From: Candidatus Bathyarchaeota archaeon
GTDB lineage: Archaea; Thermoproteota; Bathyarchaeia; 40CM-2-53-6; RBG-13-38-9
Reading direction: 5' to 3'
NCBI GenBank assembly: GCA_963807605.1
Contig: CAWECG010000001.1
Location: 384,001 to 448,000, forward strand
DNA: 64,000 nucleotides
Shown: in pieces, positions 1 to 64,000 of the stretch
Layout of the letters: every line of letters starts with the position of its first letter
Numbering within the stretch: the stretch's first letter is position 1
Notes under the pieces: model-generated
Database searches by the model: none
What the model was told of the DNA's origin: nothing
What the model saw: the letters and a program-made list of their open reading frames with translations, nothing else
Translations under genes and position numbers: made by a program

Positions 1-96
1 AATGAAAACCTTCAAAATGAGGTAGAACAACTGCAATACAGAAAGTCTGACGCCAGCGTTGTAGTAAGTGAGTTACCAGAATCCTCTAAGATTCAG

Positions 97-2179
97 ATGA
101 AAAAGACACTTGGTTTGTGGGGGCTTGCGGTGAACGCAATGGCGCTTATTGCGCCAGGTGCGTTCTTGTGGACGACGTTTCAGGTTCAAGCTGCGCAGAC
201 TAATGGTGGTGTGACCACTGCGGGCGAGATGTGGACTGGCTTAGGAGCCGCACTTATACTTGCCTTCTTAACGGCATTTTCGTATTCGGAGCTCTCCAAC
301 ATTTACCCAAGTGCAGGTACTGGGTCTTCTTACTTCTTTGCCGGGGCAGCGTTCTTGGATGGGAAGAAAGCGTCTCTTCGGCAGTGGGCGCGAATCGTAA
401 AGTTCGTTGTGGGCTGGGTGTCGCACTTGTACTACTGGATCTACCCAGGCATCATGGTAGCCTTCTCAGCTACGTTAGTTGTGTACATCTTCGGCCTGTT
501 CAACATTGTCTTGTTGGCGTGGCAGCAGATCGCGATAGCTGCGGTTTTTGCCTTAGTCAACGGGTACGTTGCCTATCGAGGCATGCACGGCTCCACTATG
601 ACCGCTGTGGCGATTAACGTCATTCAGATCGTCTCGCTCGGGGCGTTCTCGATCCTCGCAATCTTGTACCGCCTGACACATCCGGGAGTGGCGTATGCGA
701 CCTCTGTGAGCTCCATTCTCTTGCCACATAACTTCACGAACATTCTTTTCCAGTCCACGATAGCGATCCTGCTTCTCGTTGGGTTTGAGTCGGTGACCTC
801 CTTCGGTGACGAGGCTGTGAACCCGAAGCGGCATATGAGAACGGCCGTCATCCTCTCACTTGCCATCCAAGGATTGTTCGCATACCTTTTCGAGTACTTT
901 GCTGCGAACTACTTTGTTGGCAGTCAGCTGACTGCGACCGATGCAACTGGCAAAGTTGTTACGGGTTATGACGCGGCGGCGGCGTCTGGGGCGCCGATCG
1001 GGGACATGATACGCGTTATTGGGAATACGATGCTCGGCGGCACGGGGCAAGATTCTTACGTTGATTGTAGCGGCCACGGTTATGTTAGCTCTGGTCGGGA
1101 CGACGTTGGCCTGTTTGAATACGGCGGTGCGTGTCACTCACGCCATGGCTAAGGATCGGGAGATGCCAACAGTTCTCAGCCTTCTGCATGGCAAGTATGC
1201 GACACCTCACTGGGGCATCTGGACACTGGTTGCCGTGTCTGCTGTGATTGGGAGTTACGGCGTCTTGAGCGTGGATAACCTGACCCAAATCACCTTGGCC
1301 TCCAACACTGGCACGTTTCTGGTGTATGGAGCTACGAACCTGATTGCCTTGCTGGCTTTCTATGGGCGCGTGGGTTCCCGGTTCCTCCAACATAAACTAG
1401 TGCCCTTCCTTGGCTTGGTGGCGAATCTGTTCATGCTTGGGGCGCTGGTTTACTTGAGTTTCGTGGCGGGGGGTTCGACATCTACTGACACTGTGATAGC
1501 GCTGGCCATAGTGATTGTGTGGATCGTCGTTGGCGGTGTGTGGTTTGCCAGTAACACTCATGGATTTTGGCCGTTTCGTAAGAATGGTCATCCCCTGCTC
1601 ATGAATGGGGATGACCTACCCGCAACTCTCGCGTGTGGTTGTGACCGAGCGCAGGGATGCTTTTGCTTCCCGTTAAGGGAACTGGATGGTTTCACTGATA
1701 CAGTAAGTGACCTAACTAAGGACCACAAGCTGAGCAACGCACAAGTCCACCAGTTGATAGACAGAGCCCAGGCAGTACTGAACACGAGACGACCAACAAA
1801 GGGTAACTATGACGATGCTAAGGAACTATACACTCGGAGTCTAGAGGTTAGTAAGAAGCTTGGTGACCAGAAAGGAATAGCTGCAACACTGCACCAACTA
1901 GGCATGATAGAGCAGAAAAAGGGCAACTATGACGACGCGAAGAAGATCTATAACCGGAGCCTAGAGACTAGCCAGAAGCTTGGTGACCAGAAAGGAATAG
2001 CCATAACACTTCGTGTGCTTGGACGACTTGCTGAGGAACAAGGTGATCTAGATTCTGCCGAAAGATACTATCAAGAGGCACTTGCTTTTTTTGAGAAGCT
2101 GCAAGCTAAACCGTACCTAGAATTAGCAAAGAACGATCTGGATCGAGCTAAGTCAAAGAAAACAATTTGGCATCTATGA
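97..2179 (+). pseudogene. APC-family amino acid permease split by a frameshift near 1043-1050, C-terminally fused to TPR repeats
   Basis: ORF 97..1152 (LKKTLG-type start, GFES motif, TM helices) continues in ORF 1019..2179 after a G-run (ggcacggggcaag). The frame is open from base 1, so the true start may lie upstream of the window. Confidence 0.75.
1798..2040 (+). repeat. Tandem ~120-nt TPR-coding repeats
   Basis: KGNYDDAKELYTRSLEVSKKLGDQKGIA / KGNYDDAKKIYNRSLETSQKLGDQKGIA. Confidence 0.8.
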
Positions 2180-2256
2180 TGTCTGGGTCTCCACCTTGTT
2201 CTTCTTTTGAGAGAATCTTTGAATACTGCCGCAACGATCCCAACTGCAGCTTGCGC

Positions 2257-2462
2257 AGAGAGGCGCGGGAAAGAATACCGTGTCGATGTGCTTCCGAAAG
2301 TTATGGTCACAGTAGTTGTTCCAGATGAGCAAGTTGAGATTGATCGAGATTATCATGAAAGTTACGTACACCGGAAGTATAGGAGACGGCAGGATATTCG
2401 TTCTACCAGTAGGAGAAACCATCCGAATTCGAACTGGAGAACGGAATAAGAAAGCTCTCTGA
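2257..2462 (+). pseudogene. P-II (GlnK/GlnB) fragment, N-terminus missing, frameshifted
   Basis: RGKEYRVDVLPKVMVTVVVPDEQVE, then a shifted frame LIEIIMKVTYTGSIGDGRIFVLPVGETIRIRTGE...stop at 2460-2462. Confidence 0.8.
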
Positions 2463-2699
2463 TAAGACGATCAAGCGCACCTTCACATCAAGAAACACGT
2501 GCGCTTATCGCCATTTTTCGACAAGAAAAGGCTGATGATTCACATTCCAAAGGAAAGCATCAAAGACAGGACATGGTCTCTAGAGTGGCACGATAAGACA
2601 TTGAACACCCTTCATTTCGGTAAATGAGAGAGTAAACTAAAAGCGCACACTTAAATTGATGACACTATCTTTGGGTCATTTTTCAGCAGGCGGGCCCTC

Positions 2700-5432
2700 T
2701 TGAAGGATATTGCTAAGTTATCAGCCGAGGATGTTTTCAAAGCGTTAGACACCTCGCCGGACGGATTGACAAATGAGACTGCTAAAAAGAGGCTTGAGGA
2801 ATATGGCCTCAACGTTTTGATCGAAAAAAAGAGAGGCTCCACCCTAGGTAAATTTGTTCATAATCTACTCGACTTCTTCAGTCTCTTGCTGATATTGGCT
2901 GCAGTACTTGCTGCCTTGAGCAGTATGATGCAGCTAAGCCTCCTCATATTTCTCATAGTATTGATTAACGCGGTTTTCAGTCTCTTCCAAGAATGGCGTG
3001 CAGAACAGGCCATGGCGAAATTGAAAAGCTGGATGCCTGAATACGCCAAAGTCATCAGAGACAAAACACTTTGTAAGATTCAAGTCAGAGATATCGTTTC
3101 AGGCGACGTGATAGTATTAGACGAGGGCGATAGAGTACCCGCAGATGCCCGCCTAATTGAATCTTATGAGTTATGGACTAATAATGTCCCATTAACAGGT
3201 GAATCGGCACCTCAATCTAGAACCGCAAAAATCGTAACAGAAGAACTCGGATCCCCATTAGAAGCACCTAATATTGTTTTCATGAGCACCAGCGTAGCAA
3301 GAGGGCATGGAAAAGCCGTAGTCTTTGCAACAGGCATGCAGTCAAATTTCGGTAAGATTGCAGGGCTAACTCAAGAGATAAAAGACACAGAAAGCCCGCT
3401 TCAAAAGGAGATCGCCCACACAGCTAGATACGACTTCGCCCTAGCAATTGCAGTAGGCGTCATCTTTTTCCTTATCAGTACTCTTTGGCTTGGCCTTAAC
3501 ATTTTCAGCAGTATGCTTTTCATGATAGGTGTAATGGTTGCTCTTGTTCCAGAAGGACTACAAGTCACTGTGTCAAGCGCTTTAGCAATCAACGTATTGA
3601 AGATGGTTAAAGAAAACGTATTGATTAGACGCTTATCTTCTGTCCAAACACTTGGCAGCGTCACTGAAATTTGTACAGACAAGACTGGAACGATTACAAA
3701 AGGCGAAATGACAGCTACAAAGATATGGTTATACAATAAAGTCATAGACGTTTCCGGAATTGGCTATGAACCCATAGGCAAATTCACATCCAAAGGACAA
3801 ACCCTCGAAACAAAAGACTTCATCTCGCTCGAAAGATTGATTGAAATCTGCGCTTTATGTAACACCTCGAAAGTTGAGCCGCCATCGGATAGAAATAAAA
3901 CCTGGAACATAATAGGCGATCCAACCGACGGAGCCCTACTTGTAGCTGCCCTAAAATATGGACTGGATACTCAGCGCATTCTCACAAACAAACTGATCAC
4001 TGACATTTTGCCTTTCAATTCCGAGAGAAAACGTATGACCACAGTCCATAAGGATGGACAACGCTTAGTCGCCTATACGAAGGGCGCTCCAAGAAGCATC
4101 CTTTCAATAAGCACAAAAATAGCTGTCAACGACCACGTAGAATCTCTAGTTAATGAATATTTGCGCCAAGTCGAAGCGAAATTACATGAATTTGCTGAGG
4201 AAGGATTACGATTAATAGCGGTCGCTTTCAAAGAACTACCTGGAACGATATCTGATTCTTCAGAAAGCCTCGAGAGTGAAATGACTCTTGTGGGTCTAGT
4301 GGCGATGAAGGATCCGCCACGACCAGAAGTCAAAGAAGCTGTCGCAGTGACTAAGCGGGCACATATAAGAACCACCATCATAACTGGCGATTATGGGCCC
4401 ACAGCGAAGGCTATTGCCAAAGAAGTTGGAATTGTTGAGACAGACAATTGCAAGGTAATTCGAGGCGTTGACCTGGAGAAGATGAGTGAGAACGAGCTTT
4501 CAACTGAGCTCGACTGTCAAGAAGTCATATTTGCCCGTGTTTCACCAGAACAGAAACTGCGGATCGTGCGCATGCTAAAAAAGAAGGGTGAAGTGGTCGC
4601 TGTTACAGGAGATGGGGTTAACGATGCACCTTCCTTGAAGGAGGCAGACATCGGTGTAGCCATGGGGCTCTCTGGCACGGACGTCGCTAAAGAAGCAGCC
4701 GATATGGTTCTGCTCGACGACAGCTATGCCTCCATTGTAAAGGCCGTGGAAGCTGGAAGAACAATATATGATAACATAAGAAAATTCATAGTTTATGTGT
4801 TCTCACACAATTGGGCCGAGCTTATTCCATACATTTTGTATATTGTGCTGGGAATACCGTTTCCTCTACTTGTTGTTCAAGTCTTAGCCATTGACCTTGG
4901 CATAGACGTCTTGCCATCGCTGGCGCTGAGCCGTGAACCTCCGGAGCCAGGAATAATGGATGAGCCGCCACGCAGCAAGAAAGAGAGGCTCTTCAACTCA
5001 AGAGTCTTGCTCCGCTCACTCTACATAGGCATAATCATAGCGGCAGGTGCGATGCTTGGATGTTTCAGAGCATGGTCTGCAGGCGGGTGGACGCTGGGAA
5101 TGCAACTTGATCCAAATAGTCTGGTCTACATTAAGGGCGTCACCATGACATTTTCGGGCATAGTTGTCGCTCAGATGGGCAATTTATTGGCCTGTCGAAC
5201 CAGTAAAGCGTCTCTCTTCAAAACTAGCTGGACAAGCAACAAATGGATTTGGTTAGGCATGCTCTGGCAGATATCTATACTCTCAATTCTGGTTTACCTT
5301 CCACCCCTACAGAGAGCATTTGGGACAACTGCCTTAGAGATAACCGATTGGATTTTCTTACTGACGCTTGCTGGCATTGTTGTCCTCGCTGAGGAAATAC
5401 GCAAGTTCCTTACAAGACGTTTGACTTCCTAA
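2700..5432 (+). CDS. Cation-transporting P-type ATPase (P2 type)
   Basis: TGES, PEGL, DKTGT, TGD and GDGVND motifs; 910 aa. Confidence 0.95.
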   Translation: MKDIAKLSAEDVFKALDTSPDGLTNETAKKRLEEYGLNVLIEKKRGSTLGKFVHNLLDFFSLLLILAAVLAALSSMMQLSLLIFLIVLINAVFSLFQEWRAEQAMAKLKSWMPEYAKVIRDKTLCKIQVRDIVSGDVIVLDEGDRVPADARLIESYELWTNNVPLTGESAPQSRTAKIVTEELGSPLEAPNIVFMSTSVARGHGKAVVFATGMQSNFGKIAGLTQEIKDTESPLQKEIAHTARYDFALAIAVGVIFFLISTLWLGLNIFSSMLFMIGVMVALVPEGLQVTVSSALAINVLKMVKENVLIRRLSSVQTLGSVTEICTDKTGTITKGEMTATKIWLYNKVIDVSGIGYEPIGKFTSKGQTLETKDFISLERLIEICALCNTSKVEPPSDRNKTWNIIGDPTDGALLVAALKYGLDTQRILTNKLITDILPFNSERKRMTTVHKDGQRLVAYTKGAPRSILSISTKIAVNDHVESLVNEYLRQVEAKLHEFAEEGLRLIAVAFKELPGTISDSSESLESEMTLVGLVAMKDPPRPEVKEAVAVTKRAHIRTTIITGDYGPTAKAIAKEVGIVETDNCKVIRGVDLEKMSENELSTELDCQEVIFARVSPEQKLRIVRMLKKKGEVVAVTGDGVNDAPSLKEADIGVAMGLSGTDVAKEAADMVLLDDSYASIVKAVEAGRTIYDNIRKFIVYVFSHNWAELIPYILYIVLGIPFPLLVVQVLAIDLGIDVLPSLALSREPPEPGIMDEPPRSKKERLFNSRVLLRSLYIGIIIAAGAMLGCFRAWSAGGWTLGMQLDPNSLVYIKGVTMTFSGIVVAQMGNLLACRTSKASLFKTSWTSNKWIWLGMLWQISILSILVYLPPLQRAFGTTALEITDWIFLLTLAGIVVLAEEIRKFLTRRLTS

Positions 5433-5592
5433 TACATGCCCAGCTTGTGTCTGCTCGTCAAGTGGGGCACCAGTTCTTGAAGACAATGATACTTAGCTAG
5501 CCCTTTTGATGTCATTTCGGCCATAAAATATCGGTTCCTGGTGTAAGTACGCTATATATATCATCGAAAGTTAAGCACGCAAGTGAAGAGCT

Positions 5593-7059
5593 TTGACCAA
5601 AAATGATGAACATAAGCGAATCTTCTTGTCTCCACGGCCACACACATGTTCAAAATTACTCCAAAACTCGGAAGAAATAGGTGAAGACACACGTATTGGC
5701 AACGATCGCGGGAGAGGCTATGTTTCGAGAATTCGGATGACGATCCTTGGATTTGTCATATTCACTGCGGGAATAAAGGCTGTGGCAGCTGAGTCTGCGG
5801 GAGCAGTCAACAGCGGCGATACAACATGGATTCTGATATCAGCCGCACTAGTGATGCTGATGACACCGGCAGTGGGTCTCTTTTATGGTGGAATGGTCAG
5901 AAAAAAGAATGTCCTAGGGATAATCACTCAGAGCTTCGTCGTCCTAGCCCTTGTGAGCATCCAGTGGGTCGTGTTGGGATACAGCCTCGCGTTTGGTCCT
6001 AACGTTGAAGGATTTTTCGGCGGAATAATTGGCAGTCTAAAATGGGCCGGGCTCGAAGGAGTAGGCGCCATACCAAATGCTAGTTACGCCCCCACGATCC
6101 CGCACCTCACCTTTGCGATATACGAGGCCATGTTTGCAATAATCACTCCAGCATTAGTCATTGGTGCGTTTGCCGATCGAGTGAAGTTCAGTTCTTTCAT
6201 TGTCTTCACCATTCTTTGGTCCACATTGGTCTACGATCCAATCGCTCACTGGGTGTGGGGAACGGGGGGATGGATCAAGGCTCTTGGTGCCCTCGACTTT
6301 GCAGGAGGAACCGTGGTGCATGTGTCCGCGGGCGTTTCAGCATTGGTAGCGGCGCTTTTGGTTGGAAAACGATATGGTTTTGGATTCCAAACCGAGATGC
6401 GTCCTCATAACATAACGATGAGTGTGCTCGGCGCTTCTCTATTGTGGTTTGGATGGTTCGGGTTCAACGCCGGCAGCGCACTGAGCGCTGGAGCTTTGGC
6501 AACTCGAGCCTTTGTGAATACAAACACGGCCGCCGCTGCTGCAGGATTGTCCTGGATGACCATCTCATGGGCGCATAGTGGGAAACCCAGTAGCTTGGGA
6601 ATTGTAACCGGTGCCGTCTGTGGACTTGTGGCCATAACTCCTGCTGCAGGATTCGTTAATACCATCTCAGCCATAATTATAGGAATTATTGCAGCTCTGA
6701 TCTGCTTCACAGCGATGGTCTTTCGAACAACCAAGACAGGGATCGACGACTCACTCGACGTCTTCTCCTGTCACGGTGTGGGAGGAATAATAGGTTCCAT
6801 AGCTACGGGAATCTTCGCTCAGAGACTCATCAATCCAAATGGAGCAGACGGACTATTGGCTGGAAACCCATCACTGTTGGTAAGCCAACTGATAGCTGTG
6901 GGTGCTACAGCACTCTACGCCGGTGTAATGACCGCGCTGATACTCATAGCTTTGAAGACTGTAAGAGGCATCCGAGTGAAGCCAGAAGAAGAAATAATTG
7001 GTCTGGACATTTCACAACACGGTGAAGAAGCATACCCAGACATGGACGTGCCAGCCTAG
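5593..7059 (+). CDS. amtB: Ammonium transporter (likely start ATG 5737)
   Basis: DFAGGTVVH, WFGWFGFNAGS and HGEEAY motifs. Confidence 0.95.
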   Translation: MTKNDEHKRIFLSPRPHTCSKLLQNSEEIGEDTRIGNDRGRGYVSRIRMTILGFVIFTAGIKAVAAESAGAVNSGDTTWILISAALVMLMTPAVGLFYGGMVRKKNVLGIITQSFVVLALVSIQWVVLGYSLAFGPNVEGFFGGIIGSLKWAGLEGVGAIPNASYAPTIPHLTFAIYEAMFAIITPALVIGAFADRVKFSSFIVFTILWSTLVYDPIAHWVWGTGGWIKALGALDFAGGTVVHVSAGVSALVAALLVGKRYGFGFQTEMRPHNITMSVLGASLLWFGWFGFNAGSALSAGALATRAFVNTNTAAAAAGLSWMTISWAHSGKPSSLGIVTGAVCGLVAITPAAGFVNTISAIIIGIIAALICFTAMVFRTTKTGIDDSLDVFSCHGVGGIIGSIATGIFAQRLINPNGADGLLAGNPSLLVSQLIAVGATALYAGVMTALILIALKTVRGIRVKPEEEIIGLDISQHGEEAYPDMDVPA

Positions 7060-7077
7060 AAGCGGTGGAAGGACAAG

Positions 7078-7419
7078 ATGAAGCTAATCATAGCATACGT
7101 CAAGCCGGAGAGATTCAAACTGGTCAAGAAGGAACTCTACAAGGCTGAAGTATTCAAGATGTCAGTCACCGCAGCAAGGGGCTGTGGAACCCAGAAAGGC
7201 TTCGTCGAGGTGCTGAGGGGAACGGTTGAGGAGGTAAACCTACTTCAAAAGATGAGAATTGAGATCGCGGTAAATGATGATTTTGTTCAGCCAACGATAG
7301 AAGCGATAGTAAGAGGTGCCAAGACCGGAAGCCTTGGAGACGGAAAGATATTCGTCCTGCCCTTGGAACAGTGTATCAGAATCAGGACCGGCGAGACGGG
7401 AAACGAAGCCATAGGCTAA
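7078..7419 (+). CDS. glnK: P-II nitrogen regulator
   Basis: TGSLGDGKIFV...IRIRTGE; directly downstream of amt. Confidence 0.93.
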   Translation: MKLIIAYVKPERFKLVKKELYKAEVFKMSVTAARGCGTQKGFVEVLRGTVEEVNLLQKMRIEIAVNDDFVQPTIEAIVRGAKTGSLGDGKIFVLPLEQCIRIRTGETGNEAIG

Positions 7420-7632
7420 GCACACACTAAATAAACGCGCTCTGCAAACGCGTTTGGCCCACCAGCGCGCGTAGGTCACTAATGCAAGTACTTGGCGCAC
7501 TCGGTCAACTTGTCGAATATGCGGTGATGAAAAGGATGGTATTGAGCCATTTTTAGGTATACATTTGTACATATCATACTTTCATACTTTAACGCTTTTA
7601 CGCCTTTTTTATCTGGATCTATAATCGTACCT

Positions 7633-7791
7633 TTAGTCTGTGAAAGGGTAGCCACAATATGGGCAATATAGTTCTTCTTTGCCTACGTCATTAGGCTTGG
7701 GTACTGTTGTTCCACCAGTCTGTGGAGCTGGTGCTGGCATCACATTCTTCTCACAGTTAGGGCAATACCTAAAATTATATGGATTTTCCAA
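7633..7791 (-). CDS. Small zinc-ribbon protein, 52 aa (not in the ORF track)
   Basis: GAGGTG SD then TTG; MENPYNFRYCPNCEKNV...LYCPYCGYPFTD. Confidence 0.65.
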   Translation of the reverse strand: MENPYNFRYCPNCEKNVMPAPAPQTGGTTVPKPNDVGKEELYCPYCGYPFTD

Positions 7792-7864
7792 AGCCCTACA
7801 CCTCTGCCTTTTTAATAGCCATTCTCAGCGGTTTCCTACGCGAGCCCTAATGTAGGAAACTTCG

Positions 7865-8116
7865 TCATTCCAAGCTCTTCTTGACCTTCTCGACATAAGT
7901 TTCATATTCTTTGACAAGTTCTTTATATGGAAAATCCCTCGGATTCCTCTTCACTGTTCGTAAGAATTTCTCTTGCACGCGAATATTCTTCTTTTGCTCT
8001 TTACGCCAAGCCTCGATCTCGCTCTGATCGAACACTACCTGACGGGCATTTTTCTTAATAGGTCTCTTAGAGTCAGAGACTGTAACAAGAAAGCTCTGAG
8101 GAAACTTCTTAGCCAT
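7865..8116 (-). CDS. Hypothetical basic protein
   Basis: 83-aa ATG ORF with protein-like composition. Confidence 0.5.
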   Translation of the reverse strand: MAKKFPQSFLVTVSDSKRPIKKNARQVVFDQSEIEAWRKEQKKNIRVQEKFLRTVKRNPRDFPYKELVKEYETYVEKVKKSLE

Positions 8117-8381
8117 ACTTCATCACTGCGTTTTCAGGTCTGCTTGAGGTTCTACTATTTGGACCCGTTCAGTATAAAATTTCAGTAGTTGTTGATTCTA
8201 CGCAGTATTTCAAGCTTCCTTCACTGATCAGGCGTGGTCAATCTTGTTGTTCGCTTTTAGGAAGAGGGTGATTGCCGTAACGAAGCCTAACCCCTTGAAT
8301 GAGCCGACGGTTAACAGCCCCAACAACCGAAAGAAAGCCGATGAATGAGCCTTCAACTTAACAGAACCTCCGTCCGCTTTG

Positions 8382-8389
8382 TTTATATA
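8382..8389 (+). promoter_or_regulatory. Putative archaeal TATA box
   Basis: TTTATATA about 50 nt upstream of the aldo/keto reductase start. Confidence 0.4.
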
Positions 8390-8437
8390 TAATACGTTGT
8401 GCTCTGAATCGAAAAGTGAGTCTAGGAAGTTATTTTT

Positions 8438-9460
8438 TTGAAAGAGAGGATTTTGGGCAGAACAAATCTCAAAGTAAGAATCATAGGCTTTGGAGGTATT
8501 CCAATTCAGAGGGTGTCTGAGCGAGAGGGTGTTAAAGTCGTTAGACGATGCTATGAGCGGGGCATCAACTACTTCGACACGGCAAGAAGGTACACTGTTA
8601 GCGAGGAAAGGGTAGGCAAAGCTCTCGAAGACGTTAGAGACAAGATTTTCCTGGCAACAAAGACTATTTGTCGAACAAAGAGTGAAGTTCTTGATGAACT
8701 TGAGATCAGTCTGAAAAACCTTAGAACAGACTGGATTGACGTCTACCAACTGCACAACGTATCTTCTGATGAGACATGGAAACAAGTGAAAGCGCCAGGC
8801 GGCGCGCTGGAAGCTCTTTACGAAGCACGTAAGAAGGATAAGATACGATTTCTAGGGGTCACGGGTCATAACCCATCAATTATGACGGAAGTTGTGAAGG
8901 AAAACATATTTGATACTGTAATGATTCCGTACAACTATCTCACGCCAACAGACGAGTTGCTCTCCCTATGCCACAAGATGAATGTGGGCACAGTTATAAT
9001 GAAAGCCTTTGGCGGAGGAGCCTTCACAAATGCCAAAGCGGCGCTGAAATTTGTTCTTAAGAATGAGAATGCTGACGTGGTAATTCCAGGCGTGATGAAT
9101 GTATCTGAAGTGGACGAGAATATCGCTGTAGCCAAGGGGCCATATGATCTATCTGCTAAAGATTTGAAAATCATAGATAAAGACAAAGCTGAGCTTGGAA
9201 ATCAGTTCTGCCACTCTTGCGATTACTGTCAGCCTTGCCAGCAGAAGATAAACATCTCCTTCGTACTGAATGCTGAAAATATGCTTAAACGTATAGGATG
9301 GACACCTATGGTCGAAGGAGGGTATCAAGAAGCCAAAACAAAGGTTCCCACCTGCATTAAATGCGGTGATTGCGAGTCTAGATGCCCATACCATCTCCCC
9401 ATCAGAGAGTTGTTGCCAGTTAGGCTGGCATACTTGCAGAAAAAACATGCCATGAAATAA
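8438..9460 (+). CDS. Aldo/keto reductase with C-terminal 4Fe-4S dicluster domain
   Basis: FDTA, LRTDWIDVYQLH; CxxCxxCxxC and CxxCxxCxxxCP. Confidence 0.93.
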   Translation: MKERILGRTNLKVRIIGFGGIPIQRVSEREGVKVVRRCYERGINYFDTARRYTVSEERVGKALEDVRDKIFLATKTICRTKSEVLDELEISLKNLRTDWIDVYQLHNVSSDETWKQVKAPGGALEALYEARKKDKIRFLGVTGHNPSIMTEVVKENIFDTVMIPYNYLTPTDELLSLCHKMNVGTVIMKAFGGGAFTNAKAALKFVLKNENADVVIPGVMNVSEVDENIAVAKGPYDLSAKDLKIIDKDKAELGNQFCHSCDYCQPCQQKINISFVLNAENMLKRIGWTPMVEGGYQEAKTKVPTCIKCGDCESRCPYHLPIRELLPVRLAYLQKKHAMK

Positions 9461-9552
9461 ATATCGTTTAGCGCGTGCGCTTTAATGATATTTTCCAAAT
9501 ATTGCCTTTGGTTACCTTACTGATTCTCAGTCGATCTTATCAAATGGTCGCA

Positions 9553-9819
9553 TCAACGTACTACCTCATCCCGTGATTCTTTTTTCTCCACAACATTTGC
9601 TCTTGAAATAACTGTTACCAATATTGTGTTCTGTAGAGGAGTAGTCACGATGTGGGCAACTTTAAAATCTCGGTTCTTTGGCTCTTTTTCAAAATCCTCT
9701 CTACTCTTGATTACTAGTCTACTAATAGCCGCATCTATAGAACTACTCAATGTCTCGCTTACCATCTTAGGTTTGATATCCACTTCTTCAGTCAAAGACA
9801 TATAATACAAATATTGCAT
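9553..9819 (-). CDS. Hypothetical protein, paralog of 55331..55564
   Basis: Shared PKM...LS.S...I and HI.TTPL...ILVTV.SR motifs. Confidence 0.7.
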   Translation of the reverse strand: MQYLYYMSLTEEVDIKPKMVSETLSSSIDAAISRLVIKSREDFEKEPKNRDFKVAHIVTTPLQNTILVTVISRANVVEKKESRDEVVR

Positions 9820-9918
9820 CTTACAACACCAACAACCTAATTGGTAGAAGCCTATTATTATGCTTCTTTAATCGCGCCTTTCTGTTTCTCGTAGAGGTCT
9901 AAGAGTTTCCGTATTATG

Positions 9919-10641
9919 TCATCGTAGGACCCGTTTTTCCTTCCGATCTCTCGATGGATCTTGCGGTTCTGTTAAGCTCGTGGAGGTTGCTTTTCGCTGT
10001 TGTGTCGGGTGCTCATGCCTGAACCTTGGGATGAATCGTGGGGTTCGTTTCATGTATTCACGATATTCGTCGCCGAACCTATCAATCAGCATAAGCTCCT
10101 CCTTACCTATCTGCGCGTAGATTATCGTGATTAGGACAAGTGCAGGCAAAAGGATAAGCCAATTAGCGGCCACAAGCGCCAAGGCCATTATGAATGTGAA
10201 GGCCCCCAAATAAATCGGATTCCTAACATAGCGGTACGGCCCGCTCGTAACCAGTGTCTCCTTCTTTCTCCGCAGGAACTTTGACGGGTCTAGGGTGTGA
10301 ACCCAATTCTTACCAAGCGTCCGATAACCCCAAAGCGTGAATGGAATGCTCAGAGCGGTTACACCGACCATGATTAACCGGAACCAATCAGGCAACGGAA
10401 TCGAGAGAAACACTATCCAACTGGGAAGTATGGCGTAGAGTATTATTCCTCCAAACCAGAAGGGAGCAAACAAGGCAAGGGCTACGATATGCAACTGTCC
10501 TTCATGTCGAGCCGTCTGGTCAATCGATGATTTACTCGTAGACTCCCTTGATGAGTATCTTATCCATGTTATGTTAGCAATGAAGATAAGCCATAGAGTA
10601 GAGAAGATAACTCTGAAAAACAGTTCATTTGTCACGTTCAC
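9919..10641 (-). CDS. Isoprenylcysteine carboxylmethyltransferase (ICMT/PEMT) family membrane protein
   Basis: LVTSGPYRYVRNPIY and EE..L..RFGDEYREY...TPRFIP. Confidence 0.9.
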   Translation of the reverse strand: MNVTNELFFRVIFSTLWLIFIANITWIRYSSRESTSKSSIDQTARHEGQLHIVALALFAPFWFGGIILYAILPSWIVFLSIPLPDWFRLIMVGVTALSIPFTLWGYRTLGKNWVHTLDPSKFLRRKKETLVTSGPYRYVRNPIYLGAFTFIMALALVAANWLILLPALVLITIIYAQIGKEELMLIDRFGDEYREYMKRTPRFIPRFRHEHPTQQRKATSTSLTEPQDPSRDRKEKRVLR

Positions 10642-10764
10642 GACCCCCCATTATCTCAACCACCATCCTTGAGTTCAACCTATCTCAACCTACGTGCTCT
10701 TGCAATCACCCGAAGATTAACAAGGATGAGCAGCACCCGTCAACTTAACGGAACCTGCCCTGCG

Positions 10765-10806
10765 GTTCTGTCAAGTCTATGTTGGACTTTCAATTCTACC
10801 ATAGAT
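10765..10806. repeat. Dispersed repeat, copy 1 (copy 2 at 17466-17507)
   Basis: ggttctgtcaagtct(a/g)tgttggactttc(a/t)attctacc(a/c)tagat is shared. Confidence 0.7.
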
Positions 10807-10924
10807 TTAGGGTGTCGGAATATTCAGACTTTACATTCAGGATGCCAATTCGCTTAGGTTTTAAAGTCTTGAATTTTAGGTTGTCTAGGGTCTAAGATTA
10901 TGAATCGTGTCCAAATTAGGATAC

Positions 10925-11077
<153 letters not shown>

Positions 11078-11100
<23 letters not shown>

Positions 11101-12319
11101 AACGTGGAGTGCGCCTTGAGTATCGATGAGGTCTTCTTTCGAAAGCGTGTCGAGTTTCATCGCTGGATCTGCTCGATCCTTCTCTCCTAGCAGTGAATGC
11201 GTCCGGGCCAGAGCTGAAGTTAAGTCGCTCAATCCGGTCGTCTGCCATCGATTGTATTGCCCGAAAGTCGACATTTTGCTCCGCGGATACTATCGTCACT
11301 GCGGTTCCCGTCTTGCCAGCTCGTCCGGTTCGACCAATCCTGTGGAAGTAAGTATACGGATTCTCAGGAACGTCATAGTTGATAATGTGTGTAACTCCGT
11401 CAATATCCAAGCCTCTTCCGGCCAGGTCAGTGGCAACCAGTATACGACTCTGACCGCTTCGAAATGCCTTCATTGCTCTATCGCGTTGATGTTGGGTAAG
11501 GTCACCGTTTAGTGCTATGGCGTCTTGATTTCTTCTCCCGAGTGATTGGTTCAGCCAGAATGTGCTGCGTTTGGTTCGACAGAAAACTATGGCACGTTGT
11601 ACTTCTTTGTCCTGCAGGATTCTTAAGAGCGCATCAAGTTTTCTTTCATGATCCACTTGGCAGTAGTATTGGCTAATCTGCTTGACATTGAGATCCTCCG
11701 GTTCGATCAGGACTTCGCGAGGGTTCTTCATATGCCTACGGGCAAGTTTCAGTACTTCCTTGGGCATCGTAGCGGAGAAGAACGCGATTTGACGTTTACT
11801 CCTAGTCTTAGTTAGAATATGCTCAACGTCATCAATGAAACCCATGTCCAGCAACCTGTCAGCCTCATCCAGAACAACACACTGGACTTTTTCAAGGTGA
11901 AGGGATCCACGTTCTATATGGTCGATGACTCGTCCCGGTGTTCCAACTATGATCTGCGGGCAATCTTCTAAGGCGCGTATTTGCACATTAATTGATTGGC
12001 CACCATAGATTGCAAGAGCGTGCTTGCGAGTGAATCTGCCATACGAGTTGATATCGCTGGCTACTTGCACTGCAAGCTCGCGTGTCGGAACGAGCACCAG
12101 CGCCTGAATGTTCAGGTTCTTTTCGTCAACGATCTCCAAGAGCGGTAGGCCGAAGGCAGCGGTCTTTCCAGTTCCGGTATGTGCTTGACCAATGACATCG
12201 CTTCCGTGCCGCAGAAGCGGAATAATTGCTTCTTGGATCGGAAACTGTCTCTCGAATCCAAGTGCCTTGATAGCGTCCAATATTTCTGAGCTTAAGCCCA
12301 GTTTCTCGAAATTACTCAT
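11078..12319 (-). CDS. DEAD-box RNA helicase (DeaD/CshA-like)
   Basis: Q motif, GTGKT, PTRELA, DEAD, SAT, HRIGRTGR. Confidence 0.96.
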
Positions 12320-12950
12320 TGATTATCTCTCCTTATCCTCCATTAACGTCGCAGGTCTGAAATGAAGGCCGAAAACTGATTCCATCTCGGTCTTTGACCC
12401 ATTGTGGAAACGAGACTTCGGTTGTTTCCTCGGACTTCCGCGACTTCGGTCAGTTGCAACAAGAAGAAGAATATGCGGGCAATCGTTGTAAATGACTCGC
12501 GTCTCTCGTTCTCGACAACTAACTTCGTGTATTCTCGCCGTCGTTCTATATAAGGATAGAAAGACAAGTTTCGTGAGTAATCTTAGTTAGAAGATGAAAT
12601 CGTCTATCTTCTCAGCAACAGGAAATAGTACATCAGTTAACAGAATAATGTTCCACGGCACACTGTTTCCCGAATAGCTACCTGTTATTAAAGGAAAAAA
12701 GCCACGTTGGACTTGATGATGCGGACTGGCTGGTGTGACTCATGGAACCTGTCTGACCGGGCCTCCCCTTCTTATGTGTCAGTGATAAGAGTGTTTAGAG
12801 TATGAAACACATATTGGATCTTTTGATTTGATGGCACCTACAATTCGCAGCTTTTGCTCCTATTGTTCGGCACTGATGGATCCAACGAATCCTCGATAGC
12901 GGTTGCGGAACAGGGATCTTCATTGAACAGGTGGCAGGCAAAGTCGAGTT

Positions 12951-13139
12951 CGTCGTCGTCGCCATAGCTGGTGAGCACACACACGAAATCAATACCAAGC
13001 GGTTCAATTCTAGATGCTCTCACCAACTAAGATGGGATATAGATAACTGGCTGTTTTGTGTGGTCACGTGGATGCTGTTTTTTTGACGTGAACATCCACA
13101 TAGACATTTCTAGGAAGAAATTGGGTTTAGCGCGCGCAA
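12951..13139. repeat. Modular REP-like element with a GGGATAT...GACATTTCTA module, ending in TAGCGCGCGC
   Basis: (cgt)3-tagctggtgagcacacacac...cggttcaat...gctctcacca; the tail matches 37140-37243. Confidence 0.85.
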
Positions 13140-13150
13140 AAACAGATGCT

Positions 13151-14251
13151 TCAGACAGTCCCCCAGGTGTGCTCGCAGTTGCAATAGCTTTTGCCGAAGT
13201 CATCGTTGCTTACCCTGCGAGTGCCGCTCTTGAATTCGAAATCCGTGACCCTTGCAGGGTACTCGTTGTACAATATTCCATGCCAAATCGGTCCTATGAG
13301 GGGTTGCGATATGTTCCAGCAGCACCTTGCATAGGTTGCCATCTCTATGCTGAGCTCGCCTTCATCGGAGAATGCGTTCACACTGAATATCGGCAGGTCA
13401 TTCTCGTAACGTTTAGTCATTCTAACATCCTCCATGAAATATTCCTTCCCCTCCTCAGGGTCGTAAAAGTTGAGAGTCTTTGAAACTATCTTTTCCCCCC
13501 AGTCCATCAGGCTTTTGTGTGATGTTGAGCGCCTGAGCATTGGTATTCCGATATGCGGCAGGAAGTACTGCAGGTAAGCACCATTATCCCACTGTACTGT
13601 ACCCCAGTACCAGCAGGGGGTTATCGAGGCTATCCGTACTTTCTGGAAATAAGACCTGCCCTTTACGGGAGTCTCGGTTTCGCCTACTCGGATTTTTCCA
13701 GATGACAAGAGCGCCCTGTATTTCAGCATAGAATACCCCATGTTTCCGATGAAGTTCTTTCCTGTTGGCATCAGTTCCGCCATCGTGTCTTTCCACCACT
13801 GCATCGATAGTTCGATTCCAACGTTCTCATTGTTTATGTCCAGCCAGAAATCCGCAGGGCTCCCACCGAAGGAATAGACGCCCTCATCGCTTTCCATTCT
13901 GATTCGTCCAGAGTGGTCATCCCACTCGGTTTCAGTCTTCCCGTGGTCGAGGACAAAAGGGTCATGCATCTTATCTCCGTCATAATACCAGGAGGCGACA
14001 ACTGATTCGAAAGCAGTGCGGTTTTCCTTGTTCTCCATTGGGATTCTTGGCTCCCAGTAAAAATCGTTCACACGAACCTTTCTGCAGTTCCTGGTGGCCC
14101 AAAGGACCATGAGCTGCCTGGGGTGTTCTTGGTTGTCTGGGTTTTCGAAAAAATAAATCCACCACCACCAGTGCCAAGTGCGGTTCCTAAGCATGTTTTC
14201 GGGATAAATCTTCCATATGTCATTGAAGACCTTATGCATGCGTAATCGCAA
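13151..14251 (-). CDS. Hypothetical protein, possibly AttH/CrtC/tocopherol-cyclase-like beta fold
   Basis: 366 aa; WWWW.YF, QLM.L, G.SYFQKV, WYWG pattern. Confidence 0.7.
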   Translation of the reverse strand: MRLRMHKVFNDIWKIYPENMLRNRTWHWWWWIYFFENPDNQEHPRQLMVLWATRNCRKVRVNDFYWEPRIPMENKENRTAFESVVASWYYDGDKMHDPFVLDHGKTETEWDDHSGRIRMESDEGVYSFGGSPADFWLDINNENVGIELSMQWWKDTMAELMPTGKNFIGNMGYSMLKYRALLSSGKIRVGETETPVKGRSYFQKVRIASITPCWYWGTVQWDNGAYLQYFLPHIGIPMLRRSTSHKSLMDWGEKIVSKTLNFYDPEEGKEYFMEDVRMTKRYENDLPIFSVNAFSDEGELSIEMATYARCCWNISQPLIGPIWHGILYNEYPARVTDFEFKSGTRRVSNDDFGKSYCNCEHTWGTV

Positions 14252-14628
14252 ATCATATAGCTTCCACTTGCACTAGACATTTTCCCCTTGCACAACGCTC
14301 GCGCTACACCACTTGATCACAACTTCATACTGCGCTAAACATAACACCCGTAGTCATGACTGTCATAGGACTATGAGCTGGTTACAATGCTACGCGCACG
14401 CGAAAAGAAGAGGATGCAACCATAAGCATCGACATTGATTTAGACGAGTTGATGAATTCAGTTAACGATGACCTATCGCTCAACCCGATGAGAACATTTG
14501 TTTTCTTACTGGAATCTGCTGGAAGCATAAAAGGCATCTAGAATATGCTAAGATTATTTACCGCATCATCAATCGAGCTTGGCCACACGTATCTGAAAAG
14601 GTGAAATAAATGACAGTGTGATAAACTG

Positions 14629-15681
14629 ATGATTCACCAATTCCACAAAAAGATATGGAAGGTCGGAGAAACCTATTCTCTGATTAGGAAACTTTCATGT
14701 ATAGACGGCTCAAACTTGGATGCGCCGGTCTTAGATAGAGTATTGTATAATGCTGAAACGCTGCCTCCTCTAGGAAAGGAATATTGGTGGCTTCACTTCA
14801 TCGGTCGCGATGGAGAGAGACCGATGCAGTTTATGTTACTGATATTCAGGAAACATGGAAGAAGGGTGCGGTTCAACGATAGGGAGATGGCGCTTAGGGA
14901 GTTAAAAGAAAACAAGTTTCAAGCAGTTACCGCTGGCTGGGTATATAATGGAGGCAAGCTTAGCGACTTAGGAGATACGAATGCCGTTACAGAGGTGGAT
15001 TCTGAAAGAAAGACGATAGTTTCAACTATTTCAGGGCGAAAAATGATGCTTAACGGCAGTTTTCCAAGTTATAGACTAAATGTGGATAACACCATTTACG
15101 TAGACATCGGTGAGTTAAATGGCATTGCGGACAAGGACGCCCACGGCGTCTTTATACCACCATTTGGCGTGGGTTGGGTGGATGTGTTTCTGGAAGCTCA
15201 AGGTTCTGTGCTGGGAAAACGATTCAGAGGGATAGCCCACTTACAGAAGGTCGTTGGGGTTACAACGTTCGGCTCCTTTCATTGGGGGAGAATAGTCTTT
15301 CAGAGGGGTTTTTCAATTTCGTTTTTCTGCCTAAAAGCTGGGAAGGATTCAAAGAGATATTTTCATAGATACATGAATTTTCAGGATTGTAAGAATAATA
15401 TGATTATCGAATTTGAGGATCCAAAACTGCAAATACAGAAGAAGGATGATGGAAAGCAATGGATTATTGAAGGATATGATGATGATAAAGAAGTTAGGAT
15501 AGTCTTGGCAAGTTATGCGAAGAAACGTTATATCATGAAGGGCGGAGGTTCACAAGTTTACATCGAGTATGCGGTTATAACTGAGGAATTTGATCTGGAA
15601 ACTGAAAATGAAGTTATCAGTTTAGACGATTTAGGGAAGGGCGTGGGGACATTTGAAGATGCATACGGTTCACCAATTTGA
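14629..15681 (+). CDS. Hypothetical protein, distant paralog of 13151..14251
   Basis: 350 aa; EYWW.HF, QFM.L, G.AHLQKV, FHWG pattern. Confidence 0.7.
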   Translation: MIHQFHKKIWKVGETYSLIRKLSCIDGSNLDAPVLDRVLYNAETLPPLGKEYWWLHFIGRDGERPMQFMLLIFRKHGRRVRFNDREMALRELKENKFQAVTAGWVYNGGKLSDLGDTNAVTEVDSERKTIVSTISGRKMMLNGSFPSYRLNVDNTIYVDIGELNGIADKDAHGVFIPPFGVGWVDVFLEAQGSVLGKRFRGIAHLQKVVGVTTFGSFHWGRIVFQRGFSISFFCLKAGKDSKRYFHRYMNFQDCKNNMIIEFEDPKLQIQKKDDGKQWIIEGYDDDKEVRIVLASYAKKRYIMKGGGSQVYIEYAVITEEFDLETENEVISLDDLGKGVGTFEDAYGSPI

Positions 15682-15779
15682 AAGAGTGTAAAATTTGTCT
15701 AAAGAACCACGCACGTAACTGGTCAAGAGAAATTCACGCGCTCAATCTAGGAGCAAGCCATACCCTTGTCTAGGAGCTT

Positions 15780-16001
15780 TCAAGCAACAGCATTCCCAAT
15801 TGAATATCGATGTTTCAACCATAGGCGTCTTTCGCGTGGAAGTATGTAGTACCGGGCCCTCTCTCCAGATCCTTCACGTTGAACCATGCATTCAAAGCCC
15901 CTTAACGTCAAACCTATCGTTTTATTCGACGCGCTCGAATACGTGTCACCGAACGCCTCGAGACACTTTCTTACATCATGTATCTTGAACGGTTGCTTTA
16001 C
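15780..16001 (-). pseudogene. Possible C-terminal gene fragment beginning at the TAGCGCGCGC motif
   Basis: Protein-like open frame (KQPFKIHDVRKCLE...RYYILP) with the motif at 16002-16013. Confidence 0.3.
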
Positions 16002-16106
16002 TAGCGCGCGCTTGTTGGTTTTCGTGCGGGGTCTGTCGTTGGAAGTCTTTCGGAACAAACTGGTTCGGTGGCCCTGTGAGTTCAATCAAATCCCCTGCGA
16101 GTCCCG

Positions 16107-16222
16107 GTGTGTGTGCTCACCAAGGGATACTCCCAACATGAGGTGGTGGATAATAGTGTCGTCGTCACTCACCAGCTAGGCACACACACAAATCATAATC
16201 TAATGGCTCGCTACCCTCGCCA
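16107..16222. repeat. Modular REP-like element
   Basis: gtgtgtgctcaccaagggatac...gtcgtcgtcactcaccagctaggcacacacac...ggctcgctaccctcgcc. Confidence 0.8.
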
Positions 16223-16350
16223 GCCATCTTACCCTTCTCCTAACATCACAAACAATTCTGACTGTCACATGTCAAATCAGACCGTAAGGATTTGCCGAGC
16301 ACATCTAGGGATTGAACTTCGATTTAGTTTAGGGCATAACTCATCGAAGC

Positions 16351-17408
16351 TTAACCAAGATCCTTTACGTATTGTGTGATTCTCCCGTCCAGAATTGCGA
16401 AGTGAGTCTCGTCAATCTTGCCTTTCTTGAGCATCTGAAGGACGTCATCCTTCATATGTCCAAGTTGACTCTTACACTCCTCACGATTCGAAGCATATTC
16501 ATTGTATGTAGAGTCAATCTTTGTCATATAGCTCGAAAGGAAACGCCGCTTTCGCGTCTTAAACAACCATCCTAAAACTACCGACCCTCCTGTCCCAGCT
16601 GCACCTAGGATCTGCTGTAGAGTGTTGAGCGGTATGAGGCCGCCGAGGACTCCTGGGGTTGTTTGACTACTCTCCGCTGCTTGGGTTGTTTGACTGCTCT
16701 CCGCTCCTGAGATGCTTGTTGTTTGGCGACGAGTTTCCAAGAAAAGTTGTTGTGAGATTGACCAACCGCTGAGAAGGTTACGTAGGCACGCCCGTCCTGC
16801 GTACTGATCTGGGGGGCGCTAGATGGCGAAGAAGTAACCGTAGCAGCGGAATATTCCACTGGAAGCCATAAATGATAGGTCTCCGGATGCGGCCCAGGAA
16901 ACAGCCTCTGCACATGAGTCCATTCCGCTTCGAGTTGATCGCCCACTATCCTTGGCATTTCTGAGTCAAGCCACTTTACGTAAAAAGCGAACCCATCCGA
17001 TTTGTTTCCGCCGAATGAAATCGAAAGAATGGTAGCCGTCTGATTCTTTACAATTCGGAAGTTCAGCGTTTGATTTGTGTCAGCAGCATAAGCTTGAACA
17101 TTATCTACTGCAGTGAAAGAAGGAAAGTTGAATTTCCAACCACTCCCGAAATTTGGTAGCTGTCGATCATATGGTGAATGATGAATTGTCACTCTAACTG
17201 TAATCCAAGTCTGTGTTCTTGAAAAGTCGAAAACCCAATCATACTCAGCCGGGCAGTTGCTTGATTGTGCATTAACGGAGGGAATCAGCATCAAACCCGC
17301 ACAAACAACGACAAGCAAAATGCACTTGTAACGAGAGACACCTCTGCTAAAAGCGCACAAGCCCAAAGACCTGAGAGGGTAAATCACACATTCCCAGTTT
17401 ATGAACAT
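16351..17408 (-). pseudogene. Secreted/membrane protein split by a frameshift near 16720
   Basis: Signal peptide and beta-rich domain (16605..17408) continue into an S/T linker, TM helix and helical tail (16351..16740); one A is missing from an A-run. Confidence 0.7.
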
Positions 17409-18195
17409 TCATGCTCGCCTCCCCTAACGGCTAGGGCGGGTACATGCTCACTGTGTAGCGCGCGTGGTTCTGTCAAGTCTGTGTTGGACTTTCTATTCTA
17501 CCCTAGATCGATTGCCTACGGATGCCGTGCCCTAGTTAGCTTCTGGTGACTTACTTTTTTTCACATTCTTGTACATGGCTATTGGTTCTTTGATTCTCTA
17601 TCTTGGGAGATCAATCGTACTTTCATGGTTTGATGCTGTTTCTTATTTGGGTGAATCTCTCATTGGGCTTTCGGATCGTTTGATTATCTCGCTGTTCCAG
17701 ATCTTGGTTCTTGACTCTCTTTGATCATCTGCAGGGATCCGGTGTACCTAATGTTCTTCTCGGTATCTTAGGCTCCAGAGGATGAGTCGAGTGGCGCATT
17801 CATTCAACGTGGTATTTTACGTGTATTTCCCTTAGCATAACAGATCGATCGTCTACAGTCTCCGTAGTCGTTTTAGTGTCAACCACCGCTCCCTCAAAAG
17901 ACCCTAGAATAGCTCGAGAGAACGCACTGACTGTTTCTTCATCCGCAATCATGAGAAAGCGCATAGAAATAATAGTTCCTTCATGTATTAGTTCGAGTAG
18001 GCCTCGGCACCCATATTCATAGCGTTGATATAGCTTCCTTTTGAAAGAGAAGTACGGTCCCTCTACCTACGCATAGATCAGCTTTTCAAGAACACCGGGA
18101 ACACCAGTCTGCGCGAAAAACTCTAGCACCATACCTATCCATCCTAAGAAAAAAAGGAAAAAGAAAAGGGAAAAAGAGGAAAGGAGATCTGTGGT

Positions 18196-18933
18196 TTAGA
18201 GTGTAGACCACTTTGCCATTGGATATCTCACTGGCGCCTTCGCGACCTTGTCTGGGTAGACGCAGACTGGTTTACCATCCTGCCACTGCAGCGCTGACAT
18301 CTGGTGGCCGGTCTGCCAGCCAGTGACCGGATCGAATGCTATATCCCCGAAGAAACCAGTGAAGTTTACATTGCCGACAGTCTGTCTCATCGCGTCGGAG
18401 TCTAGTGGGTTACTGCATTTCTCCATCGCGGCTTGCAGGATGAGGCCTTGCGTGAAACCTGTCCCTGCCGGGTATCCTGGATTTGTAACGTTGTAGTCAT
18501 TCTTTAATTGTGTCATGAACCAGTCTTCTGTTGGTCCATAGTTGGATGGGTAGTCCTCTCCCGGAACCCACTGGGTTATAGAGACTATGTCTTCGCCGTA
18601 CTTGGGGCCGAGTCCGTCGTAGAACTGCTTGTAAACTCCGTAGGTACCGGGGTAGAATAGTTTCAGGTCTAGCCCGAGCTCGCGAACATTCTTTGCAGCC
18701 AGCGATGACTTAGAACTGGCTTCGAATAGGAGTATCGATGGATTGGCTTGCTTGACCCTTGTGAGTACCGGGGTGAAATCTGTTGAATCAAAAGCTACCT
18801 TCTCATAGTAGACTATGTTCAGTTGAGGCTGCTGCTTTGCCCACTGATAGCCATATGTTCCAGCTATGATTCCAAATCCATCATCGGTGTGGACTATCGC
18901 TATGTTCTTTGCATCTGGATCTTGGGGTATAAT
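18196..18933 (-). pseudogene. Branched-chain amino acid ABC substrate-binding protein (LivJ/K-like), N-terminally truncated
   Basis: Open frame IIPQDPDAKNIAIVHTDDGFG...DFTPVLTRVKQANP... is in frame with 18196..18516; no start codon or signal peptide. Confidence 0.85.
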
Positions 18934-19206
18934 CTACGCGCGCGCTTCTCCCTTCAACGCCTTCTTCTTGATCTTTGTGATATCTCGTGCCAGTGTGTAT
19001 TCACCGAGGGCTTTGATCCATTTTTCAAAATCATCCCTATTCATATGGAATTTGATGGATCTGATATCCACCTCGGCAAGGATTTTATAGAAGCTTTGTA
19101 GATCGGCGGCCAACTTGTCTGCGTAGACACCTACATCGGTGTAGAAGTAGAAAGGATTTGGAGTCGCAGTAGCAGCCTGAAGAGTTTCGCTTCTGTACAA
19201 GCTCAT
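18934..19206 (-). CDS. DUF5752-like protein, probably C-terminally truncated
   Basis: FYFYTDVG...SIKFHMNRDDFEKWI; ends LKGE-ARA-stop inside the GCGCGCGC motif. Confidence 0.7.
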   Translation of the reverse strand: MSLYRSETLQAATATPNPFYFYTDVGVYADKLAADLQSFYKILAEVDIRSIKFHMNRDDFEKWIKALGEYTLARDITKIKKKALKGEARA

Positions 19207-19341
19207 TCACCACTAAGGTTCGGCAAGAACTCTCACTTAAGGATGAGTTAGTCACGAACGTTACTGACTGCCTGTGCTAGCTAAAAGCATGTGCGGAGAG
19301 TTATGATTGCTGGAGGCATTTTACTCGCTTGTTCTTGAAGA

Positions 19342-19842
19342 TTATTCTATGAAACGTCCATCATCCGTTGTCTTAGGAAGCTTGTCCAGTCTTCCCTCAA
19401 GCCATCCTATTCGGTCTGCCTTACGACAATCGAATTCTGGAACATAGGGTTTAATATCTAATAGGGGGGTCCCATCCACGATATCCACATCTTGAATGTG
19501 GAGCTCTGCCTTTTCAACTCCGACCAGACGTACTACAGAGATTCCGATTGGGTTTGGTCGAGCTGGTGCCCTTGTAGCAAAGACCCCGTGAAGCGGATCA
19601 TCAAGAAATGGTTTCACCTTTAAGGAAAATCTCTTGCATAGATGAAAATGATATAACAGAATAACATGTGAGAATCCCTCAAGATCCTTCAGCCCTTCAA
19701 CATACGGCGGAAACACCTCGACAGTCCCTTCAACGTTCTGAGCGGAAGCTGCCTGTATAGGCGTTCCATATGGTTCCTTAAACGGCGAGTGAATAATTCC
19801 TATCGGCCTGTAAATTATTTCGCTTTCGATCCGATTCCTCAA
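19342..19842 (-). CDS. tsaA: tRNA (N6-threonylcarbamoyladenosine37-N6)-methyltransferase TrmO/TsaA
   Basis: GVFATRAPARPNPIG and GTPLLDIKPY. Confidence 0.93.
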   Translation of the reverse strand: MRNRIESEIIYRPIGIIHSPFKEPYGTPIQAASAQNVEGTVEVFPPYVEGLKDLEGFSHVILLYHFHLCKRFSLKVKPFLDDPLHGVFATRAPARPNPIGISVVRLVGVEKAELHIQDVDIVDGTPLLDIKPYVPEFDCRKADRIGWLEGRLDKLPKTTDDGRFIE

Positions 19843-20153
19843 TAGCCACGATTCCCCAAGCCTTGTGATTGATGCAAACTTGATGAGCCTGATATATTCC
19901 TATCTACGGATGGCCGGCATCAGTTCTCTGTTCGTGAGATGTGACTGCGAGGAATAGGGAGGGTTCCATTTCGACTGATAATACCTCTCGCTTAGATCTG
20001 TAATCTCCAACAATTCTTTTTTGTGACTCCGTCGGCAAGTCTTGATGTTGAGCATTCGATTCAATACAGCTTAAATTCGACTTCAACCATTACACGTATG
20101 TTTGGGTTCCTAACCCTTCATGCTCGGAAAGAATTCTTTCATGGTGGCTGATT

Positions 20154-20465
20154 ATGGCTGAACCTTCATGGACATTTGCAATAGAGGCTAAGTTGCTTCA
20201 AGAGAAGAGTATGCGAATTGCATTTCCCAAAGGGATATCGATCGTTCTCTTCAAGAAGGCTGGAGAAATCTATGCCCTATCGAATAAGTGTGCCCACATG
20301 GCCTGTCCGCTTGCAGCAGGCACCCTGGAAGAGTATACGATCAAATGTTCGTGCCACGATTGGAAATTCAACATAAGAACCGGCGAGTTTCTCGACGCAA
20401 AAGAGATCAAGATACCAAGTTATGAATGGAAATTAGAAGACGGGAAGATATTCGTAAAAATCTGA
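20154..20465 (+). CDS. Rieske 2Fe-2S ferredoxin
   Basis: CAH...CSCH. Confidence 0.9.
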   Translation: MAEPSWTFAIEAKLLQEKSMRIAFPKGISIVLFKKAGEIYALSNKCAHMACPLAAGTLEEYTIKCSCHDWKFNIRTGEFLDAKEIKIPSYEWKLEDGKIFVKI

Positions 20466-20477
20466 GGAGGTGCCATT

Positions 20478-20723
20478 GTGAAAAAAGTTAGAATGTACAC
20501 GCTGAGCACGTGCCCTTGGTGCAGGAAGACAAAGCAATTCTTCAAGGGTAAGAACGTCCCCTTCGAGTATGTGGACTATGACCTCGCAAGTGAGGAAGAA
20601 CAGGGTCGAATAATGGAAGAGATGAACAAGTACGGCGGCAGTGCCTTTCCGTTCGTAATGATCGGTGACGACGTCGTCGTAGGGTACAACCCTGAGAAGT
20701 ACTCAAAACTGCTAGGAGTATAG
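20478..20723 (+). CDS. Glutaredoxin/NrdH-like redoxin
   Basis: CPWC motif. Confidence 0.9.
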   Translation: MKKVRMYTLSTCPWCRKTKQFFKGKNVPFEYVDYDLASEEEQGRIMEEMNKYGGSAFPFVMIGDDVVVGYNPEKYSKLLGV

Positions 20724-20734
20724 AAGGGATACGC

Positions 20735-21082
20735 ATGAATGTGCAGGCGAGGAAGAAGGCCCTCCGATACTTCTTTCAAAAGGTCGTGGATCCTCTTGGC
20801 TACAAGTTCAGTCCTGATGAGGATCTGGTCGATTTTCTCCTAGAGCAGGAGGTTTTGCTGGAACAGAAACACGGGATCCCCTACTGCCCATGCCAGGGCC
20901 TTACGAAGAGCCGGGAAGAGAATATGAAGATAGTCTGCCCCTGCATACCCTTCCACAGAGAACACTTTGACGCCATGAGACGTTGCTGGTGTGGACTCTA
21001 CGTGCACAAAGACGTGACCAACCCCGACGAGCTTCGACAGATACCACTATACGAACTAAAAGGTGGTAAGAATGTTAGTTGA
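20735..21082 (+). CDS. Ferredoxin-thioredoxin reductase catalytic subunit
   Basis: CPC...CPC...CWC. Confidence 0.88.
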   Translation: MNVQARKKALRYFFQKVVDPLGYKFSPDEDLVDFLLEQEVLLEQKHGIPYCPCQGLTKSREENMKIVCPCIPFHREHFDAMRRCWCGLYVHKDVTNPDELRQIPLYELKGGKNVS

Positions 21083-21467
21083 GGTAGCAAAGAAGAGTGA
21101 CATAGCTCCTGGTGGGATGAAAGCGGTTGAGGTTAATGGAAAAGAGATTGTTCTGTGCAACTGCGAATCCGATGGAAGAATATATGCTCTTGAACGAAGA
21201 TGTGGACATGAGAATGGCCCGCTTGAAATGGGAACTCTCGATGGGTACATCCTAACCTGCCCCATGCACAGCGTGCAGTTTGACATAGCCACAGGCGAAG
21301 CGCTGAGCAAACCAATCTATCACATCTCCAAAGACAAGCCTGAGAAAGAAGAGGAACCCGACACCTTCGCCCAGTATTTCAGTGAGCTCAGATCCCGTAT
21401 CAAGGTGCATGACTTGAAGACGTACCCTGTTAAGGTAGAAGGAGACTCGATAAAGGTCGAGGTCTAG
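21063..21467 (+). CDS. Rieske 2Fe-2S ferredoxin (likely start ATG 21072)
   Basis: CGH...CPMH. Confidence 0.88.
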   Translation: MVRMLVEVAKKSDIAPGGMKAVEVNGKEIVLCNCESDGRIYALERRCGHENGPLEMGTLDGYILTCPMHSVQFDIATGEALSKPIYHISKDKPEKEEEPDTFAQYFSELRSRIKVHDLKTYPVKVEGDSIKVEV

Positions 21468-21566
21468 GCGGAATACCCCACATATCCAGAATAGACGAAA
21501 ACGGAGTCCGGGGAGAGAGGCATTCCATTCTAAGGAGCCTTTTCCTACGGAAATATACGCTCTTGT

Positions 21567-21941
21567 CTATTTGGTTTTCTTCAGGTATTTTTTGACCTCA
21601 TCTAAGAGATCTTCGGGGGTAAACGGCTTAAGAAAGTAGCCGTCACATCCAGACTCCTCAGCGAGTCTCTGATCAACATCACGGCCGAGAACAGTGAACA
21701 TAACGAGCGGAATGGACCTCGTCTTGGCCTGCGACTTCAGAATCCTACAGACTTCTACTCCACTGATGCCAGGCAGGACCACATCGAGGAGAACTAGATC
21801 AGGTGTCTCCCTTTCCGCCTTTTGTAGGGCCTCTACTCCATTCTCGGCGGTAATGACATGATAACCTTTATTTTCAAGAATCATCTGGGTTAATTCGCGA
21901 ATTCCAGGTTCGTCGTCGACGACCAGAATTGTATCCACCAA
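21567..21941 (-). CDS. Response regulator receiver
   Basis: VVDDE, LLD, KPF. Confidence 0.92.
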   Translation of the reverse strand: MVDTILVVDDEPGIRELTQMILENKGYHVITAENGVEALQKAERETPDLVLLDVVLPGISGVEVCRILKSQAKTRSIPLVMFTVLGRDVDQRLAEESGCDGYFLKPFTPEDLLDEVKKYLKKTK

Positions 21942-22337
21942 ACCTAACGCGCCTCTCTCTCCATTATTGTAGAAATGACGAGAGTGAAGGTTAACCCCTC
22001 TTCAGCAGTCTTGCCAAGCTTGCGCGTGACCTTAGATCGAAGCCTTCCTTACAAATAGCTTCGTCCAACCTAATAGACCTGCTTGATCCCAGATGCTCTA
22101 CAGATCCGATTACACATATGGCGCGTAAGATTGGATTCCTTTACCTGGGCGTGTGCCATAATTAGACTAGTTGCCCTGCGTGCATGTGAGCGATTGCCCT
22201 CATCAGCAGAGAATCCGCCAAAACCGTGGCCAAGCAAGGAATAGCATAGATAATTTGAGATTCGGGCTAGTGCAAACGCTACGTCGAATTATAGTGCGGC
22301 CCTACTATCCATTTTCTTGCACATCGGCCGGGGCCGG

Positions 22338-22799
22338 TCATCTCACTATTGTGACGGGACAGGAAGCGTGCCGCGCCACCTTGTCTGTGACGCTGCCGAA
22401 TAGAAACTGTTCTGCCCTTCCGAAGCCTGTACTTCCAATAACTATCAGGTCTGAACGAACCTTCCTCGCATACGAAATTATCTGTTCTGCGGGCTTACCA
22501 GAGACACAATAGGTTTTGAGACTTACACCCTTGACTTTACTTTTCTTACGTGCCTTCTCAAAAATATCTTTGACAGCCAATTCTTGGTATGTGTGTATAG
22601 CATCCCTAACGTGAACCCCACTGATCACGTCTTTCAGAGCCTCCTCCGTTTCTTCGACCGCACTTCTGTCTATTACATGCATTACCCACAGCTTCGCCCC
22701 ATAAGTTGCAGCCAAGTCCAAGGCAAAATCTAATGCTTTTTTCGATCGTTCTGACCCGTCCATTGGAACAAGAATTCTCTTCAACATACTACTGGACAC
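22338..22799 (-). CDS. Universal stress protein
   Basis: ILVPMDGS, GSTG, GSV...CPVTIV. Confidence 0.93.
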   Translation of the reverse strand: MSSSMLKRILVPMDGSERSKKALDFALDLAATYGAKLWVMHVIDRSAVEETEEALKDVISGVHVRDAIHTYQELAVKDIFEKARKKSKVKGVSLKTYCVSGKPAEQIISYARKVRSDLIVIGSTGFGRAEQFLFGSVTDKVARHASCPVTIVR

Positions 22800-23112
22800 T
22801 CCTCTTCAAGATGAAAGTTGATCCACTACGGTATTCTCTCTCATGATATTTGAGTCGTTTGTATAAGGTTAGAAATGCATTCATCGGTAGTCATGCTTCT
22901 TAGTGCACTAATGCAAATTGTGATAGCTCGTTTCGCTTCTCAACGATAGTAGTATGCCCTCTCCATGAGTGGATTCATGGGGGTTACGGAGGTTCTGACC
23001 TTCGATTCCATGGTGAGAGAGGCTTTATGAAGTCCCTGATTATTATTCATACATTCGTGCGCCGAAAAAATTCACTATCTGCCAAGAACTTGCTTGTAGG
23101 CCGAAATGCAAT

Positions 23113-23232
23113 ATGAGTGAATGTTGTGTAAAATGCCCTAAATGCGGCGAGAACAAACTCATCTTAGATCATCTGCATGGGTATTTTAAATGTAAGAATT
23201 GCGGGTACAAGGAAGTTCGGGAGAGAGGCTGA
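23113..23232 (+). CDS. Small TFIIB-type zinc-ribbon protein, 39 aa (not in the ORF track)
   Basis: MSECCVKCPKCGENKLILDHLHGYFKCKNCGYKEVRERG. Confidence 0.55.
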   Translation: MSECCVKCPKCGENKLILDHLHGYFKCKNCGYKEVRERG

Positions 23233-23444
23233 AGAGAGCTCATTCCGCGGTGTGACAGACCAGTTAAGCGTCTCAGAGACGGCCTGTATCTAAAACATAG
23301 ATAATGTTGTGTACATCGCACATGCAGGTCGGGCGACATACCGTTGCCAACATCTCGATGATAAGAAAGCTTAGTGCTCGCTGCACGTTTGCACGGAAAG
23401 TGAGCGCACGCCAGAAAATCAGAGCGCGCGCGTATTCTCTATTT

Positions 23445-24104
23445 TTAAGGCCCACCTGTGAAATATGCTGTCACAGTGTGATCATAGTTCATCACAAGTG
23501 TAACTGAGGCAGAGGGCGTGTAGTTAACACCGTCAATAGTCCAGTAGCTTAACGCATAGCCGCCATAGGGGTAGGCGGTTACTGTCACAACTGATCCAGC
23601 AGAATACGAGTAAGTCCCAATTGATGGAGAGGTAACACCCTGTCCGCTATTGTATATCGTAAGCTGAGCCGTTACCATTACGCCGCTGTTATAGAAGTTC
23701 CAATTGTAATTGTTCCAATTGTAATTGTTCCAATTGTAATGGTGATGAGTAATAATACCGCCATGTCTGTCATTACGTCCATTATGATTGCCTCCATTGG
23801 CCCCCCCGATAGTGAAACTGTGGGTAGCCCCGGCAACTGTTGCTTGGGCCTGCGTAGGAGTCGTTATCACGTTCCAAGACTTGGTCCCGCTCAAAGACTT
23901 GGTTCCGCTCCAATGTCTGGGGCCGGAGGAGTTTCCATGCGTGGAATAGGCCGTGTTAAGGATTCTGCCCTCGTTTGTGCTCGTTTTATCTGGCGCCGCA
24001 TTTGCTGTCGCTGTAAGTGTGACGCTCGTCGCTAGCGCCGAACCTATAACTACTACGATCATCACTGCTACCGTAAGTGGGTCGATCTTACTTTTTGCTC
24101 TCAT
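23445..24104 (-). CDS. Secreted protein with a C-terminal InlB B-repeat-like domain
   Basis: Signal anchor; (YNWNN) repeats; GSVVTVTAYP...W..DG...VTAYF; start chosen by alignment with 32727. Confidence 0.7.
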   Translation of the reverse strand: MRAKSKIDPLTVAVMIVVVIGSALATSVTLTATANAAPDKTSTNEGRILNTAYSTHGNSSGPRHWSGTKSLSGTKSWNVITTPTQAQATVAGATHSFTIGGANGGNHNGRNDRHGGIITHHHYNWNNYNWNNYNWNFYNSGVMVTAQLTIYNSGQGVTSPSIGTYSYSAGSVVTVTAYPYGGYALSYWTIDGVNYTPSASVTLVMNYDHTVTAYFTGGP

Positions 24105-24332
24105 TTTTCCCACCATACTGTAATGAAGATGGATATCTAGGTATGTAGGTTGTGGAACTTTGTTAGTGAACAATGTTAACTTACTAGTTATGTAAGAGTG
24201 TGCGCGTCCACAAAGAACCGGCGTCTCCCAGACTTCTTATGGGTCTTTCCGGTGTCCTTTCGATCTTCTTGATTTTGTGTGTCCGCAAGTCTTGAATTTG
24301 GAACTCGGAAATAAGTGCACTTCGAGACGGGT

Positions 24333-24483
24333 GATGCTTTTGGCCTTTATTGGGCCTTGGGAGATGTTGCTTCTTGCCTTTATTGTTGTACCGGCTGCAA
24401 TAGTCAGTTTTCACTCACAAGAACACAAGGTTCCCAATAGAGGAGTATGGATTTTCATAACACTCGTAACGTCTGCTTGGCCT
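24333..24483 (+). pseudogene. N-terminal fragment of a small membrane protein ending at the GCGCGCGC motif
   Basis: MLLAFIGPWEMLLLAFIVVPAAIV...NRGVWIFITLVT, then the motif and repeat sequence. Confidence 0.45.
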
Positions 24484-24597
24484 AAGCGCGCGCTAGCCTC
24501 CAGATTTGAACCGTTAGAGGAGAGTGTGTGTGCTCACCAGCTAATGCACATACACATGCCCCTTGGTGAGCGACGACGACGTTCACCAAGGGATACT
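24484..24597. repeat. GCGC motif + modular REP-like element
   Basis: aagcgcgcgcta...atttgaaccgttag...gtgtgtgtgctcaccagcta...cccttggtgagcgacgacgac..tcaccaagggatac. Confidence 0.85.
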
Positions 24598-24657
24598 TCT
24601 TTTTCTTGCTCAGCATCTATTCACATGGATAAAAGATTCGCTAAATGGAGAACATAA

Positions 24658-25011
24658 ATGAACAACTTTCCAAATTTCATGAAAAACCCGAAGAATGCCA
24701 TAGATCCATCTTCGCAAAGCAAAGGGGTGAAAGGTTACATTTACGATGGAGCTGACGGTGGCCAAATGACCTTTTGGGAATGTCATATTGATGGCAAATC
24801 TCATGAGCATGTCCACAATTTTGATGAGTACTTTGTGATTGTGCAGGGGCAATATACGCTGATACTAAATAGTCAGAAAATCCTATTGAAAACTGGTGAC
24901 GAATACTTCATACCGATGGGAATAAAACATGCCGGTGAATTCACATCTGGAACCAAAACAATACATGCTTTTGGTGGAAGGCGTGCAGAAAGAGCGGCGA
25001 CGGACAGATAA
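24658..25011 (+). CDS. Cupin domain protein
   Basis: H.H..DEY....G and IP.G..H motifs. Confidence 0.88.
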   Translation: MNNFPNFMKNPKNAIDPSSQSKGVKGYIYDGADGGQMTFWECHIDGKSHEHVHNFDEYFVIVQGQYTLILNSQKILLKTGDEYFIPMGIKHAGEFTSGTKTIHAFGGRRAERAATDR

Positions 25012-25129
25012 CCTCGTGACTACCCGATGCTATCCAGCATAAAGCGTGCGCTGCCCATAATTATGGCTCGCTTAGCGAGCAGAGAAAAAAGAAAAGCGCC
25101 GGTGTATCTGTCTTTTGATCCAGGGCATG

Positions 25130-25528
25130 TTACTTCTTATAGAGTGTTGAGAGCACGTATCCATATGGGATCCACATGAAGAATCCTCCGTAGATGAGCC
25201 CAACCGCTATATTGGTTGCGTTGGTTGCCATGCCAACGAGGACGACGTAGGAACCGGCTGCGATGTCTTTGACGAGCCAGATCATCAGGCCGAAGTAGAG
25301 GCCTTTCATGACGCCTTTCCCAGGAATCCCATCATAGAACCTTTGGTAGAACATGCTGAATATTGCGCCCCAGATTATTGTGAGGACGATCATCACTAGA
25401 ACAAAAGTTGAGGTCGAACCTGGAGCGGCTGTCATGAGCCCTGATGAAACGCCTATGAACGCAAAAATGCTTCCCACTATGCCACCGACAAGTCCTGCAA
25501 TAGCACCCGCCGCAATAACGCTTTTCAA
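25130..25528 (-). CDS. Hypothetical 4-TM membrane protein
   Basis: Hydrophobic helices; GGAGGTGA SD upstream. Confidence 0.8.
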   Translation of the reverse strand: MKSVIAAGAIAGLVGGIVGSIFAFIGVSSGLMTAAPGSTSTFVLVMIVLTIIWGAIFSMFYQRFYDGIPGKGVMKGLYFGLMIWLVKDIAAGSYVVLVGMATNATNIAVGLIYGGFFMWIPYGYVLSTLYKK

Positions 25529-25629
25529 ATACTCACCTCCTATCTCGTGGATCGGTAAAAAAAGTCTTTAGATCAAGTCCGTGTCAAATAGATTTAACAC
25601 TTGTCAAAAGCGGTTCTGTAGAGTCTTCA

Positions 25630-25710
25630 TCGTCGTTCATGTCCCTTGGTGAGCACACACAAAACCCACTCTAACGGTTCAAATTTGGGTGCTCTCACGA
25701 GCTAGGACAA
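25630..25710. repeat. Modular REP-like element
   Basis: gtcccttggtgagcacacac...ctaacggttcaaat..ggtgctctcacgagctagg. Confidence 0.85.
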
Positions 25711-25773
25711 ATCATAACTACTAGCAAGAAATGTTTGAAATAGTGGGCCGGTAAGGCCTGAGCTCCGAGGTGG

Positions 25774-26575
25774 TTGTTTTCAATGCCGAAAGTGGGGGTG
25801 AATGATATTCAGATTTACTATGAAGTGCATGGTGAAGGCTTTCCATTAATAATGATTCACGGGTTAGGTGCAAACACAGACTGGTGGGAGCGCTGGGTTA
25901 CAGAACTCTCCAAGAAATTCATGACAGTAATCTTCGACAACAGGGGGGCTGGACGCACCGACGTATCTGACAGAAGATACACCATCAGACTGTTTGCTGA
26001 TGACACAGCGGGTTTGATGGATAACTTGGGAATTTCTAGGGCTCACGTGCTTGGACTTTCAATGGGTGGAATGATAGCACAAGAGCTGGTGCTCAACTAC
26101 CCCCAGAAAGTCGAAAAGCTCGTCCTCTGCTCCACCAACTGTGGAGGTAGAAAGAGGGTTCCACCATCTAAGGATGTGATGGGAAGGCTCATGGCTGACA
26201 GAAGCACTTTGTCTGAGAAAGAAAAAGCCAAAATGGATTCCAACGAAAGTCTAACCGAAGATTTCGCCAAAAAGAACCCTGACTTAGTAGAGCGCATGGT
26301 AGCAACAGATCCTTAAGGCTCCAATTTCAGACGAAGCCTACAAGCGACAACTGAATGCAATAATGGAATTCGACACCTATGATAGGCTACCTCAGATTAA
26401 GGCCCCCACTCTGATATTAGCAGGTAAACAGGATATCCTCATGCCTCCTGGGAACGGTTCAATCTTGGCTGAAGCCATACCCAATGCTAAGCTTGTCTAT
26501 CTTGAAAAGTCAGCCCACGGTCTTCAAGAAGAAATGGATGAAGTAATCAACTCTGTAACAGGTTTCCTTGGCTAA
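25774..26575 (+). pseudogene. Alpha/beta hydrolase split by a +1 frameshift near 26300
   Basis: GLSMGG nucleophile motif in the first ORF; catalytic D/H in 26363..26575. Confidence 0.85.
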
Positions 26576-26690
26576 CCTTTGCACTATCGCACATATGATA
26601 TGGAACTCTGATGTAAACCAAGCATTAAGTCTCGCCAGTTACCGCCTGAACTCTTTTTGCCATAAGAGTTGATTGAACTCTTGAAAAGGT

Positions 26691-26738
26691 TAGCGCGCGT
26701 TTTTTTTGTGTGTGCTCACCAGCTGGGTCACACACACA
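26691..26738. repeat. GCGC motif + single-arm element
   Basis: tagcgcgcgt...gtgtgtgctcaccagctgggtcacacacac. Confidence 0.75.
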
Positions 26739-26855
26739 AGCAAGGACGGATTCCAGGTTGACCGGCTAATTCTCAGGGATCCCTCCCTTCACTTGTCAAG
26801 TTATGAAAGCCCATATATTGTCAACCCGTTATAATTATGAGTTGGCGGAAAGAAA

Positions 26856-27149
26856 ATGCCTCACTACATTGTCTTGGTGAAACTAACTGAGAAGGGAAGA
26901 CAAAACTTCAAGCAGGGATGGATGAAGGACAGGCCGCAAGTAAAAGCGCAGGTTCAGAAGATGGGTGGAAAAATGACAGGATACATGACGTTCGGTCAAT
27001 ACGACAGTGTGGAGCTTCTAGAACTACCGGACGACAAAGCTGCTGCGCGATTCGCAATGATGGCCGGAGCAACTGGCCTGATAAGAACCGTGACTCTCAA
27101 AGCCTTCTCAGAAGACGAAGTTGACAAGATGGTCCAGGAAATTCTTTAG
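26856..27149 (+). CDS. GYD domain protein
   Basis: TFGQYD...T.TLKAFS. Confidence 0.9.
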   Translation: MPHYIVLVKLTEKGRQNFKQGWMKDRPQVKAQVQKMGGKMTGYMTFGQYDSVELLELPDDKAAARFAMMAGATGLIRTVTLKAFSEDEVDKMVQEIL

Positions 27150-27196
27150 ATTCCTGACCATCTCGTTTCCTTTTTTTATCGCCTCAGCCGTCTGGC

Positions 27197-27320
27197 TTTT
27201 GTGTGTGTGCCCTAGCTGGTGAGAGCACCGTAATTTGAACCGGCAGATTCTTTGTGTGTGTGCTCACCAAGGGACAGGGGATATGGATAACTGGGTGGTT
27301 TTGGTTTCCACGTAGATGTT
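27197..27320. repeat. Modular REP-like element with a partial GGGATAT module
   Basis: gtgtgtgtgccctagctggtgagagcac..atttgaaccg..gtgtgtgtgctcaccaagggacaggggatatggataactgg. Confidence 0.85.
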
Positions 27321-27420
27321 AGATAAGGCTAGGTGGGATTGTCTAGCCGATTTTGTTCTTCAGGGTTTTCTGTTGATGTTCAGTTTTAACTTATATTAGC
27401 TTTCTTTTCAAGATATGTTG

Positions 27421-27996
27421 TTAATAGCTATTAATTTTTTGACTTATTAGTGAACTTATTAGTTTGGCAGTGTCGCTTTCTATTCTTTCTAGATCCGCGT
27501 CGTTAGGTCGGCCTCTTATGTCTCCCAGTCTGCCTTTTGTACTGAACTCTTCAGATCCATGAAATTCACCTATGACATACCATTCTGCTTTTACGTTGAA
27601 TCCGATATGTTCAAAGACTTGGCGCATGATTTTGCCGGCGGGGGTAGCTTCATCTATTCCAGTATGAACGCCTGAGTAAGTACAGAATATGATCGCATTT
27701 TTGCCCGGAACCTTGGGAGCGGACAGCTTAACGTATCCCTTACTCCGATAATGCATCAACTTTCGCTTGAGGAAATCCATCATAGGAGGAGCCGGCAACC
27801 TTTCATACGGAGGTGCACCGATACAGACTAGGTCATAATTGAAAAAGTCTTCTTGTTCCGCTTCATCAACCTTCTCAACAATGGGTGTTACTCCCGTCTT
27901 TCTCATACCCTTCGATATAGCTTCCTTAACCTTCTCCGTGTTTCCAGTTTTCGACCAATAAATAATCAAAGCTTTGAATTGTTCTATTTCTTTCAT
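27421..27996 (-). CDS. Flavodoxin-like protein
   Basis: IYWSKTGNTEKV FMN-binding loop. Confidence 0.88.
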   Translation of the reverse strand: MKEIEQFKALIIYWSKTGNTEKVKEAISKGMRKTGVTPIVEKVDEAEQEDFFNYDLVCIGAPPYERLPAPPMMDFLKRKLMHYRSKGYVKLSAPKVPGKNAIIFCTYSGVHTGIDEATPAGKIMRQVFEHIGFNVKAEWYVIGEFHGSEEFSTKGRLGDIRGRPNDADLERIESDTAKLISSLISQKINSY

Positions 27997-28184
27997 GATT
28001 ATCGTCGCTAATGTCTTTACTCCTTCTATTTATAGAATAGGGCATTCAAATCAATTCTGACTTATAACAAGTCACATCATCGATCTGACGAATTCATAAG
28101 GTGTGTATTACTGTTATTGTTTTCCATCTCATGCCTTGCTTACTTTTCTGAAGGCAACTATGTCTTGGCTTCTTGAAGAGCGCG

Positions 28185-28319
28185 CTAGAGCCTGCCACAC
28201 TTACCAGTGAAGTATTTGGACTACCAACGAACAAGCTTGAGATCTTAACACCCTACCTAACATTAGCAGGACTAGTCGCTGCAGTATCCGCAGTAGTGGT
28301 TAGGAGAAGAAGAGCCTAA
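28185..28319 (+). pseudogene. Orphan C-terminal membrane anchor of a surface protein
   Basis: LPTNKLEILTPYLTLAGLVAAVSAVVVRRRRA-stop; begins at gagcgcgctag (28178-28188). Confidence 0.65.
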
Positions 28320-28377
28320 CCAAATATTCCTCCTCTTTTTTCGTAAATTCCTAGGATAGTTTCTTTTTCGTCGTATA

Positions 28378-28510
28378 GGCGAGCGTAGCGAGCCAGTTGT
28401 TTTTTTGTGTGTGCCGTAGTTGGTGAGAGCACCCTAATTTGAACCATTAGGTTTTAGTTTTTTTGTGTGTGTGCATTAGCTGGTGAGCGACGACGACACG
28501 ACGACGCGAC
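28378..28510. repeat. Modular REP-like element with GNA hairpin
   Basis: ggcgagcgtagcgagcc...tagttggtgagagcac..atttgaacc...tagctggtgagcgacgacgac. Confidence 0.85.
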
Positions 28511-29401
28511 ATTTTTGCAAGCTACTAGCGCGATGACTGTCGCTGTCACAAACAGACTTGGAATTGTTCATATTGGGAATTCCGGAATTGAAATCTTCGG
28601 GGTGAGTTTACCCCCGTTAGCCAATGAATATGTCAACCCGCCTAGTGCGCTGTTTGCATCGAGGCTTGCGTCGTAGTAGACTGTATGTCCGTTGCCGTAA
28701 ATGTTGGTTATCGTGGTTCCTGAAATCCCGCCTGTATCGGTTAGACCTATCAGAACTGAGTCAGCCGTCACATTCCAAGTGCTGGTTAAATCAAGGGTCA
28801 GTGCTGCCGAGTTGATGTAACCCGTTAAAGCCGTATTATTCTTCAGCGTGGCCATGATTGAGCTTATGCTATCAGTGATTAGATTGCCAGTTAGCGTTTC
28901 ACCATTCGCCGTGAAGGTTACGGTGCCAGCGTTCGATCCATTTTGACCCCAGTTGCCAGCACCCGCAGACAGAAGAATGCCCGAATTCGTGCTGACTTGA
29001 ACGCCCCCTTTCAACATAATCACCGCTTTCGTGTTTGTGACGTAAAAGGCAGGACCAACAGTCGCCGTGAGCGAGCCTCCAGTCATCGTGAATGTTCCAG
29101 TACCTAAAGAAGAATCTCCCGACATGCTTTGGTAAATCATTACACCCCATTTTTTCGAGCCCGACAGAACCGTATTCGTTAAAGTTATCGAGTTCAACCC
29201 TTCAATCACGCCTGCCTCAGCTCCAGTAGCTGTTATCGTTGCGCCCACAATCGTAATGGCGCCAGTCGAATAAATGCCGGGAGAGTCGGTTCCGGAGGTA
29301 ATTATTGTGCCACCCGTGGCAGTTATTGTGCCGCCGCCGCGGTTGGTTGCGATGGCGGCACCATTTGCTCCTGCAGTTGTGATGTTCACTTTAGAGTACA
29401 C
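28511..29401 (-). pseudogene. Beta-helix surface protein fragment with a PEF-CTERM anchor interrupted by TGA
   Basis: Gly/Thr-rich repeats; no signal peptide; IPEFPI-TGA-TIPSLFVTATVIALVACK. Confidence 0.75.
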
Positions 29402-29527
29402 AAGATTTTCGTGTAGTTCTATAGTGCATTAGCACTCGTTTTACCGTACATTCAAGTACACTTTTGTACATATCATAGTTTCATAACGCTAAAAAAGGTG
29501 AATAAAGGTTTCTAGAGGAGTATAGAA

Positions 29528-29716
29528 TCAACTTCCACTTACACCCTTCATTATCCAGCCTATTCCGCTAAACAAGATGCCTATTGAGAGAAGAATTACA
29601 AGAATCTCAATACCTAATCTTGGGAATAGGAGAACGGCAAGAGCAACAAATAAAGTAATCAATCCGAATATTACTTCAAGAGCTCGTTTCCATGCGGCAA
29701 TCATTTTTCTTTTCAC
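29528..29716 (-). CDS. Small DUF308/HdeD-like membrane protein or fragment
   Basis: Two TM helices with an FP.LG motif. Confidence 0.5.
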   Translation of the reverse strand: MKRKMIAAWKRALEVIFGLITLFVALAVLLFPRLGIEILVILLSIGILFSGIGWIMKGVSGS

Positions 29717-30439
29717 CTCGGTATAATACGTTTACCTCTTTATTGTTCGTCTTTTGCATAAAAGACTTAGCACTTTCGTAGTATTGCAAGAGCCTTTTTA
29801 TTACGTCATCGTATTTTTACGCTTTTACGGCTTCTAACTCATCTCTTAGACCTATTGCCTTTGCCAGTAGCAGCTCTAGACTTTGTCGCCTTGCCAAGTG
29901 TTAAATTCAGAACTTGGACAAAATGATCTCAACGAGGATTACCTTGCGTCTTAAGGTATCTCTTGTTCTTACTGTTACTGTATTGATATTTACATCTCTC
30001 TTGTCCAACGTATATGCTGCGAGTACTTTGCAGATCACGGTCAACGAGTCTGGACAAGGAAATACGGTACTCACCTATACCGGTGGGGATTTCGATATTC
30101 CGTATGACAGCTATCAGACAGTAGGAGATTCACTCTTCAAAGCAGCTATTGTTTACGCAGCATCACAGCTTGGTTTCTCGGTGCTATTTTCAAGCATAAT
30201 GATAGACATCAGTCAGTCAACGAAGACCATGACGATCACCGCCACAATCACCAACATCGCTCAGCAGATCGATGCTACGACTTGGCGAATTAATGCAACC
30301 CTAGCTAAAACCGTCTATACTTCATGGAATCAATCAGGCACCACTTTCACTTTCACAGCACCAACAAAGCCTCAGTTACCGTTCCCTCAGACATTCAACT
30401 TACAATTGCCTTCAAACGCAGTAAATATCCAATTCAATC

Positions 30440-31518
30440 TGCTGTGTTGCATGACTAGACATTTTTGTTTATGGATGTAGGTTTGAGTTTTCGGTTTATT
30501 GACGTGGAAGTGGTTGGATGATCTATATTGCCTGTGAGAGAACTATTCCACGATTGTGATTGGCTGCTAGAGATTGGAGACGCATCAATGAGGGTCTCGT
30601 GAAGCGTGGGGAGATCCTGCTTGACCCACGCATCCTTGACAGGTGGAACATTGAGCTTGAAAAGATGAATACTGGGAAGGAAGGTGGACAATACGTCTAC
30701 CCTGAGATCTTCATCAGGCTTCTAGGCTACATGCACCTGCTATTCCACCTACCCTACAGGCAGACAGAAGGATTCCTCAAAGCCCTGAGAAGATTCGACT
30801 CAAGGATCCATGTGCCTGACTATTCAACCATAGATAGACGCGTGAACAGGTTAGATGTGAAGCTGGATGAGAAAGATTATGGCGACGACATAGTCCTGGC
30901 GGTGGACGCATCAGGCATCAAGGTGGCTAACCGCGGCGAATGGATACGCCATAAATGGAAGGTGAGACGCGGATACCTCAAGATCCATATCGCCGTTGAT
31001 GTAAAGCGGAAGAAGATACTCGCCTTGAAGGTGACGGATGAGAAGACAGGTGACGGAGGGATGCTCCAGCCGCTTGTTGATGAAGCCTCCAAGAAAGGTA
31101 AGGTCGCCAAGGCAATTGGCGACGGAGCATACGATATGAAAAGCAACTTCCGCTATCTCAACGCAAAAGGGATTGAGCCAGCCATCAAGGTGCGCAAGAA
31201 CACATCCAGCAGGGCCGGAGGATGCATGCCCAGAAAGCTCGTAGCCCAAGAATACCTCAAAGACCCTGAAGCCTGGAAACACAATCATGGCTACGGGTAT
31301 AGATGGATGGCTGAATCAGCCTTCTCATCGCTGAAGCGAACCTTCGGAGAATACGTCTCAGCCAAAACGATGCAAAACATGGCACAGGAGATGATGATCA
31401 AAGCCTCACTATACAACATGCTGATAGAAACAACCACAGCAACACACGGCTAGACGAAACCTGAAGACAGCCAACAAAAGCGAAAAACATCACTGAAACC
31501 TAGTCGCGCAACACAGCA
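30440..31518 (+). mobile_element. IS5-family (ISH1/IS903-like) insertion sequence
   Basis: 19-bp TIR tgctgtgttgc(at/gc)gactag; 8-bp target duplication attcaatc at 30432-30439 and 31519-31526. Confidence 0.92.
30560..31453 (+). CDS. IS5-family DDE transposase
   Basis: PDYSTI, VDASG, KIHIAVD, GDGAYD, R.MAES.FS..KR.FG. Confidence 0.95.
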   Translation: MAARDWRRINEGLVKRGEILLDPRILDRWNIELEKMNTGKEGGQYVYPEIFIRLLGYMHLLFHLPYRQTEGFLKALRRFDSRIHVPDYSTIDRRVNRLDVKLDEKDYGDDIVLAVDASGIKVANRGEWIRHKWKVRRGYLKIHIAVDVKRKKILALKVTDEKTGDGGMLQPLVDEASKKGKVAKAIGDGAYDMKSNFRYLNAKGIEPAIKVRKNTSSRAGGCMPRKLVAQEYLKDPEAWKHNHGYGYRWMAESAFSSLKRTFGEYVSAKTMQNMAQEMMIKASLYNMLIETTTATHG

Positions 31519-31991
31519 ATTCAATCCAGACACTTACATACTTACATATCAACTATCGACACCAACTCCAACACCTACTCCTGCGCCCCGTTCAGGCTGT
31601 GTAATAGCTACGGCCACCTTCGGAAGTCCAATGGCTCCCGAAGTTGTTTACATGCGAAATGTCCGAGACAACATGATCGGTTCAAATGAAGTCGGAAAGG
31701 CAATCGTAATAGGATGGAATAGCTTCTATTACAGTTGGTCCCCGCAAGTTGCACAATTTATTGATACTTACGGTACAACAAAGCCAATCTTCAGAGTTCT
31801 TCTTTTGCCTTTAGTTGGAACAGTTCACTTGACCGCAGTAATCTATGACACAATTTCAATAGTCAATACGTCTCTCGCATCCATAGTTGCCTTTTTGATT
31901 GCAGCACTGTCCTCAATTTCTATCTACATAGTCTGTCCACTGATAACAATCAGACTTATTTACAGGAAGGCAGTTTTGTTTTGCGAAATAT

Positions 31992-32348
31992 CTACGTGAA
32001 GGCTTCTCCGATATACTCCATGTACTTCTTCTTTTGAAATGTCAAGTAACCTTTGGCCATCGGATTAGAGAGATCAAGTGTCGTAGTAGCTTCAACCTTC
32101 ATCCCCTCAGGAATCAAGCCCTTGGAGAAAACGTCTTTCGTTATTGCTCCAAGTCTATATGGGTCGTCAACGTTAACGTATCTACCGAATGTTTCACCGC
32201 TAGTAAGGCTATCAATAGTTTCAAAGACCTCTATGGCGGTAATTTTCTGATGGCTAGTTCTGGCTAGTTGCGACCAAGTTTTGAAAAGTTTGTCACGATC
32301 TCTTCCATATCCTGCGTCCATGAATTTACTGATAGCATCAATTCTCAT
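31992..32348 (-). CDS. Hypothetical protein
   Basis: 118 aa; GGAG SD upstream. Confidence 0.6.
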   Translation of the reverse strand: MRIDAISKFMDAGYGRDRDKLFKTWSQLARTSHQKITAIEVFETIDSLTSGETFGRYVNVDDPYRLGAITKDVFSKGLIPEGMKVEATTTLDLSNPMAKGYLTFQKKKYMEYIGEAFT

Positions 32349-32520
32349 AATCGATGCTCTACTCCTACCAAAGCTGCAAGGGTTGCATCCGCGATTATCT
32401 GCTTCCTAGTCAAGGCGCTCATTTAATAGTTCCTTCCGTAGCAGCCTGTCCAAAGATTCCGATCAATTAGTAGTTGCTGAAATACTGCATTTGAATCTTT
32501 GCACCCGCACGCGGGTCATG

Positions 32521-32634
32521 ATGTGTGTGCCCTAGCTGGTGAGCACCCACCACCACCACACACAATTCTAACTCACTCTAACGGTTCAAATCCGGATGCT
32601 CTCACCAAGGGGCACACACACCAAGCGCGCGCTA
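32521..32634. repeat. Modular REP-like element ending in AAGCGCGCGCTA
   Basis: gtgtgtgccctagctggtgagcac(cac)n...ctaacggttcaaatccggatgctctcaccaaggggcacacac. Confidence 0.88.
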
Positions 32635-32726
32635 ACTACGAGCGCGTATGGGTTAACATTGTTCACTAACAATGTTCCACAACGTACATACCTAGAGATC
32701 CATTATCGTTACAGCATGGTGAAAAA

Positions 32727-33308
32727 ATGAGTGTAAAAAGTAAAATCACCCCACTTACGATGGCAGTGATCATCATAGTGGTTATAGGCTCAACGCTAGC
32801 GATGAGCGTCACATTTACAACGGCAACAAATGCAGCGCCAGATAAAACAAGCACATCGGGGAGCAGATACCTTAACACGGCTCACCGCATGCATGGAAAC
32901 TTCTCCGCATCCAGACACGGAAATCAAAGCAGGTCTTGGAACGTGACAACTACTTCAGCGCAGGCCCAAGCAGTAGTTACCGCAGCTATCCCCAGTTTCA
33001 CTATCGGGGGGGCGAAGGACAGTGGCAGCTTATGGATGGTGAACGTCACATACAATAGTACAGTGGTTATGAACGTGCCCGTAGCAAAGGTCAATACCCC
33101 AACGTCTGGAGATGCTGTGAATGCTGTCCAAGCCTCTCAGGGTAAGGGCTGGACCGCTGGGACTCCAAAGCAATTCGCATTCATGTACAACGTGCCCATC
33201 GTAGATTCAAACGGCAACACTATCGCCAGTGTCAGGGTAGACGGTAGGACCGGCCACATCATTACTGGAAAGATGTCCGCCGGATTCCGAATGCATGCGC
33301 ATGCGTAA
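32727..33308 (+). CDS. Secreted protein with a PepSY-like C-terminus; N-terminus shared with 23445..24104
   Basis: Signal anchor; V.VDG.TG.I motif. Confidence 0.75.
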   Translation: MSVKSKITPLTMAVIIIVVIGSTLAMSVTFTTATNAAPDKTSTSGSRYLNTAHRMHGNFSASRHGNQSRSWNVTTTSAQAQAVVTAAIPSFTIGGAKDSGSLWMVNVTYNSTVVMNVPVAKVNTPTSGDAVNAVQASQGKGWTAGTPKQFAFMYNVPIVDSNGNTIASVRVDGRTGHIITGKMSAGFRMHAHA

Positions 33309-33612
33309 GCACCCAGACCAACTAGTTCACACTCGGACCGAAACCTCCTTCTACCTCTCTTCTTGACTCGAAAGAGAATCAAACCCGCCGGAGACGGAAC
33401 AATACAGTGGACGCAAGAGGACCAAATTAGAAAGCAAATGCGCCTGCCAAGAAAGAAGAAGCCGTAGTCATGCTCGCAAGAAGACCGAGGAGGGGCCGGT
33501 CACACAGCTGCCCCTCTTTTCGCCTGCTTCAACACCGGACACAGACGCAGTCCAGAACCCGCATCTTGCAGGAACCAGTGATAACACTTTGCATAAGAGT
33601 CCAGCCAAGCAG

Positions 33613-34065
33613 CTAGATTCGATAGATTTCACCCAGCATCTTTAGTAGCTTCAAAATATGCGGGTTCAATAGTTTCTTGTCCATGTCGGACATCTGACCA
33701 TATGCCTTCAGCTTCTCCGGCCTGAGATCTTCGAGGATTATCCGGATCTCGATTAGTGTACTATACACCCAGCGGCTGAGAGACTTTTCATCCCTTTCTA
33801 GTTTAAATTTCTCTTTGAGCTGTCTGATCTCATCAAGCATGGACGTCGCAACATTCAGTATTTTCTTCTTCGTCTGAGGATCAACATCATAAGTAGTGGA
33901 TTGAAGGATTGACCCAAAGTCCTTGCTATCTTGCTCTAGCTTCTCAGTTATCGTATGAAGGTCCTTTTCAATGATTACCAGACTGCTTCCCAAGGCTCTC
34001 CTGTGGCTTTCATTCATAACCCTCACCTCATTGCAAAGCTGGAGCCGCTCTCCTAAAGTGAGCAT
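33613..34065 (-). CDS. Hypothetical helical protein
   Basis: LEDLRPEKLKAYG motif; 150 aa. Confidence 0.7.
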   Translation of the reverse strand: MLTLGERLQLCNEVRVMNESHRRALGSSLVIIEKDLHTITEKLEQDSKDFGSILQSTTYDVDPQTKKKILNVATSMLDEIRQLKEKFKLERDEKSLSRWVYSTLIEIRIILEDLRPEKLKAYGQMSDMDKKLLNPHILKLLKMLGEIYRI

Positions 34066-34371
34066 CGACTATAATCGGGCCATAATGTGAGGCGCCTTTG
34101 AGTTTGCTTGTTACCCTCTCTATCACGTCGATCTCTGAACCGAAAGGCTCCTTCGTGACGTGCGCGTGTTTCCAGAACCAGACTGCCACACTTCACACAA
34201 CCCAACATCCACTAGTCTTCATTGAAGGTTGTAGAAGCTATCATCCCCCACGAACGCTAATGCAGGGGCAGTTAAAGGCGAGCCTCATCGCCTTACGTTT
34301 ACATCTAGCCTAGCGTCATAATAATAAACGTTCCCTCATCCTTTCCAAAAATCACAAGATAGTGTTCATCC

Positions 34372-34900
34372 ACCCTAGCTGGTGAGCACACACACAAATA
34401 GTCTACTCTAACGGTTCAAATTATGGTGCTCTCACCAGCTATAACACACACCACACACACATGATAACTGCTCGCTACGCTCGCAGAACATACTGGCAGC
34501 AGTATAGGGTGCGGTTTCAATAGTTGCCGAAGTCTATTGTTTTATGGTTTGAATGGTTTTGGTTTACAATATAATACAAGAATACGCAATATCTCATTTC
34601 ATACCTAAATCAACATATGCAGATACCGGAAAACCAACAATACTAAACATACGCTAACAATACTAAAAATACTGGAAAAATATGACCTAAACAATACAAA
34701 CCAACAGAGAACAAAACAAACAACAAACAAAGAAACAAAGACATAAAGAAAGACATAACTCGACCCGGAAAAAAACAAGGAAAACTAATACAAAACTAAC
34801 AGTAAGCAGCAAAAAAAGTAACAAACTATGGCATACAACACATGATTCTGAAGTGCTAACCAGCTAAGGCACCACCACCAAGAATTACTGCTAGCTTCGT
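34372..34900. repeat. Long modular element: two-arm unit, GNA hairpin, TG tail, A/C-rich tract, second degenerate unit
   Basis: Matches 10925-11090 and the other elements. Confidence 0.8.
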
Positions 34901-35380
34901 TCGCAGAGGTGAAGGTGTAGTTTGCATCCAAGTCAGTGCTAATACTGGAAAGGAAAACCAAGGTAGAGTTTTCTTTTTCGCTGTGAGTTTGGCTTTGAGT
35001 TCAGGATCTCAACAATCACGAAGTTGTTGGCTGCCGCACTAACCTTGTAGTGCGCGACCTTTACCCATTACGCGTGTTTTCTTGGAATTGAGATCGAGTA
35101 GGAGAAAGGTTGATTCTGGAGTGTAAGCTATCGATTTTTCAGATTTTATAACGATTGAACTTTCACCTGTTTTGCTAATCGTGATAGGGACTGTCTGCAT
35201 GCGCGCGCGCGTAGTTGAGATGATGAGGACTAGCGCGTGCAGGGCCCCTCCCGAGCCTTCATGGACAATCTGAAGAAAGAACTCTCACTCCGCTAAGAAC
35301 CCAGAATGGGTCAGGGAATAGCGCGCTACTGCACGAAATGGTTAAGAGTTCAAGCTTAGAAAGATACGCTGGTCTGAGCA

Positions 35381-35803
35381 TTGTCGCATCCTTCATTAAG
35401 GGAGTTTTATGACAAATTCAAGAATGAGCCGCCAGAGGCTGTTCAAAAGGTAGCCTTCGAAATGGGTCAGGCCCAAGGTCGCAGTTCCGCGCGAAAAATC
35501 AGCCTAAAGGGCAACGATGTGGAGGCTCTTGCTATGCTAGGTAACGCCGCGTTCAGAGAGCTAAAGTGGGGTGATTCGTGGACCGTCGAGGGCGATAAAG
35601 TTGTATTAAGAGCTGGATATTATTGCCCAGTTATGGTCGCTGCCATATCGCTCAAATTGTCTTGGGAGTGGTTAGACCAGAATTTTGCATTTCCATTTTT
35701 GAAAGGTTTTGTGTCGGCCGTCAATCCAAATATTGAATTCAAAATAGGAAAGCAGCGGTGTAAAGGAGATCCCATTTGTGAACATTTTTTCAAAATAAAA
35801 TGA
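35381..35803 (+). CDS. V4R/ATC-hydrolase-like small ligand-binding protein
   Basis: CP...; C..GD..CE motif. Confidence 0.65.
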   Translation: MSHPSLREFYDKFKNEPPEAVQKVAFEMGQAQGRSSARKISLKGNDVEALAMLGNAAFRELKWGDSWTVEGDKVVLRAGYYCPVMVAAISLKLSWEWLDQNFAFPFLKGFVSAVNPNIEFKIGKQRCKGDPICEHFFKIK

Positions 35804-35835
35804 ACCATACTTCATCTGAATAGGAAGGCTGTTGC

Positions 35836-36999
35836 GTGAAGGATAATTCCTTACAGGTTGCCACACCCCGTTGGGTTCACATATCTGTTTTTGCGATCAA
35901 TCAAAAAGATGAAGCTGAATCAAGCCAAAAAGTCCTCCAGTGCATAAGGGATAAGTTTTCCTCAAAATCAATCATCGCTGACTCCAACGGCGCCGAATTC
36001 TCAATAGACGGCAAGGAATGTTCCGTCAGGTTACTGGAGCAATCGGATTGTCATATTTTTACTGTGACTATTGATTCATCAAATGCTGATTATGTTTCAA
36101 AGAATTGGGAGAATGACGTTTCGAGTTATCTTCGATACGCCAATCTTATTTTGCAGATGTTGCCCAAAAACCCCATTTCGGAATTCACCATTTTCATTGG
36201 ACTTACGGATAGCCAGATTGATGCCTTGAGTTTGCTGCAACAGTATTCAGGTTACTTTGGGTCCCCCGATAAAGCTAGAGGCATCACGCGCAACTGTCTT
36301 GTTGCTACTTTTGAGAAAGCAAAAACAATGGATTGTGACTCTGTAGGAAGGAACTTTTTGATATCGCCTTTTGGTCAGAATACTCTTGAGTCAAAATATA
36401 ATTTATCAAACTTCTGTGAGGACCTCGCTCAATCTGCATCAATTGTTGGCAGATTGAACAACTTTTGCCGGTTGGATGAGCCTTTCTTCAAAACTATCAC
36501 GGCTGCGGAGCAGGCAGCGCAAGTGAGGAACGAAGAAATCTTTCGAAATATTGGGAATCTTGAACAGATAGAACTTGGCGTTCTAAAATCATGGTTAGGG
36601 GAACTGACTTACATGTTCTCATCCTTATCAGTCTTGACTGGCGCTATGAGACGCGACTATGCAAAAGCTCAAGTCTACTTAACTGAAATCAATGACCTTC
36701 TCAGCAAATGGAAAGAGAAGAATTTCGAAGGATATTCAACGAACTTATCCGCAGAAGTTATGGAATGTGAAGCACTTGCAAGACCCTTCAAAACCTTCTT
36801 GGACAGATCAGACGCGTTGAGAACCCAGATAGAAACGATTCTAGATACAATCCGAACCTACTTGAGTGTTCGGCAGCAGGAGCAGACCACTGATATACTG
36901 AAGGCTACAGAAAAAAATGAGAAACTCTTGAACATTTTGACATGGGTTATTACGTTTTTCACTATTGCTTTGGTCATCTTAGAAATACTAAGACATTAA
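35836..36999 (+). CDS. Hypothetical protein with a C-terminal TM helix
   Basis: 387-aa ORF; coiled-coil region followed by a hydrophobic end. Confidence 0.7.
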   Translation: MKDNSLQVATPRWVHISVFAINQKDEAESSQKVLQCIRDKFSSKSIIADSNGAEFSIDGKECSVRLLEQSDCHIFTVTIDSSNADYVSKNWENDVSSYLRYANLILQMLPKNPISEFTIFIGLTDSQIDALSLLQQYSGYFGSPDKARGITRNCLVATFEKAKTMDCDSVGRNFLISPFGQNTLESKYNLSNFCEDLAQSASIVGRLNNFCRLDEPFFKTITAAEQAAQVRNEEIFRNIGNLEQIELGVLKSWLGELTYMFSSLSVLTGAMRRDYAKAQVYLTEINDLLSKWKEKNFEGYSTNLSAEVMECEALARPFKTFLDRSDALRTQIETILDTIRTYLSVRQQEQTTDILKATEKNEKLLNILTWVITFFTIALVILEILRH

Positions 37000-37067
37000 G
37001 CACCTATGATGTCTGATAACCGCTACAATTAGGCAATCGCACCTTATTGGGTTCGAATCGGCCGAGA

Positions 37068-37243
37068 TGTCCCTTGGTGCGAGCGTCGTAGTTTGAACCG
37101 TTAGGCACTGATTTTGTGTGTGTGTGTCCCTTGGTGAGGGGGATATGGATATCTGGCTGTTTGGTGTTGTCACGTGGATACTGATTTTTTGACGCGGACA
37201 TCCACATGGACATTTCTAAATTGAAGTGAGTTGAGCGCACGCC
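37068..37243. repeat. Modular REP-like element with a GGGATAT module, ending in GAGCGCACGC
   Basis: gtcccttggtgcgagc...tttgaaccgttag...gtgtgtgtcccttggtgag; the tail matches 13034-13139. Confidence 0.85.
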
Positions 37244-37396
37244 CCATCTCGACTGTTTAAATGCTATTTCTTGTTTATTGGCACTGCCAATGACTTGATT
37301 CCTACACTAGAAAGAGCTGCACGGCTTCCCGTAAATGTGGTGCTTATACGCTGAGCAGGGAGTATTCTAGGAGTCGAGCTCCAGAGGCTTGGTGGT

Positions 37397-37987
37397 ATGG
37401 TCTTTTCAGCTAGCAGGTTGAGAATCCGGAGTCATCCAGAAGTCTATGAGCCTTCTGAGGATTCTGTCCTTCTGGCGAATAGTTTGGATATTGGTTCTGG
37501 GGAGAGGGTTTTGGAGATAGGTGTGGGGTCAGGTTACGTCTCGCTGGTCGCCGCTCAGAGGGCGGCTTCTATTGTTGGTATAGACATCAACCCACATGCT
37601 GCTCGACTGGCGAAGGCGAATGCCAGGTTGAATGGCGTAGCGAATGTTGAATTCATTGCGGGTGACCTGTTCTTTCCGATAATGGGCAGGTTCAACCTCA
37701 TACTCATTAACCCGCCTTACCTTCCGGAGAAGGGAGGCGCCAAGCGGGATCCCATAGAGCTGGCGTGGGATGGTGGAGAGGACGGGAGGCGTTTGACTGA
37801 GAGATTCATCAACGAAGTCCAGGATTACCTGGAGCCCGATGGGAGAGTACTCATGATTCAGTCCTCGCTCTCTGGATACGAGGAAACCGTCAGGAGCCTG
37901 TCTGGAAGGGGTTTTCAAGTCAAGACATTGGCTGAACAGAAGTTTTTCTTTGAAACCATCTATCTCATCGAGGCAAGGAGAGTATAA
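37397..37987 (+). CDS. HemK2/PrmC-family release factor glutamine methyltransferase
   Basis: VYEPSEDS, LEIGVGSG, NPPY, WDGG.DG. Confidence 0.92.
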   Translation: MVFSASRLRIRSHPEVYEPSEDSVLLANSLDIGSGERVLEIGVGSGYVSLVAAQRAASIVGIDINPHAARLAKANARLNGVANVEFIAGDLFFPIMGRFNLILINPPYLPEKGGAKRDPIELAWDGGEDGRRLTERFINEVQDYLEPDGRVLMIQSSLSGYEETVRSLSGRGFQVKTLAEQKFFFETIYLIEARRV

Positions 37988-38199
37988 TGTTCGCAGTACA
38001 ATACTATCCTGCAGAGGTTAAGACAGTTCGCATACGTAATCCACTGCAATGTGTGCAGGGCGCTAGCGTGTGCTATCATAAACTCTGCCAGGATTATTAG
38101 CGCGCACTAGCATTGAGAGTTGCCCAGTGTGTTAGCGGAGCAGGAAGCGTCTACACGTCTGCACAGGCTCTTAAGGAAATCCTCTAGCGAGCGTGGTGC

Positions 38200-38895
38200 T
38201 CATTTTGATTGGTTCCCGATGACTGTAAGTTTGCCGCTTTTGCCAACACTAACTTGCAGCTCTCCTCTAAAGGTTCTTACCTGTCCATTCTCAATTTGAA
38301 CTGTGTCACCAATCGAGACCATGTTTATTTGGTTGTTCCAGAGCGGTAACTTGATAGAACCAGTATCATCAGAGATTGTTGAGTTTGATACACCGAGAGG
38401 GTTACCCCCGTACCTCGAGAAGACCGTCCTCGCGATTGGTTTCTCAACGACCCGGGCTTTCAGATTGACCCATTTAACTCCCGAATTTACATCTTTGACT
38501 TTCATGTCGACAGGTATCGACTTTTCCATTTTGTTAAGTGTCGTGTATTCGTTCCATGGAGGGCTTTCAAGGTCAATTTCTGGCATATGCTTCAACGTTG
38601 CCCCGGTAAGGCGTAGTTGAGTGATTACCTTTTGATCTTGGGTTACGAGAAAGACACCGTCATCCTTTGTCTTTTGGCGACATTGGATCGATATGTCCTT
38701 GTACGACGATCTCTCATGCGTCCACGCATCGAAGAAACATTCAAAAAATTTGTGTGAGTCAAGCCCGTATTTCTTCGAAACGTAGAACAAGTACAAGATG
38801 TGTGTCATATCAGGCTTAAATTGCCGTTGGCCACGGGGCCTACCCCGTCCATATTGCAACATCTCTCTTCGTAGAACATGTAAGCCTGTCAACAA
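38200..38895 (-). CDS. OB-fold ssDNA-binding protein (RPA/SSB-like) with an N-terminal extension
   Basis: ISDDTGSIKLPLWN...IENG.V..FRGELQ. Confidence 0.85.
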   Translation of the reverse strand: MLTGLHVLRREMLQYGRGRPRGQRQFKPDMTHILYLFYVSKKYGLDSHKFFECFFDAWTHERSSYKDISIQCRQKTKDDGVFLVTQDQKVITQLRLTGATLKHMPEIDLESPPWNEYTTLNKMEKSIPVDMKVKDVNSGVKWVNLKARVVEKPIARTVFSRYGGNPLGVSNSTISDDTGSIKLPLWNNQINMVSIGDTVQIENGQVRTFRGELQVSVGKSGKLTVIGNQSK

Positions 38896-39081
38896 GATCA
38901 GGTTATTGTGAGTTGCCTTGCTCTTTAACTTTTGATCATCAGCTAGCGCGTGCTTACTGAGGAATCTGGATGCGACTGATACTTTGCTAAGCCCTTCACC
39001 CTGATGATATTTGGGTAGAGGTCAAGAGGCATCTTAAGAGATACTGAGCCTCTTCTCCGTCTCCTCAACGTTGTTAAGAAG

Positions 39082-39690
39082 GTGCTGCATATGGTGAATG
39101 ACGAAACCTATCGGTGGAGTTGTGAAATCTCGGCAAAGGACAAGGCGTTTGTGACTGTACAGAACGTTGTCGCCACGGCAAATCTAAAACACCGCCTAGA
39201 CCTAGACATCATCGCGCGATTATTTCCTGGAACTGAGTATCGACCAGAACAATTTCCAGGGCTTGTTTTCAGATTGAAGAAACCTAAGACCGCGACACTC
39301 CTTTTCAGCTCTGGAAAGATGGTTTGCACCGGGTCCAAGTCAGAACGGCAGGCAAAAAGAGCAGTGACAAATATCGCGGCTGAACTCAAGAGAAATGGAA
39401 TGGTAATCATTGGCAGACCCGACATTCAGGTACAGAACATTGTAGCTTCAGGCGGACTAGGCGGCTCCATCGACCTAGAAAAGACTACGTATTCACTGAA
39501 GAAGACGATGTATGAACCTGAGCAATTTCCCGGCTTGATTTACCGGATGGATGAACCGAAAGTGGTTATGCTCCTCTTCGCAAGCGGTAACTTCGTCTGC
39601 ACCGGGGCGAAGAAGGAAGAAGAAGTTCACCGCGCTGTAACCACACTTCAAGAGACGCTTGAGAAGAAAGAACTTATTGAATACAAGTAG
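39082..39690 (+). CDS. tbp: TATA-box binding protein
   Basis: Two repeats of QNVVA/QNIVA, Y.PEQFPGL, LF.SG..VCTG. Confidence 0.96.
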   Translation: MLHMVNDETYRWSCEISAKDKAFVTVQNVVATANLKHRLDLDIIARLFPGTEYRPEQFPGLVFRLKKPKTATLLFSSGKMVCTGSKSERQAKRAVTNIAAELKRNGMVIIGRPDIQVQNIVASGGLGGSIDLEKTTYSLKKTMYEPEQFPGLIYRMDEPKVVMLLFASGNFVCTGAKKEEEVHRAVTTLQETLEKKELIEYK

Positions 39691-39984
39691 GCAGACGATA
39701 TAGCCTACTCAAACACCACATCACTTCTCTAGCGTGCCCGTCAAAGGGATTTTGAAAGAGTTATCTCGATGGTTGAGACCGACCCCGTGTCACCTTCCTC
39801 CCGGGGCATCTCCTCTGTCCCAAGACTCACGCGTTCAACCTTGGTTTTTCATGAACCTACGTCTGGTTATTTCCGCGACGTCAACTGCGGTTGAAATGGC
39901 CTGACCTCTGGCTTTGAGGTTTACTAGCGCGCGCTGCGAAAGTTTTACTTAAGATATGCTAGTATAGTAATTGGAGAGTGAGGT

Positions 39985-41190
39985 TTGTTGATGGGCCAAG
40001 AACCCTATTATCCTGGTGATGAGGAGAGAGGGTGGAGAGATAGAGAGAGGAAGCAAGGTGGTGTTACTTCTAGAAGGCAGATTTATGCTCTTGTCGGACT
40101 GTTCATGATAAGTGTTCTGGTAATCGGTGTAGTTCTAGCTCTCTTGTCTACCGGAATAGGTCAAAGCGGCGGTGGGACTTGGTGGCAGAAGATCTCTATA
40201 ACACACACGCCCATCGCAACATCATCACTCGGCACGAATATAGTGGTTACCGCCAACGTCATCGGAACCCCCACAAATGTCACATTAAACTATCTAATCG
40301 TACCTAACAATGCCACATATGCAATAATTCGGACCGTTGCACCAGAGACTGTTTATATGCTCTTACTGTCGCCGGGAGGTACTCAGTATTCCTATACGAT
40401 TCAAGGCACTGAGGTGCTGGGGGACGTGACCTATTACATATCGGCTGCTGATGCCTTTGGAAACACTGCGATAACACCACAATATAAAATAGCGATTGAT
40501 GATTACAATATCCAAACTTCGCTTAAAGAGATGACTGTCTATGTGTCATATCCTGCAGCGACAACGGTTTACGTGAATTCCCTTAACAATTGGACCTCTC
40601 CAATCTCATTGAGAGCCACCGTGCTCGGTCTGCAAGCACTACCGGGAGGATTGGAAGCGGACTTTAACCCGCAGAGTGTTACACCACCGAAGGGTGGAAC
40701 AGCGACCGCAACAATGACAGTAAGGGCTACATCAAACCAATTCGTTCCAGGTGGCATCTACTACATGAGAGTGGAGGGACTTGCTTCTACTCCAAGAGGG
40801 TCCTTCATGAGAAACGGTACAATTGTAGAACTTAAGGTTCCTGACTTCAATTTCACAGTGAACCCGACAGCCCAGAGCGTGAAAAGACAAGTCGTCAACC
40901 AGATAGTCGAGCAGATAACACCCTTCAATCTCACAATAAATGTAGATCCAGGATTCGGGTCAAAGCTAGGCTTCCGTACTTCCGGTCTGCCCACAACTGG
41001 ATTATACACACGCTGGGTTGTAGCAAATTCTACTTTTTACACGACAGGAACAACCATTGTGACTCTTCAGATCGTAACAAATACCTCGGTTCAAACAGGC
41101 AGTTATACGTGTACTATTTACGTTTCAGGTGGAGGGCTCGAGAAGTGGCAACAAGTCTCATTCGTTGTATTAGCATCCACGCAATCATAA
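39985..41190 (+). CDS. Membrane-anchored Ig-like surface protein
   Basis: N-terminal TM; Thr-rich beta repeats. Confidence 0.8.
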   Translation: MLMGQEPYYPGDEERGWRDRERKQGGVTSRRQIYALVGLFMISVLVIGVVLALLSTGIGQSGGGTWWQKISITHTPIATSSLGTNIVVTANVIGTPTNVTLNYLIVPNNATYAIIRTVAPETVYMLLLSPGGTQYSYTIQGTEVLGDVTYYISAADAFGNTAITPQYKIAIDDYNIQTSLKEMTVYVSYPAATTVYVNSLNNWTSPISLRATVLGLQALPGGLEADFNPQSVTPPKGGTATATMTVRATSNQFVPGGIYYMRVEGLASTPRGSFMRNGTIVELKVPDFNFTVNPTAQSVKRQVVNQIVEQITPFNLTINVDPGFGSKLGFRTSGLPTTGLYTRWVVANSTFYTTGTTIVTLQIVTNTSVQTGSYTCTIYVSGGGLEKWQQVSFVVLASTQS

Positions 41191-41544
41191 ATGGAGTAAA
41201 TGATGCAACATACACCTTTGATCATGGCGAGCGTGGCGAGCCATCCGTAAAATGAAGAGATGGTTTGGGAGATTCTTCTCCCAACATGAGTGAGAGGAAT
41301 AATTTTTGCTCTTCAGAATATGGTGTTGATTCAGCTCATCGCTGCCATAATGCCTCCTCTAGTCTTATCGAACACCAGCGATGAGTCCATCGTAACTGTA
41401 TCTGACGTATCCTGTCGGTCATGTTAAGCTGAGCGCACGTTCAACGACGCTATCCAACCTAGGTACTCTATGTTTCTAGACAATATGCTATGGTTGCTTC
41501 TACGTGTGCGCTTAAGTTGCTGTTACAAGATAGCCGCGGGCACC

Positions 41545-42291
41545 ATGAAGCCCGTTCTTTTTTTATTAATACTGTCTATTGTGCTCACGCCGTCTTTCGC
41601 TCCATCAGGAGCGCTATCAAACTCTGCTTTGAGGTTTAACAAGACTGGAACGAGTTTAAACTGGTCAGGTTATGTGGTCGAAACAAGTCTTACTTCACCA
41701 CAGAAGGGAGCTGTAACAGATGTTAAGGGCACGTGGATACTTCCTTCAGTTCATCATTGGATCATGCCATACGCTGCTTCCTGTGTTTGGATAGGGATAG
41801 ATGGTAATTCCTCTATTGAACAAGTAGGAACTGATTCTGACTATTGTCAAGGAACGCCAACATATTATGCTTGGTATGAGATGTATCCAAATAATGCTGT
41901 AATGGCAAACCTGAAGATTTCTCCTGGAGACAAGATATCCGCCGAAGTCAAATACCTGGGACAAGATAACTTCCGACTGATGATTAATGACACAACGACT
42001 GGGAAGAGCTTTTCAACAACTCAAAAAGCGCCCGCTGCTCAAGAATCGTCTGCTGAATGGATAGTGGAGGCGCCATCTTATTCATGGCGCATTCTGTCAT
42101 TAGCAAATTTTGGAACTGTTACTTTCACAAACGCTCAGGCAACTCTGAACGGACATACCGGTACGATAAGCGATGCTGCATGGAAATATGATGCAGTAAC
42201 TATGACTACGTCTTCCGGGACCGTCAAAGCCCAAGAATCAACTCTTTCAAGTAGCGGAACAAGCTTCTCAGTGATATGGCATAATTTATAG
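41545..42291 (+). CDS. G1-family glutamic endopeptidase (eqolisin, peptidase A4)
   Basis: NWSGY, WIGIDG, Q.GT, AWYE.YP, SAEWIVEAP; signal peptide from ATG 41545. Confidence 0.9.
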   Translation: MKPVLFLLILSIVLTPSFAPSGALSNSALRFNKTGTSLNWSGYVVETSLTSPQKGAVTDVKGTWILPSVHHWIMPYAASCVWIGIDGNSSIEQVGTDSDYCQGTPTYYAWYEMYPNNAVMANLKISPGDKISAEVKYLGQDNFRLMINDTTTGKSFSTTQKAPAAQESSAEWIVEAPSYSWRILSLANFGTVTFTNAQATLNGHTGTISDAAWKYDAVTMTTSSGTVKAQESTLSSSGTSFSVIWHNL

Positions 42292-42312
42292 AGCAGCACC
42301 TTTTCTTGAAAC

Positions 42313-42367
42313 GCGTCGTCGCTCACCGAGGGATACGTCGTCGCCTTAGCTGGTGAGCACACACACA
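42313..42367. repeat. Modular REP-like element
   Basis: cgtcgtcgctcaccgagggatacgtcgtcgccttagctggtgagcacacacac. Confidence 0.82.
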
Positions 42368-42451
42368 ATATGCTACTCACTTACGCACGTCGACAACCTC
42401 GACGTAACTTTTTTAATATAACGCCAAAGCAAACATAACTGTGTTAAGACA

Positions 42452-43003
42452 ATGAATGATCGAACTGTGGCAGGGTCTCTCCTACTAGTCGGCAACGCCC
42501 AATACATCATTAGTATAATTGTGTCGGAGTCTGTATACCCTAATTACAGCATTTCTCTTAACTATATCAGCGACCTGGGCGTAGGCCCTACAGCCGCAAT
42601 CTTCAATTTCTCAGTATTTCTAGCCGGTTTGATGGGCATAGTAGGCACCTATTTCATTCATCGCGAATTTCACAACCGTGCGTTCACAGCATTCATTGGT
42701 CTCTACGGCATCGGAGCGATGGTCGTGGGCATCTTTCCAGAAACTACGGGTCTACCTCATTTAATAGCCACTACCACAGCCTTTCTTTTTGGAGGATTAG
42801 CCGCGATCACTGCCTACAAATTTGAGAAAAAGCCATTAAACTATTTCTCAGTCATTTTAGGAGTATTATCATTGACTGCGATGATTCTCTTCATTGGCCA
42901 TGCTTACCTCGGCCTTGGGAAGGGGGGCATGGAGCACATGATCATTTATCCACTATGGGTTTGGGAAATTGCATTCGGAGGACACCTGATTAACAATCAG
43001 TAG
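42452..43003 (+). CDS. DUF998 membrane protein
   Basis: YP.YS...NYISDLG and G.FPE. Confidence 0.85.
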   Translation: MNDRTVAGSLLLVGNAQYIISIIVSESVYPNYSISLNYISDLGVGPTAAIFNFSVFLAGLMGIVGTYFIHREFHNRAFTAFIGLYGIGAMVVGIFPETTGLPHLIATTTAFLFGGLAAITAYKFEKKPLNYFSVILGVLSLTAMILFIGHAYLGLGKGGMEHMIIYPLWVWEIAFGGHLINNQ

Positions 43004-43113
43004 AAGGCAAACTAAGATCATAGTGACGCCTGCCGATTTTGAGTCCGTCCGTGCTGATAGGTATAATCTGTCTTATTAGTCACGCACCTGTCACATTACT
43101 ATGATGAGTTGTC

Positions 43114-43701
43114 ATGAAGTTTAATGGTGTCAATCACCTCGCGATGGCAACAGGCAACATGGACGAGACGATCCGATTCTGGAGAGACCTGCTTGGCATG
43201 CGACTGGTGGCCGGACTAGGCGAGCCCGGCTACAGACACTACTTCTTCGAGCTCTCAAAGAACGACCTGCTCGCATTCTTCGAGTGGCCAGGTGTCGAGC
43301 CGGTACCTAAGAAGGATCATGGGCGGCCTGTCTCCGGCCCCTACATCTTCGACCATGTCTCCTTTGGGGTAGAGACCGAGGACGACCTTTGGGAGCTTAA
43401 GGACAAGATATCGGCAGCAGGCTTCTGGGTCTCAGAGGTCATAAACCACGGCTTCATCCACTCCATCTACGCCTTCGACCCAAACGGGATCCCCATCGAG
43501 TTCAGTCATAACGTCGAAGGAATTGATGTTCGCAAACATCCTCAGATGAGAGACAAAGCCCCCTCAAGCACAACTATTGAAGGTGCTCAACCCCAGCCTG
43601 GAAAGTGGCCACCAGTCAAGAATCGCACACCGAAAAAGGAATGGATTGTTTATCCAGGCGCAGGCAGCGAACTATTCCACGGCGTAAAGAAGACCAAATA
43701 A
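43114..43701 (+). CDS. VOC/glyoxalase family protein
   Basis: HLA, DHVSF, FDPNG..IE. Confidence 0.9.
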   Translation: MKFNGVNHLAMATGNMDETIRFWRDLLGMRLVAGLGEPGYRHYFFELSKNDLLAFFEWPGVEPVPKKDHGRPVSGPYIFDHVSFGVETEDDLWELKDKISAAGFWVSEVINHGFIHSIYAFDPNGIPIEFSHNVEGIDVRKHPQMRDKAPSSTTIEGAQPQPGKWPPVKNRTPKKEWIVYPGAGSELFHGVKKTK

Positions 43702-43771
43702 GATCTCCCCGAACCAGCCTACCCTCAAAATGCGCCACACGCTAGCACAATTACGACGCGCCCGTAAGAGA

Positions 43772-44056
43772 TTATTTTCTGAGCTCTTTGTTTCTCTTCT
43801 GACTCTTCTCCCTAAGCTTCTGGTTCTCCTCTAAGAGACGCTTCATATCATACTCAGAGTAGGGCGTCTTGGTCTGCCTCTGTGTCTGAATGAACTCCGA
43901 TAACAGGTTGAGAAAGATCTCGGAGGGCTGAGACTTGTTCAATCTATTGATCTTTGTGATAATACCATGCTCAGATCTGAACATATGTACTGTAACGTCA
44001 GGATCGTAACTGATATGGTGGCGTTGAACTATTCTGTATCGAGTTCGTCTTCTCAC
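43772..44056 (-). CDS. Hypothetical basic protein, degenerate HNH-like
   Basis: QRHHISY...EH. Confidence 0.5.
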   Translation of the reverse strand: MRRRTRYRIVQRHHISYDPDVTVHMFRSEHGIITKINRLNKSQPSEIFLNLLSEFIQTQRQTKTPYSEYDMKRLLEENQKLREKSQKRNKELRK

Positions 44057-44181
44057 AAGCCAGGCCTCAACAGCAACCTACATAAACTCTCAATCAAAAA
44101 AAGCGCGCCCTAACCATCAACGATTACCGCTGTGTAACCCCTGATTAGGAGGTGCGCCGCTCAGGTTTTATTCCCACTTGT

Positions 44182-44620
44182 TTAGGTCGAGTCTTCGAGT
44201 TCTTTTGCCCGTGACTCAACGAACTCTACAACCTTCTCTTCACTGAACTTTCTTTCTTCCTGTTGCTTTTCTAGGAGTCTCTTGACCGTCTTCAGTAGAT
44301 CTTCTATGTTGATAGGTTTGACGAGGTAGCCGTCAGCGCCCTTGTTCACAGCCTCGACAGCATTCTGCAGTGAGGGGTAGCCTGTTAATATTATCTTCAC
44401 CATTCTCGGGGTTGTCTCCTTCAACTCGGTCAGGAGTCTCGTCCCCTCCATATCGGGGAGGCGTATGTCTATAAAGGCCAAGTTGTAGAATCTGATCTTT
44501 GGACTTTCTTATTGCTTCACTCCCGTTTTCAGCTTGGTCAACAAGGTATCCTTCTCTCTCTAATACGGCGGTCAATACGTCTCTTATGCTCTCATCGTCA
44601 TCGATCACAAGAATTCTGTT
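44182..44620 (-). pseudogene. Response regulator split by a +1 frameshift near 44498
   Basis: IDDDE in one frame and DIRLPD...KP in the other; extra A in an A-run. Confidence 0.85.
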
Positions 44621-44653
44621 AACTTCGTTTATTCCTCTCCACCTCTTTAGATT

Positions 44654-47317
44654 CTACTTGATTGGAAGCGATACCGTGAAGGTTGAACCCTTACCAATAG
44701 TACTTTCAACCAGTATTGAGCCTCCATGCGCCTCTATAATTCGCTTGCAGATCGGTAAACCGAATCCCATACCCCTCGCCTTGGTCGTAAAGAGCGGTAC
44801 CCAGAGCTTCTCCATAACCTCCTGGGTCATACCTTTACCAGTGTCAGCGAAGGCGACTCGCAAATTGCCTTCTGATGCTTGGCTCATGATTGCGAGTTTG
44901 CCCCCTCCAGGCATAGCGTCTATAGCGTTCTTGATGAGGTTCACGTAGACTCGCCTCAACTTCGCTGCGTCAACCCTCACCTTCGGTTCGTCCCCGGTCA
45001 AGTTTGATATTTGGATATTCTCTGGGACTCTTAATGAAGCTAATGCATCCTCGATCAGCGATCTCTGGTCAATCACTGTCAGTTCCAGCCGCACCTCCCC
45101 TGAATAATCTAGGAGGTCGCCGACTATCTTGTTCGCATAGGCGACATCCTTCTCTATTATCTCCAACATCGTCCTGACCTTTTCGTCAGTCGATGTCCTC
45201 AGCCCTACCTTCAGTACATACGCGGCGGCAAGGATTCCCTGAAGAGGATTGCGTAGGTCGTGACCAACCATCCCTGCTAATTCTCCAATAGCAGCCATCC
45301 TCTCTGACTTGAGAAGCAGAGCCTGAATACGTTTGTGCTCAGTTACATCGTGCGCGACACCTTGGACTGCTGGCCTGCCTAGATAGTTTATAGGGATCTC
45401 TACGACCTCGACATCGATGGGTGCACCATCTAGGCGCAGGAACTTCTCTTCAAATACAGGTGCCGATCTTCCTTCTTCAATTGCACGTTGCATCTTCTCC
45501 GTGAAACTCTCCCGATACTCTGGGTGAATAATATCTGTCACAGACCTTCCGATGATCTCTTCAGGATTTGTTGCTCCCAGAAGTCTAGCTCCTGTAGGGT
45601 TCATGTAGACAATTTTGCCTTCGCAGTGGACAAAGATGATATCCGGGGCGTGCTCCAAGAGTCGTCGGTAACGTTCCTCACTCACTGCCAAGTCTCTACT
45701 CTTCGCCCTAACGAGATCCTCCAGGTGATCTGATTGTCTTCTAAGCTCCTCCTCCAGTCTCTTTCGCTCGGTTATGTCACGAAGACTAACTACTCTTCCA
45801 ACTATTCTTCCTCCGATCCTTTGAGGTCTGGAGTATCTTTCGAAGACCCGGCCATCCTTGAATTCAAGCGTGTCTAAGAGCTCTATGTCCGGCTTAGCGA
45901 ATAGTTCTCCGGTACTTCTCACAAAATGCTCTGGGGCTTTCAGCTGGTCCTGAATAAAAGTAATCAACTTTCGGTCATCACGCGTTGTCAATATTGTCTC
46001 TGGAACGCGAACCATGTCCACATATCTTTGGTTATAATCTGTTACCCATTTCTCTGAGTCAACCACGAGGATGCCGTCAGCAGTAGATTCAAGGGTTGCA
46101 CGTAATACAGAAAGGGAACCTTCGAGCTCCTGCTCCATTCGCTTGCGCTCAGTAATGTCGCGGAAGCTGACTACTCTTCCAACAGTTCTTCCTTCTATCC
46201 GACTGGGTCGAGAATACCGCTCGAAAATTCTTCCATCTTTAAACTCTACCAGATCAAAGCTTTCAACATCGGGATGAGAAAATGATTCTTTAATTCTTCT
46301 GTAGACGATCTCGGGATCTTTGGCCTGCTCCTGCAGAAATGCAACGACTTTGCTGTCATCCCTGGACTCCAAGATATGCTTGGGAATGCTCGTTATCTCA
46401 ACAAATCTTTGATTATAGTTGGTTATCTTTTCTTCATTGTCGACTGTGAGGATTCCGTCAGCGGTCGAGTCTAGGGTCGCACGCAATACAGAAAGAGAGT
46501 TCGAAAGCTCTTGCTCAATCCGTTTGCGCTCGGTGATATCAACCCAAATTGAAAGGTAGTACCTAAGCGTCCCGTTACTCGTAATCGGAGTAGCGCTAAC
46601 TTCTATCCAGAAATCCTTTCCTTTCTTCGTTTGGAAGCATTCCTCATGTCGGGTAGCTCCTTGACGCATATACTCTTCGAGACGTTTACTAATCTCATCT
46701 TTCAGTTCCTTCGGCCACCATGGGTAGGGAGCTTTCCTACCAAGGATTTCTGATGAAGAATAACCTGTCAATAATTCAAGGGCCGGATTCACATAACGTA
46801 TTGATGTATCCTTGTTAGCGACGAGTATTGGGTTCGGGGAGTTGGCCAGCAGGCTGGAGCTGAACTCCTGACTTTCTCGCAGTCTCTCCTTGGCGCGTCC
46901 TTCTTCTGTGACATCTCTTGAAACAAGTATTATGCCCCTTTTGCCATCTAATGTCTTAATAGGTTTGGCTCGGATGTGAGTGACCCTTCCAGTGGACTCA
47001 GCAAGGCGGGTGTCTTCGAAGGAGTCTGCTCCCTTCTCCAGTATTTCATGTACTTCGCAAGGTACCCCCGTATGATAGCACGGACTGTCTAAGTCTCTTA
47101 GAATTTTATGGCATTTCTTTCCCAACATATTTCCATAGACATTCTTTGCGGATTCATTGATGAATCGACAAATGTAGTCTTCATCGATGACTACTACGCT
47201 GTCTGACATGTTGGAAAGGATGTTGTCTAGGAAAGGCGAGGTCTCGACTGGTCTGCGGAATTCCCGCTCAAAGATATCCTGTGTCTCTTTTTCCTTTGAT
47301 CTTCGAGCCTTTTTCAA
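44654..47317 (-). CDS. Multi-PAS sensor histidine kinase
   Basis: About five PAS domains, two of them near-duplicates; HDLRNPL, N, DTGKG, G.GL boxes. Confidence 0.95.
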   Translation of the reverse strand: MKKARRSKEKETQDIFEREFRRPVETSPFLDNILSNMSDSVVVIDEDYICRFINESAKNVYGNMLGKKCHKILRDLDSPCYHTGVPCEVHEILEKGADSFEDTRLAESTGRVTHIRAKPIKTLDGKRGIILVSRDVTEEGRAKERLRESQEFSSSLLANSPNPILVANKDTSIRYVNPALELLTGYSSSEILGRKAPYPWWPKELKDEISKRLEEYMRQGATRHEECFQTKKGKDFWIEVSATPITSNGTLRYYLSIWVDITERKRIEQELSNSLSVLRATLDSTADGILTVDNEEKITNYNQRFVEITSIPKHILESRDDSKVVAFLQEQAKDPEIVYRRIKESFSHPDVESFDLVEFKDGRIFERYSRPSRIEGRTVGRVVSFRDITERKRMEQELEGSLSVLRATLESTADGILVVDSEKWVTDYNQRYVDMVRVPETILTTRDDRKLITFIQDQLKAPEHFVRSTGELFAKPDIELLDTLEFKDGRVFERYSRPQRIGGRIVGRVVSLRDITERKRLEEELRRQSDHLEDLVRAKSRDLAVSEERYRRLLEHAPDIIFVHCEGKIVYMNPTGARLLGATNPEEIIGRSVTDIIHPEYRESFTEKMQRAIEEGRSAPVFEEKFLRLDGAPIDVEVVEIPINYLGRPAVQGVAHDVTEHKRIQALLLKSERMAAIGELAGMVGHDLRNPLQGILAAAYVLKVGLRTSTDEKVRTMLEIIEKDVAYANKIVGDLLDYSGEVRLELTVIDQRSLIEDALASLRVPENIQISNLTGDEPKVRVDAAKLRRVYVNLIKNAIDAMPGGGKLAIMSQASEGNLRVAFADTGKGMTQEVMEKLWVPLFTTKARGMGFGLPICKRIIEAHGGSILVESTIGKGSTFTVSLPIK

Positions 47318-47398
47318 ATACCTCTCATCTTCGTCAAAGTTTTATCAAAGTTGATATTAAATTGCTGACTGCGATCTGTAATTCTGTCATGATTCTGC

Positions 47399-47731
47399 TT
47401 ATTTCCTCGCACATCGAACATATTCGAGGAGTGTCCAGTCTGGATGTTCATAAAAGTTCAGATCGAGCCTATCATAGAGATGCTTGGCGATGAGCTTCTC
47501 AACAATCTTGGTTCCCCTGCCAAGTATGCCCTCCAGAGCTTTATGAAAGGTCTCAAGGTGCTCAGGGATTTCTTCGCGTCTGATTTCATACTTCCGCTCA
47601 ATATGGCCATAGATGGCTTGACGGGCACCCTCGCTAAAGACGGCCAAGCCATAGTCAACAGCCTCAAGCAAAATCTCTCTGAAGCGCCTAGCCAAGTCGA
47701 TCTCAAATTTCTGTGACGTGATCTTCACCAT
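47399..47731 (-). CDS. NitrOD5-like hypothetical protein
   Basis: LLEAVD.GL...IP...E.F..ALE.ILG.G pattern. Confidence 0.7.
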   Translation of the reverse strand: MVKITSQKFEIDLARRFREILLEAVDYGLAVFSEGARQAIYGHIERKYEIRREEIPEHLETFHKALEGILGRGTKIVEKLIAKHLYDRLDLNFYEHPDWTLLEYVRCARK

Positions 47732-47966
47732 CTGACAAATCCGCGGGATGATTGTAGTCAGCTCCCATCTTTGGCCAGGATCTCGAAAATCGCGTCAAAT
47801 GATCGCATCCAAACACGCGCGCCAACCTTCCTGTGTTCTAGGGGATGTCCTCTCACCAAGGGAAGTGTGCACTAAGTTACACAAGTTAGCTTCTTAAGAC
47901 TAGTAAAAACAGAAGTCTCGTCTATCTAATCTAGAAATACACAAAACCATTAGGCTTATTACGCTG

Positions 47967-48152
47967 GTGATTTCATTAAAGCCAGTTCATAGAGGAGTAT
48001 CACATTTGGTAGAGATGTTCTGCGTCAAGTGCAAAAAGAAGGTCACAGTTGACGACAGCGCGGTCAAGAGAGAGATGACTGTAAAGGGAAGACCGATTCT
48101 GAAGGCGATCTGTCCAGTCTGCGGTACTAGGATGACCAAGTTTACAAAGTGA
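47967..48152 (+). CDS. DUF5679 zinc-ribbon protein (likely start ATG 48015)
   Basis: CVKC...GRP..K..CPVCGT.M. Confidence 0.8.
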   Translation: MISLKPVHRGVSHLVEMFCVKCKKKVTVDDSAVKREMTVKGRPILKAICPVCGTRMTKFTK

Positions 48153-48278
48153 AAGCCCTCAACTCCCTTTCATACTTAGTAATTAGACTGCGGTCGGTAC
48201 CAGCTGAAGTCAGAGCCTAGAAAACCCAGAGGTTTTTTTCCAGAACTTAACCCTCCTAACCCTCCATTATACGATTCA

Positions 48279-49031
48279 GTGAAACGACACCTCTCATTGG
48301 AGAGGCTGCTTTCTAGGCAAGTGGATGAAGCGGTAGAGAGGAAGTACTGGCGTTTTCGAGCTGATCGATGGTACGGAGGTATAGCAACAGCCGACTGTGT
48401 CGGATGCGGATTAGCCTGCAAGTTCTGCTGGGTAAACGAGAAGGTTCTATGCAATCCGAGAACAACAGGTTCATTCTATAGCCCACGCGATGTTGCTTCA
48501 AGACTCAAAACCATAGCCTCTCAAAGAGACTACAGTCAAGCTAGGGTGAGTGGCGGCGAACCTACGATCTCAAGAGCCCACCTTATCCAACTACTGAAAC
48601 ACCTAGATCATAGCTCTCTAGCCTTCATTCTTGAGACGAACGGGATCCTGATAGGATACGAACGCAGGTACGCAGAAGAACTTGCACAATTCGATTTTCT
48701 GCAGGTCAGAGTTTCCCTTAAGGGATGCTGTGAAGCTGACTTTGAGAGGCTGACCGGAGCCTCACGTGCAGGTTTTAATCTTCAACTTCAAGCCCTCAGA
48801 CACCTGATCGATGAGGGTGTAAGGTGCCACGCTGCGGTTATGAAATCCTTCTCTTCAAATGAATCTTTTCAAGGCTTAGTCGATCGGCTCTCAGGAATCG
48901 ACCCACAACTAAGCGCATTTGAAATTGAGGAGGTGATAATGTATCCGCGGATCGCCAAGAAGATCAGCAAACTAGGACTGAACCCTCGAGTCTCTCACGA
49001 GCCAAGCAAAGTTCCGGCGTATCTTGTCTAG
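48279..49031 (+). CDS. Radical SAM protein
   Basis: CxxxCxxC, SGGEP, ETNG. Confidence 0.9.
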   Translation: MKRHLSLERLLSRQVDEAVERKYWRFRADRWYGGIATADCVGCGLACKFCWVNEKVLCNPRTTGSFYSPRDVASRLKTIASQRDYSQARVSGGEPTISRAHLIQLLKHLDHSSLAFILETNGILIGYERRYAEELAQFDFLQVRVSLKGCCEADFERLTGASRAGFNLQLQALRHLIDEGVRCHAAVMKSFSSNESFQGLVDRLSGIDPQLSAFEIEEVIMYPRIAKKISKLGLNPRVSHEPSKVPAYLV

Positions 49032-50719
49032 GATCTCTTGAAGACTGCACCTTTGTCGGCTGAGGTTACCAGTTGAGCGTATCTGTAAAGGTAGCCGCGT
49101 TTGATCTTTGGTTCAGGCGGCTTCCACGATTTCAGTCGTCGTTGAAGCTCGTCTTTTGAGACTTCGAGGTCAAGTCTTCTTGTCTCAGCATCCATGATTA
49201 TAGGGTCTCCATCCTTGACCAGTCCTATTGGGCCACCTTCAACTGCTTCTGGTGAGACGTGTCCTATGCATGGGCCTCTGGTCGCCCCTGAGAATCGCCC
49301 ATCTGTTGCCAAGGCAACGGACTCTCCAAGTCCCATACCTGAGAGCATGGCGGTCGCCATCAGCATCTCCCTCATGCCAGGTCCGCCTTTAGGCCCTTCG
49401 AACCTGATTATAATAAAGTCCCCAGCAACGATTTTGCCATTCTTAAGCGCTGCGATAACCTCTTCCTCACTATTGAAGACCCTGGCGGGGCCCTTGAACT
49501 TGTACATCTTCGGCGTCACAGCCGCTATTTTCAGAACAGCGCCGTCTGGGGCTAGGCTTCCGCGAAGTATGACCAGCCCTCCTTCCTTGTTAACTGGGTT
49601 GCTTCTTGGTCTTATGACCTCGCTGTCGAACACTCGGGCTTGATCAATTATCTCTTTGATAGTCTTACCGCTGACCGTCGGGAGATCCAGATGAAGCAGA
49701 TCATCAAGCTCTTTCATAAGTGCCGGAACACCTCCTGCATTGTGGAGGTCAACGATCTTGTAGATTCCTCCAGGAGACATGCTACAAAGCTGTGGCGTTC
49801 TCCTGCTGATGTCATCAAAGAGTTCGAGCGGAAGATCTATAGCTGCCTCATTTGCAACAGCTTTAAGGTGTAAAATTGTGTTGGTAGAGCCACCCAGAGC
49901 CATGTCGACCGCTATTGCGTTCTCGAAGGCTTCCTTAGTCATTATCTGGCTGGGTCTGACATCTTTCTCGATGAGATTCATTATCTGCCTGCCGATATCG
50001 TGACACAGGCGCATCTTAGCAGCATCGACTGCTGGAGTCGTCCCCATGTAGGGGATAGTCATCCCCAACGCCTCCATGAGTGCCTGCGTTGTGGTCGCCG
50101 TGTAGAGTCCACCACAGGCACCCGGCCCTGTTAGCGTAATCTCTTCAAGATATGCAGCCTCTTCAGGAGTGATCTTCCCAGCCTGTAGGAGCCCCGGCAC
50201 TTCAAAAAGCTGTCCGACAGTGATCTTCTGACCTTTGTAATACCCCCACGCCGGACAAGCGGGGTACATAGCACCTCCAGGAGCCATTATAGTAGGTATG
50301 TCTAGTCGGGCAGCAGCCATCAACATACCCGGGTTTATCTTATCACATGTTGATAGACAGACCATCGCGTCGAATAGGTGACCTTGAATCATTATCTCAA
50401 TCGAATCCGCTATCAGTTCCCTGCTGGGCAGAGACATCCGCAGTCCCTCGTGACCTTGGGCTATACCATCGCACAGGGCAATCGTGTTGAACTCAATAGG
50501 AGTTCCCTGGGCCTCGAGGATTCCACGCTTGATGTTCCGACTCAGGGTATTCAGGTGGATGTGGCCTGGAACCAGCTCATTCCAAGAATTGACGACTGCG
50601 ACTAGCGGCTTGCTTAGATCTTCCTCTGTGAATCCTGCGCACTTGAACAGGGCGCGATGTACGTAGCGGTCGGTTCCCTCGACGACCTCTCTGCTTCTGA
50701 GTCTCGCTTTCTGTGACAG
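49028..50719 (-). CDS. ilvD: Dihydroxy-acid dehydratase (CTG start inferred)
   Basis: CDGIA, CDK..PG, GP.GGPGM.EM, TDGRFSG; the frame extends to CTG at 50719 behind a GAGGT SD. Confidence 0.93.
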   Translation of the reverse strand: MSQKARLRSREVVEGTDRYVHRALFKCAGFTEEDLSKPLVAVVNSWNELVPGHIHLNTLSRNIKRGILEAQGTPIEFNTIALCDGIAQGHEGLRMSLPSRELIADSIEIMIQGHLFDAMVCLSTCDKINPGMLMAAARLDIPTIMAPGGAMYPACPAWGYYKGQKITVGQLFEVPGLLQAGKITPEEAAYLEEITLTGPGACGGLYTATTTQALMEALGMTIPYMGTTPAVDAAKMRLCHDIGRQIMNLIEKDVRPSQIMTKEAFENAIAVDMALGGSTNTILHLKAVANEAAIDLPLELFDDISRRTPQLCSMSPGGIYKIVDLHNAGGVPALMKELDDLLHLDLPTVSGKTIKEIIDQARVFDSEVIRPRSNPVNKEGGLVILRGSLAPDGAVLKIAAVTPKMYKFKGPARVFNSEEEVIAALKNGKIVAGDFIIIRFEGPKGGPGMREMLMATAMLSGMGLGESVALATDGRFSGATRGPCIGHVSPEAVEGGPIGLVKDGDPIIMDAETRRLDLEVSKDELQRRLKSWKPPEPKIKRGYLYRYAQLVTSADKGAVFKRS

Positions 50720-51018
50720 TATTGACTACCTCGAAATAGACAGCGTGTCGTAAGCGTTGAAGTACAATCTTAAAGTTTTGCCTTTCTCAACGTCCTTTCC
50801 TTCAGGTTGATAGAGGCGACTTCAGTTTCTCATACTTAACAGTGTCACGATCGCAATCGTTTACGGGCGTGCATCACAAACGCTTCCACGTTACGAAGCC
50901 GGTCATGATGGATACTGCTGAAAGTTGTGAGTCTGTGTTCAATCTTTAGAACGCTCGTTTCAAAGTGTGCCCTTATAAGTTGTCGGAACCAAACTCATCC
51001 ACGTAAAGAGATGGTTAG

Positions 51019-51774
51019 ATGTTGAACGGTGATAAGAAACCCTTCTGGGTATTGGCCGCAGTAATAATACTCCTTGTTATATTGAACGGGGCGTTCCTTT
51101 ACAGAATGGAGACAAGGAGCAACCCATCTTCAGTGTCCACCTACACCTCAAACAAAGAAGAACAGCCCAAGAACACAATAACGGTCTCTGGAACCGGGAT
51201 AGTCCACTCAAAGCCAGATCAGGCGCTCATAACTGTCGGAGTCAGTACTGAATCGAAGAGCGCAGAAGATGCGCAGCAAGAGAATGCAGAGAAGATGAAC
51301 TCAACAATAGGTGCTTTGGAGGCAAACGGCATCTCCCAGGATAATATCAAGACTATAAGTTACCGGCTTGAACCGGTGATGAAGTATGATGGGACTCCGG
51401 TCCTGGTCGGCTACCAAGCAGAGAACATGATACAAATCACTCTTAACAACATCACGAGCGTCGGGAAGATCGTGGATATAGCTGTCTCCGCAGGGGCAAA
51501 TGAGGTTCAGAGCATTCAGTTTACACTCACAAACGACCACCTAAGCAGTCTAAGAAATGACGCCATAGACGCAGCAATCGAAGACGCAAGACAGAAGGCA
51601 GAAACAACGAGCAGAAGTCTAGGGGTTCAGCTGATAGGGCCATCGGAAGTAAGCCTGACGACTGGATACGAACCTACTCCAATGACATTAGCACCGAAAG
51701 AGGCGGGGACCCCCGTTATAGCGGGCGAGCTCGACATTTCAATAACCGTTCAAGTCGTCTACCAGTTCAAGTAG
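51019..51774 (+). CDS. SIMPL/DUF541 domain protein
   Basis: TITVSG.G.V...PD, AGAN.V, A..KAE. Confidence 0.92.
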   Translation: MLNGDKKPFWVLAAVIILLVILNGAFLYRMETRSNPSSVSTYTSNKEEQPKNTITVSGTGIVHSKPDQALITVGVSTESKSAEDAQQENAEKMNSTIGALEANGISQDNIKTISYRLEPVMKYDGTPVLVGYQAENMIQITLNNITSVGKIVDIAVSAGANEVQSIQFTLTNDHLSSLRNDAIDAAIEDARQKAETTSRSLGVQLIGPSEVSLTTGYEPTPMTLAPKEAGTPVIAGELDISITVQVVYQFK

Positions 51775-52031
51775 TGATTAACCTCTCACTACTACTGTTC
51801 GCATTCGAGTCGGCAACTATTCTGTGAGAACATCACGTTATGTCCGCGGATACAACTTCGAATACTATACTGATAAAGACGGCAACGACTGTGCTTCTGA
51901 AGCGCGCGCTACTCCACTGGAAATCAAGGTGAAACAAATTTGAAAAAAACAGACTCGAACCATACACCTAAAATACCACCTCCACCACCTTACTTCTAGG
52001 CGCAGTCACTTTATGATAGGAGAGGGAAAAC

Positions 52032-52793
52032 ATCTACCCTCAAGGTTATCAATATAGACCAGGCTTTGGTGGCCAACAACCAAGCTGGCAGGGTTGGGGT
52101 CAGGGGGCATATCAGCAGTCAGCATATGGTTATCAGCCTCAGTATTACCGGCAGTATAACCAGCCACAGCAACCATACCGGTCACAATACTATCCACCTC
52201 AATACTATCAACCTCAGGCACCCGCACCGTTTCAACAGCAGCAATACAATCAACCTCAGGCACCACCACCGTTTCAACAGCAGCAATACAATCCCTATCA
52301 ATACCCAAGCCAGCAGGGTTTTCCTCAACCGTCTCCGCCATGGATGATGCCCTTTGGAAGAGGCGCCGCCCTCACAGCGGCCTCGATCATATTTATCGTC
52401 TTCGGGGCGATTTGGATCGTATATGGCATAATCGCCCTCATCGCAGGTTTCCTCCCCTCACTCGCTGGAACACCAATCATCGGGGACTTCGTAAGCGCAG
52501 GTGTATGGATCTCGGCAACCATAGGGATCGGGTTACTGATACCAGGTATACTGTGTTTAGTCGCAGGATACCTGATCTGGAAGAGACGGAGATCCGGGGG
52601 CATGCTGGGGATTATCGTAGCCGCAATCCTAATAGCAGTAAACGCCGGGACAATTGCATTGTTAAGACTAGGGACGATGGTGATCGGTGCTATTGGAGTC
52701 GTTATCTTGGCCCTAGCAATAGTGTTAATAGCGATCGGATGGAAGCATTTTCAATCGCCCTGGCAAGCACCCTGGCCACCGCCTTGGCAATAG
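52032..52793 (+). CDS. Membrane protein with a Q/Y/P/G-rich low-complexity N-terminus
   Basis: The frame of 52344..52793 is open back to 52020; four TM helices; start uncertain (ATC 52032 or ATG 52344). Confidence 0.65.
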   Translation: MYPQGYQYRPGFGGQQPSWQGWGQGAYQQSAYGYQPQYYRQYNQPQQPYRSQYYPPQYYQPQAPAPFQQQQYNQPQAPPPFQQQQYNPYQYPSQQGFPQPSPPWMMPFGRGAALTAASIIFIVFGAIWIVYGIIALIAGFLPSLAGTPIIGDFVSAGVWISATIGIGLLIPGILCLVAGYLIWKRRRSGGMLGIIVAAILIAVNAGTIALLRLGTMVIGAIGVVILALAIVLIAIGWKHFQSPWQAPWPPPWQ

Positions 52794-53239
52794 TGCTAGT
52801 AGCGGTCGGATGGAAGCGCTTGCTGTAAACTGAATGGATCGAAAATGCAACCAGACCGATCGGACGCCCGGCAGAAGTTTACGCAATAAGCTAAACTCAA
52901 CGTAACGCTGTCAATCCTAGAAGATTATCTCGATACAGACACGCACGAAAAGTCACTATGATAGTCGTACCTCAACCATCGTGAATATTTGATCGAATAT
53001 TCGCAACAAGCCATATTTCTGCATCGTCCCCTAGCATCATACCGTTAATGGGAGAAGCCGGTCAGTTTCTTAAGCAAATAACTCGAAATAACATGTTTTG
53101 CATGGACTCAACATCCCAGCGCGCGCTCTAGTTCAGCTGACTTCTTGGAGGGTTAACGGCTAGCTATTCATGATGGAATGTTGGAGACCTGGAGTAATAG
53201 CGAAATGACAGATACAGGCAACTGAAGGAAGAACCCGTT

Positions 53240-54058
53240 ATGCCGATGACCGAACCCCTCTTAGTCAAGCTCCTCAAAAAGGCCTTTCCCCACAGGACTC
53301 TACCGGCCAGATTGAGCAGAGCGCCCGTCCTCGGAGGGCTTATCGATCTCATGTTATTCGATGGAGATAATATGATCTACCTGCCGAAAGACCAAGTGAT
53401 CCAGATAAACAAGCCAATCGAGAGACTGGGTGAAATGGTGCTGCCGTCGCAAGTGGCGGAGCATTTCATCAAGACGGCGAATTATCATTGGATAATGGAT
53501 TGGTGTATCTGCCGCAAATCCATGAAGTGTAAGGACTACCCTGTTGATCTGGGCTGCCTCTTTCTGGGAGAAGCTGCACTGAAGATCGATCCACGTATAG
53601 GACATAAAGCAACAAAGGAAGAAGCCCTGGAACATTTACGACGCTGCCGTGAAGCTGGCCTAGTTCACCTAATTGGAAGAAACAAACTCGATGCAGTTTG
53701 GCTTAAAGTCGGGCCAAGCAACAGACTTCTGACAATCTGCAACTGTTGCCAATGTTGCTGTCTTTGGCGAGTCTTGCCTCATCTGGCACCTTACATTAGT
53801 TCGAAGGTTACAAAGATGCCTGGCGTGAGAGTAAGAGTTACAGATCGCTGTACGGACTGCGGAACTTGTACTCAGGGGATATGCTTCGTAAATGCTATAC
53901 AGCGAGTCAACAACCGCGTGGTTAGAAGCGACGAATGCAGAGGGTGCGGACGCTGCGCTGAGGTCTGCCCCCAGAAGGCAATTGAGATCTTAATTGACAA
54001 TAACCTTTTTGTGAAAGAGTCAGTCGATCGTATCACATCATCAGTAGATGTCTCGTGA
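53240..54058 (+). CDS. 4Fe-4S binding protein
   Basis: CICR, ICNCC.CCC, two CxxCxxCxxxC motifs. Confidence 0.88.
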   Translation: MPMTEPLLVKLLKKAFPHRTLPARLSRAPVLGGLIDLMLFDGDNMIYLPKDQVIQINKPIERLGEMVLPSQVAEHFIKTANYHWIMDWCICRKSMKCKDYPVDLGCLFLGEAALKIDPRIGHKATKEEALEHLRRCREAGLVHLIGRNKLDAVWLKVGPSNRLLTICNCCQCCCLWRVLPHLAPYISSKVTKMPGVRVRVTDRCTDCGTCTQGICFVNAIQRVNNRVVRSDECRGCGRCAEVCPQKAIEILIDNNLFVKESVDRITSSVDVS

Positions 54059-54214
54059 CCCTCTATTATTGCAAGCCGAGCGCACAACAACAATAATATT
54101 GAACTACGAAAAAGTCGAAACCATAGCACGCAAATTTTTTGCACAACTTTTCAATAAGAATTCATATGATAACCAATTCTGTTATGCTGCCTGAGATCGC
54201 ACATTGAAATGAGG

Positions 54215-55014
54215 TTAGAGGACATCCAGAAAGAATAGTTGTTTCGCTTTTCTGAGTCTTATATTCTCACCGAAGACAGAGATCATATTCTTTGTAGTCA
54301 AAATAGCATCTTTTCTTCCTGAGAAAATTACACGTCCATTCTTGAGGCCGAGTAGGTGAGTAATTTCCGGGAAGGTCTCTTCAATATGGTGTGTTACGAA
54401 AAGCACGCAGATATTCGATTCTTTCTTAATTAGAAGACGCAATGAATCAAGGTATCTCTTCCTTGCAACAGGATCAAGACCAGCACACACCTCATCCAGG
54501 ATCAACAGACGCGGCTTTTGGATCATTGCACGTGCAATCAAAGCCTTCTTCTTCTCACCAACTGAGAGGGTGGCGAATGATTGCTCCTCATGCTTCTGCA
54601 AGCCCATAAGCTTCAGAAGCATTCGTGCCCGTCGAAACGACGTGTCTTAGGAGGATCATAGAATAATCGTAGAGCCCCAAAATACCCCGAAGCAACCACA
54701 TCCAATACTGATTGGTCCTGTGGGAGCTCCTGTTCAGGCGCAGAACTAACCCAACTTATTCTTTTGCGTAGTCGTTGCAACTCTATCTTCTCAAACTCAC
54801 TTCCCAAGACTTCGATCCTGCCACGCGTAGGCCAGAGGTAGGTTGCAATCATTTTTAGTAGGGTCTTTCCTGCGCCATTTTGGCCGATGATCGCCCAGTG
54901 TTCTCCTGTACGTACTTCCCAGTCGATATGGTCGAGGATGCGGACTCCTTCACGTTCAAACGAAACATTATGCAAAGCGATTATTGGTGTTTCCAATTTA
55001 GCACCAAGAGGCAT
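54215..55014 (-). pseudogene. ABC ATP-binding protein (ModF/YlmA-like) split by a frameshift near 54635
   Basis: Walker A GQNGAGKT in one ORF; LS.GE, LILDE and VTHH in the other. Confidence 0.85.
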
Positions 55015-55330
55015 TTCTGTTACACATTATTTCAGGCAATAAGTAAGTCGGGCATCTATCTTCAGCACTATCTCTTGCTAAGAGCACCCAGAATTGAACT
55101 ATTAGATTGTGATTTTTACGCGCGCGCTGACCGACACATGGATTATTGTCCCCACTGTAACAGGTATCAATGGCATCATGTCTAGGACAATAAAGCTCAC
55201 GCTAATAGGTCCAACCTTGCCCACAATGGGAGCAAATTAGATGGACCGCCAAATCAGAAACCTTAACGCATCTCAGTGTACTAACACGCGCTCACTTCGA
55301 ACCTCTGCTATCGACACGAGTCTTTCAAAA

Positions 55331-55564
55331 TCAGTCTTCTATTCTTCCTCTTGAGACGACCGTAACGAGTATCTTGTCGTTTAAGGGAGTAGTGATTATG
55401 TGAGTGACTTCGACGTGTCTTTTTTCAACAGGCTTTTTGAGTTCTTCTAGATTCCTCAGCATCAGTTTCTCAATTGATTTGTTGACAGAGTTACTCAGGA
55501 AGTCATCTTTCATTTTAGGCCCATACGGAACCACTTCAGACGCACAAGAGTAGTACCAGTTCAA
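55331..55564 (-). CDS. Hypothetical protein, paralog of 9553..9819
   Basis: HIITTPLNDKILVTVVSR. Confidence 0.7.
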   Translation of the reverse strand: MNWYYSCASEVVPYGPKMKDDFLSNSVNKSIEKLMLRNLEELKKPVEKRHVEVTHIITTPLNDKILVTVVSRGRIED

Positions 55565-55995
55565 TATGCTTTCACCTTGCCGTTATTACTCCTATGATGT
55601 TAGATAACCGTTTTCTGGTTACGCACGCGTAGTCCAAGAATTATCTCGTCACACATAATTTTTGGGCTTTTGACAGAATAGCGCGCGCTTTATTGATTTT
55701 TGATGGTTTTTATTCTTCTCTGAGCATGTTTGGGCAGATGTGTGGGCGGCAGTCTCCTCTCTTTATTTTGCAGAATCCATCTTTGCTGTGCTTGCATATC
55801 TGTTTGAGCCTTGTGAAGGTTCAGGGTGACAAGACTTGTGTGAGGTTCTTTGAGCGTGAGATTGACATGTCGCCTGAGTTTTGGGGTCAAATTGTAGCTG
55901 TATTTCGGTCTGCCACATCTATTTTCGACCTTTTCTGCTCTTTGAACTAGTGCCCCAAGCTACTCGCGACAGCCAAACCGTGATTTTCAGAGTGT

Positions 55996-56973
55996 TCATG
56001 TCGCAAGTACGACGGCCAACTTAAGTAGGTTTAGATCCAAAGCCTTCTCGATCTCACATGATTTCTGAAGCTCGAGGCTTCCAATCCTGCCATTTTGCAG
56101 TCCCACTACTTTGTCGCCCTCCTCGTCTGACAACATCTCGACTGCTTTTTCTGCGAACAAGCTCGCCAAGAGCCGGCTCCTTACTGTGGGGCTGCCGCCT
56201 CTTTGGGCATAGCCTATGATGCTCAGTCTAACCTCTGCCTTTGTGTTTCGCTGGATTTGTCTTGCAAGCAGACGGGTGTCTCCTATTCCTTCTGCCGCCA
56301 CAACTAGGCCTGACTTTTTTCCTTTGGCCATGTTTTCTCTTATGGTCTTGAATACGTTCGCCTTTTGACATTTCACTTCTGGAACTAGAATTATTTCCGC
56401 ACCAACGGTGAGTCCCACGGCTAATGCAAGAAAACCCCTTTCTCGCCCCATCACCTCAATCATGAATACTCTCTCATGAGAAACTGCCGTGTCTCGGATC
56501 TTATCGATCTCAGTGACTGCTGTGTTTGCAGCCGTGTCAAAACCTATGGTTTCCTCTGTGCCAAAAACATCGTTGTCGATTGATGCTGGAATTCCGACCA
56601 TCATGGTATCCGTGTATGCGCCTAGCTCCAGAGCACCCTTAAAGGACCCGTTGCCGCCGATTACCACTAGTCCGCCAACATGATTCGATGCTAGAGTTTC
56701 CGCAGCTTTCCTGATTCCTTCTCTCTTCTTGAACTCGGGACACCTTGATGTATGCAGGATTGTACCGCCTAGCTGTAGAATACCGCCTACGGATCGAGGT
56801 GTCAAAGCTGTAAACGTATTTGTAATCAAGCCTTCCCACCCTCTCCTGAAACCTAGAACTTGAAGCTTCTTTGAACAGGCGATGCGGACAACGCCTCGGA
56901 TGGCAGCATTCATGCCAGGCGCATCTCCGCCAGCTGTGACTAGGGCTATCCTCTTCAACAGGCCTTTCCCCAA
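55996..56973 (-). CDS. pfkA: 6-phosphofructokinase, bacterial PfkA type
   Basis: GGDAPGMNAA, GGT.L..SR, GGNGS, IDND, EVMGR. Confidence 0.93.
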   Translation of the reverse strand: MGKGLLKRIALVTAGGDAPGMNAAIRGVVRIACSKKLQVLGFRRGWEGLITNTFTALTPRSVGGILQLGGTILHTSRCPEFKKREGIRKAAETLASNHVGGLVVIGGNGSFKGALELGAYTDTMMVGIPASIDNDVFGTEETIGFDTAANTAVTEIDKIRDTAVSHERVFMIEVMGRERGFLALAVGLTVGAEIILVPEVKCQKANVFKTIRENMAKGKKSGLVVAAEGIGDTRLLARQIQRNTKAEVRLSIIGYAQRGGSPTVRSRLLASLFAEKAVEMLSDEEGDKVVGLQNGRIGSLELQKSCEIEKALDLNLLKLAVVLAT

Positions 56974-57164
56974 TTTGAGCTAGCGCGCGCCAGCTTCTTG
57001 ATAAACTCTTTCGTTTGACATGAAGATGTATACGAGCTCTCCATGCTATGAAGATACGGAAAGACGAGTATTAAAAGCCATTTTTAGCCATTTTTGCAAG
57101 AGACCCGCGCGCTAGCTGCGTGTCCAAACAGAGTTATCTATGAAGGATCATAAATTATGTAAGA

Positions 57165-58970
57165 GTGTTCGTTACAATGAGTGTTGAATCTAATGACCTG
57201 ACTGTCAGGGATCCCATCTGTGGCATGGTAGTCGATCCCAAGAAAACAGAATTCAAAGCCACGGTTAGAGGCAGACAGCACTATTTTTGCAGCGAATATT
57301 GCATGCGAAGTTTTCTCGAAGGACCTGAGATCGCATACTTCTCCATGGAAATCGGCATAAGAAGCGAGATCCCGACATATAGTGGCGGATTGGGCGTCCT
57401 AGCAGGAGACACCGTGCGCTCCAGCGCAGATTTGAGGATTCCACTTGTAGCTATTACACTCGTCAGCCGCAAAGGATACTTAAAGCAGAAAATAACGCAG
57501 ATGGGAGAACAGCTCGAGTATCCAGACGAATGGAACCCGTCAGATTTCATGAAACTAGAGCCAACAACCACAAAAGTGAAAATTGAAGGCAGAGACGTAG
57601 AGATTGGAGCTTGGATCTACAGTTATCAAAGTCTCACTAAGAGTGTTGTACCAATACTGTTTCTTGACACCGATCTTCCTAGCAATACGCAGGAGGACAG
57701 AGACATCACCAGTTTTCTCTACGGAGGCGACGAAAGGTACAGATTGAAACAAGAGATCGTTCTAGGAATTGGAGGCGCAAGGATCCTTGAAGTACTAGGT
57801 TTCAACATCAGAAAGTATCATATGAATGAAGGCCACTCAAGCCTTCTCATTCTCGAGTTACTGAAAAGGAACGAAATGGACCCCAACAAGGTCCGAGACC
57901 TCTGTGTCTTCACTACACATACTCCTGTTGCTGCTGCATTTGACAAATTCTCTTACGATCTCATCCAAGAATTGGTGGGCGACTATGTTCCGCTGGAGAT
58001 TGTGAAGAAATATGGTGGACAGGATGCGTTGAATATGACGCTCTTGGCAATAAATCTGAGTAAACACATCAACGGCGTGACGACGGCACACATGCAGTAT
58101 TCTGAAAAACTCTTTCCTGGACATCATATGAGGGCAGTAACCAACGGTGTGCATTCGTACACTTGGACTTGCCAGTATTTCAGGGACCTCTTCAACAAGC
58201 ATATCCCTGGCTGGGCTATTGAACCAGACCTGCTCGTCCGGGTAGACGAGATCCCGAGCGAAGACGTGTGGGACGCCCATATGAAAGCTAAGAACGATCT
58301 AATTGATTTCATAAAAGAGAGAACAAACATCAAGATGGATCCCGACGCCCTGACAATAGGCTTCGCCAGAAGGGCTACAGCTTACAAGAGATCCAACCTG
58401 ATCTTCTCAGACTTAGAAAAATTGAGAAGGGCAAATAAGACTGGACCCTTGCAACTGGTTCTCGCTGGAAAATCGCATCCACTAGACTACTCTGGCAAGA
58501 GCATAATCAGAGAGATCTATGATGACATATCTCGGTTGAGGGATGAGATGAAGATTGTTTATCTTGAAGATTATAACATGGCGATGGCCGCAAAATTGAC
58601 TTCTGGTTCAGATGTCTGGCTGAACACGCCCTTGCCACCGTTTGAGGCATCTGGAACAAGTGGAATGAAGGCTGCACACAACGGTGTCCCAAACTTCAGC
58701 GTTTTAGATGGATGGTGGGTAGAGGGTTGCATAGAGGGAGTTACAGGCTGGTCGATAGGCTCCCCATATGATATGCCCATCAGCGAGGATGAAAGGAGGA
58801 GCTTGGAGTTGGAAGATCTCTATGACAAACTGAGGTACCTCGTCATCCCTACCTTCTACAAGAAAAGAGACCAATGGGTAGCCATAATGAAGAGCTCTAT
58901 AGGAAAAGTAGCATACTACTTTAACAGTCACCGGATGATGAGGAGATACATTACAGAAGCCTATCTATAG
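57165..58970 (+). CDS. glgP: Alpha-glucan phosphorylase with an N-terminal YHS domain
   Basis: DPICGM...YFCS..C; YSGGLG.LAGD, NEGH, EASGTSGMK. Confidence 0.93.
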   Translation: MFVTMSVESNDLTVRDPICGMVVDPKKTEFKATVRGRQHYFCSEYCMRSFLEGPEIAYFSMEIGIRSEIPTYSGGLGVLAGDTVRSSADLRIPLVAITLVSRKGYLKQKITQMGEQLEYPDEWNPSDFMKLEPTTTKVKIEGRDVEIGAWIYSYQSLTKSVVPILFLDTDLPSNTQEDRDITSFLYGGDERYRLKQEIVLGIGGARILEVLGFNIRKYHMNEGHSSLLILELLKRNEMDPNKVRDLCVFTTHTPVAAAFDKFSYDLIQELVGDYVPLEIVKKYGGQDALNMTLLAINLSKHINGVTTAHMQYSEKLFPGHHMRAVTNGVHSYTWTCQYFRDLFNKHIPGWAIEPDLLVRVDEIPSEDVWDAHMKAKNDLIDFIKERTNIKMDPDALTIGFARRATAYKRSNLIFSDLEKLRRANKTGPLQLVLAGKSHPLDYSGKSIIREIYDDISRLRDEMKIVYLEDYNMAMAAKLTSGSDVWLNTPLPPFEASGTSGMKAAHNGVPNFSVLDGWWVEGCIEGVTGWSIGSPYDMPISEDERRSLELEDLYDKLRYLVIPTFYKKRDQWVAIMKSSIGKVAYYFNSHRMMRRYITEAYL

Positions 58971-59046
58971 ATACCTCGATTAATGGCGAGAATTTTTTCG
59001 AAGGAACTAACGTACTGGTGACTGTCATCATCATCTGCATGAGGGC

Positions 59047-59301
59047 TACAGCCCTCTCTGCTCTTTTTCAGATCCTCTCAGGCAAAAGAATTGATTTTTG
59101 AGCCCATGTCTTCAGTTACTGGGTATCCTGGGCAGATGCAGTCTATTTCTTTTGTAAAACAGGTTGGACTCTTGCTCAAAGCATAGAACAGTAGTTCCTT
59201 CTTTTCTCGGGCAGAATCAGTATGTTGGACATTCGGGGCACATACAAACCTCTTTCTTAGACTCCGAGTTTTGATCTCTCTTTTTCACTCGTTTTTGTCA
59301 T
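59047..59301 (-). pseudogene. DUF2769-like Cys-rich protein, multiply frameshifted
   Basis: CMCPECPTY / KELLF / CICPG.PVT / FFCLRGSEKEQR pieces in different frames. Confidence 0.65.
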
Positions 59302-59644
59302 TTGCTTCACAACTTCATCAAATCTGTTCATAAAATGCTCACTTCATGTTGAGAAGGAGAGAAATTTGTTTGACCACGATAGCGTTTACACCATATTCAT
59401 TTTCGCCTAAAAGAGTATTGTCTCTGCCACAATTCTGGGAACAATCGATGATTAAGTATGCCGTCGACGCCTTGACACTTTCATTTCTATCTATGTTGCC
59501 GCAATCATTAACGGCATGATTGTCATTAAAGCTTAAGGTCGTTAGTCGAATGGATCTGAATCCGTTATCTGTATATTTGGACGGCCCACCTATACCTAAT
59601 GTTCACTCGCACACTCATGGAGCGACCAGAGAGAGGTATGTCAA

Positions 59645-61051
59645 CTGACTTTAGAGTCATTCTTCAAACCTAGGTCTGTAGCGGTAGTAGGTGCTTCGAG
59701 AGAGCCAAGGAAGTTCGGCCACGTCATCTTCAAGAATTTCATCGAGTCGGAATTTAATGGTAAGACATATCCAGTGAATCCAAAAGCAGAGAACATACTG
59801 GGCCTAAAAACATATCCCAGCATAAGAGAGATTCCTGACCAAGTAGATCTAGCGATAATCGCAGTCCCAGCGTCAATAGTTCCCCCGATAATTGATGACT
59901 GTTTGACTAAAGGTGTTAAGGCAGGCGTAATAATCTCCGGAGGATTCGGAGAGATCGGCGAGAGAGGAAAATTGCTTGAACTCGAGATTGAGAGGAAAAT
60001 CAAGGGTAAGAACCTTAGAATCATCGGACCAAATTGTCTAGGAGTATATTGTCCGGTAAACCACATAGACACACTGTTCATGCCCAGATACAGATTGAAG
60101 CGCCCTAAAGAAGGCCCTATAGCCTTCATATCACAGAGTGGCGCTTTCGGGTCCGCGGTCCTCGACTGGGCAGCGTCACAAGACATCGGCATCAGCAAAT
60201 TCGTCAGCATAGGAAACAAGATCGATGTGGATGAGATCGATCTGCTGAACTATCTGGCCGATGACCCTATCACCAAATGCATCGCAGTCTACTTAGAGAG
60301 CATAAATCGAGGACGAGAGTTTCTTAGCGCCTCCACCAAAGTGGTCAAAAACAAACCGGTTGTAGTCCTAAAAGGCGGTGTAACACAAGAGGGTGCTAAC
60401 GCTGCCCTTTCTCACACGGGATCGATTGCAGGATCCGCGAAGATATGTGAAGGTGCATTCAAGCAAACTGGTGTAATACAGGCACAAACAGTGGACGAAC
60501 TATTTGATTATGCTCGGGTTCTAGCTTACCAACCGATCCCCAATGATCAGAGGGATATCGCGATAGTAACTAATGGAGGAGGATTCGGCGTCATAAGTGC
60601 TGATGCCGTTTCAAAACTCGGCTTGAAACTGGCAAAGTTCAGCTCAGATACTATAACACGATTGAAAGAAAGGCTACCCGACTATGCCATCCCGCATAAT
60701 CCGTTAGACCTTGTAGGCGACGCGGACGTAGAGCGCTACCGAACATCACTTAACGCTGTCTTCTCAGATCCAGGTGTTGGAATAGTTTTGGTTATCGTCC
60801 TTCTTCAGACATCATTCATCGAATCCGACGTCGTAGATGCCATAAGTGAGTCTCAAGTAACCTATGGCAAACCCACAATCGTCTGTACCGTGGGAGGGGA
60901 CTTCACTCAGATACTGGTCAAGATGCTGGAGGACAATAAAATACCATCATACACGACTCCTGAGAGGGCCGTTAGCGCAGTGAACGCTCTCACGCAGTAT
61001 AGCAGAACCGTTGAAAACATGAATAAGGAAAAGGAAATCGAAGATAATTGA
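59645..61051 (+). CDS. acdA: ADP-forming acyl-CoA synthetase alpha subunit (CTG start inferred)
   Basis: FFKPRSVAVVGAS upstream in frame; GPNCLG, SQSG, SHTG, NPLD. Confidence 0.9.
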   Translation: MTLESFFKPRSVAVVGASREPRKFGHVIFKNFIESEFNGKTYPVNPKAENILGLKTYPSIREIPDQVDLAIIAVPASIVPPIIDDCLTKGVKAGVIISGGFGEIGERGKLLELEIERKIKGKNLRIIGPNCLGVYCPVNHIDTLFMPRYRLKRPKEGPIAFISQSGAFGSAVLDWAASQDIGISKFVSIGNKIDVDEIDLLNYLADDPITKCIAVYLESINRGREFLSASTKVVKNKPVVVLKGGVTQEGANAALSHTGSIAGSAKICEGAFKQTGVIQAQTVDELFDYARVLAYQPIPNDQRDIAIVTNGGGFGVISADAVSKLGLKLAKFSSDTITRLKERLPDYAIPHNPLDLVGDADVERYRTSLNAVFSDPGVGIVLVIVLLQTSFIESDVVDAISESQVTYGKPTIVCTVGGDFTQILVKMLEDNKIPSYTTPERAVSAVNALTQYSRTVENMNKEKEIEDN

Positions 61052-61222
61052 ATTATTGGAATAATGTTAATTGCACCGCAATCTGCAAGAATTTTCAAAA
61101 AAGGTCTTGGTTCAAAACGAAGGCTGTCCTCTCAATTTTTGCGAAAGAGAAGGGACTAAAGTCTATTTATATCATAACAACCATTTACCAGTCGACAAAC
61201 AATATTTCTCTGTTGGCTGATC

Positions 61223-62143
61223 ATGCTTGTCACGAATAGAGACCTGCTGATACCCGCTATGAAGAGGTCTTATGCAGTTGGGGCTTTCAATATCAGCAAT
61301 CTAGAAAACCTATCAGCAGTTACCCAAGCCGCAGTTGAGGAGAGATCACCTGCGATAATCGCAGTGACACCCTCCTCAATAGAATATGCGGGCTTAGCCT
61401 ACGTAGAGAAGACGGTCAAGACAGCAGCAGAATCTGTCGCTGTCCCTCTGTCACTACACCTTGACCACGGCAAGGACATACAGACCGTTTTGAAGTGTAT
61501 AGATTCTGGATTTACGTCAGTCATGATTGACGGCTCCCATCTAAAGTTCGAGGAGAACGTGGCTCTAGCAAGGCACGTAGTCGACATAGCTCATCCGAAG
61601 GACATCTCGGTTGAAGCAGAGCTTGGAAGGATAGAAAGCATAGAGGAATCAACAGCTGAGGAAAGAAAGGTCATCCTGACAGACCCTGACGCCGCTGAGA
61701 GTTTTGTTGAGCAGACCGGTATTGATGCGCTAGCAGTCGCTATAGGAACATCCCACGGAGCCTACAAATTCAAAGACGAACCGAGACTTGATCTTGAAAG
61801 ACTACGAATCATTCGTGAAAGAGTATCAATCCCACTGGTCCTTCATGGCGCTTCAGGCGTTCCATCATGGGTTATCGAAAAAGCCAACAAGTACGGTGCT
61901 GACCTGAGCAGAGTGAAAGGCATACCGGAAGAAGAGATCAGAAACGCGATTTCCATAGGGATATCTAAAATAAACATCGATACAGATCTACGCCTAGCCT
62001 TCACGGCGGGTCTACGAGAAGTGCTAGCTAACTCGCCCAGAGAATTTGACCCTAGGAAAATACTCGGTCCAGCCCGTACACTCATGGAGGAAGTTGTCAA
62101 GGACAAAATGCATCTATTCGGAAGTTCCGGAAAGGCTACATGA
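61223..62143 (+). CDS. fba: Class II fructose-bisphosphate aldolase
   Basis: HLDHG, VMIDGS, EAELG, GTSHG.YK, LHGASG, KINIDTD. Confidence 0.94.
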   Translation: MLVTNRDLLIPAMKRSYAVGAFNISNLENLSAVTQAAVEERSPAIIAVTPSSIEYAGLAYVEKTVKTAAESVAVPLSLHLDHGKDIQTVLKCIDSGFTSVMIDGSHLKFEENVALARHVVDIAHPKDISVEAELGRIESIEESTAEERKVILTDPDAAESFVEQTGIDALAVAIGTSHGAYKFKDEPRLDLERLRIIRERVSIPLVLHGASGVPSWVIEKANKYGADLSRVKGIPEEEIRNAISIGISKINIDTDLRLAFTAGLREVLANSPREFDPRKILGPARTLMEEVVKDKMHLFGSSGKAT

Positions 62144-62166
62144 AGAAGCGCAGTGAAACTACAATC

Positions 62167-63612
62167 CTATCTTGGCACGCTACGCCTTCCCAATAGTTTG
62201 AGAGCGATGTTCTTCCCTTGTTCTAGGTTTTCTCTCAGCCTCCGCTTGTCAGCGGATTCCCCATAGACTCTGAGGAGCGGTTCCGTCCCTGAAGGACGAA
62301 TAAGCAACCATCCTCCGTCTTCCAAAAGCAGTTTTATCCCATCCATCCTATTTACACTCGAGACCTTGGTATCACCGACTTTGTCTGGAATTCCTGAAGA
62401 CAACTCTTCCATAACGACCTTCTTCAGGTTGTCCGGACAGGGAACATCGTCACGCCCGCTGACACATGGACCGTATTCGGACATTAACTCGCTAAAGATT
62501 TTCGTAAGAGACTTCCCAGTTTTGGCCCTCAATTCGGTTGTCTTGATACACGTGAAGATTCCGTCTTTTTCAGAGATATGACCCTTAAAGCTCATGCCCC
62601 CGCTCTCCTCCGCCCCTATGAGAACGTCTTTCTCACGCAGATACTGTCCAACATACTTGAAACCTACTGGGACCTCGTACACAGGCAACCCATGTCTCTC
62701 AGCGATCCTGTCCACAAGATGAGTCGTAGCCACTGTACGCACGACGCCACCATGACCGCCGTCCTTTATCAAATAGTCAAACAACATGGGGAATAATTGA
62801 TCCGCTGACAGATAGGTGCAGTCGCTGTCGTATACAGCCAGACGGTCAGCGTCACCATCTGTCGCCAAACCAAGATCCGCCCTAACGCTCCTCACTCTAG
62901 ATCTTAGTTCGGTTAGAAACTCCGGGAGGGGTTCTGGACGCCCTCCTCCGAAGCTTGGATCAGGGTCATCGTGAATCATCGTTACTCTACAGCCAGCATC
63001 GCGTAAGATGCTGTCAAGGTAGCGTCTACCTGTTCCGTACATTGGGTCATAGACGATTTTCAATCTCGCCTTCTTCATCGACTCCAAGTCTATCTGGTTT
63101 TCAACGAATTCAATGTAAGACGTCAAGGGATCAATCGATTTAAGAAGACCCTCTACGATGCCTTTCTCTATAGAGGACTCCTTTATCGCCTTACCGCCGA
63201 AAACTCGACTTATGTTTCTGGTTATCTCTTCGGTGATATCTGGCAATGCTGGGCCAGCATATTCGGGAATGAACTTGATGCCGTTCCACTCCGGCGGATT
63301 ATGTGAGGCAGTTATCATCACACCCCCACCCGCCTTCTTCTGAAATACCTCCAAAGCTGTCACTGGCGTAGGGGTATCTCTTTCAGTGATGCAGGTCAGG
63401 ATCTTGTTGCCTAGCATTACCCTGCACGTGGCTTCTGCGAAATCGCGCGATCTCTTCCTTGTGTCGTATCCAACAATGATTCCTCTACCGTCGAGCTCAT
63501 TCTCCTTCATGTAATCTGCGATTGCCTGGGCAACAACTTTCACGTTGTTAATCGTGAAATCCGTACCGATGATTCCACGCCAACCATCGGTGCCGAACGT
63601 AATACTGGTCAA
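62167..63612 (-). CDS. Phosphoglucomutase/phosphomannomutase
   Basis: FGTDG.RG, TASHNP, DGDADR, RPSGTEP. Confidence 0.95.
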   Translation of the reverse strand: MTSITFGTDGWRGIIGTDFTINNVKVVAQAIADYMKENELDGRGIIVGYDTRKRSRDFAEATCRVMLGNKILTCITERDTPTPVTALEVFQKKAGGGVMITASHNPPEWNGIKFIPEYAGPALPDITEEITRNISRVFGGKAIKESSIEKGIVEGLLKSIDPLTSYIEFVENQIDLESMKKARLKIVYDPMYGTGRRYLDSILRDAGCRVTMIHDDPDPSFGGGRPEPLPEFLTELRSRVRSVRADLGLATDGDADRLAVYDSDCTYLSADQLFPMLFDYLIKDGGHGGVVRTVATTHLVDRIAERHGLPVYEVPVGFKYVGQYLREKDVLIGAEESGGMSFKGHISEKDGIFTCIKTTELRAKTGKSLTKIFSELMSEYGPCVSGRDDVPCPDNLKKVVMEELSSGIPDKVGDTKVSSVNRMDGIKLLLEDGGWLLIRPSGTEPLLRVYGESADKRRLRENLEQGKNIALKLLGRRSVPR

Positions 63613-64000
63613 GTGAGCTCACTGTTCTTGGCGCGTGCTAAAATATCCCGTCCATTAAGATATAGGGTTGAGGCTTCAGACTTGCCATATTCTGTAGAGT
63701 TGATAGATGCTAAGGAAAAGGATAGGCTGTGCCTTACTGCAAGAGGTTACTCTATTGAAAGCCCAAGATGTTAGATTCTCGAGTCCTGCAAGAGAAGATA
63801 GTGATTGGGATTATGCTAGAAACAAACGGGTTTTCTTAAGAAAGGGATTGCTTGAGTGGAGCTGCTCAGTCTTCTCTTCATCAGTTAAGCTCTGGGACAT
63901 GAGTCTTGTTGGCCCCAACAGAGACTCCCCATATGAGGGACTAACCTACTGCCTGAATCAAACTTCGTATAGGTTTCTTGACGGTCTGCTATTTTCCCGC

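Follow-up and report, generated by a model that had tools for sequence, protein, structure and literature searches.

Palindromes that appear to be end-joining scars in a Bathyarchaeia genome, and a candidate primase-fold polymerase with a template RNA

A short quasi-palindrome recurs at the borders of gene modules in the DNA studied here (the window, a contiguous stretch of 64,000 nucleotides, positions 1..64000). It raises the question of whether these copies are sites at which modules were exchanged or sequence that was written when they were joined and, in the latter case, what wrote it.

The motif and its distribution

The initial annotation had listed 13 exact positions of GCGCGCGC in the window, and all 13 were correct; a regular-expression count gave 14, because two copies overlap at 35201/35203. 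The variants it listed were also present, offset by at most a few bases. The claimed enrichment was borne out, as WAGCGCGCGCTW with up to one mismatch was found 14 times in the window versus 0.25 ± 0.44 times in shuffles, and genome-wide GCGCGCGC was the most over-represented 8-mer (298 copies versus 57 expected under an order-4 Markov model). The motif had been described as a 12-bp quasi-palindrome; it is real, but its true unit was found to be [A/C]GCGCGCGC[T/G], the outer W being mostly the parent DNA's own base. No two-arm site structure was found beyond the 12 bp of the motif. Mixed combinations of half-sites were frequent. The half-site counts in the genome (G000) were 152 and 98 for the two dominant types and 10 for ATGC.

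Exact copies were thought to lie outside intact genes, and only 5 of 269 copies genome-wide were found in ORF interiors, the interiors of long ORFs making up 60% of the genome; the copy at 18936, however, cuts two genes. A spacing of about 10 bp from a start or stop is not general, since distances below 20 bp were found for 2 of 244 starts and 19 of 256 stops. The density of the motif was highest between convergent genes, with no fixed distance to starts and no positional peak there, and a transcription-factor site was rejected on these grounds.

Junctions and their parental DNA

The window was found to be a scar-dense mosaic region, in which the motif marks junctions of rearrangement or capture, as had been supposed: a related JGI contig loses synteny with it exactly at positions 9469 and 23422. 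In the aged scar at 9469..9480, which follows an aldo-keto reductase gene, homology with L055 stops exactly at the motif and L055 does not contain it. Both parents are known for the scars at 23422..23433 (L055 homology ends on the left, C1:375217 homology begins on the right) and 39925..39936 (C1:137547 on the left, C1:91770 on the right), and neither parent contained the motif at either joint. The parent of the right flank was likewise without the motif for the scars at 16002..16013 (C1:141001) and 24484..24495 and for the mixed-type scar at 55118..55129 (C3:498219). At 18936..18947 a mixed-type scar connects the 3' portion of a gene for an ABC binding protein with the 5' portion of an unrelated gene; the match of the left piece to four paralogs ends at this point, and the closest paralog continues without the motif.

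Several scars were found to border repeated DNA. The left flank of the scar at 13128..13139 is a repeated segment that occurs elsewhere with the motif and other right flanks, the scar at 32623..32634 terminates a repeat element tipped with (CA)n, and an exact motif at 55679..55690 starts a repeated segment. The scar at 56981..57116 is split by a MITE of about 115 bp, with half-motifs on both sides and ends matching the terminal repeats of a scar-targeting IS family, so that the copies at 56981 and 57105, listed separately by the initial annotation, are the flanks of one MITE. Core genes had been reported at motif borders; the block with tbp and RPA is an additional copy that shares 92% identity with C1:135777-137547. 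An aged scar at 38098..38109 forms the left end of this duplicated block, where C2:45869 homology begins, and an older scar at 38944..38955 is spanned by the other two block copies (C1:136365 and C2:46504), the C1 copy containing the same motif. The copies at 7463, 37233 and 38944 are older ones: homologous DNA in relatives or paralogs extends across them. By analogy, the longer alternating run at 35199..35212, the exact motif at 51900..51911 and the exact core at 53117..53128, with parents untraced, are probably scars as well.

In G000, about 55 junctions were traceable to a parent, 80-100% identical and without the motif, where paralogs served as proxies for the true parents; the public contigs matched to positions 30001-50000 of the window were from distant strains only. 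Small replacements were found within continuous DNA (C3:74807, compared with the paralogous stretch near 25389 of the window), and deletions of 90 bp and 195 bp were patched by the motif. Since the motif is absent from the parents and also patches simple deletions, it must be new DNA that was added during joining. These comparisons with paralogous parents showed the motif to be newly written at joints, and the palindromes appear to be end-joining scars. A site of the pdif, attC or HIP1 type, as initially proposed, would be present in both parental DNAs before the exchange, and the parents were without it. A Cas1-like duplication of a pre-existing target was rejected, since DNA that is continuous in the parent acquires the motif together with a small deletion. 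An assembly chimera was also rejected; the motif was found in independent metagenomes with different junctions, in aged variants and with lineage-specific sequence.

A candidate polymerase and its RNA

The best candidate for the writer is a polymerase with a template RNA, not a recombinase or a methyltransferase, and the proposed enzyme and RNAs are encoded outside the window; no template RNA copy was found within it. An intact PriS-like AEP of 297 amino acids is encoded on the minus strand at C3:72234-73127 of G000 (L072:10238-11128). It contains the superfamily motifs I (DxD), II (SGxxGxH) and III (Asp). Among 47 AEP sequences, D96, D98, S148, F153, H154 and D205 were invariant, and DxD, SGxxGFH and the third Asp as a whole were invariant or nearly so. 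Its AlphaFold model (pLDDT 87) has a predicted PriS fold, the top Foldseek matches being archaeal PriS (E 2e-11, TM about 0.5). The archaeal replicative PriS, which also gave the top NCBIfam matches, thus shares the fold and catalytic motifs of the candidate; unlike it, the candidate AEPs are shorter (about 265-297 aa), stand-alone, patchy in distribution and far below curated cut-offs (49 bits versus 143.5), and a separate, stronger PriS-family match is present in the genome at C3:1004710. The AEP loci are mostly on short contigs, flanked by scars and often represented by broken copies. No Ku, ligase or phosphoesterase partner was apparent among the ORFs adjoining the AEP. A reverse transcriptase was rejected as the writer; the RVT_1 search of G000 gave no match, and such enzymes were present in 2 of the 61 genomes searched.

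A conserved, pseudoknotted RNA of roughly 100 nt was found to be encoded over the 3' end of the AEP gene, and it follows nearly all AEP genes with a retained 3' end. Base pairing holds in 91% of the cells of its helices, and both partners change in 17 of 21 pairs, the pseudoknot included, a value that none of 500 shuffles attained. The comparison of genomes thus showed both the AEP, with its conserved catalytic residues, and the RNA, with its covarying helices, to be real. The G-U substitutions fit the RNA sense strand, and the reverse complement of that strand yields the scar in the correct polarity; the variable single-stranded segment is the reverse complement of the scar half-site. UGA and GAUGA motifs in the RNA were invariant or nearly so. 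Box C/D-like RNAs contain CUGA and RUGAUGA boxes that form K-turns bound by L7Ae. Searching the covariance models of Rfam 15 against ten RNA loci gave no match at E up to 1, and a reading as hammerhead ribozyme was rejected, as the core did not fit by eye and no Rfam match was found. No such RNA was found with the distant short AEPs (L102-L107).

Copy 1 of the template RNA in G000 (C3:72274-72375) lies over the 3' end of the intact AEP, and its segment GAGCGCGUA predicts ACGC-type half-sites. Copy 2 lies on the minus strand at C1:380246-380349, at a distance of 3.7 kb from the left edge of the window; it accompanies a second, broken AEP gene with an N-terminal piece at C1:381158-381334, and its segment ending CGCGCUAAG predicts TAGC-type half-sites. 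The two RNAs match the two dominant half-sites of the genome, and leave the TCGC (25) and TGGC (15) half-sites unexplained. In a comparison of 68 loci and 11 genomes the RNA segment was found to predict the scar type, with at least 15 template changes in a quick tree; 101 of 225 motifs in flanking DNA matched the template, versus a permutation mean of 40.5 and a maximum of 85. A genome with a GATC template contained 344 copies of GATCGATCGA versus 0-9 in four other genomes and had (GATC)n scars instead, and 12 of its 14 traceable flanks were without them in the parent. Whether ATGC- or TAGC-type scars dominate tracked the template in a further nine genomes, for five of which it had been predicted in advance. 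The last base of the parent was in register with the template in 30 of 38 AGC-type halves (p about 5e-5, this and other p-values being overstated because loci and genomes are related) and in 9 of 12 in G308. Five repeat units were seen, all self-complementary: GC (in this genome), GATC, TGCA, AGCT and GGCC. The number of repeat units is higher in the scars than in the RNA segment. By this covariation among genomes, then, the RNA segment was shown to predict the scar sequence.

Some observations count against the model. AEP pieces were present in G130, G162, G164 and G239 with few GC-type scars, G031 had just 5 matches of its predicted scar type, and at the loci with a CGCAU template ATGCATGC was commoner than ATGCGCGC. 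In the model's favour, the RNA was detected in 15 of the 39 motif-rich genomes, with no credible case in 80 motif-poor genomes; against it, the other 24 motif-rich genomes, including the single-contig G179, gave no match, so that for these one has to assume loss, divergence or a different enzyme.

Proposed mechanism, alternatives and known systems

We propose, with a probability of about 0.8, that the scars result from telomerase-like, RNA-templated tailing of 3' ends by the AEP and its RNA, followed by annealing of the tails. A small stand-alone AEP would team with the RNA of about 100 nt encoded over its gene's 3' end, and a free DNA 3' end would pair through one or a few bases with the single-stranded template. 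The AEP would reverse-transcribe the template, copying it repeatedly to give a short tail built from a self-complementary unit. Such tails would let any two ends anneal, and host enzymes would seal them; a palindrome would remain between unrelated DNAs or at the site of a deletion, and a mosaic accessory genome would result. We infer several parts of this scheme, namely that the RNA is expressed and forms an RNP, that the enzyme acts as a reverse transcriptase and adds repeats, that the tails anneal, and where the broken ends come from (damage, restriction and incoming DNA were considered).

The same AEP and RNA might make tails for defence or self-mobility, the chromosomal scars being a by-product. 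The chemistry is common to both readings and the purpose alone differs; capping or poisoning the ends of invader DNA, as in DRT systems, is one example. The patchy, scar-flanked and often broken AEP loci and the tandem repeats that DRT10 makes for defence (10.1101/2025.10.16.682844) favour this reading, but the self-complementarity of all five units suits joining, PADLOC gave no match for the system and a scan of viral contigs with the patterns used found no AEP homolog; we regard it as unlikely. That the RNA segment is a bridge-RNA-like guide, bringing some recombinase to existing sites, would agree with its complementarity to the site and with the common mixed half-sites. It is very improbable, as the parents are without the site, the linked protein is a polymerase and the scars exceed the RNA segment in repeat units.

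Two related transposase families of the IS1182/IS5-like type, which have palindromic targets, integrate in the centre of the motif and duplicate 4 bp (the one scanned is DUF772 + DDE_Tnp_1; the family assignment falls below NCBIfam cut-offs), and 14 of 14 full-length copies in G000 were found inside the motif or a degenerate form. The scars could then be transposase footprints or products of aberrant strand transfer, with an incidental link to the AEP and RNA. However, these elements enter pre-existing motifs, the empty sites contain the motif and the flanks of identical copies differ; a 4-bp stagger cannot yield both half-sites on foreign DNA; the elements occur in G012 and G008, which are poor in the motif, and none was found in G003, G004 or G007, which are rich in it; and the (GATC)n, (TAGC)n and (TGCA)n scars that track the RNA would be unexplained. 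The two families use the scars secondarily as targets and are not their source, and a transposase origin has hardly any probability. A pre-existing site for a recombinase (HIP1-, pdif- or attC-like) or a transcription factor, or a methylation-driven repeat, would account for the strong over-representation and intergenic location, and five tyrosine-recombinase-family genes are present in the genome. Motif-free parents, the lack of a two-arm structure beyond 12 bp, the lack of a peak at starts and a scar sequence that switches with the RNA between lineages make this scarcely credible.

If RNA-templated tailing is correct, RNA-templated repeat addition would have evolved independently on a primase fold, outside the reverse transcriptases. 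It would provide a mechanism for double-strand-break joining in archaea, where the repair routes are still unclear according to a 2025 paper (PMC12019639), and would account for the mosaic accessory genomes found in a lineage that is abundant in sediments; for the GC-type scar alone, 33 of 301 sampled Bathyarchaeia genomes from seven families were rich in it. Each scar would mark a past joint and name the RNA variant, so that rearrangement and gene capture could be read from sequence, and an enzyme of about 270 aa with a 100-nt RNA writing chosen sticky ends would be a compact tool. We consider it likely that the system represents a new class of RNP repair enzyme, a primase-fold telomerase-like reverse transcriptase with a reprogrammable RNA that tails any DNA end, allowing homology-independent joining and gene capture and leaving a readable genomic record. 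Searches of the literature outside subscription journals found no description of it.

HIP1, pdif modules and integron attC share with the present motif a short iterated palindrome or site tied to module borders. They are pre-existing sites, and HIP1 is abundant within genes; unlike these, the present motif avoids genes and arises at the joint. AEP-fold polymerases acting at DNA ends, where very short pairing promotes joining, are known from LigD PolDom in NHEJ (among the structural matches), Saccharolobus PriSL in MMEJ (PMC12019639), AgaPP (PMC11724360) and IEE (10.1101/2023.06.07.543989). Unlike the candidate, these rely on microhomology already in the ends or on terminal transfer, and the accessible parts of the three sources mention no RNA partner or fixed programmable linker. 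Telomerase and the bacterial DRT10 RT-ncRNA systems (10.1101/2025.10.16.682844) share with the candidate a dedicated structured RNA, with a short variable single-stranded template, and short tandem-repeat products. In them an internal RNA segment dictates the repeat, a correspondence that is here one of genomic covariation only, and the AEP-RNA templates fit A-B-A' realignment (e.g., UA-GC-UA and CCG-G-CCG). Their catalytic protein has the RT fold, whereas the candidate is an AEP of the PriS fold, which appears to be primed on arbitrary DNA ends and not on protein or a telomere, and whose palindromic units end up as joints inside the chromosome.

Abundance and placement of the motif

The genome of the studied archaeon (2.65 Mb in five contigs, the window being C1:384001–448000) was found to contain 269 non-overlapping copies of GCGCGCGC, which were clustered in some regions and missing from others. 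The initial annotation had placed 13 exact copies of a 12-bp quasi-palindrome in the window as over-represented gene-module borders; these positions were confirmed, as was the over-representation, with 14 copies of the 12-mer (≤1 mismatch) against 0.25 expected. ORF interiors, which make up 60% of the genome, contained only five GCGCGCGC copies. Among the copies of this genome no sequence conservation was found past the 12 bp of the motif. A regulatory site was disfavoured, because the distance from motif to gene start was not fixed and the intergenic density was 3.9 per 10 kb between convergent genes, followed by 2.9 in tandem and 2.6 in divergent intervals. The nearest named relative of a gene of the window was from a Bathyarchaeia MAG. 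Of 301 Bathyarchaeia genomes, 33 carried at least 30 copies of the motif, and these 33 represented seven families. One genome of family f9 (G052) contained 40 exact 12-mers against 0–2 in six other genomes of its genus; the excess suggests that either the system or DNA already scarred was acquired laterally, in a genome with 7% contamination.

Other repeats were also present. A MITE-like family with GTGTGTGCTCACCA ends and (CA)n tracts that differ in length was found in the window at 10937–10972, 12966–12983 and 16107–16190, and near 24520, 26710, 32600, 37100 and 42340; (CA)n was the most enriched 10- and 12-mer of the genome. A DDE transposase of the window (30560–31453; DDE_Tnp_1_5 and DDE_Tnp_1) was matched by an ORF of equal length and the same termini at C3:768210. 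The RPA/tbp block was present in three copies (window 38156–39925, C1:135777 and C2:45869) along with further tbp-adjacent fragments, which indicates ongoing duplication or capture of genes of the core transcription machinery. A repeat family of ~1.39 kb (82–97% identity, >15 copies, at C4:493255–719920, C1:99449, C3:2861 and elsewhere) is probably another mobile element, and a ~30-bp repeat containing GTATCCGTATTCG, with ~25 copies genome-wide, is possibly a CRISPR array or a coding repeat. The ORFs at window 25774–26316 and 29914–30480 were seemingly truncated C-terminally, at a break without the exact motif.

Palindromic DNA at joints is new sequence

The ends of intragenomic repeats were found to accumulate at the motif. 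A homologous copy (the parent, a proxy for the sequence before the joint) was traceable for 83 flanks, and the in-register motif was missing from 64 of these homologs, or from 59, a few of them doubtful, once IS ends and shifted copies were taken out. In the window, homolog comparison identified motif-free parents for the scars at 16002, 18936, 23422, 24484, 39925 and 55118, and the parents of both flanks for 23422 and 39925. At C3:74807 and C1:353531 both flanks were derived from one continuous parent, the motif substituting for 5–6 bases. Comparison with related JGI contigs showed a 90-bp deletion in the studied genome patched by the motif, and likewise a 195-bp deletion in one contig (L055). 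The initial annotation had proposed a joining site, and against the same contigs synteny broke exactly on the motif at window 9469 and 23422. The palindromic DNA at the joints was shown to be new sequence. In 30 of 38 AGC-type halves the A was supplied by the parent or the parent ended in T just before the A (p ~5e-5); this non-random last base is as expected from priming on a template. Four GC units were present in 100 scars of the genome, three in 44 and five in 5.

Two IS1182/IS5-like families with seven full copies each (C4:41596–42732 and six more, containing DUF772 and DDE_Tnp_1 domains; C3:458357 and six more) were found to insert only into scars, mostly at the motif centre, with a 4-bp duplication; their terminal bases were element-specific and unequal. 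A MITE of one of these families splits the motif site at window 56981–57116. Identical copies had different flanks, empty sites already contained the motif, and the distribution of the elements across genomes did not track motif abundance. The IS elements are users, not makers, of the motif, and both families have apparently specialised on scars as places where insertion is safe.

A primase-family gene and its structured RNA

No reverse transcriptase gene was found in the studied genome. A stand-alone second primase-family gene, the candidate for writing the scars, was present outside the window (C3:72234–73127, 297 aa). Members of its family of archaeo-eukaryotic primases (AEP) are ~265 aa long with intact catalytic motifs and a predicted PriS-like fold, and all named loci carrying close homologs were of Bathyarchaeia. 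The density of GCGCGCGC was 2.6 per 10 kb around AEP-family loci against 0.4 around distant primases; some AEP-bearing genomes contained few scars. AEP/RNA remnants cut by their own repeat type were found at L241 (G308 C2:413285), L243, L234, L240 and L142, where the proposed system would be scarring its own genes.

A conserved element of ~100 nt overlaps almost all AEP-family genes with an intact 3′ end. Its first part is a 5′ helix strand, followed by a UGA box and a hairpin that differs in length between copies. Next come a RUGA box, a variable single-stranded segment and an A-run, and last a long stem, the loop of which pairs with the 5′ strand as a predicted pseudoknot. Rfam contained no match for it. 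Across 35 sequences, 91% of cells paired and 17 of 21 pairs showed two-sided changes; pairing and covariation exceeded 500 of 500 shuffles and every slid control, the latter comparison being favourable by construction since the structure was derived from the same sequences. The model matched 15 of 39 motif-rich genomes, 24 being without a match, and its single match among 80 motif-poor genomes was spurious. In G212 (L195:10215–10718, L226, L239), G156, G166 and G228, an AEP clade lacked the RNA at the 3′ end; here the RNA was found as stand-alone copies, at most six in a genome, inside a common upstream sequence. At the level of sequence, an AEP with intact catalytic motifs and a structured RNA were shown to exist.

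The studied genome contained two RNA copies, one accompanying the intact AEP gene (C3:72274–72375, segment GAGCGCGUA) and one with a broken AEP gene 3.7 kb left of the window (C1:380246–380349, segment CGCGCUAAG). The reverse complements of these segments start with TACGCGC and CTTAGCGCG, respectively, which correspond to the two half-sites that dominate in the genome (TAGC type 152, ACGC type 98, ATGC type 10). RNA variants beyond these two would be needed for the minor half-sites, and some such variants were present in two compared genomes (G001 and G122).

Nine segment types were found. After de-duplication and masking of gene and RNA, 68 loci yielded 225 counted motifs, of which 101 had the predicted type; 20,000 permutations gave a mean of 40.5 and never more than 85. 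Statistics across related loci and genomes are overstated by kinship. UAGCUA loci contained TAGCTAGC at 9.1 per 10 kb and UGCAU loci ATGCATGC at 11.8 per 10 kb; TGCA scars were mixed in at CGCAU-type loci. The segment type changed at least 15 times on a quick tree, in which the GATC type sits within a GCGCUA clade. A GATC-type genome (G308) contained 344 matches to GATCGATCGA against 0–9 in four other genomes. Of its runs of this type, 21 of 194 were inside ORF interiors (ORF cover 61%, 1.6 Mb examined); the parent was without the run at 12 of 14 traceable flanks, and the first base was common in register in 9 of these 12. The ATGC:TAGC ratio was 51:8 in G309 (ACGCAU) and 22:86, 30:163 and 20:210 in G310–312 (GCGCUA), respectively. 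The direction predicted beforehand from the RNAs held in five of five further genomes (69:23, 159:37, 69:17, 32:6 and 16:213), four of which share one genus. As read from these genomes, RNA and scar sequences were shown to agree.

Proposed joining and known systems

We consider it likely, at a probability of roughly 0.8, that tails templated by the AEP–RNA pair join DNA ends and leave the motif as a scar. A DNA 3′ end would pair with the RNA through at least one base, and the AEP would copy the segment onto it. Repeats would be added by A-B-A′ realignment, as shown for DRT10 (10.1101/2025.10.16.682844), or by fold-back of the palindromic tail; two tails would anneal, followed by filling and ligation by host enzymes. 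The five repeat units seen (GC, GATC, TGCA, AGCT and GGCC) were all self-complementary, a property that joining requires. The benefit of the system may lie in repair, in gene capture, in defence or in selfish spread.

A search of one literature library found no description of the motif or of the AEP–RNA system. Its template logic would resemble that of telomerase and DRT10, whereas its enzyme is not a reverse transcriptase. Its proposed action at breaks is similar to that of PolDom and PriSL, but the portions of the sources on AEP end-joiners that we consulted mention no RNA. We place the proposed system outside both families.

Follow-up and report, generated by a model that had tools for sequence, protein, structure and literature searches.

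A G/C filler of 10 nt at positions 18936-18945 separates the clipped 3' end of a DUF5752-like gene from the headless remnant of a LivK-type binding-protein gene, and it very likely is newly made sequence at a real DNA joint. With less assurance, we lean toward a broader reading in which this filler is the scar of an illegitimate joining event, one of about 320 in the genome, left by lineage-specific tailing of DNA ends with G and C. On that reading the genome holds its own record of hundreds of joining events, all signed by the same short palindrome, and the junction at 18936-18945 is among the cleanest examples. The window analyzed is the whole 64,000-nucleotide stretch C1:384001-448000 of a Candidatus Bathyarchaeota archaeon genome (G000; 2.65 Mb in five contigs).

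A G/C filler foreign to both neighboring genes

The DUF5752-like ORF (18934-19206, minus strand, 90 codons, assigned by Pfam DUF5752) has the C-terminus ...LKGEARA followed by TAG. Directly behind it on the same strand lies the LivK-type fragment (18196-18933), which consists of 245 codons (18199-18933) plus a TAA stop (18196-18198) and is truncated at its 5' end. Across the joint the minus strand reads ...AAG GGA GAA GCG CGC GCG TAG ATT ATA CCC..., and the plus-strand string at 18935-18947 is tacgcgcgcgctt. The filler proper (minus-strand letters GCGCGCGCGT) was delimited by anchored alignment and by the ends of the DUF5752 paralogs. It supplies the last three codons of the ORF (ARA) and the T of the TAG stop.

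Homology to each parent ends at the filler. BLASTN alignments with the Liv paralogs start at points spread over 18929-18935, and an anchored alignment of six of these paralogs set the start at 18935, the AG of TAG, across paralogs. Where the paralogs read ...ATCAACA/AGATT... (the slash marks the boundary), the window reads ...GCGCGCGT/AGATT...; to the left of the boundary the anchored alignment gave neither similarity nor a G/C seed in the Liv paralogs. On the other side, agreement with the DUF5752 paralogs runs to GGAGAA (18946) and diverges thereafter. A decayed paralog (C3:135125-135346) matches through GGAGAA and then has eight different codons, and an intact paralog of 110 aa (C1:449992-450270) continues about 13 codons past the joint point. 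No G/C-like seed was found at the corresponding point of either the Liv or the DUF5752 paralogs. We consider it very likely that the filler is foreign to both parents, each of which can be identified to the base, and that the joint is real.

A first-pass annotation made from sequence alone had described an ORF ending LKGE-ARA-TAG followed by a 245-codon fragment in the same frame, and had interpreted the motif as a physical junction of two truncated genes rather than a regulatory box. Its coordinates and description held when checked against sequence and translation. It had predicted that homology to the parents would stop within 18934-18947, which it does (18935 for Liv, about 18946 for DUF5752), and had asked whether either parent carries a GC-like seed there, which none of the paralogs does. 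The claim of two truncated genes held for the Liv fragment and for the 3' end of the ORF, although the DUF5752-like ORF proved only mildly truncated. The junction reading itself is supported both locally and by the genome-wide breakpoint counts given below.

The Liv fragment is in frame with the DUF5752-like ORF and remains open for 245 codons beyond the TAG. Read-through of this codon to give a fusion protein was considered and rejected. TAG is an ordinary stop in this genome, where it ends 502 of 1526 long ORFs, and the shared frame is therefore without meaning. In the explanation proposed here the supply of Ala-Arg-Ala plus part of a stop codon by the filler is put down to chance.

The arrangement could also represent the natural ends of two genes that flank a regulatory or terminator palindrome. 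In favor of this alternative, the motif often abuts TAA or TAG and is mostly intergenic. Against it, the Liv ORF has neither a start nor profile positions 1-131, all seven Liv paralogs continue upstream past the joint, and G/C runs show no orientation or distance bias with respect to gene ends. Full-length homologs beginning at the first codon of the Liv fragment, which would have refuted the junction reading, were not found. These observations all but exclude natural gene ends.

The two parents

The DUF5752-like ORF scores 30.5 bits against Pfam DUF5752 (cut-off 23) over profile positions 106-192 of 208. Its native C-terminus is absent; the paralogs extend 8-15 residues past ...KKALKGE, where the ARA-stop stands instead, and roughly 8-16 C-terminal residues have been lost. 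The short N-terminus is likely native, since the intact 110-aa paralog also lacks that half of the domain. No homologs of the 90-aa ORF other than the ORF itself were found in a set of 5.8 billion proteins, and among 16 genomes of the family only G001, a relative of the same genus, gave a match, which was distant. Upstream of the ORF lies an intact TrmO-type gene (19342-19842, minus strand, Pfam TrmO_N).

The Liv fragment scores 67 bits against Pfam Peripla_BP_6 (cut-off 31.7) over profile positions 132-342 of 343, and is a gene fragment that lacks a start codon, a signal peptide and the N-terminal lobe (profile 1-131). The genome encodes seven intact Peripla_BP_6 genes of 450-477 codons in addition to the fragment, which is 74-96% identical to them at the amino-acid level. 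The nearest paralog (C3:693501-694328) shares 95.3% DNA identity by BLASTN, and all paralogs differ from the fragment by 4.7% or more. An orphan N-terminal Liv half was not found elsewhere in the genome. Comparison with the nearest paralog gave a dS of 0.146, a dN of 0.025 and an omega of 0.17 with no stop or frameshift in the 245 codons, indicating that until a recent cut the piece evolved as a functional gene.

At its 3' end the Liv fragment is followed by a normal spacer and a livH start, and then by a stop and unrelated sequence. This livH permease relic (18070-18138, minus strand), which retains the first ~23 codons before the stop, was identified by tblastn with an intact livH (C3:340697-341572) and by alignment. 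The piece is therefore a remnant of a livK-livH operon. No filler was visible at the second truncation point (~18070), and the Liv fragment bears a G/C run on one side only. A single deletion may have eliminated the DUF tail, spacer and livK head, or an 866-nt fragment may have been captured; the two cannot be distinguished. Synteny with G001 did not recover the state before the event, as the neighborhood is unconserved and TrmO is there followed by a radical-SAM gene.

G/C runs mark homology breakpoints throughout the genome

The filler at 18936-18945 belongs by run and flank statistics to a genome-wide class of the form A-(G/C run)-T. GCGCGCGC occurs at 13 sites in the window (14 overlapping matches) vs 0.38 expected, and genome-wide 298 times vs 13 for GGCCGGCC. 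Alternating G/C runs of 8 nt or longer number 320 in the genome, and 199 of them are flanked A..T. The commonest form is A-GCGCGCGC-T, or AGCGCGCGCT, with 106 of the 147 exact (GC)4 runs, and run lengths drop sharply above 10 nt. Using a rough ORF-based gene set, 186 of 269 runs containing (GC)4 fell outside called ORFs. Runs in the genome favored neither gene starts nor gene ends nor a particular gene orientation. Given this lack of bias in orientation or in distance from gene ends, a promoter or terminator role was rejected and a regulatory box is unsupported.

Runs cluster in variable islands, and one of these islands includes the window. Apart from the one or two bases next to the run, the flanking sequence is random; the largest cluster of similar flanks (23 of 269 sites) is a separate small repeat. 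A transposon, a MITE or a target-site duplication was rejected as the source of the runs, as there is no shared flank and the Liv fragment has a run on one side only.

In a breakpoint test, the 600 nt to the left and the 600 nt to the right of every run were compared with all other genomic sequence. At 79 of the 320 runs a homology ended no more than a few bases away, whereas the controls gave 10-15 at random intergenic points and 8-15 at the original sites after a shift of 30 or 60 nt. Conversely, homology crossed the run at only 11 sites vs 31-70 in the controls. The partner locus lacked a run at 77 of 89 breakpoint sides, a partner run being defined as a G/C run of at least 6 nt within 12 nt of the homologous point. 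Identity to the partner spanned 67-100% (median 90%), and four of the 89 partners reached 99.5% or more. Run-free partners of diverged identity indicate that the run was written at the joint, and is neither a shared recombination site nor the product of chimeric assembly. Some short copied segments (57-514 nt) have runs at both ends, and fragments have therefore been captured as well as deleted.

Within the window, 8 of the 13 GCGCGCGC sites are homology breakpoints. Four homologies terminate at 13135-13137 in the GCGCGCGC joint at 13130-13137, and homology to C1:140896-141001 (91.5%) begins at 16012, immediately after the GCGCGCGC joint at 16004-16011. A 7-nt G/C run at 17458-17464 is followed at 17466 by homology to window positions 10764-10806. 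Homology to C1:375217-375493 (93%) begins at 23433 beside the G/C-run joint at 23424-23432, homology to C3:584963-585028 begins at 24495 beside that at 24486-24493, and homology to C3:498219-498296 begins at 55126, within the joint at 55119-55127. At the joint at 32625-32632 homology terminates at 32623, and at that of 39927-39934 two unrelated homologous segments meet, one terminating at 39925 and the other beginning at 39935.

An alternative is that the run existed beforehand, as a recognition or recombination site (integron-like or HIP1-like) or as a fragile Z-DNA-forming tract, and that segments were exchanged or deleted there, possibly with an enzyme guided to it by the RNA described below. 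The clustering of runs in variable islands, the short segments bounded by runs on both sides, and a palindromic motif complementary to the RNA segment in either reading would all fit. However, 77 of the 89 partner loci lack a run, no run is present in the Liv or DUF5752 paralogs of the joint studied here, and the flanks beyond the run share nothing. We regard a pre-existing site as very unlikely.

Independent assembly and distribution among relatives

Stitching of contigs at a low-complexity G/C string, during assembly or library preparation, could also produce such a junction. A contig of a second assembly (Logan, run ERR10755942), anchored by the TrmO-type gene, has the same gene order, an identical TrmO and an identical ARA-ended 90-aa ORF. 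This contig extends 48 nt beyond the stop of the ORF; the match is at the protein level and the Liv side is not confirmed at the base level. The check by spanning reads proposed in the first-pass annotation is thus only partly satisfied. The absence of read-level evidence and the end of the Logan contig 48 nt past the joint leave some room for an artifact. Against one stand the independent recovery of the ARA-ended protein, the divergence of the breakpoint partners (median identity 90%, only 4 of 89 at 99.5% or above), the 95% rather than 100% identity of the Liv fragment to its nearest paralog, and enrichment of the motif in metagenome-assembled genomes (MAGs) of unrelated projects but not in sister genera. 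Taken together, these points all but exclude an artifact.

Genomes from five genera of one family each carry 16-119 copies of AGCGCGCGCT; those from the three other genera of that family carry 0-5, and those from nine other families of the order at most three. A reversed control motif occurs 0-5 times per genome, and the motif-bearing MAGs derive from unrelated projects. The motif is lineage-specific, and it is likely due to a dedicated joining process found in some Bathyarchaeia.

A PriS-like gene as candidate writer

The candidate writer of the runs is a PriS-like primase gene (C3:72234-73127) that sits among G/C runs. In an alignment of 27 sequences of its family D96, D98, S148, G149, G152, H154 and D205 are invariant or nearly so; these residues form the motifs DxD and SG..G.H and a downstream Asp, the catalytic set of archaeo-eukaryotic primases (AEPs). 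The family profile matches solved PriS chains with an E value of 2e-11. Against the Pfam primase model the G000 protein scores 24.2 bits, below the 26.8 cut-off, and two homologs score 30.3 and 27.5. Over 130 protein clusters make up the family, whose members are about 265 aa long. Most members are on contigs of 1-5 kb; on long contigs the gene lies among core chromosomal genes.

G000 has an intact copy of the gene and G001 a near-intact one with a single in-frame TGA, these two being the richest relatives. Only fragments remain in G003, G007, G009 and G013, and in G009 and G013 the gene is cut exactly at a G/C run. None of 21 motif-poor relatives has the PriS-like gene or its RNA.

Other candidates did not track the motif. 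A second PriS-like gene of 258 aa (C3:316905-317681) was rejected, because motif-free genera have it and motif-rich ones do not. Canonical PriS also occurs in motif-poor genomes, and extra PF01896 matches across 31 relatives formed no pattern with the motif. Ku plus the LigD polymerase domain was rejected as scar maker because it does not co-occur with the motif across genomes: the LigD polymerase domain was found only in G000, G008 (broken), G016, G019 and G025, and not in G001, which has 119 sites. Searches of G000 with Prim-Pol (PF09250) and with the reverse transcriptase model RVT_1 (PF00078) gave no match.

A conserved RNA element at the end of the PriS-like gene

A conserved RNA element spans the last codons of the PriS-like gene and the sequence just beyond. 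Its 5' portion consists of the strand GGUUACCC, CUGA, an optional hairpin and GAUGAAA. The middle is a single-stranded ...GCGC(G)UAA(A/G)AA followed by a stem strand, and the 3' portion consists of GGGUAACC, CGAUGAC and the partner of the stem strand. A pseudoknot results from the crossing of the two long-range helices. In 13 sequences the three helices were 87.7% paired vs 42-54% with the partners slid, and 20 pairs had changed on both sides vs 3-9 with the partners slid; none of 500 shuffles matched. The element had no match in Rfam 15 at E values up to 1, neither to box C/D sRNAs nor to any other curated family. Read from the sequence, the CUGA...GAUGA pairs resemble kink-turns.

A covariance model found two copies in G000 and four in G001, and none in G002-G030. 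One G000 copy (C3:72261-72379) is on the intact PriS-like gene. The other is an orphan (C1:380233-380353) located 3.6 kb before the window, adjoining a 75-aa stub of the PriS-like gene that is interrupted by a nitroreductase-like gene.

The single-stranded segments of the RNAs read GCGCUAA, GCGCGUAA or GCGCGCUAA, and joints have the form ...GCGC-TA. The orphan RNA of G000, ACGCGCUAAGAA, fits the majority A-(GC)n-T phase, and the RNA on the intact gene, GAGCGCGUAAAA (segment GCGCGUAA), fits the minority A-(CG)n-T phase. By inferred arithmetic, one tail of each kind could give A-GCGCGCGCG-T, the form found at 18936-18946.

Genomes in which the gene lies on a contig of 10 kb or more and the RNA is intact have 45, 108, 53, 74, 82 and 70 AGCGCGCGCT sites. 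G040, in which the RNA reads UGCGCGCUAAAAA and is on a separate 4-kb contig, has 118. In G031 the RNA reads AACGCAUAAAAC (...CGCAUAA); this genome has few AGCGCGCGCT sites and abundant G/C runs, which are flanked T..A at 13 of 33 sites and A..T at 2 of 33, compared with A..T at 199 of 320 in G000. Flanks of T..A are the expected product of copying ...CGCAUAA. Note that this is a single variant among related genomes.

Proposed mechanism

In the proposed event, a functional livK-livH segment would have lost its 5' part, leaving the last 245 livK codons, the spacer and ~23 livH codons. This remnant would then have been joined to the 3'-clipped end of the DUF5752-like gene, with about 10 nt of freshly synthesized alternating G and C of the class A-(GC)n-T sealing the ends. 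Broken or captured ends would be tailed with a short self-complementary G/C tract, annealed and ligated.

The PriS-like enzyme would make the tails by copying the ...GCGC(G)UAA... of its RNA onto DNA 3' ends in the fashion of telomerase. Copying of GCGCUAA would give a tail 5'-TTAGCGC-3', and two such tails would pair via GCGC to give ...TA-(GC)n-TA..., which is the observed joint consensus. RNA-templated synthesis onto DNA 3' ends is inferred, and we consider the assignment of the writer to the PriS-like enzyme and its RNA as open as a coin toss. The same balance applies to the bolder inference that the pair is a primase-based, RNA-templated counterpart of telomerase that glues ends, seals deletions and captures fragments. 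To our knowledge no AEP primase has been shown to copy an RNA template in such a fashion.

All of the evidence for this writer is correlative, and the genomes are related. Several findings weigh against it. First, eight motif-rich relatives (16-63 sites) have no RNA and at most fragments of the gene; loss after scarring, or short contigs that were not binned, could account for this. Second, the carriers G035 (1 site), G037 (7) and G038 (1) are motif-poor, although their gene contigs are no longer than 4.3 kb and may be mis-binned. Third, the G/C stretch of the RNA is 4-6 nt vs 8-10 nt for the filler, and therefore either repeated copying or two meeting tails must be assumed. Fourth, the RNA on the intact G000 gene predicts the minority A-(CG)n-T phase, and only the orphan copy fits the majority. 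The missing filler at ~18070 also counts against the proposed event. Moreover, as the motif is palindromic, an RNA that guides an enzyme to existing runs would give the same co-variation.

A more conservative explanation accepts the joint as real and attributes the filler to untemplated synthesis, by terminal transfer or slippage of another polymerase such as replicative PriSL, the LigD polymerase domain with Ku, or PolB. The tails, being self-complementary, would allow joining by microhomology, and the PriS-like gene and RNA would be merely fellow travelers of the variable islands. In its favor, archaeal PriSL has terminal-transfer and microhomology-annealing activities and acts in double-strand break repair (PMC12019639), Ku and a LigD primase-polymerase domain are encoded in G000, and the eight motif-rich relatives lack detectable RNA. 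Against it, the Ku/LigD polymerase domain is absent from G001 and from most motif-rich genomes, and canonical PriS is not confined to motif-rich ones. In addition, A-(GC)4-T is sharply favored and its flanks are fixed, which points to a defined template rather than to random addition, and the flanks in G031 switch to T..A in step with the RNA. We judge untemplated filler unlikely, and templated tailing remains the preferred reading.

Comparison with known end-processing systems

How most archaea rejoin broken DNA is still unclear. Telomerase consists of TERT and the telomerase RNA, and can add repeats de novo at internal breaks. As in telomerase, the polymerase gene proposed here is physically tied to a structured, pseudoknotted RNA, and a short single-stranded segment of that RNA matches the short repeat at DNA ends or joints. 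The joint sequence differs in the one genome with a different RNA segment (G031), a single case that can only hint at a further parallel. Unlike telomerase, the candidate is a PriS-like archaeo-eukaryotic primase rather than a reverse transcriptase, consistent with the lack of an RVT_1 match in G000, and the palindromic tract would glue two ends inside a circular-type genome rather than cap a linear end.

PriSL of Saccharolobus islandicus carries out microhomology-mediated end joining of double-strand breaks that leaves small insertions and deletions (PMC12019639). The resemblance lies in an archaeal PriS-type enzyme with terminal-transfer and strand-annealing activity. However, the G/C filler has a defined sequence and length class, neither of which has been described for PriSL, and the candidate is a separate paralog of about 265 aa with no adjacent PriL and with an RNA of its own. 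Nonhomologous end joining by Ku and LigD likewise joins unrelated ends with short nonhomologous filler, and the genes are present in G000, but they were not found in most motif-rich relatives, and we know of no report of sequence-specific filler from Ku/LigD.

In eukaryotes the junction fillers of polymerase theta are copied from nearby DNA and differ from junction to junction. Here too, nucleotides foreign to both partners stand at the junctions of deletions and captured fragments, whereas hundreds of junctions share one palindrome. Our literature searches found no link of GCGCGCGC to archaeal joints or of Bathyarchaeia to end joining, and no description of an RNA-templated primase. If the proposed writer is correct, RNA-templated tailing of DNA ends by an enzyme of primase fold would be a first, and the system would be a prokaryotic functional analog of telomerase. 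It would also provide a route for the capture and shuffling of gene fragments in variable genome islands. As a practical tool, the enzyme could serve to put a programmable short tail on DNA ends. Even without the link to an enzyme, the motif marks sites that were cut and rejoined, and aids the annotation of pseudogenes and chimeric ORFs.

Truncations with and without G/C filler

The PriS-like gene, which is inferred to be the candidate writer of the G/C filler, itself bears this scar of breakage and rejoining in relatives G009 and G013, which represent two other genera. The N-terminal fragments of the gene in these genomes (loci L022, G009:C157, and L029, G013:C13) start directly at a GCGCGCGC run. 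In the source genome the region C1:380233-381331 (locus L110:1501-2605), 3.6 kb ahead of the window start, holds the primase-linked RNA as an orphan copy. The PriS-like gene beside this RNA is reduced to a 75-aa N-terminal stub and the place of the remaining gene is taken by a nitroreductase-like gene (216 aa) on the opposite strand.

Filler is missing from some truncations in the source genome. The nearest intact livK paralog (C3:692852-694330, locus L019) is followed by a livH gene truncated after nine codons and, as no G/C run is present at this livH cut, filler does not mark every truncation. The boundary of a 5'-truncated livK remnant composed of the last ~40 codons (C3:341510-341754) is also without a G/C run; intact livH and livM genes lie downstream of the remnant.

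Other repeated sequences

The largest cluster of G/C runs having similar flanks (23 sites) is explained by a small dispersed intergenic repeat of ~55-110 nt (window 12949-13137, 16168-16224, 24495-24557, and 25640-25709), which is separate from the filler itself. The repeat has 10-20 copies genome-wide, several of which are directly adjoined by G/C runs. Another relative, G035, sampled at loci L088-L097, has no long G/C runs. A different word, GGAGGGGGTA / TACCCCCTCC, is over-represented in that sample, with ~10 occurrences in 187 kb versus 0.07 expected.

Additional genes of the source genome

A gene encoding a LigD-type primase-polymerase domain (C1:591368-592231, locus L018) is immediately followed by an ORF that we take to be Ku. 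The two would constitute a bacterial-style NHEJ pair, although the Ku identity is inferred only from the N-terminal sequence. Only a handful of relatives carry such a pair.

The closest relative of the DUF5752-like 90-aa ORF (55% identity) is a paralog at C3:135125-135346, a decayed copy because it contains two internal stop codons. Adjoining the TrmO gene is a cluster (window 20154-21467) of two Rieske-type ferredoxin-like genes plus one glutaredoxin-like gene and one ferredoxin-thioredoxin-reductase catalytic-subunit-like gene, which is kept gene for gene on the independently assembled Logan contig.
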